Part shown: positions 1 to 64,000 of the stretch, piece by piece | How the letters are laid out: each line of letters begins with the position of its first letter | Numbering within the stretch: position 1 is the first letter of the stretch | DNA from: a virus | Strand: one strand, 5' to 3' | Length of the DNA: 64,000 nt | Virus record (IMG/VR): IMGVR_UViG_3300023179_000031 | Coordinates: 58,467-122,466 of that record | Position numbers and translations under genes: made by a program | Notes under the pieces: model-generated | Told to the model about the DNA's origin: nothing | Database searches by the model: none | What the model saw: only the letters and a program-made list of their open reading frames with translations

Positions 1-399
1 AAGTTTTTATTGCACCCAAAAGGTTTTGACAAGAGGTATTTTTTCTATAATTACCATAGAGCTATAGAAAAAGCCAAAGAAACATCATGTTTATTTATAG
101 TTGAAGGTCAGGGAGATGTTTGGAGATTGTATGAGGCTGGAGTGATTAATGTTGTTAGCATTTTTGGGAAAACCATTAGTAAACAACAAGAAGAAAAGTT
201 ACAAAAGCTTCCAATTACACATCTTATAATATTGACAGATAATGATCAAGCTGGAAGAGAAGCTAAGGTTCAGATTAAAAGACAACTAAGCAGAATGTAT
301 AAATTAACATTTCCAAAAATGTCTACCAAAGATGTTGGCGACATGACAACAGAACAAATCAAAAGTAAGATACTGCAAAACTTGAAAGGAACATTTTAA
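1..399 (+). CDS. dnaG: DNA primase, C-terminal TOPRIM region (5' truncated by window)
   Basis: FIVEGQGDV and LTDNDQAG TOPRIM motifs plus KDVGD; the frame is open to base 1. Confidence 0.9.
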   Translation, partial: KFLLHPKGFDKRYFFYNYHRAIEKAKETSCLFIVEGQGDVWRLYEAGVINVVSIFGKTISKQQEEKLQKLPITHLIILTDNDQAGREAKVQIKRQLSRMYKLTFPKMSTKDVGDMTTEQIKSKILQNLKGTF

Positions 400-1142
400 T
401 GGCTAAGATAATTGGTATTTCTGGTAAGAAGCAGTCTGGTAAAAATACTGCTGCAAACTACATCAATGGAACTATTTTAAAGTCAAAGGGGATGGTTGAA
501 AATTTTTACATTGATGATGAAGGAAATCTTGGTATTAAAACAACTGATCAACTTGGTCAAGCTGGTTATGGCATACTAGATGTAACTAGAAAAGATGCGG
601 AATTCGTTGAGTATGCTGAGAAGGAAATGTGGCCTTTTATTAAGGTGTACCATTTTGCAGACGCTCTTAAGGAAATATCGGCCTCTTTATTTGGTTTGAA
701 TTTACAGCAGTTATATGGCACGGACAAGCAGAAGAATATGAAAACAAATCTTCTGTGGGAAGACTTGCCAACACCAGAGGGTAAAACTGGAAAGATGACA
801 AATAGAGAATTTTTAGAATACTTTGGTACAAAGATTGTTCGTAAGATCAGATCAGACGCTTGGGTAAAGGCCACTATTAACAAAATAGTAGCTGAAAGTT
901 CTGAGATTGCTATTATACCAGATGTTAGGTTTCCAAATGAGGTGGAAGCAATTAAGGATAATGGTGGAATTGTTATCAGATTGCAAAGAGATATATTTAA
1001 GTCTACAATAGAGTGTGAAACTGCACTTGATGAAGATAAATTTGATTGGTCAGTTTTTGATCATGTAATTGATAACCGTGATATAAGTATGACCGATTTT
1101 TGCTCTAAGCTAGAGTCTATTAACACAGTTTGGAGCATATAA
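399..1142 (+). CDS. Deoxynucleoside monophosphate kinase (T4 gp1-like)
   Basis: N-terminal P-loop GISGKKQSGKNT, FADALKE, REFLEYFGT and DVRFPNE motifs. Confidence 0.88.
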   Translation: MAKIIGISGKKQSGKNTAANYINGTILKSKGMVENFYIDDEGNLGIKTTDQLGQAGYGILDVTRKDAEFVEYAEKEMWPFIKVYHFADALKEISASLFGLNLQQLYGTDKQKNMKTNLLWEDLPTPEGKTGKMTNREFLEYFGTKIVRKIRSDAWVKATINKIVAESSEIAIIPDVRFPNEVEAIKDNGGIVIRLQRDIFKSTIECETALDEDKFDWSVFDHVIDNRDISMTDFCSKLESINTVWSI

Positions 1143-2164
1143 TGCTAGTAACATATATAAGATCATCTAGTTACAACAATTATTCATATTGCCAAATGCA
1201 ATATTTTATTACGTATGTTCTTGGTCATCAACCAGCTAGTGGGAAAAAGGCTGAACTAGGAACTATAGTACATAAAGTAATGGAAGTTCTTGCCAAACTA
1301 AAAAAGGAGATGCAAGATAATCCTAAAAAACTAAAGCTTGTAGTTGAAGATGATGCCGTAGGGAAAATAGACATCAAAAAAACAGAGTTGTTTACAAAGG
1401 CATTAGTTGATGATTTAATCAAAAGAAGCTTTCATTTCTACACCAAAGACTCTGCACATTCATTTTCTAAAGCAGATAATGGCAACTGTGGCGAATTAGT
1501 TTGGAATACATTGAAATATAATGATGGACAGTTTGACCCTAGAAATAGAAAGATTATTGCAGCAGAGCCACATTTCGATATACCAATTGAAGAAGATTGG
1601 GCTAAGTATACTTATAAAATGCCAGATGGAAACATTGTAAACGGTCAGCTTGCTATCAAGGGAACAATAGACCTAGTAACTGAAACGCAAGAGGGTATTA
1701 TTGAAGTAATAGATTGGAAGACAGGTAAAAGACTAGATTGGGCCACCGGAGAAGAAAAAACGTATGAAAAGCTATGCTCAGACCCCCAGTTGCTACTATA
1801 TAACTATGCTATATCAAAGCTATTTCCACAGTATCACCAAACTATTATGTCTATATTTTTCATTAAGGATGGAGGACCATTCTCCATGTGTTTTGATAAA
1901 TCAGACCATACAAAGTTTCTTAACATGCTGAAAGAGAAATATCAACATATTAAGCAAAATGATACTCCAAAACCCATTTCTGTTGACAGAAGTAGCTGGA
2001 AATGCACCAAATTGTGCCACTATTGCAAAAATAAGTGGCCCGATACTGATACTAATATGTGTATGTACATAGAGGACCACCTTAAGAAGAATGGTATGGA
2101 AAAGACCATTGAGCATTGTACTAGGGATGGTTTTGATATCGGTTTTTATTCTGCTCCGGGTTAA
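1142..2164 (+). CDS. PD-(D/E)xK Cas4/RecB-like exonuclease, probable Fe-S cluster
   Basis: GTIVH, GTIDLV, IDWKTG and QLLLY motifs; N-terminal Cys plus C-terminal CxxxCxxC; ATG 1142 overlaps the upstream TAA. Confidence 0.85.
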   Translation: MLVTYIRSSSYNNYSYCQMQYFITYVLGHQPASGKKAELGTIVHKVMEVLAKLKKEMQDNPKKLKLVVEDDAVGKIDIKKTELFTKALVDDLIKRSFHFYTKDSAHSFSKADNGNCGELVWNTLKYNDGQFDPRNRKIIAAEPHFDIPIEEDWAKYTYKMPDGNIVNGQLAIKGTIDLVTETQEGIIEVIDWKTGKRLDWATGEEKTYEKLCSDPQLLLYNYAISKLFPQYHQTIMSIFFIKDGGPFSMCFDKSDHTKFLNMLKEKYQHIKQNDTPKPISVDRSSWKCTKLCHYCKNKWPDTDTNMCMYIEDHLKKNGMEKTIEHCTRDGFDIGFYSAPG

Positions 2165-2178
2165 AAAAGGACATTAAT

Positions 2179-3036
2179 ATGAACGACAAATTGTTAACTA
2201 TTGGCATGGCGACATATGACGATTATGATGGTGTTTATTTTACAACACAAGCATTAATGCTATATCATGATATTCTTAAAAATATAGATTACGAAATATT
2301 GATTATAGATAACAATCCACATGGTCAACACGCTTCTTTAGTTCGTGATTTGACCCATTGGATGAGCGGCAGAGGTAGATATATCCCATATGAAAACAAA
2401 ACAAGCACAGCAGTAAGAAATGAAATTTTTGTAAATGCGAATGGCAAATATACAATATCATTAGATTGCCACGTTCTTTTAGCTCCAAATAGCATAAATG
2501 CTCTATTGGATTATTATTCACAAAATCCAGACTGTAAGGATATAGTGCAGGGTCCAATGTTGTATGATGATCAAATTAATTATTCTACGCAGTTTGATCC
2601 CGTGTGGCGTGGAGATATGTATGGCATTTGGGGTTCTAATAAAGAGGCATACGAGTTAGGAAAACCATTTGAGATCCCAATGATGGGTCTTGGTACGTTT
2701 TCTTGTGAAACCAAGAACTGGAGAGGATTTAATAAGAGCTTCAAGGGTTTTGGTGGCGAAGAAGGATATATACATGAAAAATTCAGACTCAATGGTGGTA
2801 AAGCTATATGCTTGCCACAATTTAAGTGGACGCACAGATTTGGTAGACCAAATGGTGTAAAATATCCACTTGTGTTAGAAGATAGAATTTGGAACTATTT
2901 TGTTGGATGGCTAGAGCTAACACAAGATCCAGAACATAAAATGATTCGTGATACTTACGAACATTTTAAGAATAAGATACCACCAAATAGTATAGATAAT
3001 ATTTTACATCTAGCTATTAATGAGGTTTTGTCATGA
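2179..3036 (+). CDS. GT-A fold glycosyltransferase (GT2 / polypeptide-GalNAc-transferase-like)
   Basis: LTIGMATY, ILIIDN, RN, DCH (DxH), FGGEE and HRF motifs. Confidence 0.85.
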   Translation: MNDKLLTIGMATYDDYDGVYFTTQALMLYHDILKNIDYEILIIDNNPHGQHASLVRDLTHWMSGRGRYIPYENKTSTAVRNEIFVNANGKYTISLDCHVLLAPNSINALLDYYSQNPDCKDIVQGPMLYDDQINYSTQFDPVWRGDMYGIWGSNKEAYELGKPFEIPMMGLGTFSCETKNWRGFNKSFKGFGGEEGYIHEKFRLNGGKAICLPQFKWTHRFGRPNGVKYPLVLEDRIWNYFVGWLELTQDPEHKMIRDTYEHFKNKIPPNSIDNILHLAINEVLS

Positions 3037-4019
3037 TTGATTTGTTGCCAATCATCAAAGATTCTTTTTCTAAATATAAGATCAGAGATATGCAACTAGA
3101 CCCCAATGGTCTATGTAATGCTGGATGCTGGTTTTGCCCAGTTAAATATTTAGGAAACCCAAAAGAATCTCAAGGGCAAATGCCAGTAGATCTTCTTGAG
3201 AAAATATTTGCAAATATTGTATCTGAAAGAAGACCAGACGGTTTAGTTGATATGGGTTTCAACGGATTCTATACAGCGCATTATAATGAAATACTTATGT
3301 ACAAGTATTTTGAGGATTTGCTAAAACTGTGTAGAAAATACAATTTTATTTTTATGGTATTATCCAATGGAACAACTCTAACACCAAAAAAAACAGATTT
3401 ATTAGTAGAATATCAAGATGTTCTTTCTGGCGTTTGTTTAAATGTTCCATGTTTTGAGCCTGAATTATGGTCAAAACGTGTTAACCTATCTGAAAAACTA
3501 TTTCCACAGTTAGTGACCAATATAAAATACTTTATAGATCATCATCCAATGAAACTATCTATTCAAGTAAATGGGTGGAATAAAGAAAATAATTGGCTTG
3601 ACAAAGGTCCAAATTTTCCAGAAGACTTAACAGATGAAGAAAATGATAGGCAAGTAGAAATAGCAAAGTCTATGTTTCCACAAGCAAATGTATTTAAAGT
3701 ATTCCATTTAATTGATCGTGCTGGATATATTGCAGACGTAATTACTAATAAAAATGCAATAGATCGATATAACGGAAATAAACAAGTTATTGGATGTATG
3801 AACTCATATGAAACTGGCGGAAGACCAGTTGGTTGGGTACATGTCAATGCTCACGGTGAATGTTTTCTGTGTTGCAATGACTACACTATGGAAATAAAGT
3901 TTGGAGATTTCAAAACACAAGAATTAAAAGATTTTTGGGGTAAAGAAGATCATATAAATAAAATCAAAGAGTCTTATGAGACTATTTGTAAAAAATGTGC
4001 GTCAGCAAAATACTTATAG
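3033..4019 (+). CDS. Radical SAM protein with SPASM/twitch domain
   Basis: CNAGCWFC (CxxxCxxC), SNG, and C-terminal GC...CFLCCND...G...CKKC. Confidence 0.9.
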   Translation: MIDLLPIIKDSFSKYKIRDMQLDPNGLCNAGCWFCPVKYLGNPKESQGQMPVDLLEKIFANIVSERRPDGLVDMGFNGFYTAHYNEILMYKYFEDLLKLCRKYNFIFMVLSNGTTLTPKKTDLLVEYQDVLSGVCLNVPCFEPELWSKRVNLSEKLFPQLVTNIKYFIDHHPMKLSIQVNGWNKENNWLDKGPNFPEDLTDEENDRQVEIAKSMFPQANVFKVFHLIDRAGYIADVITNKNAIDRYNGNKQVIGCMNSYETGGRPVGWVHVNAHGECFLCCNDYTMEIKFGDFKTQELKDFWGKEDHINKIKESYETICKKCASAKYL

Positions 4020-4028
4020 GAGAATATA

Positions 4029-4889
4029 ATGCCAATTCCATCAAGAGATAAAAATGAAGATAAAAACTCATTCATGAGTAGATGCATGAGTGACGCAAAA
4101 ATGCGTGATGAATATAAGAGTGAACAACAAAGAGCGGCTATTTGTATGCAGCAGGCAACATCAGAGTGCGATTGCGTAGAAGCTGCTGATTTCAAAATGC
4201 AAGTAGAAGTCTATGGATATGAAGAAGATATTAATGAGGATAATTTTTACATCCCAACACAAGCAGAATATGAAGATTTTGGCGAAGAAACGGAGGAATG
4301 GGATGTTGCTGGAGAGAAACCGGGGTTGTGGGAAAACATCAGAAAGAAGAAGGAACGAGAAGGCAAAAACTATAAGCCAGCAAAGCCGGGAGATCCAGAT
4401 AGACCAGATAAAGATGCATTTAAAAAAGCTCAGTCTGGTGATAGCGAAATGGCTATTGAACAAATAATGAAAATGCACGACCAGCTTATGGAAGTAGTTG
4501 CTAAAATGCAAACAATGCAAATACCTGTAGAATTTCAGGATTGGACAAAAGACATGATCTCCAAGGCTGAAATATATGTTCAGAATGTATACGACTTTGT
4601 TAAGTATTATGAGCCGGGTAAATATGAAGAAGATAGTGCAGATGCTTCTGAATATCAAGGTCGCAAAGTAACTTTGAATAAGCCATTTAGAACATCAAAT
4701 GGCCCAAAGAAGTTTGCAGTATATGTTAAGAATGAAAGCGGAAATGTTGTTATTGTTCGATTTGGTGATCCAAATATGAAGATCAAAAAGAACATTCCAG
4801 AGCGAAGAAAGAGCTTTAGAGCTAGGCATAACTGTGACAATCCCGGTCCAAAGTGGAAGGCTAGATATTGGGCCTGCAAGAGTTGGTAA
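4029..4889 (+). CDS. Modular phage protein with C-terminal DUF6321-like domain
   Basis: C-terminal KKFAVYVK..VRFGDP..RRKSFRARHNC..ARYWAC; strong AGGAG RBS. Confidence 0.65.
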   Translation: MPIPSRDKNEDKNSFMSRCMSDAKMRDEYKSEQQRAAICMQQATSECDCVEAADFKMQVEVYGYEEDINEDNFYIPTQAEYEDFGEETEEWDVAGEKPGLWENIRKKKEREGKNYKPAKPGDPDRPDKDAFKKAQSGDSEMAIEQIMKMHDQLMEVVAKMQTMQIPVEFQDWTKDMISKAEIYVQNVYDFVKYYEPGKYEEDSADASEYQGRKVTLNKPFRTSNGPKKFAVYVKNESGNVVIVRFGDPNMKIKKNIPERRKSFRARHNCDNPGPKWKARYWACKSW

Positions 4890-4916
4890 ACATAATTCAA
4901 ATAAGGAATAAATAAC

Positions 4917-5438
4917 ATGACAAAACAATCAATAGAAAGTTTATTACAATCGCAGTCTCAAGATGTTGCTGGATATTCTAGCGATACCGTAATTGAGCTA
5001 CTTAAAAAATCACTAAACATTCACTGGCAGCAAACAACCGTTATGTCTGCACAAGCTGTACATCTTGATCGCTGGGGCTATAAGAAGCTTGCGGCAATTT
5101 TTAAAGAAGATGCACTACAAGAGCATCAACATGCTATGATTAATCTTGGTAGATTAGAGTTTTTCGACGCTGACTATCAACCGCTAACAGTATCGCCGCC
5201 AGTATGGACTAGGCATGATATTTTAGCAATGATTAACTACAACCTTGATTCGGTTCGCCAAGCCTCTGCTGCTGAAAGAGCTACAATCGTGGCAGCTAGG
5301 AGCGTTGGCGATGAATTAACGGCTAACGTAATGATTACTTTGCTACAAGGCTCAGAGGATGGAATTGAGCTTTATGAAGGAATGTTGAAGCTTATTGAGC
5401 AAATGGGTCTTGACAACTTCCTAACGCTACAGGTATAA
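4917..5438 (+). CDS. bfr: Bacterioferritin-like protein (ferroxidase centre degenerate)
   Basis: WGYKKLA, ExxH and C-terminal LIEQMGLDNFL align without gaps to the Bfr helices. Confidence 0.8.
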   Translation: MTKQSIESLLQSQSQDVAGYSSDTVIELLKKSLNIHWQQTTVMSAQAVHLDRWGYKKLAAIFKEDALQEHQHAMINLGRLEFFDADYQPLTVSPPVWTRHDILAMINYNLDSVRQASAAERATIVAARSVGDELTANVMITLLQGSEDGIELYEGMLKLIEQMGLDNFLTLQV

Positions 5439-5451
5439 TTGCCTGTCGGCA

Positions 5452-5475
5452 TTTTTGTTGGTTGGACGGTATAAT
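5452..5475 (+). promoter_or_regulatory. Possible promoter upstream of dnaE-N (TATAAT -10 box)
   Basis: TATAAT at 5470-5475 in an 82-bp intergenic gap; no canonical -35 at 17 bp. Confidence 0.4.
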
Positions 5476-5520
5476 AGTTTGATAGCTACTGCATACACAT
5501 TGAATTGACAAGGAAAGTAT

Positions 5521-7125
5521 ATGTTGAACTGGTTTCCTCTGAATAACTATACTCATTATAGTTTGCTAAAAGGTTTTTCTAAGCCAGAAGAATTGGCTGA
5601 TAAATGCAAAGAAAACGGTTATCCAGCCTGTGGTATTTGTGACTATAAGACAATATCTGGCGCTATATCTTTTTACAAAGCCTGCAAAAGTGCTGGCATA
5701 AAGCCTATAATTGGCTGTTCTTTTGATAAGTTCAAAGTTTTTGCTAAGAACAAGTCTGGATGGCATGACCTAATTGAATTAGTGTCATCTATAGATGAGA
5801 GTGGTGATTTATCAGAAGATTTATTTAGTAAGATCTTTGATAGAAAAAATCTCATTAAAATATCAAATGTTGCAAGTAAGTCTATGCCAGATAGTTATTA
5901 TGCAAATAAAGAGGACGCAAAGCTGCATAGAATACTTCTATGTTCAGACATGAAAACAACCCTACCAAAAATTAATAAGGCTATTAAGCAAGAAAAAAAC
6001 GCCAGCTTACTCATGGATAATCATGCAGACAAGCTAGATTATTTCCTATTTGATAAGTTTTATCTACTAGATAAAGAAGAATCTAAGGGACTAGAAACAA
6101 CTAAGCTAGAAGAGATTTACAATCAGTGCGAAGACTATGATATTTTAAGTAAGCCAAATCTTCCAAAGTTTGCTTGCCCAAACAATCAGTCAGAAGAAGA
6201 CTATCTTAAGGAACTTTGTCGCATTGGATGGAAGAATCTATTAATCGATAATGATAAAGTTTCTAAGCCAGAAGACAAGCAGAAATATCTAGATAGATTT
6301 AAAGAAGAGTTTGACGTTATTAAGGGTGCTAACCTGTTCGGATATTTTCTAATCGTTCATGATATTATACATTATTGCGAAAGTCAAGGTTGGCTTTGTG
6401 GTCCCGGCAGAGGTTCTGCTGCTGGATGTTTAATATCTTATCTAATTGGAATTACAAAGATTGATCCACTAGAGTTTGATCTTCTGTTTGCACGTTTTTA
6501 TAATGCCGGTAGAAATAGTGAAGATCATATTTCTTTGCCAGATATTGATATGGACGTTCCCGGTAACAAGAGGGATGAAGTTATAGCTTATCTGAAGGAC
6601 AAGTATGGACACGACCACGTTAGCCAAATGATTACATTCGGCAGATTACGCGGCAGAAGCGCAATTAAAGAAGTGTTACGAGTTAATGAAGCTTGTTCTT
6701 TTAGTGAAATGAACGCTATAACCAAAAGCGTACCAAACGAAGCTGAAATCTCAGATCAGCTTGCAGATATGGATGACGAAGAAAGATCTATTATTAGGTG
6801 GGCATTAATTAATAGGTCAAGTGACTTGAGAGATTTTTGCTATATCAATGATGATGGAAAACTAGAAGGAAACTATGCCGAATATTTTGAGCAAGCCATA
6901 AAGATTGAGGGTACATTTAAAACGCAGGGAAAACATGCTGCCGGTGTTGTTATCTCTGCTAAAAGATTGAATACGGTTTGCCCAATGGTAAAGCAGCGTG
7001 GATCGACTGAAAAGATTGCAGGACTTGAAATGTCAGACCTTGAAAGTCTAGGTCATGTCAAATTTGATATTTTAGGAATTACGCTCTTGGATAAATTGAT
7101 GTATATCCAGAAAACTTGTGTATAG
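5521..7125 (+). CDS. dnaE: DNA polymerase III alpha, N-terminal half (reduced PHP, palm, thumb)
   Basis: YSLLKG, GPGRGSAAG, FARF, PDIDMD, KHAAGVV and KFDILG; ends shortly after the third catalytic Asp. Confidence 0.95.
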   Translation: MLNWFPLNNYTHYSLLKGFSKPEELADKCKENGYPACGICDYKTISGAISFYKACKSAGIKPIIGCSFDKFKVFAKNKSGWHDLIELVSSIDESGDLSEDLFSKIFDRKNLIKISNVASKSMPDSYYANKEDAKLHRILLCSDMKTTLPKINKAIKQEKNASLLMDNHADKLDYFLFDKFYLLDKEESKGLETTKLEEIYNQCEDYDILSKPNLPKFACPNNQSEEDYLKELCRIGWKNLLIDNDKVSKPEDKQKYLDRFKEEFDVIKGANLFGYFLIVHDIIHYCESQGWLCGPGRGSAAGCLISYLIGITKIDPLEFDLLFARFYNAGRNSEDHISLPDIDMDVPGNKRDEVIAYLKDKYGHDHVSQMITFGRLRGRSAIKEVLRVNEACSFSEMNAITKSVPNEAEISDQLADMDDEERSIIRWALINRSSDLRDFCYINDDGKLEGNYAEYFEQAIKIEGTFKTQGKHAAGVVISAKRLNTVCPMVKQRGSTEKIAGLEMSDLESLGHVKFDILGITLLDKLMYIQKTCV

Positions 7126-7131
7126 TATTAC
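7118..7131 (+). promoter_or_regulatory. Putative phage late promoter (GTGTAT + AT-rich) for the HNH gene
   Basis: GTGTATAGTATTAC, the same motif seen upstream of structural genes; overlaps the dnaE-N stop. Confidence 0.5.
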
Positions 7132-7161
7132 GTCAAACTTTACACCCACTGGAGATTAACC

Positions 7162-7857
7162 ATGATTACTCATGAAAAATTAAAGCAAATGCTTCATTTA
7201 GAAAATAAGAGCCAAAGAGAAATATCACAAGAACTGGGCATTAGCGAGGCTTGCGTTTCGCAGTACGCTAAAAAATATGGATTAAGGAGAAAGCCAGAAG
7301 AAAGATATATTGGTAAAAGATTTGGAATATTAACGGGTAAAAAGGTTGTTGGTCAGGACGATTATTCTCATAATATGATTGAATGTGTTTGTGATTGTGG
7401 TAATACAATTGTCATTGTGTGCCACTCTTTAACAAGTGGTAATACAAAAAGCTGCGGGTGTGAAGCAAGAAAGCGTGGAAAAGATCGTGCAAACTATCGC
7501 GGTTATGAAAATATCCAACAAAGTTATTGGAGTAGTATAATTAAAGGTGCCGATAAAAGAAATTTAGAAATGTCTATTTCAGTTGAATATGCTTGGAGTC
7601 TATATGAAAAGCAAGGTAAAAAATGCGCTGTAACTGGAGTGCCAATATTTTTTCCACAAACAAGAAAAACTGCAAATAAATCGACAGCATCACTAGATAG
7701 AATAGATAATACAAAGGGCTACATTGAAGGAAACGTGCAATGGGTACATAAGAAAATAAATCAAATTAAAATGGATTTGACAATTGAAGATTTTTTTGAA
7801 TTATGCAAAAGCGTAGTTAATTATAACAATTTATTGGAGAAACAGAATGGCAAATAG
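7162..7857 (+). CDS. HNH-type homing endonuclease with N-terminal HTH and CxCxCG..SCGC module
   Basis: HTH (QREISQELGISEACVS), GKRFG..CVCDCG..KSCGC, and SLDRIDNTKGYIEGNVQWVH..IN. Confidence 0.85.
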   Translation: MITHEKLKQMLHLENKSQREISQELGISEACVSQYAKKYGLRRKPEERYIGKRFGILTGKKVVGQDDYSHNMIECVCDCGNTIVIVCHSLTSGNTKSCGCEARKRGKDRANYRGYENIQQSYWSSIIKGADKRNLEMSISVEYAWSLYEKQGKKCAVTGVPIFFPQTRKTANKSTASLDRIDNTKGYIEGNVQWVHKKINQIKMDLTIEDFFELCKSVVNYNNLLEKQNGK

Positions 7858-8527
7858 AGATTTTGTCGTGTTCGATTTTGAAACGGGAAGTAGGAATCCT
7901 CACAGAACTCAGCCAACACAAATTGCAGCATTAGCTATTGATGGTCGCAATCTATCTGTTAAGGGTCAATTTAATAGTGAGATTAAGCCCATATTTGAGG
8001 ATGAGTTAGCTATTGCCGCTGGGTTTGATCCACTAGAAGATGAGGCTTTAAAAATTACAGGAAAAACAAGAGAGGGTCTTGCTAATGCTCCATCTCTGAA
8101 GTCAGTGTGGTCTAAGTTTACAAAGTTTGTTGATCAGTATAACTGGAAGGGTGATTCTTTTTATGCTCCAATTCCAGTTGGATTTAACATTGTAGGTTTC
8201 GACTTAATTATTGTGAATAGGTTATGCAAGGAATTTGGCCCTTGGGATAAGGATAAAGAACATCAAAAGCTATTTAGCAAGGTGTACAAGGTGGATATAA
8301 TGGATAATGTCTTTCTATGGACAGAAGGTGATCCAAGTGTTAAGTCTATTAGCATGGATTCACTGAGGCAAAGAATGGGACTAAGTAAAGAAAATGCTCA
8401 CGACGCTTTGCAAGACGTTAAAGATGAGGCTAATATATTCATCAAGCTATTAAAAACACATAGGTCCGTGTATCAGAATATTACTTTTGAAAATGCGTTT
8501 GCCAACGGTGGATTATATGTCAAATAA
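7847..8527 (+). CDS. dnaQ: DEDDh 3'-5' exonuclease (DnaQ/epsilon-like)
   Basis: ExoI DFETG, ExoII GFNIVGFD, ExoIII HDALQD. Confidence 0.9.
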   Translation: MANRDFVVFDFETGSRNPHRTQPTQIAALAIDGRNLSVKGQFNSEIKPIFEDELAIAAGFDPLEDEALKITGKTREGLANAPSLKSVWSKFTKFVDQYNWKGDSFYAPIPVGFNIVGFDLIIVNRLCKEFGPWDKDKEHQKLFSKVYKVDIMDNVFLWTEGDPSVKSISMDSLRQRMGLSKENAHDALQDVKDEANIFIKLLKTHRSVYQNITFENAFANGGLYVK

Positions 8528-10097
8528 TGTAAATATTGATTATAACTGCAAAAAGACTTGGGGATTGTTTGCTGAAGGCAAGACCAAAGGGATCTTTCAG
8601 CTAGAAAGTAACCTTGGGAAATCATGGTCTAAAAAACTAGCTCCGACAAATCTAGAAGAGCTATCAGCATTGATTGCTATCATTAGGCCGGGAACTCTTA
8701 AAGCATTTGTCGATGGCAAGAGCATGACGCAGCACTATGTTGATAGAAAGCATGGTAGAGAAGAAGTAACTTATTTGCATGAATCTCTAGAAGAAATATT
8801 AAAGCCAACATATGGTGTGCTTGTGTACCAAGAGCAGTCAATGCGTATTGCACAAAAAGTTGCTGGATTTAATCTTCAAGAGGCTGACGTTTTACGCAAG
8901 GCAATCGGTAAGAAAAAGGCCGACCTCATGAATGAAGTAAAGAAGTCATTTATAGAGGGTTCTCAAAAAGTTGGAATAGTTACTAAAGAAGAAGCAGAGC
9001 AAATCTTTGGATGGATCGAAAAGTCTGCACGATATGCTTTTAATAAATCTCATAGCGTTTCATATGCAATGTGTTCGTATTGGAGTGCATATTATAAAGC
9101 GCATTACACTCCTCAGTTTTTTCTATCGTATCTACACTATGCAAATGAAAAGCAAGATCCACATAGAGAAATATATGAGCTTATCTCAGAGGCAAAATTA
9201 TTTGACATTCAATTAAGAACTCCAAATATTACAAATTTTAGTAACAAGTTTGTTCTTAGGGAAAACAATAAGATTTATTTTGGTGTAAAGGATATAAAGT
9301 CATTAACTGGCAAAACCGGCGATGCTCTTGAAGAAGCTATAAAACTAGCAGAGCAAGCATCTGGAAAAAAAATATCATCTTTTTCTTGGTTAGATGTTCT
9401 TGTATTTTTTAGTCCATATGTTAATTCTACATCTTTTAAAGCTTTAGCGTCTGTTGGATTTTTTAGGGGCTTTAAGGAAAAAGTATCTCGCAATAAAGCA
9501 TTGTATGATTATGATATATTTAAGACTTTAACAAAGGCTGAACAGACTTGGATATCAAACAACTACGAAGCTAAAAAGTGGACATCATTCGTAGAGTGCC
9601 TTAAAGACTTGGCACCAACTAAAAAAGAGGGCGGTGGCACAAGCAAAGTTGACAGAAAACAGGCTATTACAAATGAGATACAGCTACTTATTGATCCACC
9701 ATACGATCTTGAAGATGATGCAGGCTGGATTATTGATCAAGAAACAAAGTTCTTAGGTTGTCCGGTAACATTGTCTAGAATTGAAACATCTGATAGCTCT
9801 GCCGCAAACACTACTTGCAAAGAAATTATCAATGGTAAAAAGGGTAAGGATTTGTGTGTTGTGGCAAATATACAAAGGTTATCAGATTATACGATAACCA
9901 AGGGCGAATCAAAGGGGCAAATCATGTCATTTCTAACCATAGAAGATGAATCATGTATGCTTGATAGCGTGATTGTGTTTCCTCAAGTAAAAGAGAAATA
10001 TAGATATGTATTATACGAAGGTAACAATCTAATTTTTTGTGGATCTGTAACAGGTCAAGACAATGCGTTTATTGTCAACAAGATTCATGAAATTTGA
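8517..10097 (+). CDS. dnaE: DNA polymerase III alpha, C-terminal half (fingers, HhH, OB)
   Basis: GIFQLES, RPG, TYGVLVYQEQ, LRKAIGKKK, YAFNKSHSVSY and OB-fold MSFLTIED; ATG at 8517. Confidence 0.93.
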   Translation: MSNNVNIDYNCKKTWGLFAEGKTKGIFQLESNLGKSWSKKLAPTNLEELSALIAIIRPGTLKAFVDGKSMTQHYVDRKHGREEVTYLHESLEEILKPTYGVLVYQEQSMRIAQKVAGFNLQEADVLRKAIGKKKADLMNEVKKSFIEGSQKVGIVTKEEAEQIFGWIEKSARYAFNKSHSVSYAMCSYWSAYYKAHYTPQFFLSYLHYANEKQDPHREIYELISEAKLFDIQLRTPNITNFSNKFVLRENNKIYFGVKDIKSLTGKTGDALEEAIKLAEQASGKKISSFSWLDVLVFFSPYVNSTSFKALASVGFFRGFKEKVSRNKALYDYDIFKTLTKAEQTWISNNYEAKKWTSFVECLKDLAPTKKEGGGTSKVDRKQAITNEIQLLIDPPYDLEDDAGWIIDQETKFLGCPVTLSRIETSDSSAANTTCKEIINGKKGKDLCVVANIQRLSDYTITKGESKGQIMSFLTIEDESCMLDSVIVFPQVKEKYRYVLYEGNNLIFCGSVTGQDNAFIVNKIHEI

Positions 10098-10145
10098 GTT
10101 GTCTTTTTGGCTTGTATCAGCTAATATACAAAGATTGGAGAAGAT

Positions 10146-10460
10146 ATGAATATCTGTTCATTTACGGGTTATCTAGTAGAAAACCCAAAAATTTCTATAA
10201 TAGACAATGTGGTGTTGGCGGAATTTACGATAGTAGTCTATACTTATAGAAGAACCAAAAGCACTGGCGAGAAGAGTAGAACGCCAACTTTTTTAAGATG
10301 CGAAGCTTGGCATACTGGTGCTGAAACTTTAGAAAAATTTGCAACCAAAGGAACCAAGATTACAGTTATAGCATCTGCTAAAAATATTTCCAAAGAAAAT
10401 CGTGGAATAGTTTTTAGAATCAATGAATTCGATCTTTGCAACCAAGATTTTGAGGATTAA
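10146..10460 (+). CDS. ssb: Single-stranded DNA-binding protein (OB fold)
   Basis: MNxCxFTGxL, FLRCEAW..AE, KG and acidic C-tip DFED. Confidence 0.75.
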   Translation: MNICSFTGYLVENPKISIIDNVVLAEFTIVVYTYRRTKSTGEKSRTPTFLRCEAWHTGAETLEKFATKGTKITVIASAKNISKENRGIVFRINEFDLCNQDFED

Positions 10461-10462
10461 TA

Positions 10463-12124
10463 ATGAGAAAGAAAAGGATTCTATTTTGCAGCGAAGCAAC
10501 GTTTCTCAATACTGGATATGCAACATATACTAGAGAAGTATTGAATTATTTGCATGGAACAGGTAAATATGAGTTGGCAGAGCTAGCTGCATATGGCGAA
10601 AGAAATGATCCAAGAGCTAGATCTATTCCTTGGCGTTTTTATGGTGTAACACCGCCAAAAGAAGCTAGCGACGAAGAAAAACAAAGATATGCCTCTATTC
10701 CAACAAATCAGTTTGGAGAATATGCTTTTGAAGGTGTATGTCTAGATTTTCGTCCAGATATAGTTTGTGATATTAGAGACTTCTGGATGTTAGATTTTGC
10801 TGAAAGATCTCCATATAGAAACTTTTTTAAGTGGGCTATTATGCCAACTGTTGATGCTGCACCGCAAGCAAGGCAGTGGATAGCAACATATCAATCTGCT
10901 GATGCATGTTTTACTTATTCAGATTGGGCTGGAGAAGTTCTCAAAAAACAATCTGGTGGATTAATTAATTACTTAGGAAGCGCACCACCTTCTGCTCATG
11001 CTGCTTATCAACCAATTCAAAATACAGATAGCCTAAGAGAATATTTTAATATAGATCCAGATACAAATATTATCGGAACAGTTATGCGTAATCAAAGACG
11101 CAAATTATATCCAGATTTATTTGCTGCATTTAGAATGCTATTAGATAAAGTTGAAGACAAGCATAAGTATATACTATATTGTCATACTAGTTATCCAGAC
11201 ATGGGCTGGGACTTTCCAGAATTACTACAACAATATGAGTTGTCTTCTCATGTTATGTTTACATATGTTTGTCCAGATACTGGAAAGCCATTTCCATCTA
11301 GATTTAGAGGAGCTATAGCACAGTCTCCATTTACTGGAAAGTATAACTGTGCAATGTCAAATGTAAAAACTGGACTTAGCTATGAAGATCTTTCAGTAAT
11401 TATAAATCTATTTGACATATATGTTCAGTATGCTAACTGTGAAGGTTTTGGATTGCCACAAGTTGAGGCTGCTGCCTGTGCAGTTCCAGTAATGGGTACT
11501 GATTATTCAGCGATGGAAAGTGTACTAAGGCAACTTGGCGGTATTCCAATTAAGCCAAAGGCTCTATACAAAGAGCTTGAAACAGGATGTTTTAGAGCAG
11601 TTCCAGACAATGAATTAGCTGCACAAAAGCTATTTGAGTTTTTCCAGCAACCAAAAAATCTAAGAAAAAGAATGGGATTTAATACAAGACAGGCATTTTT
11701 AGAACATTTCCAATGGGATAAAACTGGATCAATGTGGGAAAACTATTTTGATAGTGTTGAGATTCAGCCAGAAGAAAAAACTTGGAAGTCTTTTCCTCGT
11801 ATTAATTATCCAAAGCCAAAACCACGGCAGCTTCCAGAAGGTATTTCCCATGAAGAGTTATCCAAGTGGCTAATAACAGATGTTCTCTGTGAACCAGAAA
11901 AAGTTAATTCTTTTATGCACGCTAGATTAACAAGAGATTTAATGTATAGATGCTCTACCGCAACAACCGGTGGAATGTATTTCAATGAAAGTTCTGCAAA
12001 TTTTGATGCTAAAAACATAAGGAACCCATTTAATTTTGATATGGCGTATGAACATATGGCTGCTTTGTGTCATAGAAGAAATAATTGGGAACAAAAAAGA
12101 GCGGAGGCGTTTGGTCTATCATGA
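10463..12124 (+). CDS. GT-B (GT4) glycosyltransferase
   Basis: TGYA, RNQRRK and EGFGLPQVEAAAC. Confidence 0.9.
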   Translation: MRKKRILFCSEATFLNTGYATYTREVLNYLHGTGKYELAELAAYGERNDPRARSIPWRFYGVTPPKEASDEEKQRYASIPTNQFGEYAFEGVCLDFRPDIVCDIRDFWMLDFAERSPYRNFFKWAIMPTVDAAPQARQWIATYQSADACFTYSDWAGEVLKKQSGGLINYLGSAPPSAHAAYQPIQNTDSLREYFNIDPDTNIIGTVMRNQRRKLYPDLFAAFRMLLDKVEDKHKYILYCHTSYPDMGWDFPELLQQYELSSHVMFTYVCPDTGKPFPSRFRGAIAQSPFTGKYNCAMSNVKTGLSYEDLSVIINLFDIYVQYANCEGFGLPQVEAAACAVPVMGTDYSAMESVLRQLGGIPIKPKALYKELETGCFRAVPDNELAAQKLFEFFQQPKNLRKRMGFNTRQAFLEHFQWDKTGSMWENYFDSVEIQPEEKTWKSFPRINYPKPKPRQLPEGISHEELSKWLITDVLCEPEKVNSFMHARLTRDLMYRCSTATTGGMYFNESSANFDAKNIRNPFNFDMAYEHMAALCHRRNNWEQKRAEAFGLS

Positions 12125-13233
12125 AAATATTGTATATAGCACATTACAAAGAGGGTAGTGGGTGGTCTAGGGCTGCTCTAGATTATATCTTAGCTTTAGA
12201 TCAAAATGGTTTTGATGTAGTTTGTAGGAATGTACAGTTAACATCTACTGAGCATCCCGTACCAGAGAGAATACATGAATTAGAATCTAAACCTTTAACT
12301 GGGGTTGATGTTTGCATACAGCATCTTCTTCCTCATCATATGATTGGGACTAAAAAATTCAAAAAAAATATCGGCGTTTTTGTTAGCGAGACAGATAGTA
12401 TAAAACACACATCTTGGTTTACATTTCTAGCAAACGTTGATCAAATTTGGGTTCCAAATTCTGATAATAAACTAAGGCTAACTACGGATGGTTTTAAAAA
12501 TGTTGAAGTTGTTCCATACGCTTTTGATCTATCAAATTATAAAGACAGGCCAAAAATAAATCTTTATAGTGCTAACAATAAGTTCAAGTTTTATTATATT
12601 GGCGATCTAAATGATAGAAAGAATTTAGCAGGAATTATAAGGGCATTTAATAGTGAGTTTTGTAATGGTGAGCCAGTAAGTCTAGTTATTAAAATAAGAA
12701 AGTATGGCGTACAACCAAAGCAATTGCATGATGCTTTCGTGAAGTTTTCTCAGCAGATAAAATCTCAGTTAAGAATTCATAAGAAGCTAGAACACTATCC
12801 ATCAGAGATAGTAATAACAGCAGATGCTGGAGATGATGTTATACATAGTTTACATAATACATGTGATTGTTTTGTTGGTCTTTCTCATGGCGAAGGCTGG
12901 TCTATACCAGCGTTTGAATCAATGTGCTATGGTAAAACTCCCATATGTAGCAATGAAGGTGGACCAAAAGAATTTATAGACGCTAATGATATTAATACCG
13001 GCTCTTTAATTGATGGGGTATACTCTGTCTGTTCTCAGAATGATCCAGCTTTTGGCGATATTTTTACAGGTAGAGAAAACTGGTTTCAACCAAGCGAACA
13101 ATTAGCCAAAAAAGCTATGAGGTTTTACTACGAAAATTCTCACAAGATAGATAGATCTATCGGATTAAAAACAGCAGAAAAGTTTAGTTATCAAAATATA
13201 GCTAAGAAAATAAAGGATGTTCTAGATGAGTAA
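12121..13233 (+). CDS. GT-B (GT4) glycosyltransferase
   Basis: SGWS, RKN and EGWSIPAFESMCYG; ATGA overlap with upstream gene. Confidence 0.9.
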   Translation: MKILYIAHYKEGSGWSRAALDYILALDQNGFDVVCRNVQLTSTEHPVPERIHELESKPLTGVDVCIQHLLPHHMIGTKKFKKNIGVFVSETDSIKHTSWFTFLANVDQIWVPNSDNKLRLTTDGFKNVEVVPYAFDLSNYKDRPKINLYSANNKFKFYYIGDLNDRKNLAGIIRAFNSEFCNGEPVSLVIKIRKYGVQPKQLHDAFVKFSQQIKSQLRIHKKLEHYPSEIVITADAGDDVIHSLHNTCDCFVGLSHGEGWSIPAFESMCYGKTPICSNEGGPKEFIDANDINTGSLIDGVYSVCSQNDPAFGDIFTGRENWFQPSEQLAKKAMRFYYENSHKIDRSIGLKTAEKFSYQNIAKKIKDVLDE

Positions 13234-14212
13234 AGTAAAAAGAATTATAGATTTAGCTAATAGGGAAGTTGATAATAAGATATATAACATCTTAACATTC
13301 CCAACACATGAAAGATACGAAACACAGTTAGCAAAAACTGGACATAATTTTTATGCTCTAAATATTAAGGATGCAAAAAAGTGGAATGAGGGTCAGACCC
13401 CGATCCCTATAAACTATCATATGCTACCAGAAAACAAGATATGTGAATTTTTGAATTATGATTTCATCTTGGTGCAAAGTAGATATTGGCAGTATGAAAT
13501 TGCTTCTAATATTAATAGAAGTTTGCAGCTTCCAATGATCGTATTGGATCACACTTTGCCACCAGAACTTTCAGAAAATCAACTAGAAGTATTAAGAAGT
13601 ATGTACGGAAATGTTAATGTTTTTATATCTGAGTTTTCACAAAACTCTTGGAACATCAACGCCAACTCTTTAGTAATTCATCATGGGATTGATAGTAACT
13701 TATTTAGTCCAAAAAATATTAAAAAAAATAAGTATGTCTTGACGGTTGCAAACGATTTCATCAAAAGAAATTACTGTCTTCATTATGACCTATGGTGTGA
13801 ATTAACCGATGGACTTGATAGCAGAGTTGTTGGAGAGACAGAGGGTTTATCCAAATCAGCTTCATCTATCGATGAGCTAGTTGAAGAATATAACAAATGT
13901 CAAGTATATTTTAATACATCAACAACCCCAATTCCTATGTCATTACTTGAAGCAATGTCGTGTGGGTGTGCTGTAGTTACTGTCAACGCTAGCATGATGC
14001 CAGAGATCATTAAAAATGGCGTCAATGGATTTATTACCAACGATAAAGATGAGCTTAAGAAATATCTAGTTGAAATTTTGAATAATGATGATCTCAGGGA
14101 AACTCTAGGCAATAATGCTAGAAAAACAATACTAGAGAAATTTTCTGAACAAGCTTTTATCGACAAATGGAATTCAGTCTTTGATAATATTTATGAGGTA
14201 TCAACACTATGA
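13226..14212 (+). CDS. GT-B (GT4) glycosyltransferase
   Basis: HGID and PMSLLEAMSCGCAVV..EIIKNGVNG. Confidence 0.9.
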   Translation: MSKVKRIIDLANREVDNKIYNILTFPTHERYETQLAKTGHNFYALNIKDAKKWNEGQTPIPINYHMLPENKICEFLNYDFILVQSRYWQYEIASNINRSLQLPMIVLDHTLPPELSENQLEVLRSMYGNVNVFISEFSQNSWNINANSLVIHHGIDSNLFSPKNIKKNKYVLTVANDFIKRNYCLHYDLWCELTDGLDSRVVGETEGLSKSASSIDELVEEYNKCQVYFNTSTTPIPMSLLEAMSCGCAVVTVNASMMPEIIKNGVNGFITNDKDELKKYLVEILNNDDLRETLGNNARKTILEKFSEQAFIDKWNSVFDNIYEVSTL

Positions 14213-14640
14213 AAATACAGATTGTTAACAACGACAATGAGTCTATAGATGGGTTTATTGCTCTAAAAATTAGCGACAATATTAAGCAAGATCTTGGCAA
14301 GATTGTGGATAATTCTTGTACTGAGCTTTTGGTATTAGATGTCATTAATTCTTTCAAATATAATGAATCAATAGAATTTTTACTCACTCTACTAAAAAAG
14401 GTAAGAATAAATGGGAATATACTCTTAAAAGGAGTTAGCTCGCTATCACTATCTCATGCAATTCTTAATGAGTTAATAAACTCTGAAGAAGGTAGCAGTG
14501 TAATTGAGAATATCAAGTCTATTCATGATCATAGAGATATTGTCAATTTACTAGAGGCTAATAACTTCACTGTTAATACTATAATGCTTGGTGGCGTATC
14601 ATATGAATTAGGGGCAACAAGGTCTAAAAATGTATCATGA
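14209..14640 (+). CDS. Methyltransferase-like protein, apparently degenerate
   Basis: DNSCTELLVLDVIN..LLKKVRINGNILL resembles class I MTase motifs II-III; no GxG motif I. Confidence 0.4.
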   Translation: MKIQIVNNDNESIDGFIALKISDNIKQDLGKIVDNSCTELLVLDVINSFKYNESIEFLLTLLKKVRINGNILLKGVSSLSLSHAILNELINSEEGSSVIENIKSIHDHRDIVNLLEANNFTVNTIMLGGVSYELGATRSKNVS

Positions 14641-15377
14641 TTTCGAAGAACAAATTTATTACATCACCAAAGGCTTCTAAAGTAGCTGATGCGAAACCTT
14701 TAGTTACAGTAATATTATTATGCGATAATCCCGGATATAGAATGAAATCTTATGGTCCAGCTTCATTAATTTCATTTAAGAATAAGAGATTAATAGATCT
14801 ACAAATAGATGCTATAAAAAAGGTGTTTAGCAATTATGAGATTATAGTATGTGCTGGATTTGATGCTGATAAAGTATGCAAATATATAAAGCAAAAGTAT
14901 AAAAACAGTAATATAAGGATAGTAGAAAATCAAATATTTTCTAGCTCAAATTCTTGTGAAAGCGCTAGATTATCGCTAAATAATACTAATAATGATCGTA
15001 TTCTTATTTGTGATGGCAGTTTGTATTTTACGCATCAAACACTAGAACAAATAAACCTAAATGAATCAAGCGTTTTTACTGAGATTTGTAAACAGGATAA
15101 TTTAGAGGTTGGCGTAAACGTAAATGAGCATGGTATCATTGAGCATTTTTCTTTTGGTGCAAATCATACTTGGTCTGAGATTTGTTTTTTACAAAACCAT
15201 GAGTCCATAGAATCATTAAGAAGAATACTAACATCTTTTGACAAAAGCAAATTTGTGTTTGAAGCATTGAATGACCTAATACAAACCAAGCATACACTAA
15301 AAAGAATTATTAATGAATACAGTCTACACAAGATAAATAATTTGAAGATTTATCATCAGCTAAAGGAAGAAATATGA
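14637..15377 (+). CDS. Sugar/choline-phosphate nucleotidyltransferase-like protein (NTP_transf family)
   Basis: VILL..PGYRMKSYGP.SL, GF.AD, EN..F..SNS and DG. Confidence 0.7.
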   Translation: MISKNKFITSPKASKVADAKPLVTVILLCDNPGYRMKSYGPASLISFKNKRLIDLQIDAIKKVFSNYEIIVCAGFDADKVCKYIKQKYKNSNIRIVENQIFSSSNSCESARLSLNNTNNDRILICDGSLYFTHQTLEQINLNESSVFTEICKQDNLEVGVNVNEHGIIEHFSFGANHTWSEICFLQNHESIESLRRILTSFDKSKFVFEALNDLIQTKHTLKRIINEYSLHKINNLKIYHQLKEEI

Positions 15378-16231
15378 AATTTTTAATAGAGAATTATGCC
15401 GGTTATGATTCAACGCAGGCATTGTATTTTCATCAACATATAAATAATTATGAAGAACATTCTGCATTAATTAGACAAAATAACATGAGTCTCTTCGACT
15501 CGTTTGACACTATTGAGCCAGATGTTTACTTATGTTCCGCCCAAAAACTTTCAAAAGACGCTTTATTATACATCAAGCAAAATCCAGATAAAGATATAAA
15601 GTTAATAGTTTGTGTGGATGGAATTTCTGATGATGATATTCAATCTATAGATGGGGCAATAAAAAAGAGTGGCGTTAATTGTCATTTCTTCTTTACTTCT
15701 TCAAACGTATCAAATAAAATAAGAACTAGGTTGGTTCAGATTAGAAATGGTGTCGATATTAATTTGCAGCCATCTCTTAAAATAGACTACAATATTCAAA
15801 AAGCCATTATTGTGAATAAGGTTACAAAGATTAGAAACTATGATGGCACATTTCATGTTATATCAAATAATCCACAGCTAAAAGATAGCGTAGACTTTTA
15901 TCTACCAATTACCATGTTGGCATCGATTTATTCAAAATATGATGAGATAATATTTACAGATATACAAGAAAATTTGTCTCAATGCTTTTTTGATGCTATT
16001 TATCATGGTAAAAAGGTTTATTACGATATAGTAGATGAAGATCAATCTAAAAAAGCTGATGAAATCATTGATTTAATTCTAAAGGTTGGCAATGGATTAA
16101 ATTACAATAATCCTAATAAATTGATAGATTTTACAGATTTAAAAAAATATGTAATAGATAAACATTCATCAATTAATAGAACAAAAACCTTATTATCTCA
16201 ATTGCCACAGAAAGTAAAACAAAATGCTTGA
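15374..16231 (+). CDS. Hypothetical protein in glycosylation cluster (possibly divergent GT-B)
   Basis: Translationally coupled ORF; FFDAIYHGKKV and C-terminal KH...NR are reminiscent of GT-B ends. Confidence 0.55.
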   Translation: MKFLIENYAGYDSTQALYFHQHINNYEEHSALIRQNNMSLFDSFDTIEPDVYLCSAQKLSKDALLYIKQNPDKDIKLIVCVDGISDDDIQSIDGAIKKSGVNCHFFFTSSNVSNKIRTRLVQIRNGVDINLQPSLKIDYNIQKAIIVNKVTKIRNYDGTFHVISNNPQLKDSVDFYLPITMLASIYSKYDEIIFTDIQENLSQCFFDAIYHGKKVYYDIVDEDQSKKADEIIDLILKVGNGLNYNNPNKLIDFTDLKKYVIDKHSSINRTKTLLSQLPQKVKQNA

Positions 16232-17000
16232 TAGTAACCTTTTTTCGGTACACCTTCACCTGTATTATAAAGAGCCATCAATATCTCTTCTTAACGCAAT
16301 AAGAAAAGGATGGGATGGAAAAGTATACATATCTGTAGTAACGGGCAATGAGAATAATGATGATATAATAAAGGTGGCAAAAGAGCTTTTTAAAGAAGTT
16401 ATTGTTGTAGAAAATGAAAACAGAGGCAACGACCAATATGGATTTTATAAGTCTTTCAAGAAAAATAATGATGAAACAGACTGGATTTTTTATGCACATG
16501 ACAAACATGAAAGTAAAATGGATTGGATGCATGAGCTAATAGCCCCCATGGTAAAACACACAGAAGCTATTAATCATTTAGCTAGTCAAGAAAAAATTGG
16601 TTTAATAGCTACAAAAACTGAACAATATACGTTCATTCAAATGACTGAAGAACAATTAAATCACTTAGGTGATAGTTGTTCTCCAGAAGAAAGAATTAAA
16701 ATCATACAATCTAAACAAACGCTTGTGTGGCTTAGAGAGCTACAGAGAGCTTTAGTAAAACAAAATGATCTTCAAAATATACATGATCCAAATTCATTAG
16801 TTTTCGTTGCTGGAAATATATTTTTAATCAGAAGAAGCATATTGCAAAAATGTCACAATTGTTTGCATGAAAACTTTTTTGATAGATATTATAGACCAGA
16901 TGGTGATGTTGGTCATGGACTAGAAAGATTCTATTTCTATGCGCCGCTATGTTTAAATTTCAATGTACAACTGGTTGGAGAGGAAGAAAATAATGATTAA
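16224..17000 (+). CDS. RgpF (rhamnan synthesis F)-like protein
   Basis: VHLHLYY, ENRGND, HDK, FVAGNIF and HGLER motifs. Confidence 0.75.
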   Translation: MLDSNLFSVHLHLYYKEPSISLLNAIRKGWDGKVYISVVTGNENNDDIIKVAKELFKEVIVVENENRGNDQYGFYKSFKKNNDETDWIFYAHDKHESKMDWMHELIAPMVKHTEAINHLASQEKIGLIATKTEQYTFIQMTEEQLNHLGDSCSPEERIKIIQSKQTLVWLRELQRALVKQNDLQNIHDPNSLVFVAGNIFLIRRSILQKCHNCLHENFFDRYYRPDGDVGHGLERFYFYAPLCLNFNVQLVGEEENND

Positions 17001-17436
17001 TTTAGGAATATATTTACCACATCTTGGCGACAAGGTTCTGCTAGAACAATGCGTTAAAGAGATCAACAGGGGCAAAGAAAATAATTTAATATCTGATGCT
17101 AGTATTTTTTTTGATAATATTGGCGTAATAGATACTCCGATAAGCTGTGGTATATTTAATTCTACAGACTTATGGAACTTTCGTGGAAAGCTTTTAATGT
17201 TATCGGTAGAATGCGCTATTAAAACACTAAATATCATTAATGATATAGACATGTACTTTGGGTATGGATGGGGGGATAAAAATGTTTTTGCCACACTGAG
17301 TATAGTAGAACACGAAAAAATTCAAGCAATATGCAGGGTAAAAGAGCTTGAAGATGATTTTTACAGGATTACTGGAAAACGTAGCATAGGTCATTCTGAA
17401 AACTTAGAGGGTGTCATTGAGCTAATGACAAAATAA
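16993..17436 (+). CDS. Hypothetical protein
   Basis: Coupled ORF with GAGG RBS at the end of the glycosylation cluster. Confidence 0.6.
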   Translation: MINLGIYLPHLGDKVLLEQCVKEINRGKENNLISDASIFFDNIGVIDTPISCGIFNSTDLWNFRGKLLMLSVECAIKTLNIINDIDMYFGYGWGDKNVFATLSIVEHEKIQAICRVKELEDDFYRITGKRSIGHSENLEGVIELMTK

Positions 17437-17437
17437 A

Positions 17438-18205
17438 ATGAATCAGAAACAGATTGTAGACTTATATACCAAAGAAAATAAAAGCACATATGAAATAGCA
17501 GAAATGCTACATACTTATCCAAATAAAATCCGTAGAATTCTAATTAAGAACGGGGTTGAAATTAAAGACAAGAGTCAAGCTCAAAAGAATGCTATTATTA
17601 AAGGTACAGCAAAAATACCAACACAAGGATTACACAGAACACAAGAAGAAAAACTAAAAATAAGCGAGAGCTTAAGAAAAAATTGGGAAAATATGGGAGA
17701 GTATGAGTACAATCAGAGGGTTGACAAAGCTAGAAGCAGATGGCATAATATGGAAGAGTCTGAGAAGGATCGTATCCTAGCATTGGCTATCAAGGGTGTT
17801 CAGATTGCTGGCAAAGAGGGATCAAAACTCGAAAAGTTTATTCAGCGAGAATTAACTAAAGAAGGATATAAAGTTGATTTTCATAAGAAGCAATTAATAG
17901 CAAATGAAAATCTAGAAATAGATATATCTTTACCAGAGATAAAAACGATTATTGAGATTGATGGTCCATCACACTTTTTGCCGATTTGGGGAGAAGAAAA
18001 GTTGCAAAAACAAATTCGTTCCGACTCGCACAAGACGGGGTTGATTTTGAGCAAGGGATGGGCTATAATCAGAGTGAAGAACCTGTCGGACACTGTTGCA
18101 TTGAGTGCTAAAGAGCATCTTAAAAATCAGTTGATTACGCTGTTGAATAATATCAAAACCAAGTTTCCAGATAAATCAGAAAGGTATATTGAGATAGAAA
18201 TATGA
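17438..18205 (+). CDS. DUF559/Vsr-like endonuclease with HTH and NUMOD3-like region (probable homing endonuclease)
   Basis: STYEIAEML HTH, HRTQEEKLKISES, SKLE and EID..IIEIDGPSH..GWAIIRV. Confidence 0.75.
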   Translation: MNQKQIVDLYTKENKSTYEIAEMLHTYPNKIRRILIKNGVEIKDKSQAQKNAIIKGTAKIPTQGLHRTQEEKLKISESLRKNWENMGEYEYNQRVDKARSRWHNMEESEKDRILALAIKGVQIAGKEGSKLEKFIQRELTKEGYKVDFHKKQLIANENLEIDISLPEIKTIIEIDGPSHFLPIWGEEKLQKQIRSDSHKTGLILSKGWAIIRVKNLSDTVALSAKEHLKNQLITLLNNIKTKFPDKSERYIEIEI

Positions 18206-18960
18206 ATACTACAGAAGAAGATCTTTTTATCGGAGTAGAGTTGCAAACACCATCAAATACAGACACTTCACCAAAGGATGTGATTATGAGTGATGTTCCA
18301 TCAATGTTGTCGGCAGAGTGGCATGATTACGCTATGACGCTGTTTCATGAATCAGAGCTTGTTGATGGTCATCCACTAGTGGCTGGCTTGAGGCGTGTAG
18401 CTGAGTTGGTCCTTGGAACAATTGTTTTTAGTGGACCAACGCAAGTATTTCCAGTACAGCGAGAAGATCATCATGGACGAGCAACCGTTGTGTTTTCAGT
18501 AGAATTCGCTAACGGGGTAAGATATTCTGAAGTAGCAGACTCTTGGGAAGGCAATACCGATGACATGTTCTGTGCGTTTGCTGTGGCTATTGCTAGCACA
18601 AGAGCAGAAGCTAGGGCTTTACGAAAGGCACTAAAGATTAAGGGTGTTGCTGCGGAAGAGCTTACAAAGAAAGATACGGCTAAGATTGTTCGTGAGATTT
18701 CTAGCCAAAAGCCAAGTAGCGATGGTGACTATAATGAGCAGAGCAGAATGAGTGATGCTCAAGGTAATTTTATTGATGTTAAGTGTAAGCAGCTTAATAT
18801 CAATGGGGTTTTGCTATTCAAGGAATTTAACGTGGATAGCGGAAAGAAAGTATCTAAGAAGGTAGCTAGCGATATTATCGATAGACTAAACGATTATCAG
18901 CGTGATAAGAGTTCAATTCCAGAATCTATTCAAGGGTATCAAGAGGAGTGGAGAAAATGA
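18202..18960 (+). CDS. Rad52/Sak-like ssDNA-annealing protein
   Basis: VAGL, ASTRAEARALRKAL..AAEEL and C-terminal SDAQ..KKVASDIIDRL. Confidence 0.55.
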   Translation: MNTTEEDLFIGVELQTPSNTDTSPKDVIMSDVPSMLSAEWHDYAMTLFHESELVDGHPLVAGLRRVAELVLGTIVFSGPTQVFPVQREDHHGRATVVFSVEFANGVRYSEVADSWEGNTDDMFCAFAVAIASTRAEARALRKALKIKGVAAEELTKKDTAKIVREISSQKPSSDGDYNEQSRMSDAQGNFIDVKCKQLNINGVLLFKEFNVDSGKKVSKKVASDIIDRLNDYQRDKSSIPESIQGYQEEWRK

Positions 18961-19292
18961 AGATTTCATATACAACATCAAACGGCAGAATTACAGCAGA
19001 ATTTGACGCAGATTCACACAGGGACTTATTCAATGAGATTAATAAGTTCCAAGAAGTCTTCGAAGAAGATACCTGTGGAAAGTGCAAGGGTCAGGATATT
19101 AAGTATATCGTAAGGACTGTTGATGATAATCAGTATTACGAGCTAAAGTGTAACTCTTGTGGTTCTAAGCTTGCTTTTGGAGTAAACAAGAAGGGCGGCG
19201 GGTTATTCCCAAAGCGTAAAGATAACGAAGGCAAGTGGCTAGCAGATAATGGCTGGGTTAAGTGGAACCCGAAGACTGAACAGGCTAACTAA
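18957..19292 (+). CDS. Zinc-ribbon hypothetical protein
   Basis: CGKC...CNSC. Confidence 0.65.
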   Translation: MKISYTTSNGRITAEFDADSHRDLFNEINKFQEVFEEDTCGKCKGQDIKYIVRTVDDNQYYELKCNSCGSKLAFGVNKKGGGLFPKRKDNEGKWLADNGWVKWNPKTEQAN

Positions 19293-19301
19293 GGAGTATA
19301 T

Positions 19302-19595
19302 ATGAAGTATATTTTAGCGGCTATTCTAGCTATTTTTGCAACAACTGGATATGGTTATGAAACCTTGATTCCAGTAAATTATGGTCATGTATTTGTGCAG
19401 CAACCTGTGCTAGTTCAAACGTATGTATATAATACGCCATATTTTGTGGTGACTGTGCCAGTGCCGGTACAAGCACCTGTTTATGTTGCTCAACCTGTGC
19501 GACAAACGGTATATTGGGGCTATCCATACCAACCAGTATTAAATACCTCATACTGGCAACACTATAGGTGTAGACTGTTTAATTTCAATTACTAG
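19302..19595 (+). CDS. Small putative secreted Pro/Val/Tyr-rich protein
   Basis: AAGGAG RBS; MKYILAAILAIFATTGYG signal-like N-terminus. Confidence 0.6.
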   Translation: MKYILAAILAIFATTGYGYETLIPVNYGHVFVQQPVLVQTYVYNTPYFVVTVPVPVQAPVYVAQPVRQTVYWGYPYQPVLNTSYWQHYRCRLFNFNY

Positions 19596-19620
19596 GCTAC
19601 TGGCTTGGCCTATAGATTAA

Positions 19621-19660
19621 AAAGAAATGGGGGTGGCTAAAACCACCCCCTAACTTTTTG
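19621..19660. terminator. Bidirectional intrinsic terminator between the convergent blocks
   Basis: GGGGGTGG-ctaaaa-CCACCCCC hairpin (19629-19650) with an A-rich left flank and a T-run on the right. Confidence 0.8.
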
Positions 19661-19678
19661 ATAATTTAAAACAGCGTA

Positions 19679-20431
19679 TTATAGATATTCTACAGAGAAA
19701 TATAGACCGTACTGGGTCTTGCTTCCAATAGTAATGGGTTCAGAACTTAGGGCTACATACCAATCATGCCTTAAAGAGCGATGGGCAGCACCAAGCTTAT
19801 AATTAGTTGAATTAACGCCGTTATCGGCATAATAAGCGTCTAGTGAAGTGTCTGTAGATAAAGTATTTAAGCCGCTTGTGCCGGGAGAATTAGTAAAAGC
19901 CATATCCGCCATAGCTAGAGTTGGATCAAAAACAACCCATGTGTCAGATGTTCTTCCGGGAGCTTTATGTGCCAAATTCGAAACTGTATGACTTGTTAGT
20001 GGGTGTCGAGCCTCATAAACGTAGGTTACAACTCCAGAAGCATGGTTATTGATATCATTTCTATCAAATATTCTAAGCTTGCAGTTTTGAACACGTACTG
20101 ATTCAGTATGTGTAAATCTTACATTTAGTGGGCATAGATGATTTGGGAGATTGTTGAGATTAATTGGGCTAGAACCAATTGTGTCTGCTACAGCTTTGCC
20201 GGGAGCTTGATTTCTATTGTCATTATCATTGGCATACTGCGTGTTATTTAAAGCAAGACCTTGTGCTGTTCCATTGGCATTTGTAACATATGTTGTGCTT
20301 TGGACCTGTCCAATTGGCACAGAAACGCCAAATGAACTACCATAAAAACCAATACCGCTATTTTGCGTATGGTCTATTAGAGTCTGCGAATTGCCACCGG
20401 GAAGGTTGGCGTAAAATTTGATTTCTGCCAT
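19679..20431 (-). CDS. Putative virion structural protein
   Basis: Beta/Asn/Thr-rich; own GTGTAT motif and GGAG RBS; last gene of the structural block. Confidence 0.6.
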   Translation of the reverse strand: MAEIKFYANLPGGNSQTLIDHTQNSGIGFYGSSFGVSVPIGQVQSTTYVTNANGTAQGLALNNTQYANDNDNRNQAPGKAVADTIGSSPINLNNLPNHLCPLNVRFTHTESVRVQNCKLRIFDRNDINNHASGVVTYVYEARHPLTSHTVSNLAHKAPGRTSDTWVVFDPTLAMADMAFTNSPGTSGLNTLSTDTSLDAYYADNGVNSTNYKLGAAHRSLRHDWYVALSSEPITIGSKTQYGLYFSVEYL

Positions 20432-20457
20432 CTAATATCTCCCTAAAGTATGGTTAC

Positions 20458-20471
20458 ATAGTAATATACAC
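20458..20471 (-). promoter_or_regulatory. Putative late promoter GTGTATATTACTAT
   Basis: Intergenic, about 35 nt upstream of the 20431 start; motif shared with other sites. Confidence 0.55.
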
Positions 20472-20476
20472 GAAAA

Positions 20477-23400
20477 TTAACTGATTGTCATGGTCATATA
20501 CTGGGTAAAATTTGGATTGGAGTCAACTTCTGCCATATTAAAAGTATGACTAATATCGTTGTGGAAAAAGTAAAAAGCCTCATATTTATTAGGATATTTA
20601 GATCCTGTATTGTCTTCAATATTCAAAGTTGTATTTTTAGTTTCTTCTACTCTAGCTGTACCTTCGCCGCTTGAGCTAGATAATCTAGTGATTGGTGTTC
20701 TCATTTTTGGCCCTACATCTTGCTTTATTTGTTTGTATGCTTTTCCGCTAGTAAATTCAATAATTGCTGACTGTTTGTTGGTTGGACTTTTGATAGTAAG
20801 TTTATATGGATTTTGAAAATCAGTGTGTTTGAATCCTTCACCCTGCTTTCTGGGTAGTGATACATTTGCTTTAATTTTACCTTCTAAGGAAGTATCTATA
20901 GCAAAATTAAATCCAGAAATTCCACCATTACTATCAACAGCAGTTACCTCAATAACAACTCCTTTTGCCGCATCTATTTTATCGCCAACACTAAAACCTT
21001 GTCCAGCAGTATTTATGGTGGCGGAATCTTTGTTAAGACCTATTACTAATTTGTAGTAAAAAAATCCCTCATTGGTAACTAATTGCCCCCTTCTAACTGT
21101 GTTTATTCTCCAGTCTGATTCTGGAGCAAGTTTATTAGAAAAAGTTATCACAGCGCCGTCACTTACTGGAACATAGCCACCATCGCCCCATTTTGCATTA
21201 TATGATGGAATTCTAAAATCTACATCATAATCCGCAATATCTATGTTTATAGGGGGTGGCGTAGTTGTTGATGCATCTGGCGCAGACGTAGTTGTTGTGC
21301 CTGTTGTTTCTGGCCTAAATACACTAACTCTTGTTCTAGGATAGCTGAAAAGTACTCCCGGATTAAAATGTAAAACTGAAAAATATTGAGGTATAAATAT
21401 TGTTTGCTGCTCTGGCCAATAATCCCAAACCATACAGTGAAGCGCTGTAGTTCCAAAGCTATCTATACTATCACTATTAGTAGAACCCCAAATCGGTGAA
21501 TATCTAGCTTTAAAAGATGAAGTATTGTCTGTTGTCCATGCTCCAATTGAACCTAATATGGTAACAGCTATGCTGCCTCCAGCACCATTTCCAAGAAAAT
21601 TACCATACATACCAAACATTTGCTTTAAGCTTACATTAAACGTGCCACCTTTGTTCTTGGTGAAAGAATTACGAGCCGCAATAATTCCAACCAAATTTGC
21701 TCCATCTTCTGACGCTGTAACTGGTGAACGAAATACAGTAGTTGAAGCTTTTGGTTTATTTAATGGGGTTTTACTTATATAACAATCATATGGTATACCT
21801 TGAAATTGGCCAATTAGAGCATTTTCATAAACCCCACCACATTTAACTGGAGTAATAGTTGTAAGATTATTTAGTCCAAAAGATGCTAGTCTAGTATACA
21901 GATTTCCAAAAAGAGATGTTGTAGCTGGAATCGCCTCACCGGCAACGGCGTCATATCTTGTTTCATTTTTAAGAGCATCTCTTGCATTTTTCTGAAAATT
22001 TCTATCAAAAAGATATGCAGACGATAAATTTGGGCTATTAGCATCATCAGAACCAGCTAGTTCTGCGCAAAGTGGAGAAAATTGTAATTTTAATGGATTT
22101 ACTGGTTTCAATGCATACATATCTGCCGGTGAATTTATTTGTCCTAAGTAATAAGCAAAACCTTGATTATTAATTAAGTTATTGATTGATTGTGCAAAAC
22201 CCGCGTCTGAGTTGTTAATAGCTTGTATTATTTTATGAGTATCTTCAATTGGAAATCCATCTCCACCATATTTTCCATTAGTCGCTATATCTGCTGGAAG
22301 CTGTAAGAAATTAGAGTCGTTAACATTTAAGTTTGGAACCTCTTGAATTGTATGTATTGTGTTATTAGCAAAAAAATAATTTCCAGAATTAGCTTCTGGT
22401 GTGCCGCTAGAAGCTGTTGATATTCCAGTGTGTTTCCATCCAGAAAAAAAATTCGCATTAGCTTTCATTCTAGCATAACCATTAGATGAATATCCGTCTG
22501 GAAAAACTGGACCCCAAAAAATTGGAGTTTGATAATAACTAATTGTATCATTAAATGCTGGCTGCTCAACATTAATCCTTGAATAAAAATCTTGAGTTCC
22601 TGTGCCACCCTTTGTTGGTCCACTATTATCAAAGCTTGTGGTTTGAATGTAATAATTTAGTTTTCTACCTACTCCAGTAAATGTTCCTACAGAATTTAAT
22701 GTAGATATTTCTTGCTTACTGAAAAAAGTTACCTCCATTGCGCTATTAACATCAAGAAGAGAAGCATAAAACTTCGCTTTAAGCAGGTCTTGACATGTCG
22801 CTGGTAATGTGAGTGCGCCATCGGTATCACGAAAATACCAATCTGAATTAGCAATTAATTTTGTAAAACCCCATCTACCAATAGATGTTGGCTGCGGTTT
22901 AGTTTCTAAAGAGCCAAATTTTTGTACTATCCACTCACCGCTAATAAATGAGCATAAAACTATATCTCCAGCTTTAAAGCTGTCATTAGATCTATTTACC
23001 ACACTTATTTCTTCTACTCTTTTAGAACCATCACACCTTATGAGATTTGGTCCAAACATATCTGGATTGCTGCTTTGTACAGATAACGGCATAGCTTTTC
23101 CAGTTTTTCTTTGCCCTAAATATTTTTCGCTACTTGGATCAAAATACGTGGTATTTGCCGCGTTATTTAAATCTTCGTCAGTCAAATTTACTCCGACTAT
23201 ATTAGCTGGTTCTAAATCAGTAAGTAATCTAGCTATTTGTTGATTTGCAGATTCCCAAGAGCCAGTGACTTCATTCCAACTTAATCTAAGTGGTCCAGTT
23301 ACAACATTGTCAATATCATTATCTCCACCCTTTGTTGCATCAACAAAAGTTCCAACGCTTGGAAAACCATTAACCACCTCTAGCCTAGCGTTTTGACTAT

Positions 23401-24001
23401 TTCTATATGAAACTTTTCTTCCGCTAGGAAGTCTAGGTGTTGCAGTAATGAGCGGAGAACCCTTTTGTGTTACAACTCTATCATTTTTTCCTTTTCCAAC
23501 TCCATTAAAATAACATTTTAATACAAGTTTATCATCGCTATTTTTAAATCCAACATATCCCTCAAGGCTATTTTTAATATCTTTGATTTGTTGATCTTTT
23601 GAAGGATCTTTATTAGTATCAATTTGAGCATTTCCACTTTCATGATAATCTATTAATGACATTAATTCTGTTTGATATATAGAAGTTTCTGTATATTTAC
23701 TTCCATCATATTTATGATATTTCCCAATAATATCTGTTAAATCTAGAGCGTCCATTATAGTGGCCGGTATAGTTGGAGAACCGCCGCCACCGCCGCCGCC
23801 TCCGGGAGAAGCTGTGGTTGTGGTGGTTGTTGAAGATGTTCTACTTAATACAACCTGTTTTCCAAAACTTGTTTTGACAAACTCTTCATAGCCACTTTTA
23901 GTTAATGAGCCAACACCATAATCTTGAAAATGCTTATCTAGAATGATAAATACATGATTATTATGATATGCATTTGCTATATTACCTTGAAAAAATCCCA
24001 T
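20477..24001 (-). CDS. Large tail/baseplate-associated protein with Thr/Gly low-complexity linkers
   Basis: 1174 aa; beta-rich; T/G runs; start placed at the GGAG-preceded ATG. Confidence 0.6.
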   Translation of the reverse strand: MGFFQGNIANAYHNNHVFIILDKHFQDYGVGSLTKSGYEEFVKTSFGKQVVLSRTSSTTTTTTASPGGGGGGGGSPTIPATIMDALDLTDIIGKYHKYDGSKYTETSIYQTELMSLIDYHESGNAQIDTNKDPSKDQQIKDIKNSLEGYVGFKNSDDKLVLKCYFNGVGKGKNDRVVTQKGSPLITATPRLPSGRKVSYRNSQNARLEVVNGFPSVGTFVDATKGGDNDIDNVVTGPLRLSWNEVTGSWESANQQIARLLTDLEPANIVGVNLTDEDLNNAANTTYFDPSSEKYLGQRKTGKAMPLSVQSSNPDMFGPNLIRCDGSKRVEEISVVNRSNDSFKAGDIVLCSFISGEWIVQKFGSLETKPQPTSIGRWGFTKLIANSDWYFRDTDGALTLPATCQDLLKAKFYASLLDVNSAMEVTFFSKQEISTLNSVGTFTGVGRKLNYYIQTTSFDNSGPTKGGTGTQDFYSRINVEQPAFNDTISYYQTPIFWGPVFPDGYSSNGYARMKANANFFSGWKHTGISTASSGTPEANSGNYFFANNTIHTIQEVPNLNVNDSNFLQLPADIATNGKYGGDGFPIEDTHKIIQAINNSDAGFAQSINNLINNQGFAYYLGQINSPADMYALKPVNPLKLQFSPLCAELAGSDDANSPNLSSAYLFDRNFQKNARDALKNETRYDAVAGEAIPATTSLFGNLYTRLASFGLNNLTTITPVKCGGVYENALIGQFQGIPYDCYISKTPLNKPKASTTVFRSPVTASEDGANLVGIIAARNSFTKNKGGTFNVSLKQMFGMYGNFLGNGAGGSIAVTILGSIGAWTTDNTSSFKARYSPIWGSTNSDSIDSFGTTALHCMVWDYWPEQQTIFIPQYFSVLHFNPGVLFSYPRTRVSVFRPETTGTTTTSAPDASTTTPPPINIDIADYDVDFRIPSYNAKWGDGGYVPVSDGAVITFSNKLAPESDWRINTVRRGQLVTNEGFFYYKLVIGLNKDSATINTAGQGFSVGDKIDAAKGVVIEVTAVDSNGGISGFNFAIDTSLEGKIKANVSLPRKQGEGFKHTDFQNPYKLTIKSPTNKQSAIIEFTSGKAYKQIKQDVGPKMRTPITRLSSSSGEGTARVEETKNTTLNIEDNTGSKYPNKYEAFYFFHNDISHTFNMAEVDSNPNFTQYMTMTIS

Positions 24002-24003
24002 AG

Positions 24004-27000
24004 TTAACTCCATGAACTAAGTTTGTCTGATCCTTCGATTCCCTGAGAATTCATTTCTTGTATCATGTCTACATTATTTCTAGCTACAACAGACATATTT
24101 GGATGATCTTCAAAAGAAGCTGGTGATTTGTCTTCGATTAAATTTGTTGATGCAGAATTGTAAAATTTAAAACCAAAAATTTTAGCATTATGATTAAGAA
24201 ATTCAATGCCTTGTATAAGTAGATTTGAAGACATCATTGATGCTTCTATGTGGCGTTCGCTTAGTTGCGTATTAACGCCGCCCTGTAAGTTTGTTCCATC
24301 ATCAACTAAGAACGAGTTGACATTTTGTGGAAGAACAGAAATAACAGAAGTATCTACGGGTTGTGATGCTAAACCTCCAGTAACTAGATCTGTATTCATG
24401 CTATCATATCTCATAGAATTTTCAATATTTTTGTAAAGTTGTTGATAATTAATATTTGATTGATTTTTACCAATACCTTTTCTAATTAAAGCATTTTTTT
24501 CGTCTCTTTGTTTTTGTCTATTTCTACTTATATTAGAAATATTATCTAATTTTTGTTTTTGCATTTTTCCAAAACTGGCTGTATACAAGTCCATTTTATA
24601 TGTAGTTTTTATTCCAGCTTGAGATACATCTACAGATATATTAGTTACTAATGGGCCTGCATTACCAAGAGATCTTGCCAAGGCTACTCCACTTGGAGCC
24701 GCTGGAACAACAAAGCCACCCCTTTCAGAAACAAGCATAGCGCTAGTACCAAACGCTGAATGCATTTGTCCAACAGCGTTCATTAAATCAAATCCATTAT
24801 AATTCCAAGGTGCCAAATTCTCATCTTTAACAAATTCTAATTTTCCACCAACTTGGTCTGTAGATACATAAGATGATAACCAAGGACCATAGCATCTTTC
24901 AGATGATCTCAATGGTATAGCCACTAAATCTGGATAAACTGGCGACGGAGATGCGGCAGTAATTTTATTCGGTAAAGAAAATGTAAGACCCTCAAAAGTT
25001 TTGTCAATTGCGGCTTCAGCGTCTGGGCCAAGACCTTCAGAAGACAATGTGCTATGAATATCTCTTTGTGTTCCGCTTGGTAATGCTGGAACATCAAAAC
25101 CATCCACACCTTGGACTGTATCTAAAAGTAAAAAGTGTTTTAAATTTGCTGGAAATACTTTTTCTTTAAGGCTATCTCTATATCTTGAAGTTACTGTTGG
25201 AAATATTCTATTTGGCAGCGTGATCAAAGCGTAAACATTGTCTGTGTCTAATTCAAAGTTTGGATTAACAACGGTAATGCTCGAATTTGTTATTGGTGCC
25301 GCCGTTGTTGTAACATAATTCGGTGGATTTGTAGTCGAGGTTGTTGTAGTTGTTGCTTCAACGGCTTGACTTATAATATCAAAAATTCTTACATTTGATG
25401 AATAATCTGACTCTCCGGGGATTGGACTATATAATCTCTGAATATATCTAAAACTATCTTTATTAGTACATTTTATTGGATCAAATATTTTATTTGGAAT
25501 AGAAAGAGTGGTAGTATATTGAACTTCTCTTCCATGCACTTTTATTGATCGAACAGAGCTTTTTGGTGGCATGTATAATGTTTCACTAACATCACATTTT
25601 ACGAAAGCAACACATCCAGAAGGCGCTAAATCTGCCGAAGATGGATCAAACTTGTCTCCGGTGCGTGAAGAATTTTCTAATTGATAAGATATATCTGGAA
25701 TAAAATATCCAGCCTTTATAACCTGTTGAGTAAAACTATCTTTGCTTATACCATCAAATGATAGTTGTTCACTATTGTCAAATCTTACATAAGCAGAAAT
25801 TCTAGAATTTTCATTTACAAAATTTGTTGCGTCCAGTGGTATAAGTCCAGCATTTATACCATAATTAGATCCAGCACTTGAAGCTAATAAGTCGAATGGA
25901 TAATATCCACCTTGATTATCTGGAGTATAATTAGATTCATATTGTTCTGTTATTGGATTATAATTTATTTTTAATGCTCCATAATATGGATCTAAACCGC
26001 CAGACAATTGATAGTTGTTCATTCCACTGCTATCTGGCAAATCGTCAAGATTGTCACGATGCAATGGATCATTATTAATAGATCTTCTCATGAATCCAAA
26101 TGGGCCTTTTCGGATTTCCATAGATGAGCCAACACCAACGGTAGACACTGTTGTGCTATAATTAGGATTAACCCTCTTAGGAATTTTTACTAAGAATTTT
26201 TTGCCTAAACATTCATCTGCTATATTTTTTAAGAAGTTGTAAACACGGTGCGCATTTTGATTATTTCTTTGGGCGGTTCTTTGAGATCCAGCAACTATGG
26301 GTCCAAGTTGGTTAAGCATTTTTTCTATCAAAGCAATGTTTCTAGTTCCACTATTTAATGAAGTTTTGATAAATTGATAGAATTCTTTTTCTGCCTCGCT
26401 TTTTCCAGCGACATTATTATCTAATTCTTTAGATATTGAATTTAATACTCCAACAAATTCTTTATCATTTGTTGTATTTCTGAGTGCTGTAAGTTGAGTA
26501 AATAACTTAGTGCCAATAGATGTTAAATTTGCCAAACCGGCTTGAGGTATGCCAATTTGAGTAGCTCTTTTATAATACAACGGATAACCATAAGGTGGAT
26601 TGCATGGGCTTTTTGGTATACCATTTGCGTCATATCCGTTTTGGTCGGATGTCCAAACCGATCTAGGAACTGTAACCGCATAATTACTGGATACTTCTAT
26701 TGGAATATTAATACCAATGGCTGCAAACTCATTTACAGTATTGTTTATACTAGCAATATCTCTTATATCATTACTTTCAACAGACTCCATATACAATTCA
26801 TTATACATCATTAAAAATTCTGACCATCTTTCAAAGGATATTGCAGCCGCCCTCAATTCCATTTCTGTGGCAACGTAATAGTTTCCAACACCATTAGCAT
26901 TAAGAGTGCTTGAATCTAGTAATATTTGCTGATATGATCCAAAACCCTTTGGTATTGTTACAGCTTTATTTCCAAGCATACCATAATATGGTAATACTTG

Positions 27001-28539
27001 TTGTGCAAATGAAGCTTCTAATGACCACTGTGGGTATCCGCTTGTGCGCGATGTTTTGTCTCTATCTGTATTAGTTGTAAAATAATGCATATCAACTTCT
27101 TGCGCACCAACCAAGAACTTGTCTGTAACAGTGTTTGCAAGCTCGTATCCAACATCTCTATTTTCAATAGGAAGTGTTAATGAGTCTAAATATGTCTTAA
27201 TAGCAGTTAATGACGGTGGTGACGATTTATCTATAGCGATTACTTTGATAATGCCAGCAATTATTTCTTGTGGTTTGTTTCCTGCAATTTTACCATTATT
27301 GTAGTTGTATAATGCTTGACAAGCTGGATGATTTATTACCGGAAGCAAAGTTACAAATAATTCCCAATTTAATATTTCACAAATTTCTAAACATAGATCT
27401 AAAACATTTATCTGATCATAATCTAAAAAGTAAAACTGTGGTAAAACAGGAAGACCAGTTAAATCAACAACATAATTCATCCCTCTAAAATTAATATATC
27501 CTCCAAAACCAGCATCTTTATATTCTTGAGGCATTTGACCGTCAAAACCAGACATGGCATTTATAGCTTGCACTATTCTGTAATACGGTATACCCTGTTG
27601 ACATCTCCTAGATCTACCAGTTCCTGTGATTGGGAATTTTGTTGGAAAAGTACCAATTGCTGATTGATTAAATTCAAATTTTACAGAATCTTGATATAAA
27701 GTATTTGAAGATGGAATTCCTCGCGGATAATACATGTCTGTTCCAACAAAACCGTATGATCCATCACTATTTTTGATTTTTTTTAACACAGACGCATTTG
27801 ATCCACCGTAATAACTTTCATATTGTGATGAATTAAATTCTAAGAATCCAAAAATATTAAGTATATTTTGTCCACCATATGTTGAGCCTGCGTAATTATT
27901 AAGAATAAGCTGAACATTTGATAAAACTTCTCTTGGATCAACAATTTGCGCTGAATATATTGGTGTTCCCGCTGAACTTTTATTTTGAGTGAATGTTTGT
28001 AATATCCCACCAAAAGTAAAATGATCTCTAGCATAATTACCTTGAGATGAAGTAAAATCATATAAATCATCAAATGGTTTTAAGAATGCATCTTGAACAG
28101 AAGCTCTTTTTGCCCCAAAACTAAAAAATACCGGACTGCCAACTGGCGGTGGCATGAATTGATCTTTAACGCCATTATGGTATACATCTTGACCTCTACC
28201 AAGGCCAGATCCATCAGACTTATTATATTCATCTTCAACAAGCTGTATTCCAAGAGTTGAACTACTATCACCAAATCCAGCGTTTACACTAAAACTAGAT
28301 ATAGATGCGCCAAGAAATGTTTGTTGTTCATATGTTGGATACGTACCGCCAGCAACACTAAGATCTGTTAAAGATAATGAATTTGGATCAACTGTCGTGG
28401 TTGTAGTTGTTGTAGTTGTTGATGTAGTTGTTGTAGTAGTAGTTGTTGTAGTAGTAGTTGTGGTGGTTGTAGAAGTTGTAGCACCATTTGGATCTGGAGT
28501 CGTGTTTATTGGTGGGTATGGTGGAATAAATAATGTCAT
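24004..28539 (-). CDS. Large tail tip/hub-like protein with N-terminal poly-Thr tract
   Basis: 1511 aa downstream of the TMP; C-terminal VTNISVDVS..GIKTTY is typical of hub proteins. Confidence 0.6.
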   Translation of the reverse strand: MTLFIPPYPPINTTPDPNGATTSTTTTTTTTTTTTTTTTSTTTTTTTTTVDPNSLSLTDLSVAGGTYPTYEQQTFLGASISSFSVNAGFGDSSSTLGIQLVEDEYNKSDGSGLGRGQDVYHNGVKDQFMPPPVGSPVFFSFGAKRASVQDAFLKPFDDLYDFTSSQGNYARDHFTFGGILQTFTQNKSSAGTPIYSAQIVDPREVLSNVQLILNNYAGSTYGGQNILNIFGFLEFNSSQYESYYGGSNASVLKKIKNSDGSYGFVGTDMYYPRGIPSSNTLYQDSVKFEFNQSAIGTFPTKFPITGTGRSRRCQQGIPYYRIVQAINAMSGFDGQMPQEYKDAGFGGYINFRGMNYVVDLTGLPVLPQFYFLDYDQINVLDLCLEICEILNWELFVTLLPVINHPACQALYNYNNGKIAGNKPQEIIAGIIKVIAIDKSSPPSLTAIKTYLDSLTLPIENRDVGYELANTVTDKFLVGAQEVDMHYFTTNTDRDKTSRTSGYPQWSLEASFAQQVLPYYGMLGNKAVTIPKGFGSYQQILLDSSTLNANGVGNYYVATEMELRAAAISFERWSEFLMMYNELYMESVESNDIRDIASINNTVNEFAAIGINIPIEVSSNYAVTVPRSVWTSDQNGYDANGIPKSPCNPPYGYPLYYKRATQIGIPQAGLANLTSIGTKLFTQLTALRNTTNDKEFVGVLNSISKELDNNVAGKSEAEKEFYQFIKTSLNSGTRNIALIEKMLNQLGPIVAGSQRTAQRNNQNAHRVYNFLKNIADECLGKKFLVKIPKRVNPNYSTTVSTVGVGSSMEIRKGPFGFMRRSINNDPLHRDNLDDLPDSSGMNNYQLSGGLDPYYGALKINYNPITEQYESNYTPDNQGGYYPFDLLASSAGSNYGINAGLIPLDATNFVNENSRISAYVRFDNSEQLSFDGISKDSFTQQVIKAGYFIPDISYQLENSSRTGDKFDPSSADLAPSGCVAFVKCDVSETLYMPPKSSVRSIKVHGREVQYTTTLSIPNKIFDPIKCTNKDSFRYIQRLYSPIPGESDYSSNVRIFDIISQAVEATTTTTSTTNPPNYVTTTAAPITNSSITVVNPNFELDTDNVYALITLPNRIFPTVTSRYRDSLKEKVFPANLKHFLLLDTVQGVDGFDVPALPSGTQRDIHSTLSSEGLGPDAEAAIDKTFEGLTFSLPNKITAASPSPVYPDLVAIPLRSSERCYGPWLSSYVSTDQVGGKLEFVKDENLAPWNYNGFDLMNAVGQMHSAFGTSAMLVSERGGFVVPAAPSGVALARSLGNAGPLVTNISVDVSQAGIKTTYKMDLYTASFGKMQKQKLDNISNISRNRQKQRDEKNALIRKGIGKNQSNINYQQLYKNIENSMRYDSMNTDLVTGGLASQPVDTSVISVLPQNVNSFLVDDGTNLQGGVNTQLSERHIEASMMSSNLLIQGIEFLNHNAKIFGFKFYNSASTNLIEDKSPASFEDHPNMSVVARNNVDMIQEMNSQGIEGSDKLSSWS
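28394..28482 (-). repeat. Imperfect ACN trinucleotide run encoding about 28 Thr/Ser
   Basis: TTSTTTTTTTTTTTTTTTTTSTTTTTTTTT with mixed ACA/ACT/ACC/ACG codons. Confidence 0.9.
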
Positions 28540-28548
28540 AATATATCC

Positions 28549-28869
28549 TTAATATGGACTGTATGTAGCTACAACAAGATTTCGTGAAATTGTAATACTG
28601 GTTTTTACTTCATATGGAGATGTGTCTACAAGACCTTGGCCGCCGTTTTGATTTGGAAGATAGTGTATGTATTCTCCAAATATTAAAGCATTATATGATA
28701 CTTGAGATGAATTAGATAATATATTTTGGCCATTTGAGTTATTTGGTACGCGCTTATAAACATGGGTTTTTAAAGTGCCATCATACGCCGGTCTTAAGAA
28801 TGATATAGTGCCACTAGGGCCAGCTACCACATTTCCCAATTCATCTACTTGATTTATTATGTCTTCCAT
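28549..28869 (-). CDS. Hypothetical protein
   Basis: 106-aa ORF tightly packed in the operon. Confidence 0.6.
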   Translation of the reverse strand: MEDIINQVDELGNVVAGPSGTISFLRPAYDGTLKTHVYKRVPNNSNGQNILSNSSQVSYNALIFGEYIHYLPNQNGGQGLVDTSPYEVKTSITISRNLVVATYSPY

Positions 28870-28872
28870 AGT

Positions 28873-31800
28873 TTATTTTTTTGGTGGCGTAAGACTGTTT
28901 TTACTAACATTTGTTTTATTATCTTCTCGTACTTTAAAATTAGGATCTTCAAAATTTGCTACGATTGTTGGTAATAAATTGGATTTTACAATACCCGGAG
29001 TTTTAGTGTCATTATTTACTGGAAGTTGATATGTTCCTACTGGTGGTTTTGGTATCCTTGTTGTTGTTGAAGTTGTTGTAATCGTTGTAATACCAGTTGG
29101 AATAATTGGTGCTAAAGTTGTTGTTGTTGTTCTTGTAAAGATGTTATTTTGTGGTTTTATTGTGGTTGTAGTGATGATGGTTGGCATTGATGTGGTATAT
29201 ATTGGCTGAAATATTGTCGTGGTAATATAGGGGTTCAGTGGGTTTCGTGTTGTGGTTGTGGTGGGAGCTTTAGTAGTTGTCGTACTTGTGGTTGTCGTTG
29301 GAATGGCTGTACCAATGAAAGAAACTGTCTGAATATTAATTTCATTTTTTGGCGGAATTGTCACATATATGATATAACTATAAGTTAAAGTTCCATTTAT
29401 TATTGTTTTGTTAAGTACAGCCTCGACTGGAAAAGAACAATGAACACTTGGTATAATATCAAAACCATATCCATTATCTGGCCTTAAAAATATTTCACCA
29501 AGTCTAGCTCGCTTACCAACAGATAATTCGCTTTCTAATGTTAGCGATTCCGTGTTTAATTTACAGTTTTGAATAATATTTGTAAGACGAACAGAAAAAG
29601 TGTTTTTTTCTGGAGGAATTGTTGTTGTCGTTGTTGTTGTAATAGTAGTTGTAGTAGGTATAGGTATTGCTTTGCCACGTATAGTTAATTTTTGATAGTT
29701 ATTGTCTCCGATTTTTGGGATTGTTCCATATACATAAACATAATAGTAACATTTTCCACCAAAACATTCTGTTTGAAGGCTTGCATTCAGCGGTGCAAAC
29801 GCATTGAGAATTGATAGATTTTCTAGTCTAATTTCATATCCATCGTCTGGATATATAGAAACTAATGCAAGTTGAAAACCGGCTCCAATTGGTAACAAAG
29901 AAGACGCTAACGTTGTATGACTTAGCGTTGCGTTTTCAATCTCGTCAATAAATTCTACAGAAAAAATATTTGATGGTGGTCTGGTTGTTGTGGTTGTGGT
30001 AACAGTAGTTGTTGTGGATGTAGTTGTTGTGGTAGATGTTGCGGGAGCGACAGTGGTGGTTGTAGTAGATACTACGGGAGCATTGGTAGTTGTTGTAACA
30101 ATTGGGGTTGCTTTCCCGCGTATAGTTAATTTTTGATAGTTTTTATCTCCAATATTTGGAATTATACCATCCATGTTAATGTCATAATAATATTTGCCAT
30201 TTACATACGATATATTAATTGACGCATTCAGGGGTGGAGATCTATTAAGAATAGATACATTTTCTGCTTTAATTTCATATCCTTTATCTGGATATATGGA
30301 AACAGATGGAATTGTAAAAGCTTGACCGGGACTTAAAAGCGGTGACGATACATTTGTCTTGCTTAGTGTTGCATTTGCAATTTCATTTACAAGCTCTACA
30401 GAAAACGAGTTGTTTGGCGGTTGAGTTGTAGTCGTTGTTGTAGTAATGGTTGTAGTTATAGCCCCATCGCCCTTTACAACTAAATTAATAGGTATGTTCA
30501 AAGTAACATCTTGATCTAAAAATTTACTCAAGTATGGGTATGTATTATAATTATCATAATCATATTGGACAAGATATAACCGCGTGTAACCTGTTGCCAG
30601 TTTTGCACTTAAAAGTCGAATTCTACCAATAATAAGATTGTTTGCATTTCGAATATACAAAATTAACCCCGCTGGGGATGAAAATATTTCGTATGGGCTA
30701 GATGGGTTAAATTGAACAAAATATTGAATTTCTGCTACAATTGATCCAGGTTCCACAGATGCAGAAGAAAATGTTTGAGTTTTATTGCCAAAAAAATAAA
30801 CAATATCGCTTGCATCAGCGCCATTTTGAAATTTAGCAGATGGATAAAAATTAACTGTAATATTCTTTGGTGGAGAAATTTGTTTAAATATTATCTTTAT
30901 GGCAACGTTGAAAGATCTAGCAACGTCTAATCGCGGAGTAGATGTGGATGCGTCGGCGGAACCTTCTACAACAAAAGAGCGATCTACTGGATCAAATTTA
31001 ACTATACCAGTATCAACAATTTGTCCAGCAGAATTTGTTAAATAAAAATTTTGTCCATTTGGATATCGCACTTCTTTAATTTGTAATAATGAATTTTGTA
31101 TTGAATAGTATATCTTTTGAGTACTAAAAAATTTATTTCTATTTCCACATGCTGATAGGGCGTTATTAACTATTGTAAAAGGTACTGTAGTATCACTTAT
31201 CTGTGTTCCATCTTCAAATTCAGCAGAAGTAATATAATTTAATGTAACGCACGGTGTCTCTCCGGGTTTTGAAGTTGTTGTAGTTGTTGTAGTTGTTGTA
31301 GTTGTGGTTGTTGATGTAGTGGTAGTAGTTATGGTAGTTGTTGCTGCCGGTATAGTGGTTGTAGTAATAGCGCAAGTGGATCCATTAATTTCTATAGTAA
31401 TGTCGCCGTCACCATCAAACCAAGGTAATTCATAGAAAGTACTAGTTAAAATATACCTAGTTCCTAGCGCTGTGTCTGTATCAAAATTAAATGTAGGAGT
31501 ATTATTATATGAAAAAGTTAGTGCTTGTGATGGATTTCTTTTTCCAAAACTATAAAATCTTGCAGATAAACTTGACCTCATTTCTCCGCTAGTAGAATTA
31601 TATCTACAATCAAAAGTATAGCCATTATTTGCAGTAATTGTTATTGAAACAGATGATCTTGGTATTGTCCAAGGCGGTCCAGAAGATGAATCTGCAACAA
31701 TTTTAGATCTAGACACTCTAATGGTAGAGTTTGGAACATTATTAACATATTCAATGTTTAGTGTACGCAATTTAGGTGCGGCGGTTGTTGTAGTGGTTGT

Positions 31801-32655
31801 TGTCGTGGTGGTTGTTGGTCCTTTATATTTTAGGATCAATTTTATTGGTACAGTGTAAGATCTATTTATATCTAGATTAGCTGGCCAATTAATCCCATTT
31901 ATTGTGCTGATTATAAATCCACGAAATCCATAATCTATTTTAAGTGTACCTATGTCGTTTAAGCGTGAATCACGAATAGTAACAGTCTGTGAATTAGGAT
32001 AATTTATGTATAATACTTCGTAGTTGGTGTCCGCTAACGTGTATTCAGCAATATTATTTAAGGAGCTAGTATCGCCACAAAGTGTTATTGAATTATTACC
32101 CTTCCAAGATATTGCGCCCCGTATTGGTGTTCCATTTTCTAATTCTGATGATGGAGTCAGGTCTATGGTTACGCATTTAGGTTTTACAGTTGTGGTTGTT
32201 GTGGTGCTAGTAGTAGAATTAATAATTATATCATAATAGCTTGCGCTGTTTAATATACCTTCATAATAACTATATGGTAATAATATTGAATTACAAGTTG
32301 ATGGTGATGGGTAGCCTATAGTCTTAATGGTTACACTTGCCCCAACAGCATAGCGAATATAAACTCTTCCATCTTGATCTTGCGCAAAATAAGTTTCATC
32401 GGCTATAATTGGATCAGTAGTAACAGTAAATTTATTAGATGCATAATAATCTGTAGACAAAGATGGCAAATTTGAAAAATTATATCTAAGATTAATGTTT
32501 CTAGATGAAGATATGTAAACTACAACATTAAATTCCCAATTTTTTGTTAAACATATTGATGGTATATCTCCTGTAATTTTAAACGAAATTACACCAGTGG
32601 CGCTATTTCCTTTTCTTTGAACATTTTTGGTTATAAGTCGAACTGAATACGCCAT
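28873..32655 (-). CDS. Mucin-like beads-on-a-string protein: ~100-aa beta domains separated by poly-Thr linkers
   Basis: At least 7 Thr tracts; duplicated domains such as FSVE..EI.NATLS..SIYPD.GYEI..YQKLTIRGKA. Confidence 0.75.
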   Translation of the reverse strand: MAYSVRLITKNVQRKGNSATGVISFKITGDIPSICLTKNWEFNVVVYISSSRNINLRYNFSNLPSLSTDYYASNKFTVTTDPIIADETYFAQDQDGRVYIRYAVGASVTIKTIGYPSPSTCNSILLPYSYYEGILNSASYYDIIINSTTSTTTTTTVKPKCVTIDLTPSSELENGTPIRGAISWKGNNSITLCGDTSSLNNIAEYTLADTNYEVLYINYPNSQTVTIRDSRLNDIGTLKIDYGFRGFIISTINGINWPANLDINRSYTVPIKLILKYKGPTTTTTTTTTTTAAPKLRTLNIEYVNNVPNSTIRVSRSKIVADSSSGPPWTIPRSSVSITITANNGYTFDCRYNSTSGEMRSSLSARFYSFGKRNPSQALTFSYNNTPTFNFDTDTALGTRYILTSTFYELPWFDGDGDITIEINGSTCAITTTTIPAATTTITTTTTSTTTTTTTTTTTTTSKPGETPCVTLNYITSAEFEDGTQISDTTVPFTIVNNALSACGNRNKFFSTQKIYYSIQNSLLQIKEVRYPNGQNFYLTNSAGQIVDTGIVKFDPVDRSFVVEGSADASTSTPRLDVARSFNVAIKIIFKQISPPKNITVNFYPSAKFQNGADASDIVYFFGNKTQTFSSASVEPGSIVAEIQYFVQFNPSSPYEIFSSPAGLILYIRNANNLIIGRIRLLSAKLATGYTRLYLVQYDYDNYNTYPYLSKFLDQDVTLNIPINLVVKGDGAITTTITTTTTTTQPPNNSFSVELVNEIANATLSKTNVSSPLLSPGQAFTIPSVSIYPDKGYEIKAENVSILNRSPPLNASINISYVNGKYYYDINMDGIIPNIGDKNYQKLTIRGKATPIVTTTTNAPVVSTTTTTVAPATSTTTTTSTTTTVTTTTTTRPPSNIFSVEFIDEIENATLSHTTLASSLLPIGAGFQLALVSIYPDDGYEIRLENLSILNAFAPLNASLQTECFGGKCYYYVYVYGTIPKIGDNNYQKLTIRGKAIPIPTTTTITTTTTTTIPPEKNTFSVRLTNIIQNCKLNTESLTLESELSVGKRARLGEIFLRPDNGYGFDIIPSVHCSFPVEAVLNKTIINGTLTYSYIIYVTIPPKNEINIQTVSFIGTAIPTTTTSTTTTKAPTTTTTRNPLNPYITTTIFQPIYTTSMPTIITTTTIKPQNNIFTRTTTTTLAPIIPTGITTITTTSTTTRIPKPPVGTYQLPVNNDTKTPGIVKSNLLPTIVANFEDPNFKVREDNKTNVSKNSLTPPKK

Positions 32656-32656
32656 A

Positions 32657-34216
32657 TCATTCACTCAATTCGTAAGTCCACCCAAGATTTAAAGTATATC
32701 TACCTTCTTTTGGGTTCCAAGATTCTTGTGGTGGTGAAAGAAAATATTTTCTAATTCCCGGCTCATTTGCTGGACTAAAAATACCGATTAAAGTTTTTAA
32801 CTGATTGGCTATTGGATCATTGATGCTTGGTTTTTTTAGTAATAAAGAGCCTCTATCTGTACCATAGCCTAGGTGTGTGCTATCAACAATAATTTCAACA
32901 CTCATATCTCTTCTGTACTCTGTTCTTCCAAATGTAAATTGTAATATTGGACCTGTTGGTCTTCCAAGAACTGGTATGGTAGCAAAAACATCTCCGGGAT
33001 AAGTGTCATTTATGCTAAAACTTTCATATAAAACACCACTAAAAAAATTGCTTGGACGATTATCAAATTCTATATTATATGAAATTTCTCCAGCTTGTTC
33101 ATTTGCTCCAATAGAAACTGATAACGGTTGACTATTTAATGTTTCAGCAACAGCATTATCTGCTCTTTTATAGATTAAAGACCCTACACCAAAAGATCCA
33201 CTAGAGCTAATATTATAATAATGTAATTTAGCTTGCCCATATGGCGATGAAGTTAGTGTATTTGAAGCGAATTGTGCATCCGTAAATCCCGAGGGAGCTA
33301 AACCTTTGATAGTACCTTGTATAGAAGTTTTAACATATGGATTATCCAAACTTGTTGAAACAGATAGCTCATAGTGTTCTAATGCGGTTGTTCCAGATGG
33401 AGCTAAAACCCAAGTATCAGTTTGAGTAACTGTGCCAGCGCCTTTGTCGATATTAACCGTTTTTCCATGATTAAATCCATCAAACGAACCAACATTCATG
33501 CTAGATTTAGCTAACATAGTATACATAGTATTATAATTATCACTATTATCAATAAATGACTTAGCTTGCAGCCAAGCCGGTTTATCATTTGGGTTAGTAA
33601 TAATTGTTGCATTAGCATCAGATGCGGATTGTAATACCGATCTTGTTGGCAAATTTCTCCCTGTTGCAGTTAATGTTCTACTTGCTATAAATGATCTTGA
33701 TGAAAGAGGGTTAGTATTACCAGAAGTAACATCAGCATATGCTAAATTATTTTCAATTTCAAAAGACCAAGTTTCATTAAAATCTTCTAATAGATTTTCT
33801 TGTTCTGTAGCGTTAGTAAGTTCTTGCTCTGAAACAAGGTTGATAGTATACTTGCAAGTCTGTGTGTAGGTTCCTTCTTCAAAATTTATAGACTCAAATC
33901 TTGTTTTAAAAGTAATAGCTGGATTATTACCGCCGGGAGTAATTTCTAATTTTTGAACACCTGTTCCACTAACATTAAAGAAATCTACTAGATTCTTTTG
34001 CGTACTCATTATATCCTGTAGAGCAACTTGGGAAGCGGTATACCCATTTTTTGGCGGGCTAGAAGAAACTATGGTGCCATTCAGGGTAATATTATATCTA
34101 TTACCAAAATGCGCATTTTTATTTCTAAGAGAAGAAGAGGATATAGAAATAAATGGTGCTGGAACTAAATTATAGCTTGTGCCAGCGGCGTTTATTACAG
34201 TAACGTTTGCGCTCAT
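32657..34216 (-). CDS. Putative distal tail/baseplate protein
   Basis: 519-aa beta-rich ORF downstream of the TMP; repeated ETW/ESW strands. Confidence 0.5.
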   Translation of the reverse strand: MSANVTVINAAGTSYNLVPAPFISISSSSLRNKNAHFGNRYNITLNGTIVSSSPPKNGYTASQVALQDIMSTQKNLVDFFNVSGTGVQKLEITPGGNNPAITFKTRFESINFEEGTYTQTCKYTINLVSEQELTNATEQENLLEDFNETWSFEIENNLAYADVTSGNTNPLSSRSFIASRTLTATGRNLPTRSVLQSASDANATIITNPNDKPAWLQAKSFIDNSDNYNTMYTMLAKSSMNVGSFDGFNHGKTVNIDKGAGTVTQTDTWVLAPSGTTALEHYELSVSTSLDNPYVKTSIQGTIKGLAPSGFTDAQFASNTLTSSPYGQAKLHYYNISSSGSFGVGSLIYKRADNAVAETLNSQPLSVSIGANEQAGEISYNIEFDNRPSNFFSGVLYESFSINDTYPGDVFATIPVLGRPTGPILQFTFGRTEYRRDMSVEIIVDSTHLGYGTDRGSLLLKKPSINDPIANQLKTLIGIFSPANEPGIRKYFLSPPQESWNPKEGRYTLNLGWTYELSE

Positions 34217-37200
34217 TGTTTTCCTCTGATATTAAGTGCTAGCATACCAGAACCAACTTCCGCTCCACTATTAAACAGGTTTAGGCCGGAACTTTCAACA
34301 AAATCTACTAATTTTCCATTAGCATATAAACTAAATGGAGTTCCAGAAGATGTGCCTAGCACCGCATTTTCGTACAATCCCAAAGTATTATACACATTAT
34401 CATGTCCTGTACCTTGATTAAATAAAGGTAATATTGAACTATTTTCTGATGGTTTTCCGTGTGTAAATAACCTTGCGTAATTTACGTTTTGAATTCCATA
34501 AAAGTAACTTCCTTTCAATTGTTCAACGAATGGCCTGTGGACAATAAAGCCTTTTTCTATCATGTCGTGACCAAATGCATCAATGAATATTTCACCTTTG
34601 TTATTGGCAAAGATAATACTATTAAAGTAAACTCTATTATCTTGTAAATTACCATTTTTAAACTGGAAATAAGTATATGGTTGCTCTACAGACATGTCGC
34701 CAAATATTCTGCCAGTAATAAATGAGTCTGGGTGTGCAAATGAAGGTTTTAATTTACGCAACATGCCATCATAAACATATACAGATCCAGCATTAGACAA
34801 TTGATCATCATTTATACTGCTACCAAATTGGTGTTGCGGAGATCCTACTGCTAACGTATAATCTCCATCTTTTCTTCTTGATCTATCTAAAGATATAGAT
34901 TTACTAAAGAAATCGTTTTCTCCCCTTGCATTGTATCCTTGTGGCACTAACTTGTGAATAGAAACCCAGTTTTGAGTTTTTGCTCCCCAATTATCTATTT
35001 TATTTTCATATGTAAATATAGCACCATTGTTTTGAGATACTATGCCGCTTCCAAATTGATTTCTATTTTGCTGCGATCCTAAATCATACACGGCTCTTGT
35101 TTGTATATCAAATTGTTCATTAAATTCTTTTCTGATAAATGGAGATGATGAATCTACAGCATAGTTATCATAGTCATGACCCGGAGCGCCAATAGCTAAT
35201 ATATCACCATCGATTGAGATACTATATCCAAATTGGTCTGTTGTAATAGAATTTACATTTCCAACATTTATTTCTTTTGGTCTAAATTTCTTAACGCATT
35301 CCCAAGGAACTGTTTTGCCACCAATGCCAGACGCTTTATAAGTTTTTTCAAACACATAAACTGATCCAGCGCCACCATTAAATCCAACCTCCGTACCGAA
35401 AATTTGTCCGCTCGGCGTGTTTGTTTTAACTGTATTCCAAGATATGGGACTTTCTCCAGAAAATGCCGCGAATGGAGCGCCAACATAAATCTTATTATTT
35501 TTAATTGCCAATGAGTATCCAAATAAATCACCCGGATAACCAGATGGCAACTTGTCAAAGTCTAGATAATCATATCCAGTATCTTTCATTATTTCTGGCA
35601 TACCACCGTATACGCTAGCGTCAGCGTACATTTTTCCATTAATTACGCCACTGAATTTTGTTGTTGCCCCATATTCATATTGATATTCATTAAATGTAGA
35701 TATCAAATTTGCTCTTAATTGTCTGATTGCAATTTGATCAGTTAATGGAATTTCTCGGGCTGTCATATATGTTGGACCTTGACCAAGCTCTGGTAGCATT
35801 GGTGAGCCATATCCACCAACACTAGTATCAATTAGATAATCTTGATCAGAAAATAGTGATGAAGCTAATCCGTTATTTGTAGAACTATTAAATCTTAAAT
35901 TTAATCCAGAATTGTTATATGCATTAACATATTTTTGTGGACTACCTCTTTCGGGAGCAACAAGCTTTGTCATGTAATCATATTGTCTACCAGAATTTGC
36001 GCTTGGGAAAGATGTTCTTGGGTATAGGCTACCCAGAAAATTAACTAAAGCTTGATTGATATTATCGCCATTAGCTATAGTTCTTCCCTGAATAAGACTT
36101 GCGTCACTGATAAGGGTAATTCTAGACTTAGCAACGCCAGCATTAAATGGTCTTTGATGATATATTTCTTGAGCAACAACAACTGGGCCGTCTGCAATTT
36201 CTGGATCATCAAAATATGACGCACAAAGATCTGTTGGGCAATACTTTGAACTACTAGTACTAATTTCTCTAGTATACTCGTTTGAAACTGTTCTTTCTGG
36301 AACTTCTGGTATAATTATTGTTGATGATTTATTTTCATATACTGTTTCAAATGTAACAATTTCTTCTATTGGTAATAAAACTCCAGATATAGACAATAAT
36401 CTTTGAGTTCTAATTGTGTTTGGTTTTGAAATTGCTGGGTAATTAAGTTTAGTTCCATCAATATAAATAGATATAAAATTAGAGCCACTTGGAACTTGTA
36501 TGTCAACATAATGACTATCTGGCTCTCCATAGTAATTACTCGGAACAAAAAAGTTTGTGCGATCTTTACTAATATTTATTCCAACAAACACCTGTTCTAA
36601 AATGCTTTGCTGATCATTTAAATCATAATCATAAATATTGGCAATAGAACCGTAGTTGGTTGGATTTAAGCTAGCCGATGAAGAACAATTACTAATCTGA
36701 AATCCTAATAAGGAATTTTCTAATGGGCTTTCGCTTACTGTATTAAAATATACTCTATAGCCAGACCCACCAAGCACTGGAAATGTAACCTTTGCTATAC
36801 CAGTTTTTATTTGCGGGATACCATATTCAACAAAAGAATCATCAGTAATACCAGTATCAAAATAAGCTAGAGGAATTGCTGAATTTACTTGAATTGGTAT
36901 AATATCTTCAGGATAACCATTTACAAGAGAGTAAATACTAATTTTACTATCTGGATTATAACCAATCCTTTTTCCTCTATAAATTGGATCATAATCTGTA
37001 TTAATAACAATATCAGTGTTTGTTAGGCTGTATTTGTTTATAGCATCATTTTTAGTGGCATATTTGTTTTTACCAGATAAAAATAATGGCCTCATTGATA
37101 ATTCAAGTTTCTGGCATAATAGTTCTACAACTCTAGCAGCAGATGTTGTGTATTGTTCTGCAAATGGTTCATCTATAGATTTTGAAGAAGTGCTAGATGG

Positions 37201-40200
37201 ATTTTGCCCATAAGTTATAACAAGTTTCTTATTGCCTTGATTTAACCAATCAATGATTCTAGCAAAATCTTCTTCAGATGGGATTTCTGTCGTATTTGCA
37301 ATCCATGCAACATCATATCCATTGCTAGGTACACTAAGATTATAGGATGAAACATTCTCATCAATTAAATTACCAAGACTTGTTAATCTATTAAGTAGGT
37401 CAGATTGATTATCTCCCTGCTTAAAACTGGTAATGTTTGTCCATCCGCCAAGTTGAGCGATTCTTGCATTACCATCAGCATCTTTAGCTACTATATTTCC
37501 ATAAAAATTAAGATTTTTATCTGCTGTAGATGATAATAAAGCTTCTCTAGATTCTGTAAATGTGCCAGCTATAATAACAACGCTAGAAGATGTATTTTTG
37601 TAATTTTCTTCTGCCGCATAGTAAAACTTGTCAGATACAACTGGTTTTGTATTCACGGTAGAAGATTTTACTTCTGCCGTAGCCATCAAGAGGGCGTCTT
37701 TCCCATTGTATTCTGGTGGATCAAAGAATGCACTCTTATTTACATTTAAGCCAATATTCCTATTTAAATCAATATAATTGCCGCTGTTTGATGACCATAT
37801 AAATGCTACGCCACTATCTGGATTATTTCCAAATATAGCATATTTACCATTGGGGCTTTGTCCAACAGCTTCTTTGTAATTATAAACTTCTGTTCTGGGT
37901 GGTATTGCTGGGTATGTAGTGTATTTAAGAATTTTTTCAGCGGCAGACATAATAGGAATGGGTTCATATTGATAAGTTTGAGAATTTACATATGAACCTC
38001 CGTCGCACCCATATGCCGCCGGTGTAACTGTCCCAAAATACATAGCCAAATTCATTTCATAGAAAATTGGTTGTCCTCGCATATTTGTGCATGGTAGATT
38101 GAATTTAGCTCTTATGTCTCCATTGTGCTGTAATGGCATTTCGCATTTATTATTAAGATCTGTATAATTTGTTCCGGCTTTGCCGTCATGAGTGCAAGAA
38201 TATCCATATGAAACATTTGGGTCATATAATCTAATATCAGCAACGCCAGACGATTTTAAGTTAGATGGTAAAATATAAGATGACGTTGTGTGCGAAGGCA
38301 CAAATGATGGAATGACATTAATATCTAAATTGCTATCTACTAATGATTCATATCTATTTCTAGCTGGGTGTAACCTCATGCGAGAATCTAATCTTTCTAG
38401 TAGGTAGTTTATCACTAAATTAGAATCTGCGTATGCACCATTTTCTTCCCAAATTGGATCATTACCCACAAGAACTAAATTTCTGTCACCTAAAGCTAAC
38501 CAATCTTGTATCTTATCTACTATTTCATTACTAGCAGCATTAACTGCTGGTGTAATAATAAATAGAGTTCCGGCATCTTGTGGTATTTCTGTTTCTGCAA
38601 AACTTGTTTTTTCAAACTGAACACCAAAATTATTAGCATATATTGCTGACATATGATTAAAAAATGGAGCGTCTTCTTCTGGACTAAGAATAGAATGTAA
38701 GTTTCCGAATTTGCCATACTCTACTACCTTGTTGTGTGGGTAGTAATCGCGCCCTTCAAGAACTCTAATAGCTCCAGCATTAACATAAGATTGCCACTGA
38801 GTGTCTCTAGTGAATCCCGGCTTCCACCAAATATTTGCATTATCTTGCGCACCCATACTATCAGTTGGAGCGCCAATGGCAACCAAAGATCCATCTTCAT
38901 TACACGCTACGCTATAGCCAAGCCGTGAAGTTGGTGCGAATTTTTCAATCAAAAAGTCCCACGATCCATTGGTTGGATTTATATCAGAATATGTTACGGT
39001 TTTAATTAATTGATATTCTTGTAAATTAAGATCTTTACGGAATTCAAACTTGCCGCTTGGAGACAATTCTGAATAAAATTCTTTGATGATTTGTTTTTCA
39101 GATGATGGTGTTGATAAATAAAGTGCAGATTGCAGTCTTCTATTTAGTTCATAAATTTCTCCACCAAGCGGAGAGTTAGAAGCGGCTTGATTAAGCCAAT
39201 GTGGGAATAAGTCATATTTTTGCTCTTTTACTTGTGGTCTATATTCATAAATTGAAACCGCCTGCTCTATGTATGGAGAACCAACTACAATAATATTTCC
39301 ACTTTCGCTAATTGTTACTGCGTGACCAAACCTATCTGGAGCAACAGAGCTTAATGTAGTTGGTGACTTAATTTCTTGAATTAATTCCCAATCATTATTG
39401 CTCTTTTCATATACATAAACGCTTCCACCACTTGCTGGTGGCACATTAAAATCAGACGCGGAGAGATTAAATTGTCCTAAGTTATTAGCAAATAGTGTGA
39501 AAGTATTATTTACTATCATTCTTCCAGTATCTAAAGTATCTGCGATTAAAGTTTCAGATTGAGCAATCCAATTCTCATCTATAGCTACTGTTACATTGCA
39601 ATATCCACTGGTTGGATTATTGTTGAAATCTCTAAGCCCACTAGCATATGAAAAAGATTTATAATACGATATAAATTGATCTAATGCTGGTTGTAAAGCT
39701 CTAGAACCTAAAGATGCAGAATTATCTATATAAAAACCAAGCACTGGTGGAATATTATTATGGATTTTTGTTGTGTCTATTGGGAATACTTCGTGAAAAA
39801 TAGACTTTATATCATCAAAAATTTGATTGTTTTTAGTAGCAAACTGAGTTGTGTTTCTATTGTAGTATGTATGTCTATGAATTTGATACTTGGTAACAAA
39901 ATCTGGTTTTGGATCTGAGAAATCTGGAGATGGAGAACTATTAGTACCTAATATTGGTTCACAAATAATAATTTGAACATTAAATGATACTGCTGGATCG
40001 CAGAAGTATTTAAATAATGCATCTTTTTCCTTTATAAATGGGAGTATATCTTTGTATGTAACACATTCATTTGGCTTGATGCATGGATATGGAAATGTTG
40101 GAGTGAATTCATCTGTAAAAATAAACAAACCAATATTTATAGGTTCAGTTTGTATACTATTAAATGTTCTAGTCCATTTGCAACTTGGTCCTCCAGCAAC

Positions 40201-43200
40201 AATTACTTCTCTATCTTTGGTCTTAGACAAACTAACTGAATGGCCTAGCTGTCTTCCTTCTTGACCAACATGCCATTGTGTTTCTAATCCTCTGAATGGT
40301 AATAGCGAACCATTAGAATCATAGAAAAGTTTGGAATATCTATCAAAGTAATCTCGTTTAAATCCATCTGGTAATGATAGTTTTGCTTCAAGCGACCAAG
40401 GTGATTTATCTAACTGGTTTGACCAATCAAAACCGCTTGGTTCTGGATTTCTTCTGTAAACAAAAACAGCGCCAGCATCTGATAACTCATATCCATCAAC
40501 ATCTTGTATATCGTGGAATGGAGCGCCAATTACCATCAAATCATCTTTGATAGCTATAGACTTACCGAATTGATCATCAACATTCCTATCGCTTTCTAAA
40601 GGAACGATCTTAAGACCAGAATATCCAACATCTTCATTGTAGCCATATTCCCATTCTGACATTTCTCTTGGAACGTCAATAATACCACTTGTTCCCGTTT
40701 TACCAACAAGAGTAATATTATAAGGAGCTTGAGGAATAAGTTTATCAAATTTGCGAATACCATAAAAATTACCACTATATCCAACATCTAAATTGGTATA
40801 TGTAGTTAATGCTCTTAATACACCACCATCGACACAGGTTGAATCGTACCATTTTGTGTCGTGTGTTACTACTGAAAGCTCTTGGCACGTTCCTCCGTTA
40901 TCACACTCTCCGTAGCATATTGTTTGAACGCCTCGTATTTCATTATTAGCATCAAAAAATGCTAGATAATTATCTTGTACTGTAATATCTTTTCCAACAT
41001 TATCTTTGTTCCATAAGAAACTTTCTAATTGATTTGCTCCAGTGTTGACTGTAGATTTATTGAATACCATTAAAGGCATCAATGCATTTGAATTGACAAT
41101 GTTATTAATTGCATCAATGACAAATGGTAAAGATTCACTAACAATTGGGTCTGGAATGGGACCACTTACATATAGTGGAGCAGACACATTTAGATAATCT
41201 GATAATGGTGGAAATCCGCCACGAACAAATAGGTCAAAAGAGTTAGTATTGGTTATTGGTGGATTACAAGTGAATAATACTAATGTTGCATTTGCTGAAG
41301 GATTAGTTTGATTATTTTGAATGTACAAACCTAAAGTTGTATCATCATATTTATCTGTTCTGCCAGCTACGAATAGGGTTGGGCCATATACTGGTCCAGC
41401 ACCAAATAATTCATCATCTGGCGATGCTCCAAAATTATTTTCTGTAAATGTTGGTGCGCCAATATACCCAACGGTTACGGAGTGTAATGGCATACTATCA
41501 TTTAAGAAATATGTACCAGATGTAAATAATGACATAGAATCTGTTTGTGGTATTAACAGATATCCAGAAGCATACATTGTTAATCCGTTGCCAGATGTAT
41601 CAACAGTTCCAAATGTATTTGGGAGAGATAGAGGCATAACCTCTCTTTCTCTAGCTTCGCCACTAATAGCTAAGTTGAAATTTAAAGATTCTACTGTCTC
41701 AGCTTTGAGTAAAGCGTTTTCTAATTTGACATGTGCAGAATGAATTTTAATCTTAGATTCATAATGTCCAGATGGATAAACCAAATCGTACTGTAGAAAC
41801 ATTTCATCAACATCTTTAGAAAAGAATTTATGGTTAAGTTCTGTGACATTCTTAGATGTCACAAAGTTAGACCAAGGTTCTGTTGATTTATCAGTAAGAC
41901 TATTAATAGTGAATTTACTGCTTATTTTTGACCAGCAGGCTTTTGGATCTATATGATGAATACTTCTATTGATTAATCCCCAATTTGTTGTATCAAACAA
42001 ATCTGAATCTTTTGACTTAGTATAAAGGCTGACAATTAATCTAGGACCAATTGTGCCGTCTTCCCATACTATATCATTAGTTGTTTCATGTTGCAGTATC
42101 GTGTCAACGACAAACCCATTTTCATTAAATGAATATCCGCGTGGTAAAGCTTTAGTTATTCTTGGTGCAACAGAGAACAATCTGCTAGTATTACCACCAA
42201 GATTAAATCGAAGCATATCATTTTCTAGCTGTGAGTGGTAGGCTAGATTAGATGCCAATACATTAGATGGAAGAGGTATATTGGTTAAATTGCTATATGT
42301 TGATCCATCTGTTTTGAAATTGTGAACAATGAAATCTTTGCCAATTCTTGTTTTAAGAATGTCATAGGATGAGAAGAAATCGCAATATTTGAATGCTCCC
42401 AAATGCCACTCATCTGTATTTTCATCAACATATTGCCATAATTTATATCTATCATTATCTGTAGATTCATTATCATTCCAGAACTTAACGCGATGACTAG
42501 CCAAAAAGTTTTCTGCCGTGATCTGTTGTAATCTTGAATTAGTATTATTTTCTGTTATATTTGTTCCAGAAGCATTATATTGAGAAATGCCAATTTCGCT
42601 GATGAATCCATTAATTCCTATTCCAGAGCCATCAGAGTAACCAAAGACTAAGTTACTATTACCACTAATAATATCAAATGGCTCAGAACTTGCTCTTAAA
42701 ACATTAAATTCTCCATTAACTATTTCATTATCTATATAAAGCTTTAATTTTCTTGAGTTGTTATCATTATATGTAAGTAATATTGATAGCGGATATTGAT
42801 AATCTACATATGTTAATGAATCTTCAATGGTAATAACGTTGCCGCTGATATCCTTTGCGTTTGCGCATAGATGTCCATTATTATATCCAAGTGTAAATTC
42901 AAGGTTGGAATCACCGTCCCATTTAGAAACAATAACTCCAGAATTGAATAGATTAAAATCTACTCCACTTATAGTAGAATCTGGACAGAATCTGGTAAAT
43001 ATGGAGAACCCACCAGAAATACTGATATTGCCAAAATTAATATTTGAAGTAGATCCAGATACTCTAACTGCATTATCAAATGAATCTAGAATATGACCAT
43101 ATAGATCATGACTGGAATTTGTCCAATCTAGAGTTTTATATGATCTCTCTTGGTTTTGGAAAAGCCCAGAAGCATTGAATCTCAAACCAACATTTCTTAT

Positions 43201-45840
43201 TAATGTATTTTCATTTTTACCGATTAATAATCCACTAATATGATTAGTGTCTTCAGATGTAGATAGTATAACATCGTCATTTATCTTATTGAAATCGAAG
43301 TATCCATTAAGGAATGGCTCTTCTAACTGTGGATTATAGAATGAAAAACTGAAATCTAATGGATCGAATGGGCCAGCAAAAATAGATCCATCAACACCTC
43401 TCCACCTACGTGAATAATTAGTTTTAAGAGTTGATGGAGATTTATATGCTTGTGGAATATCTTCAATTAATGATAATGGTGCTTCTGTCCAAACAGCATT
43501 GAGTGGTTTATCTTTAGTTTTCCTTGGAGAAGGATAGATATGAATTTCTCTTTGAGCTAATTCTTTTTCTTGATATCCAAATGTATATAATGGTAATGCA
43601 TTAGAGGGTTTATATTTAATAACTAGATTTGCTTTGGCAAAAGATGCTCCGCTTGGTAGAGGATAAATATCAATATATAGATTCTCAAAGAAAGAACTCA
43701 TTGAGTAATCTTTGGCAAAACCAAGCTCAACTGGATCTTGATATATCTTTAGAGGTATGATATAATTTTGGAAAGATGTTCCACTAACAACTGGGGTAGA
43801 CGAAATAACATAATGATCTTTAGCTGGATTAAGAGTTATTTGTTTTTCAAAGTATTGATCTTTATCCGAAAGAGTTTCTGCGCCAAGGGATAATTCATTG
43901 GTTTCATGTTGACCAGAAACTAATGGAACTAAAGAGTTATTTATTGGATCATATACTTCATCGTTTTGTAGAAATCCACCAATTGCTGGAGTTATGTTAA
44001 TTACACCATCATCACTATATCCAACAACGTCTATTGTATAATCTGGCGAACCTTCAGCCTTTTTAGCACTAATATGAAGCTCTATAGAATCAATAGTGAA
44101 AAAAATATCATTACTATATACTAGTTCTTTATTGGAACTACTTAGTGATTTATTTCTGCTCTTACCACCAAAATTGAAAGACCCGCCCGTTTGTTGCTTG
44201 ATTCCAAACGGTGGTTCATGTTTATATTGTAATTGCAGTTTGCCAGAATTAGTTACGCTTGAAGTAGAATCTAGAGTAATATTTCCAACTGTAAAAATAT
44301 TGCGTAATCTGTCTGTAAGTACGGCTTGCCCGCTATTACTTGTATTTGTAGAGATATTTCCATCTATATCTGGAGATGATTCCCATATTGTGTTTGCAAC
44401 CGGATAAATTCCAGTATCAAAATCAGAAGATAATACATTAAAAGGATATATAATTCTTTCTAGTCTATTGCCGGTAGGCTGAACTTCTGTGTGGAATCCT
44501 AGATAATTGTCATTGATTAAGCCATATACCGCTCCACTATTAGCAATTTCTATGCAAGATATTCTAAGAGAATTATTAGGATTTAATCCATATCCTTGAG
44601 TTCTTGTTGATAGTGGAGATCCATCAATAGCTAGATAATTATTTTGACTATCTTCAACAAAATCCAGCTTGCATTCATCTTCATAGCCGCCACTAAATGC
44701 GCGAGAGAATGGGTTATGTAAACAGTCAACTGTAAAATCAAGATTTAAAGTATATCCACTAGCTTCACCTAGAATTGGAAACTTTGGCTCCCAAGTGTGC
44801 AATGATGCATAATTTACTTCTGGTTCTGTTACATATGTTGTAAAGTTGTGTTGATCTTCTTTTAGATAGTTACCGTCACCACGGAAAGTAATATCTTTAT
44901 ATTTAACAATGAGATTTCCAGATGGGTCTTCTAGTTTTATATTGTGAATCTTGTAAATTGCTGGAACATCTGACTCATAAGAAATTAGTGGCGCTGCTGC
45001 TCTTATAAATAAGAAGCTTTCTTTGGGCGTAATTGATGGTGGTAACACTTCGCATTTGTATGTAAAATCGCCCTGAGAGTAGATTGACGAAGGGTGAATG
45101 AACGTAGACGCATCATCAGAAATTCTAGTACTTTTATCTCCATTATCCGTATAATTACCAATGAATAGCCCGTCATCAACACTTTGGTATATATTGCCAG
45201 ATGAGAGATCTTTATTAACAAAGTAAACATCGTTAGATGCTGTTACTATATCTCTAATTGGATAGAGTTTTTGTGTTGCTCTAAATCGTAGCAAAGACTT
45301 GATTTTGCCAAGAGTGCCGCCTATCTTATCAGTATAGATATTTCTAAATTGACCAATGGCACGAATCTTGGACTCTAGATTGTTACTTGATAATGTAAGA
45401 AAGCCAGAAAATCCAGAGTTATCTTGGCTTGTGTCAATTGCTGGATTAATATCGCTATATGGATTAATAACATTAAGAACTCTAGCATTATTAACTTTAA
45501 TAGCTAGAATATCACTTTCATCATCAACTACGTATGTCTGGTCGTTTACGCGATATTGTCTAGAATTCAGAATTCTAAAAGAACCAATGCAAGATAACCT
45601 ATTTTCTGACCTTGTGATAACAACTGGTTGAGATGGAGCAGCGCCGAATAAAAGTTCTTCAGATTGACCAAATAGTCGTTGATTATTACTAAAACCAATA
45701 TTGATATTTATACCACAGTTTGCTTTTATTGAGCCACTACCCTCTACTATTTTAGACGGCCTGTGAATAACTGTAGCATTGGCTTTGAGTGCGCCGCTAG
45801 CAAGATTTTTAGCACTTGTCTGCTGTAATATACAATCCAT
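34213..45840 (-). CDS. Giant 3875-aa virion protein with LamG-like domain and seven FG-GAP repeats
   Basis: Seven D/RxFGxS..(I/V)GAP-type repeats; LamG-like IVSKW..LYID..GFISEI segment. Confidence 0.8.
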   Translation of the reverse strand: MDCILQQTSAKNLASGALKANATVIHRPSKIVEGSGSIKANCGININIGFSNNQRLFGQSEELLFGAAPSQPVVITRSENRLSCIGSFRILNSRQYRVNDQTYVVDDESDILAIKVNNARVLNVINPYSDINPAIDTSQDNSGFSGFLTLSSNNLESKIRAIGQFRNIYTDKIGGTLGKIKSLLRFRATQKLYPIRDIVTASNDVYFVNKDLSSGNIYQSVDDGLFIGNYTDNGDKSTRISDDASTFIHPSSIYSQGDFTYKCEVLPPSITPKESFLFIRAAAPLISYESDVPAIYKIHNIKLEDPSGNLIVKYKDITFRGDGNYLKEDQHNFTTYVTEPEVNYASLHTWEPKFPILGEASGYTLNLDFTVDCLHNPFSRAFSGGYEDECKLDFVEDSQNNYLAIDGSPLSTRTQGYGLNPNNSLRISCIEIANSGAVYGLINDNYLGFHTEVQPTGNRLERIIYPFNVLSSDFDTGIYPVANTIWESSPDIDGNISTNTSNSGQAVLTDRLRNIFTVGNITLDSTSSVTNSGKLQLQYKHEPPFGIKQQTGGSFNFGGKSRNKSLSSSNKELVYSNDIFFTIDSIELHISAKKAEGSPDYTIDVVGYSDDGVINITPAIGGFLQNDEVYDPINNSLVPLVSGQHETNELSLGAETLSDKDQYFEKQITLNPAKDHYVISSTPVVSGTSFQNYIIPLKIYQDPVELGFAKDYSMSSFFENLYIDIYPLPSGASFAKANLVIKYKPSNALPLYTFGYQEKELAQREIHIYPSPRKTKDKPLNAVWTEAPLSLIEDIPQAYKSPSTLKTNYSRRWRGVDGSIFAGPFDPLDFSFSFYNPQLEEPFLNGYFDFNKINDDVILSTSEDTNHISGLLIGKNENTLIRNVGLRFNASGLFQNQERSYKTLDWTNSSHDLYGHILDSFDNAVRVSGSTSNINFGNISISGGFSIFTRFCPDSTISGVDFNLFNSGVIVSKWDGDSNLEFTLGYNNGHLCANAKDISGNVITIEDSLTYVDYQYPLSILLTYNDNNSRKLKLYIDNEIVNGEFNVLRASSEPFDIISGNSNLVFGYSDGSGIGINGFISEIGISQYNASGTNITENNTNSRLQQITAENFLASHRVKFWNDNESTDNDRYKLWQYVDENTDEWHLGAFKYCDFFSSYDILKTRIGKDFIVHNFKTDGSTYSNLTNIPLPSNVLASNLAYHSQLENDMLRFNLGGNTSRLFSVAPRITKALPRGYSFNENGFVVDTILQHETTNDIVWEDGTIGPRLIVSLYTKSKDSDLFDTTNWGLINRSIHHIDPKACWSKISSKFTINSLTDKSTEPWSNFVTSKNVTELNHKFFSKDVDEMFLQYDLVYPSGHYESKIKIHSAHVKLENALLKAETVESLNFNLAISGEAREREVMPLSLPNTFGTVDTSGNGLTMYASGYLLIPQTDSMSLFTSGTYFLNDSMPLHSVTVGYIGAPTFTENNFGASPDDELFGAGPVYGPTLFVAGRTDKYDDTTLGLYIQNNQTNPSANATLVLFTCNPPITNTNSFDLFVRGGFPPLSDYLNVSAPLYVSGPIPDPIVSESLPFVIDAINNIVNSNALMPLMVFNKSTVNTGANQLESFLWNKDNVGKDITVQDNYLAFFDANNEIRGVQTICYGECDNGGTCQELSVVTHDTKWYDSTCVDGGVLRALTTYTNLDVGYSGNFYGIRKFDKLIPQAPYNITLVGKTGTSGIIDVPREMSEWEYGYNEDVGYSGLKIVPLESDRNVDDQFGKSIAIKDDLMVIGAPFHDIQDVDGYELSDAGAVFVYRRNPEPSGFDWSNQLDKSPWSLEAKLSLPDGFKRDYFDRYSKLFYDSNGSLLPFRGLETQWHVGQEGRQLGHSVSLSKTKDREVIVAGGPSCKWTRTFNSIQTEPINIGLFIFTDEFTPTFPYPCIKPNECVTYKDILPFIKEKDALFKYFCDPAVSFNVQIIICEPILGTNSSPSPDFSDPKPDFVTKYQIHRHTYYNRNTTQFATKNNQIFDDIKSIFHEVFPIDTTKIHNNIPPVLGFYIDNSASLGSRALQPALDQFISYYKSFSYASGLRDFNNNPTSGYCNVTVAIDENWIAQSETLIADTLDTGRMIVNNTFTLFANNLGQFNLSASDFNVPPASGGSVYVYEKSNNDWELIQEIKSPTTLSSVAPDRFGHAVTISESGNIIVVGSPYIEQAVSIYEYRPQVKEQKYDLFPHWLNQAASNSPLGGEIYELNRRLQSALYLSTPSSEKQIIKEFYSELSPSGKFEFRKDLNLQEYQLIKTVTYSDINPTNGSWDFLIEKFAPTSRLGYSVACNEDGSLVAIGAPTDSMGAQDNANIWWKPGFTRDTQWQSYVNAGAIRVLEGRDYYPHNKVVEYGKFGNLHSILSPEEDAPFFNHMSAIYANNFGVQFEKTSFAETEIPQDAGTLFIITPAVNAASNEIVDKIQDWLALGDRNLVLVGNDPIWEENGAYADSNLVINYLLERLDSRMRLHPARNRYESLVDSNLDINVIPSFVPSHTTSSYILPSNLKSSGVADIRLYDPNVSYGYSCTHDGKAGTNYTDLNNKCEMPLQHNGDIRAKFNLPCTNMRGQPIFYEMNLAMYFGTVTPAAYGCDGGSYVNSQTYQYEPIPIMSAAEKILKYTTYPAIPPRTEVYNYKEAVGQSPNGKYAIFGNNPDSGVAFIWSSNSGNYIDLNRNIGLNVNKSAFFDPPEYNGKDALLMATAEVKSSTVNTKPVVSDKFYYAAEENYKNTSSSVVIIAGTFTESREALLSSTADKNLNFYGNIVAKDADGNARIAQLGGWTNITSFKQGDNQSDLLNRLTSLGNLIDENVSSYNLSVPSNGYDVAWIANTTEIPSEEDFARIIDWLNQGNKKLVITYGQNPSSTSSKSIDEPFAEQYTTSAARVVELLCQKLELSMRPLFLSGKNKYATKNDAINKYSLTNTDIVINTDYDPIYRGKRIGYNPDSKISIYSLVNGYPEDIIPIQVNSAIPLAYFDTGITDDSFVEYGIPQIKTGIAKVTFPVLGGSGYRVYFNTVSESPLENSLLGFQISNCSSSASLNPTNYGSIANIYDYDLNDQQSILEQVFVGINISKDRTNFFVPSNYYGEPDSHYVDIQVPSGSNFISIYIDGTKLNYPAISKPNTIRTQRLLSISGVLLPIEEIVTFETVYENKSSTIIIPEVPERTVSNEYTREISTSSSKYCPTDLCASYFDDPEIADGPVVVAQEIYHQRPFNAGVAKSRITLISDASLIQGRTIANGDNINQALVNFLGSLYPRTSFPSANSGRQYDYMTKLVAPERGSPQKYVNAYNNSGLNLRFNSSTNNGLASSLFSDQDYLIDTSVGGYGSPMLPELGQGPTYMTAREIPLTDQIAIRQLRANLISTFNEYQYEYGATTKFSGVINGKMYADASVYGGMPEIMKDTGYDYLDFDKLPSGYPGDLFGYSLAIKNNKIYVGAPFAAFSGESPISWNTVKTNTPSGQIFGTEVGFNGGAGSVYVFEKTYKASGIGGKTVPWECVKKFRPKEINVGNVNSITTDQFGYSISIDGDILAIGAPGHDYDNYAVDSSSPFIRKEFNEQFDIQTRAVYDLGSQQNRNQFGSGIVSQNNGAIFTYENKIDNWGAKTQNWVSIHKLVPQGYNARGENDFFSKSISLDRSRRKDGDYTLAVGSPQHQFGSSINDDQLSNAGSVYVYDGMLRKLKPSFAHPDSFITGRIFGDMSVEQPYTYFQFKNGNLQDNRVYFNSIIFANNKGEIFIDAFGHDMIEKGFIVHRPFVEQLKGSYFYGIQNVNYARLFTHGKPSENSSILPLFNQGTGHDNVYNTLGLYENAVLGTSSGTPFSLYANGKLVDFVESSGLNLFNSGAEVGSGMLALNIRGKQ

Positions 45841-45861
45841 AAATATCCTATATTTTACAAT

Positions 45862-48800
45862 TTATTTTTGAGGCGGTAATACTGATCCGCTTCTTACGAG
45901 TTTCCCATCATTACCTACACTATAATTCTTAATTTCTTCGCCAAGATAATGAAATAATTTACTTTGTACCGTATCTGTAAGATCTTTGAGAAAAGATGTG
46001 CCGTTGAGATTTACGTTAACATTTGTTGTATCTAGTGTAATTTTGAATTTAGTATTAGCTAAATTTGTAATATTTGTTGCTAAACTAGTATTAAAATTAG
46101 TCAAATATTTTGCTAATTGACCTAAAGATTCTAGATTAAAACCAAATCCACCGCCACCTCTTTCTGCTTGTGTGGAACCGCCATCTCTATATCTTACTAT
46201 TCCACCTGTCGCCATCGTGACAGCTTCGCCAGATTGCGAAGAAGATGGTGAGCTACCCCTGTTCATGGCTTGTAAAATAGATAGATTATTATTTCTTTGA
46301 ACAGCTTCTCTTCTCACAACGAACTCTCCGGGGGTTAGCATAGCTGGAATAGTATCTGTACCGCGAGGCACAAATATACCACGGCTAGCATATACCATAC
46401 CGCCGGTAGCCATTAGTTCAGCACCTAAAGCTCTTCCTTTTTCTACAGCGTTTTGTAATATAATTTCGGCTTTATCTACATTCATTTGAGCGGTCTGCAC
46501 ATCTATTTGTGATAAATCTTGTCCTAGCTGTCCAGTTTCTCCAAGAGCGCCACCAAGTTCTCTTAATCTAGCTTTAGACGCTTCTTCTTGACCAGTAGTG
46601 CCAGCGGCAACTTGAGCCATAGCTAATGGATTTTGAATACCAGCAGTAGAAAGAGCAGCACCATATGTTCTTTCAGTTAAACCTCTGGGACCAGCAAGAT
46701 TTTGTCCATATATAGATGTAACTCCAGCCTCTTGTTGTCTTTTTGTTTCTTTTGCTGCGTCTCCAAGAGCGCTCATTCCAAATTGTCGAATCATTCTTTG
46801 GTCGCCAGTAGCAACGGCGGCTTGCGCCCCAATGGCGGCTTGTTGGTCAAAGAATTTTTCTATGTCACCAGAAACTAATGAATCTACTGAGTCTCTTTCT
46901 AATTTATTTTTCTCAGAGATCAATTTTAAGTTTTCTTCTTCAAGTTTAACTAACTCTCTAATAGTTTGTATTTGATCTTTTTGAGCTTGTTTTAAATCTT
47001 GCTGCTGTTGTCTTAATTCCTGCCCGCCTTTAGTCCCAGAACCTTCTCCAGCATCTATCCTTTTTTGATTACTAGCAAATCTTTTCTGAATTTCTTGAGA
47101 TCTTGCTGTAAAATCTGCACCACTGGCCGATTTTAATGCTGGTAAGCCCGTTAAATTATTACTTGCATTAGCTTTTGTTAATACTGAAGCTCTTTTTTCT
47201 TCTATTGTTAATTTTGGACCGCCATATTTTGATTGAATTTCTCTACCTTCCATCATCAAATCTTGAGCTTCTTTAACAGATTGGATATAGCTTCTTTCTG
47301 TGTCAATTCTCTCTTTGGTTAATTTTACTAAAACGTCTTGAGCTTTTTGGTAATCTTGTAATACTTTTTGTACTGGCTCAAAAAATTTCTTCCCTTGTTC
47401 TCCTAAAGCATCAGCAATGCCACTATAATCACCTCTTGCAATTTGATCCGTTATTGCGTCTGTAAGCTCTATGCCGTTAACAATATTTTTAAATTCTTCT
47501 GGCGCTCCTTCACCGAGTTTTTCAGCAAATTTTTTCCTTATTTCTTCTGGAGTAAATGATTTTCCAGAAGCGCTTTGTTCATCTTTTATTTGTTGTGATA
47601 CATCTTTATACTTTACTTGTGCTGAATTAAAAGCTCCAGACATGCCTTGGAATTTTTCTACTTGCGCAAGAGAAGCTCCTAAATCTGTTAATGTAGAACT
47701 AACTTGGGCTGTTGCTTTATCTAATGATGCTTGATCCATAGCTGCACCAGCGGATGTTGCAGATGCTTCTAATAGACCGATAGCATTAACTGCTGGTAAT
47801 GCAGTTCCTTCTATTTGGGCAGCAAAATTTTGTAATTCTGCCGCAGCAGCGCCAGCGCCAGCCGCTGGACCACGAAGACCAAGATTAAGAGCTTGAAGAG
47901 ACTTCTCTAGTCTTTCCTGTTCTTTAATTAAATTACTAATACTTTTTTCATATTCTTCAGCTTGTTTTCTAAGCGCTGCACCTTGTTCTGCGTAGGCGGT
48001 TCCAGTTTCTGTATCTCCACGTTTATTAGCAGCGAAAGCTTTGGAAAAAGCTTCTGAAGCCTGTTTTCTAATGGCTTGCGGTCCACTGTCTCCAAGTGTG
48101 CTGTCTAGACCTGTGGAAATTTCCTCTTTAGTTTTACCAGCTTTAATACTAGACAATATAGAGGTTCTTGCAGTTGCAAGACCAACCTGCTTGTTGATAT
48201 CATTAGCCTGTAATACTGAAGCTTTTTGTCCTTCTATAGTTTTAGAATTCTCGCTATCTATTCTTTTATTTCTTGTGTCTGCCGTTTCCATTCCGAATAA
48301 ACCGCCGCCTAAATAAGCACCAAGATTTCTAGCTATAGCGCCGCTTCCAATTTCTGATTTATTTTCATTATTTTTTGTAACAGCTTTTTCATTTTTTTGT
48401 TGAAGATTATTTACTTCTTGTGTTGCATATTGAACTTTTCTTAGTGCCTCTGCCGCAGTCATAGTTCCAGCTTGAAAATCTTTAATACTTGTTTCAGCAG
48501 AGGTCTGAGCTTCAGCAAGAGCTTGGCTTGTTTTTACAGCTTGAGCTTGAGCTTCTGCTAAAGCTATTGCGCTAGCCTTGGTATTTCCACCAAAAAGAAT
48601 ATTGAGACTTTCAGTAAGTCCCGGCGCTGCATTTGCAAACAGTGTTCCTATTCCAGCACCTATTGTGGCACCAATAGCTGAACCTATTGGCCCACCTAGG
48701 AAAAATCCAATTCCAGCACCAGCCGTCGCACCAGCAGTCCTAGCTGTATTAGCAGTTTCTAATTCATATTTTTGTCCAGCAACTTTACCAGCTTTTGATA

Positions 48801-51800
48801 CATCTCCTTTACTGATGGCTTTTTTGAGTTGATTATCATAATCATACATAGAACTTATTAATGTATTAAATACTGAAGAAACAACTAATGCTGAACCTCC
48901 AATTGCTATAAGTGGGCCAGCTAATGAAACTAAATTGGTAATTAGTGGACCGGCGGCTTGAGTGATGCCTGTCATTGCGCCACTAAGTTTAGTTCCTACC
49001 GAACTAGCTACATTTCCTAGGCCAACTTTGCTTGCTGCTAATTGTACCCCAGAGCCTATTCCAGACATGGCATAACCACCAACATTTTGAAAACTTTTTC
49101 CAACAAAATTAGCGCTATTCATGGCGGCGTTAGTGGCATTACCAGCCGCTCCACTTTGACTTGATGCTTTTCCAATGTTTTGAGCAAATTTTCCAGTAAC
49201 TGATGTTGGAGTAGATGATCGCTGTGTTCTTAGTTCTCTAATTTGATCTGCTCTCGTTTGTCTAGATAATTGCTGCATCGGAGTATCATTTCTAACAAAT
49301 CGTCCGCTTGCAGTATCATAAGCCCCACGACTATCGCCCTGTCTATTAGGGGCAGAATCTCTTAAGTTTTTAATTTTACCATCTATTTTGCCAGTTTGAA
49401 ATGCTTCTTTAAAACTTTCTCCAGCGCGCTGCTTGCCAGAAGTAACACCTCCGATAATATCTCCAAGGCTACCAGATCCAGTGCCAAGTAAAGTTTTTAA
49501 TTTGTCAACATTTAAACTAACACCAAAAGATTGTAAAGCAAAAATAACACCACCAACAGTTGTAGCCATAGACAAAAGAGAATTAGTCATTCTAGTAATA
49601 GCAGATGAGTTTTCATCTATCGGTGGAATCATGCTTTGAATGATAGATGGCAATAAAGTTAGAGCAATTAATCCACCCTGTGCATCTTGTGAGCTTCCTA
49701 CTCCAGAACTGTTAGCTTTACTTTTTCCCGAACTAACAACTGCCACACCGCTAGAAGGTGTGGCTTTTCCCGGAGTTGTATTTGGTAGAACGGTACTCGC
49801 CGTTGCGGAAGCGTTAATCACTGACGCTTGTGCAGTTTTTATTTTAGAAATTGTATTGGCATTTAATTGTTGTACTTGTTGTTTATATTGATTGGTAATA
49901 TTAGCAATTTCTTGCTGACTCTTTCCAGATGCTTGAGCAGACTTAACTTCTTGATCGTGAGCATTTTTAATTTGCTGAAAGCTTTCTTTGTAGTCGGCTT
50001 TAATAGCGTCCAAATATACTTTTTGTACATTAATGCCTTGCTTGGGGGTGGGAGAAGCACCAACTGTCGATGTGGTGGCAGTTGGCTGTGCTGCGCTTGT
50101 CGCCGCCGTGGTCACGCTAGATGTTGCTCCAGCCAGTGTCATTGCGGCAGTAGCTTTAGCAGATGCTAATTTTGCATTGGTGTCTGCTTGTAATGCGCCC
50201 ACGTATGGTTGCATACTTGTAACTATTTGATCATTTGTTTTTCCTTGTAGTAACATCGTGTTAACTAATTTACCATACGCAGCCGCTAATTGTCCTTCTT
50301 GCGTAGTTGATAAATTTGCAACATTAGCATACTCCTTTAGAGATTTAGCTAAAGTAGGCGTTATTGTTTGTAGTAATTTTATATCTTTTGAGCTTTTCTG
50401 CCAAGTTATATCAGCAATAGAAAATGTTCCTATTAGCTGTGCAACAATTTTATTAAGCAGCGTTGGAGCTTTAGTGTCAAATCCGGGAACTGGAAAATTA
50501 CTAACAACCGATTTTGTACCACCGGATGCTGTACCACCAGTAGCAAAATTTTGTACTACTCCACCCTTTGCATATTTACCAACCGTATTCATACGGTGTA
50601 AATTGCCATAACCAATTCTTTGTGCTGATGATTTATTAACAACGAACTCGCCGGGAGTTAATAGTGCTGGAACGGTATCTGTACCAACACCGCCGCCTGT
50701 AGCAAATTTTTGTATTCTAGTAGCTCCAGCACCTAAAGATAAACCTTTAGCAATAGATGAGGCAATGTTTCTTCTATTTGGTTCATTTTTAAATTCATTT
50801 GGTAAAATAAATTCATTTACACCAAATAATTTATTGGCTTGTTTACCATTTATAGAAGTAAAGTCAAATATTGCATCTGATTTGCCATCATCTGCAATAA
50901 CGTTACCAGTTACACTTCTAACAAAAGCTTCAAAAAATTGCCCTTCTATAGAATTTATGGCAGACTTAGATAGTAATTGATTGATAGTCTTTGGTGGGCT
51001 TGATACATCTAACTCGCCATTAAAATTTTTAGCGGCTTTATCAAAAGCTTTCGGAAGAATACTTGTAATATCATCTTCAAATATTTTATATCCTTGTGGA
51101 TCTAAAAATGTGGTTGTGGCTTGAGTTGCCGAAATTTTAGCGCCAGCGGGAACAGCTTCAGAAATACTTTTTTTGCCAGTAGACTTTAGTATGGCTTCTC
51201 TTAAGACTTTGGTTCCACTAGCATTACCATACTTAAATACATCATTAATAGTTGATGACATGTCAACATTACTGCCAAAACCTTTCAAAAAAGACACTCC
51301 GAATGGTTGACTCAGTGTGATATTTTTTACTTGACCTTTAGAACCTTCTTTGCCTTTTGGTCTATCTTTTGACGGTGGCGTTGTTTTAGCAGAGAATTCA
51401 GCCGCTTTAGCATCTCTTTCTTCCTTAGTCATTCTAGACCATTGACTAGAAGTAAAAGACGCTTTTGCTTTTTTATATATGCTTGCTGGAATATCATTGC
51501 CATAAGCATGTCTATTATTATTTACTATACCGCCAGCAGCAAATTTTTGTACCAATCCACCAGAATTCATTTGTGCTAGATTTTCAGCACCAAGTTTTGC
51601 TACGCTACTTTTTCTTATGACAAACTCTCCCGGCGTAAGCATAGCAGGAACAGTATCGCTATTTCCAGTGCCGGGAACTAAACCTCCAGTTGCAAAAGCG
51701 TGTACTCTACCGCCAGAATGAAATGTTCTACCAGAAGTTAATCCCGCGCCAACTCCACCTAAAAATCCACCAATACCTTTTACAGCTTTAAATGCAGCAA

Positions 51801-53067
51801 CAGCGCCAAGAAGAGGAAGCAAAGGCTTAATAGAATCAGCAATCTTAATCAATGCAGAAGCTAAAGCCAAAGCTGTATTAGCCATAACTTGAAACGTTGT
51901 TGTTTCTGTCATGGATCTAACTAAAGCTAAGAATTCTTCTTTAACTTTAATGATTCTAATTGCTAGAGAAGCTTGTGCGGTTTCTGCGTTTTTAGTTAAA
52001 CCATTACCAGCATTTTGAGCAACATTAAGAGCGGCCTGCGCCGTACTAAACTGTTGTAACAATGGAAGAACCTTACCAATTTGTCGGAATCCACCCAGCT
52101 CTTCAGCAATTTTGATAAATGTTAAATCACCTTCGCCAAGCCCACTAATAGCTTCGCTCAATCTTTTAATAGCCTCATATGGGCCAACGAACTTTCCATT
52201 TAAATCTACAAGTTCAACACCAAACCGTTTTAAGAATTCAATTGTTTCTGGTCGCTGGATACGTGTAAAAATAGTTCTTAAGCCCGTACCAATACTTTCA
52301 GCACTTTCACGGGTTGTGGCTCGTACTGATGTGAATAGAGCTAGTAATTCGTTAAGACTACCACCAGACGCCTTAAACACACCACCAGAGCGACGAATAA
52401 CGTCGATTAAGTCACCAGCTTCTACGGCGAATGCGCCAGCAACAGCATCAATAGAACTAAGCTGACCTTCTAATGCTCCAACACCTTGTTTAAACTGTGC
52501 AAGAATAGCAATAGCACCCTCTGCCGTTTCTTGAATGCTATCAAAGTTAGGAGCAAGTGCAGCTTTAGCTAAAGATTCTAAAGCAATTTTAGTATCATCA
52601 CTAGACAAACCGGCCTGTGTTAAAACAGTGGTTACTTCTAACAATGATTCAGATGTTACGCCTAATCCAGTAGACAAATTCGTAACAGAGTCAGTTAAGT
52701 CTCTTAAACTACTAACACTTCTGCCAGTAACCTGAGAAATTTTAATCAATTCTCGCTCAAAATCAATAGCAGTTTTTACAGCATCAGACAGTGTGCTAGT
52801 AAATAATCCTACCGCTCTAGTGGCGATAGAAAAAGCCGCAAAGCGACGAATAGAAACAGCAAAGGCATTACCCATTCTACCAGCCGCAGTAGTTGCGGCT
52901 TGGGTAGATTGAGTTATTTGCTGTAGTTGCTGATTAGCTTGGGCCGAACCGCGAACTTGAACGTTTACGCTAACGTTATTTAGCTGATTTTGAATCTGGC
53001 TAACAACTTGCGCTACGTTATTGGGGGCTTGAAGCTGTAGCTGTGCAGTCAGTACGAATCTAGACAT
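45862..53067 (-). CDS. Tail tape measure protein (TP901-type core)
   Basis: AIDFERELIKISQVTG, RESAESIGTGLRTIFTRI, Ala/Gly-rich helices, TM-like segments and three DT(V/I)PA(M/L)LTPGEFV motifs. Confidence 0.92.
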   Translation of the reverse strand: MSRFVLTAQLQLQAPNNVAQVVSQIQNQLNNVSVNVQVRGSAQANQQLQQITQSTQAATTAAGRMGNAFAVSIRRFAAFSIATRAVGLFTSTLSDAVKTAIDFERELIKISQVTGRSVSSLRDLTDSVTNLSTGLGVTSESLLEVTTVLTQAGLSSDDTKIALESLAKAALAPNFDSIQETAEGAIAILAQFKQGVGALEGQLSSIDAVAGAFAVEAGDLIDVIRRSGGVFKASGGSLNELLALFTSVRATTRESAESIGTGLRTIFTRIQRPETIEFLKRFGVELVDLNGKFVGPYEAIKRLSEAISGLGEGDLTFIKIAEELGGFRQIGKVLPLLQQFSTAQAALNVAQNAGNGLTKNAETAQASLAIRIIKVKEEFLALVRSMTETTTFQVMANTALALASALIKIADSIKPLLPLLGAVAAFKAVKGIGGFLGGVGAGLTSGRTFHSGGRVHAFATGGLVPGTGNSDTVPAMLTPGEFVIRKSSVAKLGAENLAQMNSGGLVQKFAAGGIVNNNRHAYGNDIPASIYKKAKASFTSSQWSRMTKEERDAKAAEFSAKTTPPSKDRPKGKEGSKGQVKNITLSQPFGVSFLKGFGSNVDMSSTINDVFKYGNASGTKVLREAILKSTGKKSISEAVPAGAKISATQATTTFLDPQGYKIFEDDITSILPKAFDKAAKNFNGELDVSSPPKTINQLLSKSAINSIEGQFFEAFVRSVTGNVIADDGKSDAIFDFTSINGKQANKLFGVNEFILPNEFKNEPNRRNIASSIAKGLSLGAGATRIQKFATGGGVGTDTVPALLTPGEFVVNKSSAQRIGYGNLHRMNTVGKYAKGGVVQNFATGGTASGGTKSVVSNFPVPGFDTKAPTLLNKIVAQLIGTFSIADITWQKSSKDIKLLQTITPTLAKSLKEYANVANLSTTQEGQLAAAYGKLVNTMLLQGKTNDQIVTSMQPYVGALQADTNAKLASAKATAAMTLAGATSSVTTAATSAAQPTATTSTVGASPTPKQGINVQKVYLDAIKADYKESFQQIKNAHDQEVKSAQASGKSQQEIANITNQYKQQVQQLNANTISKIKTAQASVINASATASTVLPNTTPGKATPSSGVAVVSSGKSKANSSGVGSSQDAQGGLIALTLLPSIIQSMIPPIDENSSAITRMTNSLLSMATTVGGVIFALQSFGVSLNVDKLKTLLGTGSGSLGDIIGGVTSGKQRAGESFKEAFQTGKIDGKIKNLRDSAPNRQGDSRGAYDTASGRFVRNDTPMQQLSRQTRADQIRELRTQRSSTPTSVTGKFAQNIGKASSQSGAAGNATNAAMNSANFVGKSFQNVGGYAMSGIGSGVQLAASKVGLGNVASSVGTKLSGAMTGITQAAGPLITNLVSLAGPLIAIGGSALVVSSVFNTLISSMYDYDNQLKKAISKGDVSKAGKVAGQKYELETANTARTAGATAGAGIGFFLGGPIGSAIGATIGAGIGTLFANAAPGLTESLNILFGGNTKASAIALAEAQAQAVKTSQALAEAQTSAETSIKDFQAGTMTAAEALRKVQYATQEVNNLQQKNEKAVTKNNENKSEIGSGAIARNLGAYLGGGLFGMETADTRNKRIDSENSKTIEGQKASVLQANDINKQVGLATARTSILSSIKAGKTKEEISTGLDSTLGDSGPQAIRKQASEAFSKAFAANKRGDTETGTAYAEQGAALRKQAEEYEKSISNLIKEQERLEKSLQALNLGLRGPAAGAGAAAAELQNFAAQIEGTALPAVNAIGLLEASATSAGAAMDQASLDKATAQVSSTLTDLGASLAQVEKFQGMSGAFNSAQVKYKDVSQQIKDEQSASGKSFTPEEIRKKFAEKLGEGAPEEFKNIVNGIELTDAITDQIARGDYSGIADALGEQGKKFFEPVQKVLQDYQKAQDVLVKLTKERIDTERSYIQSVKEAQDLMMEGREIQSKYGGPKLTIEEKRASVLTKANASNNLTGLPALKSASGADFTARSQEIQKRFASNQKRIDAGEGSGTKGGQELRQQQQDLKQAQKDQIQTIRELVKLEEENLKLISEKNKLERDSVDSLVSGDIEKFFDQQAAIGAQAAVATGDQRMIRQFGMSALGDAAKETKRQQEAGVTSIYGQNLAGPRGLTERTYGAALSTAGIQNPLAMAQVAAGTTGQEEASKARLRELGGALGETGQLGQDLSQIDVQTAQMNVDKAEIILQNAVEKGRALGAELMATGGMVYASRGIFVPRGTDTIPAMLTPGEFVVRREAVQRNNNLSILQAMNRGSSPSSSQSGEAVTMATGGIVRYRDGGSTQAERGGGGFGFNLESLGQLAKYLTNFNTSLATNITNLANTKFKITLDTTNVNVNLNGTSFLKDLTDTVQSKLFHYLGEEIKNYSVGNDGKLVRSGSVLPPQK

Positions 53068-53111
53068 AACGCCCTATACTGTTAAAGACCACACTATCCA
53101 CTTCCTACAAA

Positions 53112-53942
53112 CTATCCTTCAGGATTCACTTTCTTGCCTTTATCATCAACATACACGACCGATGGCACATAATTACCATTCTCATCTAGTACGTTTCCGT
53201 CTTTATCAGTTCGCTGACCCTCATCATTGATGTACTGTCCTAGGTTATTGATTCTGCGACCTTCTAGATCAACCGTTTCGCCCTTCTCGTTAACTAGGGA
53301 GAGATCGTCATTAACGAAATGGTACTGTTTAAGAAACTTGTTTTCTGGAAGGTTAGCTTCGAAGTCTTTGTCGATAGAATACATCATTTGAGCTAGGGCT
53401 GTAGCTGCCGCAAATGCAACTTCGCTATCTGACTTTTCGAGGTATTCGTCTACTGAATTATACACTTTATTGCCATTTTCATAGAAAGCACAGTTGGCAA
53501 CTAAAAACTCAAATCTGGCATTGTCAGAAATGGCTTCTGCGGTATTTTGCTCAAGAGCCATTTTTTCAGCAATTAGCTCTCTTAGCTCATTTCGCTTCTT
53601 TCTCATTTCAATAGCTATATTTTTAGCTTCAGAAGCCTTTACTTTGGCATTCTTGCTTTCACCAACATATAACTGCTTTTCTAAGGCTATTATTTCTGCG
53701 CTAATCTTGTCCTGTTCTACGTCCTTGCCCTTGTCCCAAATACCCTGTTCTTTCATGAACTTGGATAGTTCCTTTTTTGTCATAATTCCATCTCTCACGC
53801 AATCTGTCCAAGCCTTGGCAGAAACTCTTTGAGCTTGAGACATTACTGCGCTTTGTGGTCTTTTTACAACAATCTTGACTGTCTTTTCGCCTTCGCCGTC
53901 TTTAACCTTGACTTCAATAGCTTTATCCTTTTCCTTTGACAT
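53112..53942 (-). CDS. Putative tail assembly chaperone (paralog B)
   Basis: Lies immediately upstream of the TMP; AGGAG RBS; similar to 54310-55347. Confidence 0.6.
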   Translation of the reverse strand: MSKEKDKAIEVKVKDGEGEKTVKIVVKRPQSAVMSQAQRVSAKAWTDCVRDGIMTKKELSKFMKEQGIWDKGKDVEQDKISAEIIALEKQLYVGESKNAKVKASEAKNIAIEMRKKRNELRELIAEKMALEQNTAEAISDNARFEFLVANCAFYENGNKVYNSVDEYLEKSDSEVAFAAATALAQMMYSIDKDFEANLPENKFLKQYHFVNDDLSLVNEKGETVDLEGRRINNLGQYINDEGQRTDKDGNVLDENGNYVPSVVYVDDKGKKVNPEG

Positions 53943-53951
53943 AATAATCTC

Positions 53952-54299
53952 CTATTTCTTTTCTGGTTGAATAACTGGAATCTTAATCGAATATCTTAGC
54001 CACTCTACATCATACTGGGCCAATTCTGCATCAATATTACGTGCTTGATTATTTCCCTTATCTAGTATTTCTGAACGCACCTTTTGAAAAACATCTTTAA
54101 TAATTTGCTGATCTTTTGTTAGTTTGCCATCTGGAGTTTCCCATAAAAAACTAAAATTGTCTTCAATGCTACTTAGAGCGCCAATCATAGTAGTCTGAAT
54201 TTTCTTTTTAAGAATCTTGGATAGTCTTTCTTTGGACTCTTGCTTGTATTTTTCCTCTCTGGCCTTTTTATAGTCAGATCTATTATTCAAATTATCCAT
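53952..54299 (-). CDS. Hypothetical helical protein between tail tube and TMP
   Basis: AGGAG RBS; operon context. Confidence 0.6.
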   Translation of the reverse strand: MDNLNNRSDYKKAREEKYKQESKERLSKILKKKIQTTMIGALSSIEDNFSFLWETPDGKLTKDQQIIKDVFQKVRSEILDKGNNQARNIDAELAQYDVEWLRYSIKIPVIQPEKK

Positions 54300-54309
54300 T
54301 ATAAACTCC

Positions 54310-55347
54310 TTACTTTGATTTAGCTTGTCTTGAGGCCATTTCCATCTTTTGCGTATGTATTTTCATTTTTTCGTCGGCAAATTCTTCTTGATTAACAGTT
54401 CCTTTAGATTCGATAATTTTAGTACGTTGATTAATAATTGCTTTTGATGTAGAGCTATTCATATTTTGAATATTTTTAGCTTTTTCTGGATTTTTAGCCA
54501 TTATGAATACTTCTGATGCTCCCTTGATTTTTTCATTTTTAGTAGAGTTTTCAAAGTCCTTTTCTAGTTTTTCTTTTTCGCGTTTCCTATTTTGAGTTAT
54601 AAACCAGCCATCCAGCATGTCATCATCTTCTATAACTTCTTTACTTGGGCAGTCTAGCGACTCTTGTATGTTATCATACATCTGCGACCAAACTATTAGA
54701 TTTTTCTGATTGTGATTAAGCTCCGTGAGTCCTGCATTGGCAAATAGTTGTAATTGAGATTTTTCTCTAATAATCCATAGTGATTTCCACGGTTCATTTC
54801 GTGCCAAATCCCTGCATTTACTATCTGGTAGAAAAGACATATACCATTGTTCAATAACTGTTTGCAAAGGCGTGTCAGAGAAGTCATAAGGTTGATTATT
54901 TTTAAATGTGAGATTTTGTATAAGCCAAGATGTTTTTTCTGATGAAGCAAATCCTTCACACGTATTTTGGTAATTGTAATTTTTTTGTAGTAATTCTGCT
55001 GATAAAATATCTTCAGTTTCTCTTATTGCAGATCTAATTCTTTTAGCTAGCTTTGGATCTTGTCTAGCCTCATAGATGTCTACTTTAAGATTTTCAACTT
55101 TCTTTTTTATTTCCTCTAACTTGTTTTCGTGAAAGCTTGTCCAAAGATACTGCTCTTTCATCCAAGAAAACATTTCATCTTCTGTCATTAATCCGTCATT
55201 AATTGCTTGTTCGTATGCCTCGTTATATTTCTGACAAGATTCTACTAGTTGATCAATTGTTGGAGAGTGTACAACTAAGCCATCTTGTAAAAATATCTTT
55301 CCAGATCTTATCGTTGAAATAAAAAACTCCCGCTCATGCTGTTTCAT
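54310..55347 (-). CDS. Putative tail assembly chaperone (paralog A)
   Basis: Follows the tail tube gene; shares DGxMT..MKEQ..W..QNTxE with 53112-53942. Confidence 0.6.
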   Translation of the reverse strand: MKQHEREFFISTIRSGKIFLQDGLVVHSPTIDQLVESCQKYNEAYEQAINDGLMTEDEMFSWMKEQYLWTSFHENKLEEIKKKVENLKVDIYEARQDPKLAKRIRSAIRETEDILSAELLQKNYNYQNTCEGFASSEKTSWLIQNLTFKNNQPYDFSDTPLQTVIEQWYMSFLPDSKCRDLARNEPWKSLWIIREKSQLQLFANAGLTELNHNQKNLIVWSQMYDNIQESLDCPSKEVIEDDDMLDGWFITQNRKREKEKLEKDFENSTKNEKIKGASEVFIMAKNPEKAKNIQNMNSSTSKAIINQRTKIIESKGTVNQEEFADEKMKIHTQKMEMASRQAKSK

Positions 55348-55395
55348 TACAAAACCTCATTGCGGGAGTCTTTATTTTTGTTTCCTTTTAAGTCC

Positions 55396-55409
55396 TAGAG
55401 TTTTATAGA
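55396..55409 (+). repeat. 14-bp inverted repeat, copy downstream of tail tube gene
   Basis: TAGAGTTTTATAGA is the exact reverse complement of 56418-56431. Confidence 0.85.
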
Positions 55410-55416
55410 TTAACTA

Positions 55417-56397
55417 TCAGTCTGGGTTGCTATAATCAACAGCAAAGGTATTGTATGTTGAGTAACTATACTTTACTGTAGCATTGCCACCGCTGGCATC
55501 ACCGCCACCGTATGTTACAGACTTTAGATAGCATTTACTACCTAAATCTACATTATACCAACCGGCACCAACGGCGATAGAAACATCTTGTTCTGGAAGA
55601 TCATTAGTATTCTGATCAAAAGCTGTAGTTTCCATATTATTTTCATCAACAAGATATTCTATTTCAGCAGTAACTTCTACTGGATAATTTGGAATGCGAG
55701 CGTATGGAACCTTTTGACCAAGCTGTAGTAAATCTTCACGATTTAAATCCACACCAAGGGTAATAGATTGAACTTTCGAAGTGCCGTGTGGGAGAACCAT
55801 ACTTGTAACATCTCTTCTTGTTAAAACATGTCCATCAATTGGCTCATCAATTGTTGAAGGATCACCATCTATAATATTTGCAACATTAGTAGCAATATCT
55901 ACTAGCTGATCTGTAGACCACGCTTTGTGATTTCCTACAAGCGTGACAGATTCTGTAAGCTGACCATCAACGGGAAACTTATAAGAAACATTGTTTACGT
56001 ACATTCCGGTGCATTTTACTGTATGTAGCGGTGTGCTAACACCAGCATTTTCTGTGTCTTTGTAGATAGCAAACTGTACACATATTCTATTTTTACTATC
56101 AACAAGTAAATCACCACTAGGGGCGGCTATTGTATATGGGGTTGGGTGATTATCTAAAACTTTTTCTAAAGTGATCTCAATTTGTGGAATCTTGAGAACG
56201 CTATCGTAAATTTCAAGTTGACCCAATTCGAAAATATTGTCGAAATCAAAGGTAGTGTTTAAACCAATACTCTGAACACCATGAATAAATTGATAATCTG
56301 AAGCTTGCGGTTCAGCATATGCACCTTGGCTATCTGGTTTTTGTACGGCTATTGCCACGGCCTGACAAGCATAAAATGTACGATCATTTGTTGCCAT
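55417..56397 (-). CDS. Major tail tube protein
   Basis: GVQSIG..FELGQLEIY and duplicated VQSI..REDLLQLG strands; position upstream of chaperones and TMP; strong RBS. Confidence 0.75.
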   Translation of the reverse strand: MATNDRTFYACQAVAIAVQKPDSQGAYAEPQASDYQFIHGVQSIGLNTTFDFDNIFELGQLEIYDSVLKIPQIEITLEKVLDNHPTPYTIAAPSGDLLVDSKNRICVQFAIYKDTENAGVSTPLHTVKCTGMYVNNVSYKFPVDGQLTESVTLVGNHKAWSTDQLVDIATNVANIIDGDPSTIDEPIDGHVLTRRDVTSMVLPHGTSKVQSITLGVDLNREDLLQLGQKVPYARIPNYPVEVTAEIEYLVDENNMETTAFDQNTNDLPEQDVSIAVGAGWYNVDLGSKCYLKSVTYGGGDASGGNATVKYSYSTYNTFAVDYSNPD

Positions 56398-56417
56398 TAT
56401 ATCTCTCCTATGAAAGT

Positions 56418-56431
56418 TCTATAAAACTCTA
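56418..56431 (+). repeat. 14-bp inverted repeat, copy upstream of tail tube gene
   Basis: TCTATAAAACTCTA is the reverse complement of 55396-55409. Confidence 0.85.
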
Positions 56432-56444
56432 ATTATTAATACAC
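56431..56444 (-). promoter_or_regulatory. Putative late promoter GTGTATTAATAATT
   Basis: Intergenic, about 42 nt upstream of the tail tube ATG. Confidence 0.55.
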
Positions 56445-56449
56445 AAAAA

Positions 56450-57424
56450 CTATATATTCGTTTGAATTACTTCTGTGGTGGTTCTAACAATACCTGCATA
56501 AAAATTAGTATTTATTAGGTCCATTCCTTGAACGGTAGAATTCTGTAGCCTAATCTTTTTAGACTTATATTTATCGATTAAATCTGGATATCTTAAAGCT
56601 CCAGAAACCGGGAAACCCCTATAATCTAGGGGCATATCTCCACTGTTTATTACTCTATTGCTATCAAACATGTATATAGTTTTATCATTTTGATATGATA
56701 CAATATCTACTAATTTATTTCTTGTTATTTCGTCTTCAGCTATGCAGTGAAATAGAACATCTGTACAAACCCACTGACCACCTCCAAGCTGAAAACCGCG
56801 CATTGTGCGCCTTGGAACAACCTCAACAGCTATAGCTGGAAGCTGTACTCTCATTTCTGCTGGTAAATCAAACTCGCCCTTGTTTATATTAATAAAACTA
56901 GGGTTTGGCTCTAAAGTTCTGTACTGTATTTCTCGTAGCCAAGGTAAATTATTGGCATATATAATATTAATATATTTATAACTGTATTCTGCCTGAACTT
57001 TACTTCCGGTTGGAATTGGGTTATCAAATACAACTCGACCATTATAATAATCTATTTTGTATGAATATTCACCAGTTGTGCTTACTGGATAAAAATCATC
57101 ATTAATATAGATTCCAGAGATTCCGGGATATGCTGGATCGTTTCCAACAATAGGTGCTGGATCATATGTAATTCCACTTTGCCAAACCCAGTTTTTCCTA
57201 AAACCTTCCCAAGCTACACCTTCTGTAAAATTAGTATTTCCAGACTTTCTTAGTGTACTATAATCTAAATTATCAGAAGATATCTCATTAAGAGAAACAT
57301 TGAAATAGTTGCCCTTTTGTAGCAATCCCCAATCTAAAAATTCTACAATATTATCCTGTAACTCATTATTTAGAGTTGTGTCAAAAATACTATTAATGCC
57401 GTCAATATTTAAATGATTTGCCAT
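56450..57424 (-). CDS. Putative tail terminator/completion protein
   Basis: Directly upstream of the tube gene; QLPAIAVE..GFQLGGG motif. Confidence 0.55.
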   Translation of the reverse strand: MANHLNIDGINSIFDTTLNNELQDNIVEFLDWGLLQKGNYFNVSLNEISSDNLDYSTLRKSGNTNFTEGVAWEGFRKNWVWQSGITYDPAPIVGNDPAYPGISGIYINDDFYPVSTTGEYSYKIDYYNGRVVFDNPIPTGSKVQAEYSYKYINIIYANNLPWLREIQYRTLEPNPSFININKGEFDLPAEMRVQLPAIAVEVVPRRTMRGFQLGGGQWVCTDVLFHCIAEDEITRNKLVDIVSYQNDKTIYMFDSNRVINSGDMPLDYRGFPVSGALRYPDLIDKYKSKKIRLQNSTVQGMDLINTNFYAGIVRTTTEVIQTNI

Positions 57425-58059
57425 TATGCCCCTATGGCGCTTTTGAGAATTGCTGCTATTTCAGCTTCTTGCGTTGGACCAATTAAAGCTCTGGTTATGA
57501 AGTTGTTTTTTTCTGTTCCAGCAAATTGAGGAGGGACTCTAAAAGCTCCACCACTAATCATATGACCAAGACCAGACCTTCCTACTCCAGACTTTGGATC
57601 ATATTGATAATTTACGATAATAATATTGTCACCGCGCTTTAATAACCAATCCATCCAGTGTAAATCTCCACCAGTGATTGATGTGTGTCCTTGTGGTATA
57701 TTGAGAATATTAAGAAAATTTGATGGTTGAAATTCTACAGTTATGCCACCTTGGAGTTTGCTGTTGAATTTAGTAATTTTTACCGTAATTGAATCTTGAA
57801 CTGCGTTTATTATGCTGCTAGTAACAGAAATTGCTTGACCGGGAAGTAAACCAAATTGTCCAGCCAAGGAATCTGGAGATGAGCTATTAAGCGAAATAAT
57901 TTCTGGTTGTGATAAAATCCATCCATTGATAAGATTTTTGCATTTTTGTAATATCTCTGTTTTTTTGTTGGATAACTCTTGATTTGCTAGATTAGCTATA
58001 GCTTCATTTACTTTTTTCTCTATTTCGGCTACTGAATCTAACAATTTAAGTGTTATCAT
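57424..58059 (-). CDS. Putative neck/tail completion protein
   Basis: LHWMDWLL..G..NNFITRAL; head-tail gene position. Confidence 0.5.
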   Translation of the reverse strand: MITLKLLDSVAEIEKKVNEAIANLANQELSNKKTEILQKCKNLINGWILSQPEIISLNSSSPDSLAGQFGLLPGQAISVTSSIINAVQDSITVKITKFNSKLQGGITVEFQPSNFLNILNIPQGHTSITGGDLHWMDWLLKRGDNIIIVNYQYDPKSGVGRSGLGHMISGGAFRVPPQFAGTEKNNFITRALIGPTQEAEIAAILKSAIGA

Positions 58060-58541
58060 ACTCTTTTCCAAAAACAGGCGAAATATCTGTCTTGTTTGAT
58101 GCCCATTGGTATAAATTCGCCAACTCTTTCAAATCTCATTTCTTTGTAATCTTTAATGTTTTTATGGGCTATTAGCTGTTTTGCTTTAAGCACATTTGGT
58201 AAATCAGACATTAAGCCAATGGTTTGAATAGATCCATCTGGTATTTTAATATCACTAGTTACTCCAATCCACTGTTTAGAATCCCAATATACTTTTAATT
58301 TAATATCAGTTAGAGTCTCTACTTCTTTAAATGTTTTGTGTCCAACATCATAAACTGAATTACCGCCAGTTCGGTGTGCATTAATTGAGTTTTTATTAGG
58401 AACATTGTTATTTGGATTGTATACAACTTCTTCTATTTTGTTAATGGAAACAAGTTGACATGTTACTCCAAAAATATCAAACGTAGAGTCTATTAACTCA
58501 TAGTATTTATCGAATACAGATTGTGAAATATTAAGTGGCAT
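58056..58541 (-). CDS. Putative head closure (stopper) protein
   Basis: 161-aa beta-rich ORF in the neck region. Confidence 0.45.
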   Translation of the reverse strand: MPLNISQSVFDKYYELIDSTFDIFGVTCQLVSINKIEEVVYNPNNNVPNKNSINAHRTGGNSVYDVGHKTFKEVETLTDIKLKVYWDSKQWIGVTSDIKIPDGSIQTIGLMSDLPNVLKAKQLIAHKNIKDYKEMRFERVGEFIPMGIKQDRYFACFWKRV

Positions 58542-59905
58542 TATACTATTTTGTGCGCTGTAATGTAAAAATCTAATGTTTGACTAGTAGATGAAGAACT
58601 TCCACAGTTATAAAATACTGATGATATTGTGTTTGTGCCACTTGGGAATGAATAAGTAAGTAGAACGTTATTATTAAGCATTACGCTTGGGCTTACATTA
58701 ACAGAATATGGTTGACCAGATATAATTCCAGAAACCGTAAACGAAGTTGCGTATGTGCTATTTGCGGAAATAACTGGTATTGTTTTATTAACTACTTTAT
58801 AAATTGGAGTGATGTTGTTAATATTACCAGATGTTGTAGTTATAAAATCTTCTAATCTACCACTAGCTGCCGTAACATAATCATCAAATCTGCTTTCACC
58901 GCTAGCAATTGAAGCATTGAGCATAACAATGCCGCTATTGTGTTGTTGCTGTAATGATCCAGAAACAGCGGTGATTCTGTCTGTGAAGTTAGTATTTAGT
59001 GCGCCAGATGCGCTAGTAAGTTGTGTAAATGTGGCATATATGCTTGTAAGATCTGGAATATCTTCTAGTACTAAATTTCTAAAACTTGGATATCCCGGTT
59101 GACAAGGTGGTGCGCATGATGCTGGCGGGCCAGCAAAAACACTGCCAGCATTTTGTTTCTTAAGTAGAATATACTGATTAACAACACCGCTAAGTTCTAG
59201 AACAGCATCGCTACCAGTGAGTTGACCAATAAGGCTTTGAGAATATGCGTACCCATCAAGTCTATTCTTTTCGAAGTGCTGAAATTGAGTACCCCCGGGG
59301 TAGTTTGACTCATTGCCATTTGCTGGTTGAAAATATACACCAGTTGATCCAACATAATATCCAGAAGCGCGAATAGCTGAACTAACGCCACCATCTCCAC
59401 CAATATCTATGCCATATGTTGGATATGTCTTCTGTAGTCCGAGAGAATTAAATGTAGCATCCCAAATAATATTTGAGTCATAGTTTAGGATATTTTCCGA
59501 ATCCCAGATTGCTAGCCCTTTACGTTGTGGAACTTGTAATCCACCTAAACCAGAACCCATCATAACTGCATGAGTGGCTGGATATGTAACATATACCTCT
59601 TTAGTGCCGGGAGGAAAACTTACTAAGCCATTACTATTGCTACTTCTAATTGGGGTTCTATTAGAGAGTGTATCATATGTAATTGCATCTCCATTATCGT
59701 AATCGGCTCTTAGCAAAATACCAGAACCTATCTCATAATTTGTGCCATCTGTAACAGCATAAATTACTGGAGAATTATGACTATACACTGATGCAAAAGA
59801 ACTAAAACCAACGGCGGCTCCAGCTAAACCAAGATTGCCAGTGCCTACAGTGTAGCTTACTTCTTTAATGCGATCATATAAATTAACTAGATTTTGATTA
59901 GGCAC
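58541..59905 (-). CDS. Virion fibre/collar-like protein
   Basis: DRIKE..TVGTG..YEIGSG N-terminus common in phage fibres; GTG start with GGAG RBS. Confidence 0.55.
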   Translation of the reverse strand: MPNQNLVNLYDRIKEVSYTVGTGNLGLAGAAVGFSSFASVYSHNSPVIYAVTDGTNYEIGSGILLRADYDNGDAITYDTLSNRTPIRSSNSNGLVSFPPGTKEVYVTYPATHAVMMGSGLGGLQVPQRKGLAIWDSENILNYDSNIIWDATFNSLGLQKTYPTYGIDIGGDGGVSSAIRASGYYVGSTGVYFQPANGNESNYPGGTQFQHFEKNRLDGYAYSQSLIGQLTGSDAVLELSGVVNQYILLKKQNAGSVFAGPPASCAPPCQPGYPSFRNLVLEDIPDLTSIYATFTQLTSASGALNTNFTDRITAVSGSLQQQHNSGIVMLNASIASGESRFDDYVTAASGRLEDFITTTSGNINNITPIYKVVNKTIPVISANSTYATSFTVSGIISGQPYSVNVSPSVMLNNNVLLTYSFPSGTNTISSVFYNCGSSSSTSQTLDFYITAHKIV

Positions 59906-59921
59906 TTGTTATCTCCATTTA

Positions 59922-60872
59922 TTATGGATTGTTTTCGATGGTTACGCCGGTTGATGGAATGACTCCACTAGCATTGCCAAATATCACAAGATCATTTACT
60001 GCGGCGTCAACGAATGAGCCAGCAGCATTTAAAACTTGGAAAGTGATGTAGTCTTTATTTCTTTCTACAATACCGACAGTATTATTTGAAAAGTCTTCAC
60101 CACTATCGTTATCATTTCTTGCATTGCTATTTGCTACAGCTACATAATTTGCATCAGAAAAAGTATTAGGCTTGAAAAAGATCTTAAACTTGCCGGGGCT
60201 TGTTGGGCCAAGCGGGCGTTGTAGCTTAACAATATTATATGAAGAAAGAACTTCCATATTTCCAGAACCATTAAATCTAATCCAAGCTTGTGCTGCACCC
60301 TTTGCTGTTGGCATCATACTGTTATCAACATCAAATTTTACAGTTGTGCCACTACCAATATGCATAACTTCCTCGTCAGCATCTACATACTGAAAAGAAA
60401 TTCCATGCATTCTATTAGTCATGGTTACGCCGCTAGCATTAATCCAATTATTTGGACCACCCATTCCCAAATTACCATTCATATTTCTATTACCGGTCAA
60501 TTTAAGATACTGTGTGTGTGGATCGCCAAGAGTCAAGCCGGCTAGTCCATTATGCTGGATACCAGTAGAACCGGGGTAAGGCTCTATTTGAATACCATTA
60601 TTTCCAACAACATTAGCAAATTGAACTCCAGATTCAACAATAAGAATACCACCATCGATATTTTGTGGATCTGAGTCATTTACCTTGACTCTAACATCTT
60701 TTACGAAGGGATGAGTTGCATCAAAATCACCACTAGCCACAATGTACTTTAATGACTCAATAATATCTAACATATTCTGTCTAACATCTCTAGCAGAGAT
60801 AAGACCGGCATTATTGTCGGCTAGATCTGTTTGAATATTTGTGCGAATAATTTGATCACTTAAAACTGTCAT
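59922..60872 (-). CDS. Virion fibre-like protein
   Basis: HNGLAGL..DPHTQYL and C-terminal AQAWIRFNG..SYNI..GKFKIFF fibre-tip motif. Confidence 0.55.
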   Translation of the reverse strand: MTVLSDQIIRTNIQTDLADNNAGLISARDVRQNMLDIIESLKYIVASGDFDATHPFVKDVRVKVNDSDPQNIDGGILIVESGVQFANVVGNNGIQIEPYPGSTGIQHNGLAGLTLGDPHTQYLKLTGNRNMNGNLGMGGPNNWINASGVTMTNRMHGISFQYVDADEEVMHIGSGTTVKFDVDNSMMPTAKGAAQAWIRFNGSGNMEVLSSYNIVKLQRPLGPTSPGKFKIFFKPNTFSDANYVAVANSNARNDNDSGEDFSNNTVGIVERNKDYITFQVLNAAGSFVDAAVNDLVIFGNASGVIPSTGVTIENNP

Positions 60873-60883
60873 TTTCTTCTCCT

Positions 60884-61405
60884 TTAGTATCTAAAATATC
60901 CACCCCTAAGATCGCTATCGCTATAATTTCTAGTAACAAAATCGCTTGCTGGACTGTATGGACCAAGAATTGCCTTGCCAGCTATACTGTTACCAGCGCG
61001 ATAGTTCATCAAGGCTTGACTATATTTATCGTTTAAATCTTTGTATAATGTTAATAGAGTGCTAGAAACGCCACGTAAATCTATTGCTGATGGACCATCT
61101 TTAATAGATATTGCATTACCAGACTCTGTTCTTACTTCGCTTCCAATTATAAGACATGCTGATTTTAATGTCACAAGTGTGATAAAAGCATCATCTTTTG
61201 TATCTGTATCTGTTGGATCTGGAGATAAAGAACATTGCTCAATATTAATTGAGTATGTATTACCAAAATCGGTGTCCAACGTAATTAATTGTGCGGAAAC
61301 AAGCACGGTTGTTTCTATACGTTTTAAGCTATATTTATAATTTGCTGGATCTAGATCATTGACTAGATACCTGACCATCGTTGATATTTGGCCTTGCCAT
61401 GACAT
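60884..61405 (-). CDS. Putative head-tail adaptor protein
   Basis: MVRYLVND..YS helical N-terminus typical of adaptors. Confidence 0.5.
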   Translation of the reverse strand: MSWQGQISTMVRYLVNDLDPANYKYSLKRIETTVLVSAQLITLDTDFGNTYSINIEQCSLSPDPTDTDTKDDAFITLVTLKSACLIIGSEVRTESGNAISIKDGPSAIDLRGVSSTLLTLYKDLNDKYSQALMNYRAGNSIAGKAILGPYSPASDFVTRNYSDSDLRGGYFRY

Positions 61406-61416
61406 AGTTTTCTCTT

Positions 61417-61722
61417 TTATAGGTTACAGGACACTTGGAATGAATAAATATCCGTATAATACGTTCCACTTGGTAAAGATACTCTACCTTGTAGTTTGTA
61501 CAACCCCGGTTCATCAAGGTCGCCAGCAACTGTATCATAGTATACTTTTCCATCGGTGCCATTGGTCAATAAAGTTCCAGATCTATAAATAACTGTATCG
61601 CTGGGCTTTTTAAATGTCATCGAAATAACAGAAGCATTAGAAATATTAACTATATCACCGCAATCTTTGATTGTAGCTAAAAATCTTGTTCCAATATCAT
61701 TTACGTGTATTTCGCTGCACAT
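61417..61722 (-). CDS. Small BppU-N/Ig-like virion protein
   Basis: FKKPS..DGKVYY..GDLDEPGLYKLQ. Confidence 0.6.
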   Translation of the reverse strand: MCSEIHVNDIGTRFLATIKDCGDIVNISNASVISMTFKKPSDTVIYRSGTLLTNGTDGKVYYDTVAGDLDEPGLYKLQGRVSLPSGTYYTDIYSFQVSCNL

Positions 61723-61723
61723 G

Positions 61724-61786
61724 TTATCTCTTAAAGGTTATTTGAACTGTTTTTAGTATTGATAGAGTGCATTCTATTATTGTCAT
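61724..61786 (-). CDS. Possible 20-aa micro-ORF (not in supplied track)
   Basis: MTIIECTLSILKTVQITFKR; ATGA overlap with the upstream ORF; ends 1 nt before the next ATG. Confidence 0.35.
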   Translation of the reverse strand: MTIIECTLSILKTVQITFKR

Positions 61787-61953
61787 AATATTACAGTTTT
61801 GTTTTGTTCTATATTTAATGTGAATTCTATCTTTTTTAATATTGATGCTAAAATAGTTGAATTTCTGCTTATATTTAAGGTTATTTCAAAAACTTCTCCA
61901 TTTCGATATATTATGTCAGAAGTACAGAATGGTAGTAGGCTGAAAATAAACAT
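61783..61953 (-). CDS. 56-aa small protein (not in supplied track)
   Basis: MFIFSLLPFCTSDIIYRNGEVFEITLNISR...; fills the gap and follows a GTGTAT motif. Confidence 0.55.
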   Translation of the reverse strand: MFIFSLLPFCTSDIIYRNGEVFEITLNISRNSTILASILKKIEFTLNIEQNKTVIL

Positions 61954-61972
61954 ATTTTGCCCTGTAATCTCT

Positions 61973-61986
61973 ATTTAGTTATACAC
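61973..61986 (-). promoter_or_regulatory. Putative late promoter GTGTATAACTAAAT
   Basis: Intergenic, about 28 nt upstream of ATG 61953. Confidence 0.5.
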
Positions 61987-61991
61987 CATAA

Positions 61992-62312
61992 CTATAATGT
62001 TGATGATTCTATCCAAGTGCCTGTATTTTCGTCTATAACATAATTATCTCCGGGACAAGGTGGTATGAAAGCCCCTTCTGGAGAGTTAATATCATCTCTA
62101 AAAACAAAGCCTATACCAGCATAATTCATACGATATGGAGTTCCTCCACTAGTATGTTTTCCGTTAATGGTATTATAACTTGTTCGTTTACATTTTTGGC
62201 TCCGAAAATTTCCATAATATTCTTCCCAGTCAATATTATCTTCATTTTCGTTTTTACCAACTATAACTTCAGTAACAACATTGTTTTCATCTAAAAATGC
62301 GTAATGTGCCAT
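61992..62312 (-). CDS. Conserved small phage protein (MAHYA-type) accompanying Gly-rich fibres
   Basis: MAHYAFLDENNVVTEVIVG..RTSYN..RMNYAGIG..AFIPP. Confidence 0.75.
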   Translation of the reverse strand: MAHYAFLDENNVVTEVIVGKNENEDNIDWEEYYGNFRSQKCKRTSYNTINGKHTSGGTPYRMNYAGIGFVFRDDINSPEGAFIPPCPGDNYVIDENTGTWIESSTL

Positions 62313-62326
62313 ATGGTTTTTCCTTA

Positions 62327-63208
62327 TCAATTAAAAGTAACTGTTCCAGTTCCCGCTGTAATACTAATGACACGATCTGTTCCAGACATTGTAGAGGTGT
62401 ATGTAAGACCAGCACTTATGGTAATTTGTGCTAATGACGCATTCCAACGAAGAACTACAATTCCGCTACCACCACTACCGCTACCTAGAAGTCCGGTAAA
62501 ACCACCGCTTCCGCCACCCCCACCCCCAGTATTTGCTGTGCCATTCGTTGCAGCAGCAGTTGAGCCGCCACCAGTACCGCCTCCACCGCTTCCACCATTG
62601 CCACCAACTCCACTCGCCGTTTGCGTACCACCACCGCCGCCGCCAGCAAGCGTAGTAGCAGTTGCCATAATATTAGTGACTTTACCAGCGCCTCCATCTC
62701 CTCCATTTGTCGTACCACTAGCAACTCCTGCGGAACCCGCTCCTCCACCACCGCCGCCTCTTAGATTACCATTCCCAAGAGCGCCATTATTACCCTGTGT
62801 GCTAGAAAGAGTCAAGCCTTGATTTTGGCTTGCTACAAGAACTGTACCGGGACCACTTCCACCATATCTACCAGCGCCGTTTACATCTTGCCACCCACCA
62901 CCAACGGCAACAATTGAATCAAATCGTGAAGGACTTCCTTGACTGCCAGTAGAGCTTGTTGCCCCACCAGCGCCAATGCTAACTGTGTATACAGATCCTA
63001 GCGAGATACCAAGTGTCTGTTCAAGCATACCACCAGCGCCGCCACCTCCGCGAGCAACGCCTGAAGCTGAAACTGTAGCAGGCGATCCACCTCCAGCAAC
63101 AACAACTACTTGTAAAGGAAGTAATTTTCTTGCGTCAGCTACACCAGAAAATGGACCTTGTATTGGAGTTACAATTTGTCCACCTAACCCATAGATTCCC
63201 GGATTCAT
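62327..63208 (-). CDS. Glycine-rich domain virion protein
   Basis: VVAGGG..GGGGAGG and ANTGGGGGG..GGSGIVVLR polyglycine domain. Confidence 0.8.
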   Translation of the reverse strand: MNPGIYGLGGQIVTPIQGPFSGVADARKLLPLQVVVVAGGGSPATVSASGVARGGGGAGGMLEQTLGISLGSVYTVSIGAGGATSSTGSQGSPSRFDSIVAVGGGWQDVNGAGRYGGSGPGTVLVASQNQGLTLSSTQGNNGALGNGNLRGGGGGGAGSAGVASGTTNGGDGGAGKVTNIMATATTLAGGGGGGTQTASGVGGNGGSGGGGTGGGSTAAATNGTANTGGGGGGSGGFTGLLGSGSGGSGIVVLRWNASLAQITISAGLTYTSTMSGTDRVISITAGTGTVTFN

Positions 63209-63591
63209 TATAAATCTGCTCCCAAAGCTGTAACATGAGTAGCTTGAGATACTGATGTTGTTACTCTAATTGACCATGACGCATTAGGAAGGATTAAATT
63301 ATTGTAGGTTATAGAAACACGATTCTGTGCTAATGTGCTAGAACCCGTTACGGCTGTTACTGTTACTTCATCAAATAACCAATAATTTGATCCATCATAT
63401 AAAAATATTCTAACAATAGCAGCACTACTTGTTGCTGCATTTTTAACTACTATTTCTGCTATTCTGGTTCCTGTGCTAGCTCCTGTAATCAATGATCCTA
63501 CGTTCGTTGGTGACGTATAACTAGAATCGGCAGTAGCAATAGAAACTGCTCCTATTCTTGGTGTAACAGCAAATTGTGGACTAGTTGCCAT
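63208..63591 (-). CDS. Small beta-rich virion protein
   Basis: AGGAG RBS; coupled to the Gly-rich gene. Confidence 0.65.
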   Translation of the reverse strand: MATSPQFAVTPRIGAVSIATADSSYTSPTNVGSLITGASTGTRIAEIVVKNAATSSAAIVRIFLYDGSNYWLFDEVTVTAVTGSSTLAQNRVSITYNNLILPNASWSIRVTTSVSQATHVTALGADL

Positions 63592-63607
63592 AATATTCTC
63601 CTATATT

Positions 63608-64000
63608 CTATCTAAAGTTCGCCCATAAATAAAGATTAATTGTTGCTTGCGCATTGCCAGATAATTTATTATTAGAAATTGTGCCATCAATAATATCATT
63701 ACCAGAATGAGTATGTGAACTTGGTGCATAGCTACCAGATGGTTGCTTCCCATCCAAGGCTGTTTGCAGCCCGCTTACATCTGCTATCAAGTGGTTGTGA
63801 CTAAGGGCAGCGTAGCTACCAGATGGTTGCTTCCCATCCAAGGCTGTTTGCAGCCCGCTTACATCTGCTATCAAGTGGTTGTGACTAAGGGCAGCGTAGC
63901 TACCAGATGGTTGCTTCCCATCCAAGGCTGTTTGCAGCCCGCTTACATCTGCTATCAAGTGGTTGTGACTAAGGGCAGCGTAGCTACCAGATGGTTGCTT
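63608..64000 (-). CDS. Tail fibre protein C-terminus with 28-aa phage tail repeats (5' truncated)
   Basis: HxHxIADVSGLQTALDGKQ repeats; frame open to the window edge. Confidence 0.8.
   Translation of the reverse strand, partial: KQPSGSYAALSHNHLIADVSGLQTALDGKQPSGSYAALSHNHLIADVSGLQTALDGKQPSGSYAALSHNHLIADVSGLQTALDGKQPSGSYAPSSHTHSGNDIIDGTISNNKLSGNAQATINLYLWANFR
63729..64000 (-). repeat. Perfect 84-bp tandem repeat, more than 3 copies
   Basis: GCTACCAGATGG recurs at 63731, 63815, 63899 and 63983. Confidence 0.95.

Follow-up and report, generated by a model that had tools for sequence, protein, structure and literature searches.

The window, by which we mean the whole stretch of 64,000 nucleotides of viral DNA that was analysed, comes from a lineage of uncultured, aquatic phages known from metagenomes only. 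It encodes a small glycosyltransferase (hereafter GT), two genes directly behind it, a glycan cluster further downstream and, on the opposite strand, three large proteins with Thr/Ser runs that we call proteins A, B and C (Table 1). An AGGA sequence lies 9 bp 5' of the ATG of the GT gene. The ends previously given for proteins A and C, 24001 and 32655, are ATG starts within longer frames that extend to 24013 and 32664.

Table 1. Features of the window that bear on the proposed glycosylation system.
Feature	Position	Strand	Evidence and remarks
GT-A glycosyltransferase (GT), GT27-like fold, soluble, 285 aa	2179..3036	+	Pfam, family alignment, AF2 model, Foldseek
Radical SAM/SPASM protein	3033..4019	+	Start overlaps GT stop (ATGA); accessory insert, 1/80 related loci
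Charged 286-aa protein, function unassigned	4029..4889	+	Conserved downstream neighbour of GT, 82/84 loci of the lineage
GT4-type glycosyltransferase a, 553 aa	10463..12124	+	PF00534; 32/32 core-lineage loci with room for the gene
GT4-type glycosyltransferase b	12085..13233	+	PF00534
GT4-type glycosyltransferase c	13226..14212	+	PF00534
143-aa protein, no assigned function, within glycan cluster	14209..14640	+	
Sugar-1-phosphate nucleotidyltransferase-like protein (weak)	14637..15377	+	DUF6564; TIGR03992 E 1.5e-8, far below cut-off
285-aa protein, no assigned function, within glycan cluster	15374..16231	+	
RgpF-like (rhamnan synthesis F) protein	16224..17000	+	PF05045 E 6.5e-11; no orthologue in the complete relative G034
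157-aa protein, no assigned function, cluster end	16963..17436	+	
Protein A, 1178 aa	20477..24013	-	Called start 24001; T/S runs of 9 and 5 residues
Protein B, 1511 aa	24004..28539	-	29-residue N-terminal T/S run (21-49) and 8-residue run; candidate substrate tracts
Protein C, 1263 aa	28873..32664	-	ATG at 32655; 17% Thr; 12 runs of 5-20 residues

The initial annotation had singled out four motifs in the GT, LDCH (DxH), PMMGLGTFS, FGGEE and HRF, and every one of them was found in the encoded protein. DxH corresponds to D96 and H98, FGGEE to residues 191-195 and the last motif to H219-R-F. Alignment of 27 family members revealed that D96, H98, G192, E194, E195, H219, R220 and F221 are invariant, and DxH, FGGEE and the distal His were also invariant in a more distant set of nine sequences. 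The sole Pfam domain of the GT is Glycos_transf_2 (PF00535; GT-A, "GT2-like"), which covers residues 10-118 and clears the gathering cut-off (E 1.2e-7, 32.3 bits versus 23.3). NCBIfam likewise returns generic GT2 only, and the single match of the family profile is the generic N-terminal half of TarP (7e-8). Using phmmer against the PDB, no significant similarity to the GT27 polypeptide GalNAc-transferases was detected; the best hit, GalNAc-T10 (2d7i), aligned to residues 87-223 with an E value of 0.24, which is non-significant alone. This alignment pairs LDCH with LDSH, PMMGLGTF with PVMAGGLF, FGGEE with WGGEQ and H219 with the His of GHIYR; the LDSH and GHIYR motifs of GalNAc-T10 supply Mn2+ ligands. 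The invariant FGGEE, aligned with WGGEQ, may be a counterpart of the Gal/GalNAc-T motif (WGGEN-type). The Pfam model Glyco_transf_7C gave no match to the GT; in related Atlas clusters, 20-82% of the members match it. A tblastn search of 50,697 GenBank phage records (E 1e-5) gave no match to the GT, and PHROGs contains no family for the GT or for proteins A, B and C.

The fold, on the contrary, is that of GT27. The AlphaFold (AF2) model of the GT reached a pLDDT of 94.5, and all 34 matches listed from a Foldseek search of the PDB (ranks 1-48) are GT27 polypeptide GalNAc-transferases. Those listed stem from human, mouse, fly and Toxoplasma (E 2.4e-15 to 5e-12, TMq up to 0.73) and include human GalNAc-T2 (2ffu/6nqt) and GalNAc-T10, whose GT-A catalytic domains match with a TMq of 0.72-0.73. 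Generic viral GT-A proteins match less well (E at least 2.2e-11, TMq at most 0.66), one family member excepted. On the question of GT27 versus generic GT2, which had been raised at the outset, the fold thus speaks for GT27, while the sequence is generic GT2 only; by fold, the enzyme does not group with DNA or LPS glycosyltransferases, a grouping that had been named as contrary evidence. We conclude that the GT probably works like a GT27 enzyme, yet do not place it inside GT27. It shares with these enzymes DxH and the distal His at aligned positions, and its aligned xGGE may correspond to the Gal/GalNAc-T motif. It differs by its low identity (13-18%) and its architecture: a ricin-type lectin domain and a type II membrane anchor were sought and neither is present in the 285 residues with their one Pfam domain. 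The modelled secondary structure begins with a beta-strand from residue 4 and ends with a helix that reaches residue 284. Furthermore, the phage enzyme would work in the bacterial cytoplasm, whereas GT27 enzymes work in the Golgi. When the GT, Mn and the first 70 residues of protein B were modelled as a complex, the score was 0.01, which is non-informative on binding.

The glycan cluster at 10463-17436 had been described as containing three GT4s and an RgpF-like protein, and this was borne out by matches to PF00534 (E 1.8e-9, 2.4e-12 and 3.6e-18) and PF05045. The nucleotidyltransferase-like protein assigned to the same cluster does match TIGR03992, although weakly. Altogether, at least 8 GT-type genes were counted in the genome. 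The 286-aa downstream neighbour of the GT showed no similarity to any of the bacterial neighbours of the GT. A 166-aa ORF of the upstream fibre cluster had appeared sulfotransferase-like by eye and was rejected, having no Pfam match and no BLAST match in the viral loci.

Proteins A, B and C had been introduced as tail-region proteins with long Thr tracts. The former term reflects their position: the three genes belong to a long operon on the minus strand that includes tail-fibre-like genes (phrog_11355, E 1.9e-7), and no homology assignment was obtained. Pfam gave none for the three proteins, a PDB sequence search returned nothing meaningful (for protein A antibody Fab chains only, E at least 0.0017), and the model of protein A found no PDB match at E <= 0.001 with Foldseek. 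An Atlas search with protein B gave scores of 0.84, which serve as a lead only. Long tracts are indeed present in proteins B and C, but protein A contains only its two short runs, the first followed by a Gly8 run. Protein C is built like beads on a string, with about seven modules of 107-275 aa and poly-Thr linkers between them, and is the best candidate substrate within the window. In the model of protein A (pLDDT 81.3 overall) the Thr tracts lie in loop segments with a pLDDT below 50 that are modelled as disordered, which fits the expectation for accessible linkers. The tracts mix the Thr codons ACA, ACT, ACC and ACG near the genome-wide usage (0.45/0.34/0.12/0.09), and period-3 DNA arrays match only 71-89%. 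Mixed codons and imperfect arrays argue for selection on the amino acid and against slippage, in agreement with the initial annotation. Tract-bearing orthologues were found for protein A in 6 of 81 and for protein B in 13 of 120 cases, with a longest tract of 9 residues.

We compared 141 GT-bearing viral loci, 87 of which have the window's synteny, while the other 54 fall into 16 lineage groups. For the position test, 14 loci with identical GT sequences were dropped from the non-core set, and a Thr/Ser-rich ORF was defined as T{6,} or [TS]{8,}. In lineages with the GT outside the replication module, such an ORF occupies position -1 in 11 of 38 loci, compared to 12 of 455 at other positions within +-8 and 0 of 40 at +1. 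The enrichment at -1 has a Fisher odds ratio of 15 and a p value of 9e-8 (38 non-core loci), but the loci are mutually related and the p value therefore overstates their independence; when counted conservatively with one representative per group, 5 of 16 have the ORF at -1 versus 1.24 expected (p 0.003). All 11 upstream ORFs are on the same strand as the GT, and 10 of them end within 55 bp of the GT start or overlap it. They belong to 8 BLAST-unrelated families and several are nearly pure mucin-like ORFs, the mucin-like-repeat ORFs at -1 measuring 84-344 aa. Three genomes (G036, 201 kb, complete; G037, 205 kb, complete; G063, 140 kb) have all their ACN x8 tracts upstream of the GT, at a distance below 1 kb. 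Among the 71 ORFs within +-2 genes of non-core GTs we found the fibre domains Mtd_N (4), LamG (3), PTR (2), collagen (2), fn3 (2) and S74 chaperone (1), as well as glycan-tailoring enzymes (three GT32-like, two sulfotransferases, one GT29-like). Half of the non-core groups (8/16) have no tract ORF within +-5 genes.

A similar arrangement is seen in bacteria. The GT family comprises 2577 proteins at 90% clustering and 1704 representatives at 50%, with 385 bacterial genome hits that include cable bacteria, rhizobia and Acidobacteria. In the bacterial loci a Thr/Ser-rich ORF was found at -1 in 6 of 66 cases, versus 7 of 592 elsewhere (p 8e-4). Some homologues carry a fused HprK-like domain (a weak match that stays below the cut-off, E 1.6e-4 to 7e-4) and adjoin PF14907 nucleotidyltransferases, and small proteins with T/S/P-rich tails, all of one family, neighbour these fusions. 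Fusions to additional GT2/GT25 domains, typical of polysaccharide synthesis, also occur.

The initial annotation had expected the GT and poly-Thr proteins to occur together in relatives. Linkage does extend across unrelated phage lineages and bacteria, but it is obligatory in neither direction. Among 33 viral records with an ACN x12 tract, 30 had no GT match, and none of the 4 records with a completeness of 90% or more had one. Conversely, an ACN x8 tract is missing from 12 of the 29 records with the GT, among them the 100% complete G034 and G035, whose synteny is that of the window. Poly-Thr proteins that occur independently of GTs had been named as contrary evidence; tracts are indeed common without the GT, and both of these genomes retain the GT although they are nearly devoid of Thr tracts. 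In G034 only one (TS)n ORF is present, alongside the GT and the larger part of the GT4 cluster. A WCN x8 pattern search in both genomes returned TCN-rich strings, maybe acidic tracts on the opposite strand, and was uninformative. In the window's lineage the GT is part of the replication module, and 0 of 1753 ORFs within +-10 kb bear a tract.

Since the GT gene is located directly behind Thr-rich protein genes in other phages and in bacteria, the GT probably sugar-coats such proteins. With somewhat better than even confidence, we regard it as a prokaryotic/phage counterpart of mucin-type O-glycosylation. The demonstrated parts of this reading are the fold, the conservation of the motifs and the linkage of the GT gene to Thr/Ser-rich ORFs. 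The GT would be a small, soluble, cytoplasmic, metal-dependent GT-A enzyme with a catalytic domain built as in GT27, and it would most likely move the first sugar from a UDP-sugar onto Thr/Ser hydroxyls. Its acceptors, as in GT27, would be disordered Thr/Ser-rich tracts, here of proteins produced during infection. Within the window the poly-Thr linkers of proteins C and B are the putative natural substrates, and four poly-Thr fibre-like proteins upstream of it (Mtd_N/RCC1/fn3/LamG) may be further ones; we infer that the modified proteins would reside in the virion. The glycan may be extended by enzymes of the GT4/RgpF/nucleotidyltransferase cluster or by other GTs that the genome encodes.

Alternatively, the GT could work with this cluster to build or alter a glycan other than protein-bound ones (host LPS, capsule or teichoic acid, or a lipid-linked intermediate); the phage might in this way prevent superinfection or remodel the cell surface. 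In that case the poly-Thr tracts would serve as plain flexible linkers, and the GT would adjoin fibre genes because accessory "moron" genes commonly sit next to tail-fibre genes. The generic GT2 assignments in Pfam and NCBIfam, the number of GT-type genes in the genome, the early replication module distant from structural genes, the GT kept in genomes nearly free of Thr tracts and the GT2/GT25 fusions are all compatible with such a role. We nevertheless consider it unlikely, though far from negligible, because the GT has no membrane segment, the top fold matches are protein-acting GT27 and not LPS or teichoic-acid GT2 enzymes, the enrichment is confined to position -1 and to Thr/Ser-rich ORFs and is not general to fibre genes, and bacterial, non-phage loci show a like pattern. 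Glycosylation of phage DNA bases as a hypermodification against restriction would suit the siting of the GT among dNMP kinase, nuclease and polymerase genes, where the order dNMP kinase, PD-(D/E)XK nuclease, GT is conserved beside a split Pol III alpha. This is very improbable and was rejected because the hydroxymethylase was not found: the ThyA type is absent from the 77% of the genome examined and from two complete relatives, ThyX is present (E 1.3e-46) and a dCMP-deaminase-like ORF was recognized by eye only. Moreover, the fold matches are protein GTs, and in 54 of 141 loci the GT is outside any replication module.

It also seems improbable that the target is a non-virion protein or peptide (a host factor, or a small secreted or RiPP-like peptide), maybe modified together with the radical SAM/SPASM enzyme. 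The overlap of that gene with the GT stop hints in this direction, as do the small T/S-tailed proteins and the HprK-like domain and PF14907 pairing in bacteria. In the lasso peptides paeninodin and pseudomycoidin, an HPr-kinase-like protein and a nucleotidyltransferase phosphorylate and glycosylate a peptide Ser, as far as the accessible part of the source states (PMC8498205). The resemblance lies in the bacterial homologues fused to an HprK-like domain near PF14907 proteins, but this domain match is weak, the phage protein has no such domain and lasso-peptide machinery was not observed. The radical SAM/SPASM protein was rejected as an obligate partner, since only one of 80 related loci has its gene and G034 lacks it, and the Thr/Ser-rich ORFs linked to the GT in phages often have fibre domains or lie between fibre genes.

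To our knowledge, mucin-type O-glycosylation that GT27 enzymes initiate is considered a feature of eukaryotes, and phage self-glycosylation is documented for a few mycobacteriophages only, with enzymes unrelated to this GT. Serine-rich-repeat adhesins of Gram-positive bacteria are O-glycosylated in the cytoplasm by soluble GtfA/GtfB with GT2/GT8 extenders, encoded beside the substrate gene. The proposed phage system is alike in that long Ser/Thr-rich repeats would be O-glycosylated in the cytoplasm by soluble GTs whose genes adjoin the putative substrate gene. The adhesin primer, however, is a GT-B (GT4) O-GlcNAc transferase, whereas the candidate phage primer is a GT-A enzyme with a GT27-like fold. 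Virion glycosylation in the mycobacteriophages Che8, Corndog and Myrna has reportedly been described by Freeman et al. in 2023. According to the accessible parts of two papers, glycosyltransferases encoded by these phages modify their own structural proteins (PMC12363180, PMC12582341). A phage-encoded GT acting on the phage's own proteins is likewise what we propose. The mycobacteriophage enzymes (Che8 gp110/Corndog gp38 type) have no homology to this GT in the tblastn search of phage records; within the accessible text, the hosts are Actinobacteria, the targets are capsid and tail-tube subunits and not poly-Thr linkers, and a GT27-like fold is unreported. A full-text literature search found no description of such a family, with most subscription journals outside its coverage, so that absence is unproven.

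More tentatively, and at less than even confidence, a large family of GT27-like polypeptide Ser/Thr glycosyltransferases may prime "mucin" tracts of phage fibres and small bacterial surface proteins and may be kin of the eukaryotic ppGalNAc-T catalytic domain. Some phages would then carry a cassette that adds sialyltransferase-like (GT29) or sulfotransferase genes. If true, thousands of uncultured aquatic phages and several hundred bacteria would coat their fibres or surface proteins with mucin-like glycan brushes, with effects on adsorption, protease resistance, stickiness to organic particles and recognition by grazers or immune systems. A soluble, lectin-free polypeptide glycosyltransferase of 285 aa would be available for bacterial glyco-engineering, and the family would be relevant to the question of where the GT27 catalytic domain came from.

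The initial annotation had taken the 285-aa glycosyltransferase (GT) for a ppGalNAc-T-like enzyme, and its structure model bears this guess out. The four motifs on which the proposal rested (LDCH, PMMGLGTFS, FGGEE and HRF) are all found in the protein and are invariant across its family. By sequence, the GT is recognized only as a generic GT2, and the family profile returned the N-terminal half of TarP as its sole PDB match. The structure model (pLDDT 94.5) was compared with PDB folds, and all 34 matches listed (ranks 1-48) belong to polypeptide GalNAc-transferases of four eukaryotic lineages, the best with an E value of 2.4e-15 and a TMq of 0.73. Among predicted viral structures, one member of the family came back at 2e-24, and ordinary viral GT-A proteins scored 2e-11 or worse with TMq values of at most 0.66. 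In a weak phmmer alignment with GalNAc-T10, DxH, the PxMxGGxF loop, xGGE and the distal His coincide with their counterparts. Judged by its model, the GT is predicted to work like a GT27 catalytic domain. However, in contrast to GT27 enzymes it has neither a lectin domain nor room for a membrane anchor, and since its sequence is generic as well, we call it GT27-like and do not file it as a GT27 member. A literature search found no description of a phage or bacterial GT27-like family of this kind. The known phage virion glycosylation, as far as the available text of two reports goes, is that of mycobacteriophages (PMC12363180, PMC12582341).

The source record of 122,466 bases (the window being bases 58467-122466, GC about 34%) is estimated to be 77% complete. 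The phage has no close isolate: a tblastn search of 50,697 phage records found no GT relatives, and the polymerase reached 26-35% identity among the 20 matches listed and stayed below 60% in all records. The plus-strand left part of the window is occupied by a replication and nucleotide module in the order dNMP kinase, PD-(D/E)XK nuclease, GT, radical SAM/SPASM protein, unknown 286-aa protein, ferritin-like protein, Pol III alpha, SSB and GT4 cluster. Pol III alpha is split in the window, where an HTH gene and an RNase T-like exonuclease gene separate its halves. The exonuclease has this place throughout the lineage; the HTH gene was matched there in some loci only and is placed elsewhere in G034, a complete relative. 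The ATG of the radical SAM/SPASM gene shares bases with the stop codon of the GT (ATGA), and its best NCBIfam matches are weak ones to peptide-maturase-type models; one of 80 related loci (L054) has a counterpart and G034 has none. The ferritin-like gene occurs in 10/80 related loci; G034 lacks it. A single minus-strand operon encodes large, mostly unassignable proteins with a few tail-fibre-like matches. Two giant ORFs among them, 3875 and 2401 aa long, were assigned to no family; their G034 orthologues are 36% and 59% identical in the aligned regions.

Positions of the features discussed (window numbering unless another record is named)
Record	Feature	Position	Strand
Window	GT	2179-3036	+
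Window	Radical SAM/SPASM gene	3033-4019	+
Window	Ferritin-like gene	4917-5438	+
Window	Pol III alpha, N-terminal gene (PHP + NTPase)	5521-7125	+
Window	HTH gene	7162-7857
Window	RNase T-like exonuclease gene	7847-8527
Window	Pol III alpha, C-terminal gene (finger)	8487-10097	+
Window	GT4 cluster	10463-17436	+
Window	Structural operon	20431 to right end	-
Window	Protein A	20477-24013	-
Window	Gly8 run of protein A (residues 70-77)	23781-23804	-
Window	Protein B	24004-28539	-
Window	Protein C	28873-32664	-
Window	3875-aa ORF	34213-45840	-
Window	2401-aa ORF	45862-53067	-
Window's genome (G000)	Four upstream poly-Thr proteins (L083:13542-19937, L084:1446-5284)	33542-44284
L013	Poly-Thr ORF upstream of GT	8347-10005
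L305	Mucin-like ORF/GT cassette	4802-7900
L012/13/14, L066/67, L076, L073, L295/L308, L298, L300, L305, L312, L333, L340	GT behind Thr/Ser-rich gene
L092	LPAHA(A/Q)(T/S) family member	6237-6911
L127	LPAHA(A/Q)(T/S) family member	4286-4888
L162	LPAHA(A/Q)(T/S) family member	6417-7019
L111	LPAHA(A/Q)(T/S) family member (others exist)	203-946
L129	GT homologue next to eCIS-core-domain and AAA ATPase genes	6461-7960
L154	GT homologue next to eCIS-core-domain and AAA ATPase genes	3193-7986

The content proposed for the GT4 cluster was confirmed, namely three GT4-type proteins (GT4a-c), an RgpF-like protein and, as a weak match, a nucleotidyltransferase-like protein. Further GT-type genes in the genome are GT92-like, DUF5672 and another GT4. 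Long Thr tracts had been assigned to three tail-region proteins. This holds for protein B, with a run of 29 residues, and for protein C, with twelve runs of 5-20 residues each, but not for protein A, which has runs of 9 and 5 residues only. Tract codons are mixed as described; Thr codons are used there much as in the genome as a whole, and the repeats are not exact at the DNA level. In protein C, poly-Thr linkers connect about seven modules, each 107-275 aa long, of which three are paralogues. In protein A, a Gly8 run directly follows the first Thr run; on the plus strand it reads as a period-3 array of CCG, and the whole segment is disordered in the model. Four further poly-Thr proteins are encoded upstream of the window and carry Mtd_N, RCC1 (six repeats), fn3 and LamG domains, which makes them fibre- or adhesin-like. 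A 166-aa ORF sits amid their genes.

The strongest argument for a link between the GT and such proteins comes from other phage lineages. Of 141 viral loci from two pooled scans, 87 have the window's synteny, and the remaining 54 were sorted into 16 groups, any two of which have fewer than two flanking proteins in common. Several groups have the GT within a fibre module, immediately behind a Thr/Ser-rich gene; in L012/13/14 the end of that upstream gene overlaps the start of the GT. We counted ORFs with a tract (at least six Thr or eight Thr/Ser residues in a run), leaving out 14 loci with identical GT sequences. Such an ORF occupied position -1 in 11/38 loci, position +1 in 0/40 and other positions within +-8 in 12/455 (-1 versus other positions, odds ratio 15, p 9e-8, an optimistic value because the loci are related). 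A conservative test used one representative per group, the locus with most ORFs, and was conditioned on the tract ORFs per locus; it gave 5/16 groups at +-1 (1.24 expected, p 0.003) and 6/16 at +-2 (2.20 expected, p 0.008). The eleven upstream ORFs belong to eight families without mutual similarity in SEG-masked BLAST, and some are little beyond mucin-like repeats. Three large records have all their runs of eight Thr codons (ACN x8) upstream of the GT at a distance of less than 1 kb, namely G036 (201 kb, 11/11), G037 (205 kb, 9/9) and G063 (140 kb, 15/15).

A domain scan of 22 non-core loci covered the ORFs of at least 100 aa that lie no further than two genes from the GT on either side, 71 in all after one edge ORF was dropped. 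Fibre domains comprised Mtd_N (4), LamG (3), PTR (2), collagen (2), fn3 (2) and the S74 chaperone (1). The fibre proteins upstream of the window have domains in common with GT neighbours of these lineages. Enzymes were GT32-like (3), sulfotransferase (2), GT2 (2), GT29-like (1) and methyltransferases (3). On the 12.8-kb IMG/VR contig L305, four genes form a cassette: a mucin-like ORF, the GT27-like GT, a 214-aa ORF and, last, a GT29 sialyltransferase-like ORF whose match to PF00777 exceeds the cut-off (E 2.6e-13; 0/14 control genomes matched). The mucin-like ORF of 344 aa consists of nearly pure repeats (T70, (TS)n, PTTTVA, TEPPG). The poly-Thr ORF that immediately precedes the GT in a pair of complete phage genomes of 200 kb has an FGE-sulfatase-type domain (L013, E 1.7e-16), a fold also found in variable receptor-binding proteins.

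Clustered at 90%, the family numbers 2577 proteins, and at 50% it has 1704 representatives. It was found in at least 532 viral stretches, and bacterial genomes or MAGs gave 385 matches (43-58% identity among 80 loci kept). Many bacterial and metagenomic members are domains within proteins of 500-1350 aa, fused to an N-terminal HprK-like region (weak Pfam match), more GT2 or GT25 domains or TPR repeats; an N-terminal extension of about 320 aa is common to 33 of the 75 bacterial loci in which the GT ORF was located. Among bacterial loci with a -1 neighbour, 6/66 have a tract ORF there, against 7/592 elsewhere (odds ratio 8.4, p 8e-4). Two of these six (L085 and L089, with stand-alone GTs) could be phage contigs that were placed in MAGs by binning. 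In Desulfobulbaceae, Gammaproteobacteria and other MAGs, HprK-like-GT fusions adjoin genes for a family of 100-250-aa proteins (27 BLAST matches) with a conserved N-terminal LPAHA(A/Q)(T/S) region and a beta-rich middle, many of which end in T/S/P-rich tails. Other bacterial neighbours are PF14907 nucleotidyltransferases and, in Acidobacteria MAGs, eCIS-core and AAA proteins, which suggests from gene order a connection with contractile injection system loci. In lasso peptides, a Ser receives phosphate and sugar through HprK homologues and nucleotidyltransferases, according to the available part of one report (PMC8498205). By analogy, the company of the GT would be consistent with peptide-directed chemistry, a lead at this stage.

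Within the window's own lineage, the picture is different. Most of the first 80 viral loci have the order dNMP kinase, nuclease, GT, 286-aa protein, (ferritin), Pol III alpha N, exonuclease, Pol III alpha C, SSB and GT4a-b-c; the 286-aa protein directly follows the GT in 82/84 loci, and GT4a is present in all 32 loci with room for it. This conserved synteny makes the GT a core early-module gene here. No Thr-rich ORF was found among 1753 ORFs within 10 kb of the GT in the 87 syntenic loci. Co-occurrence of GT and poly-Thr genes, which the initial annotation had put forward as a check, is not strict from either side. From 80 viral loci selected by an ACN x12 pattern, 50 lay in contigs of at least about 18 kb, and 33 records were searched; three have a GT relative (two strong, one weak at 1.6e-11), with 0/4 among those at least 90% complete. 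Conversely, of 30 GT-bearing loci chosen, the records of 29 were searched (the longest contigs plus 12/13 non-core loci of the first scan, L014 left out). An ACN x8 tract occurs in 17 of them and in 5/7 that are at least 90% complete. Both complete genomes without one have the window's synteny. One of these, G034, possesses just one (TS)n ORF, and neither protein C nor any of the four upstream fibre proteins has an orthologue found there, yet it retains the GT, GT4a-c, the nucleotidyltransferase-like gene and other cluster genes. Any tract was seen in 6/81 orthologues of protein A and in 13/120 of protein B, where the longest has at most 9 residues. By these counts the tracts are evolutionarily labile, and proteins A and B cannot be the conserved reason for GT retention.

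A non-protein glycan as acceptor would account both for the early-module position of the GT and for its persistence in tract-poor genomes; we regard this as possible, though rather unlikely beside the linkage to tract genes in other lineages. That the enzyme targets a non-virion protein or peptide is less probable still. Glycosylation of DNA is very improbable: neither the window's genome (77% complete) nor either of two complete relatives yielded a ThyA-type hydroxymethylase, and ThyX was found. We thus lean, with modest confidence, toward mucin-type O-glycosylation of Thr/Ser-rich proteins. The comparative support for this functional idea is real and independent, and it is circumstantial; on these genomic comparisons, the GT would serve as a glycosyltransferase of Thr/Ser-rich proteins.
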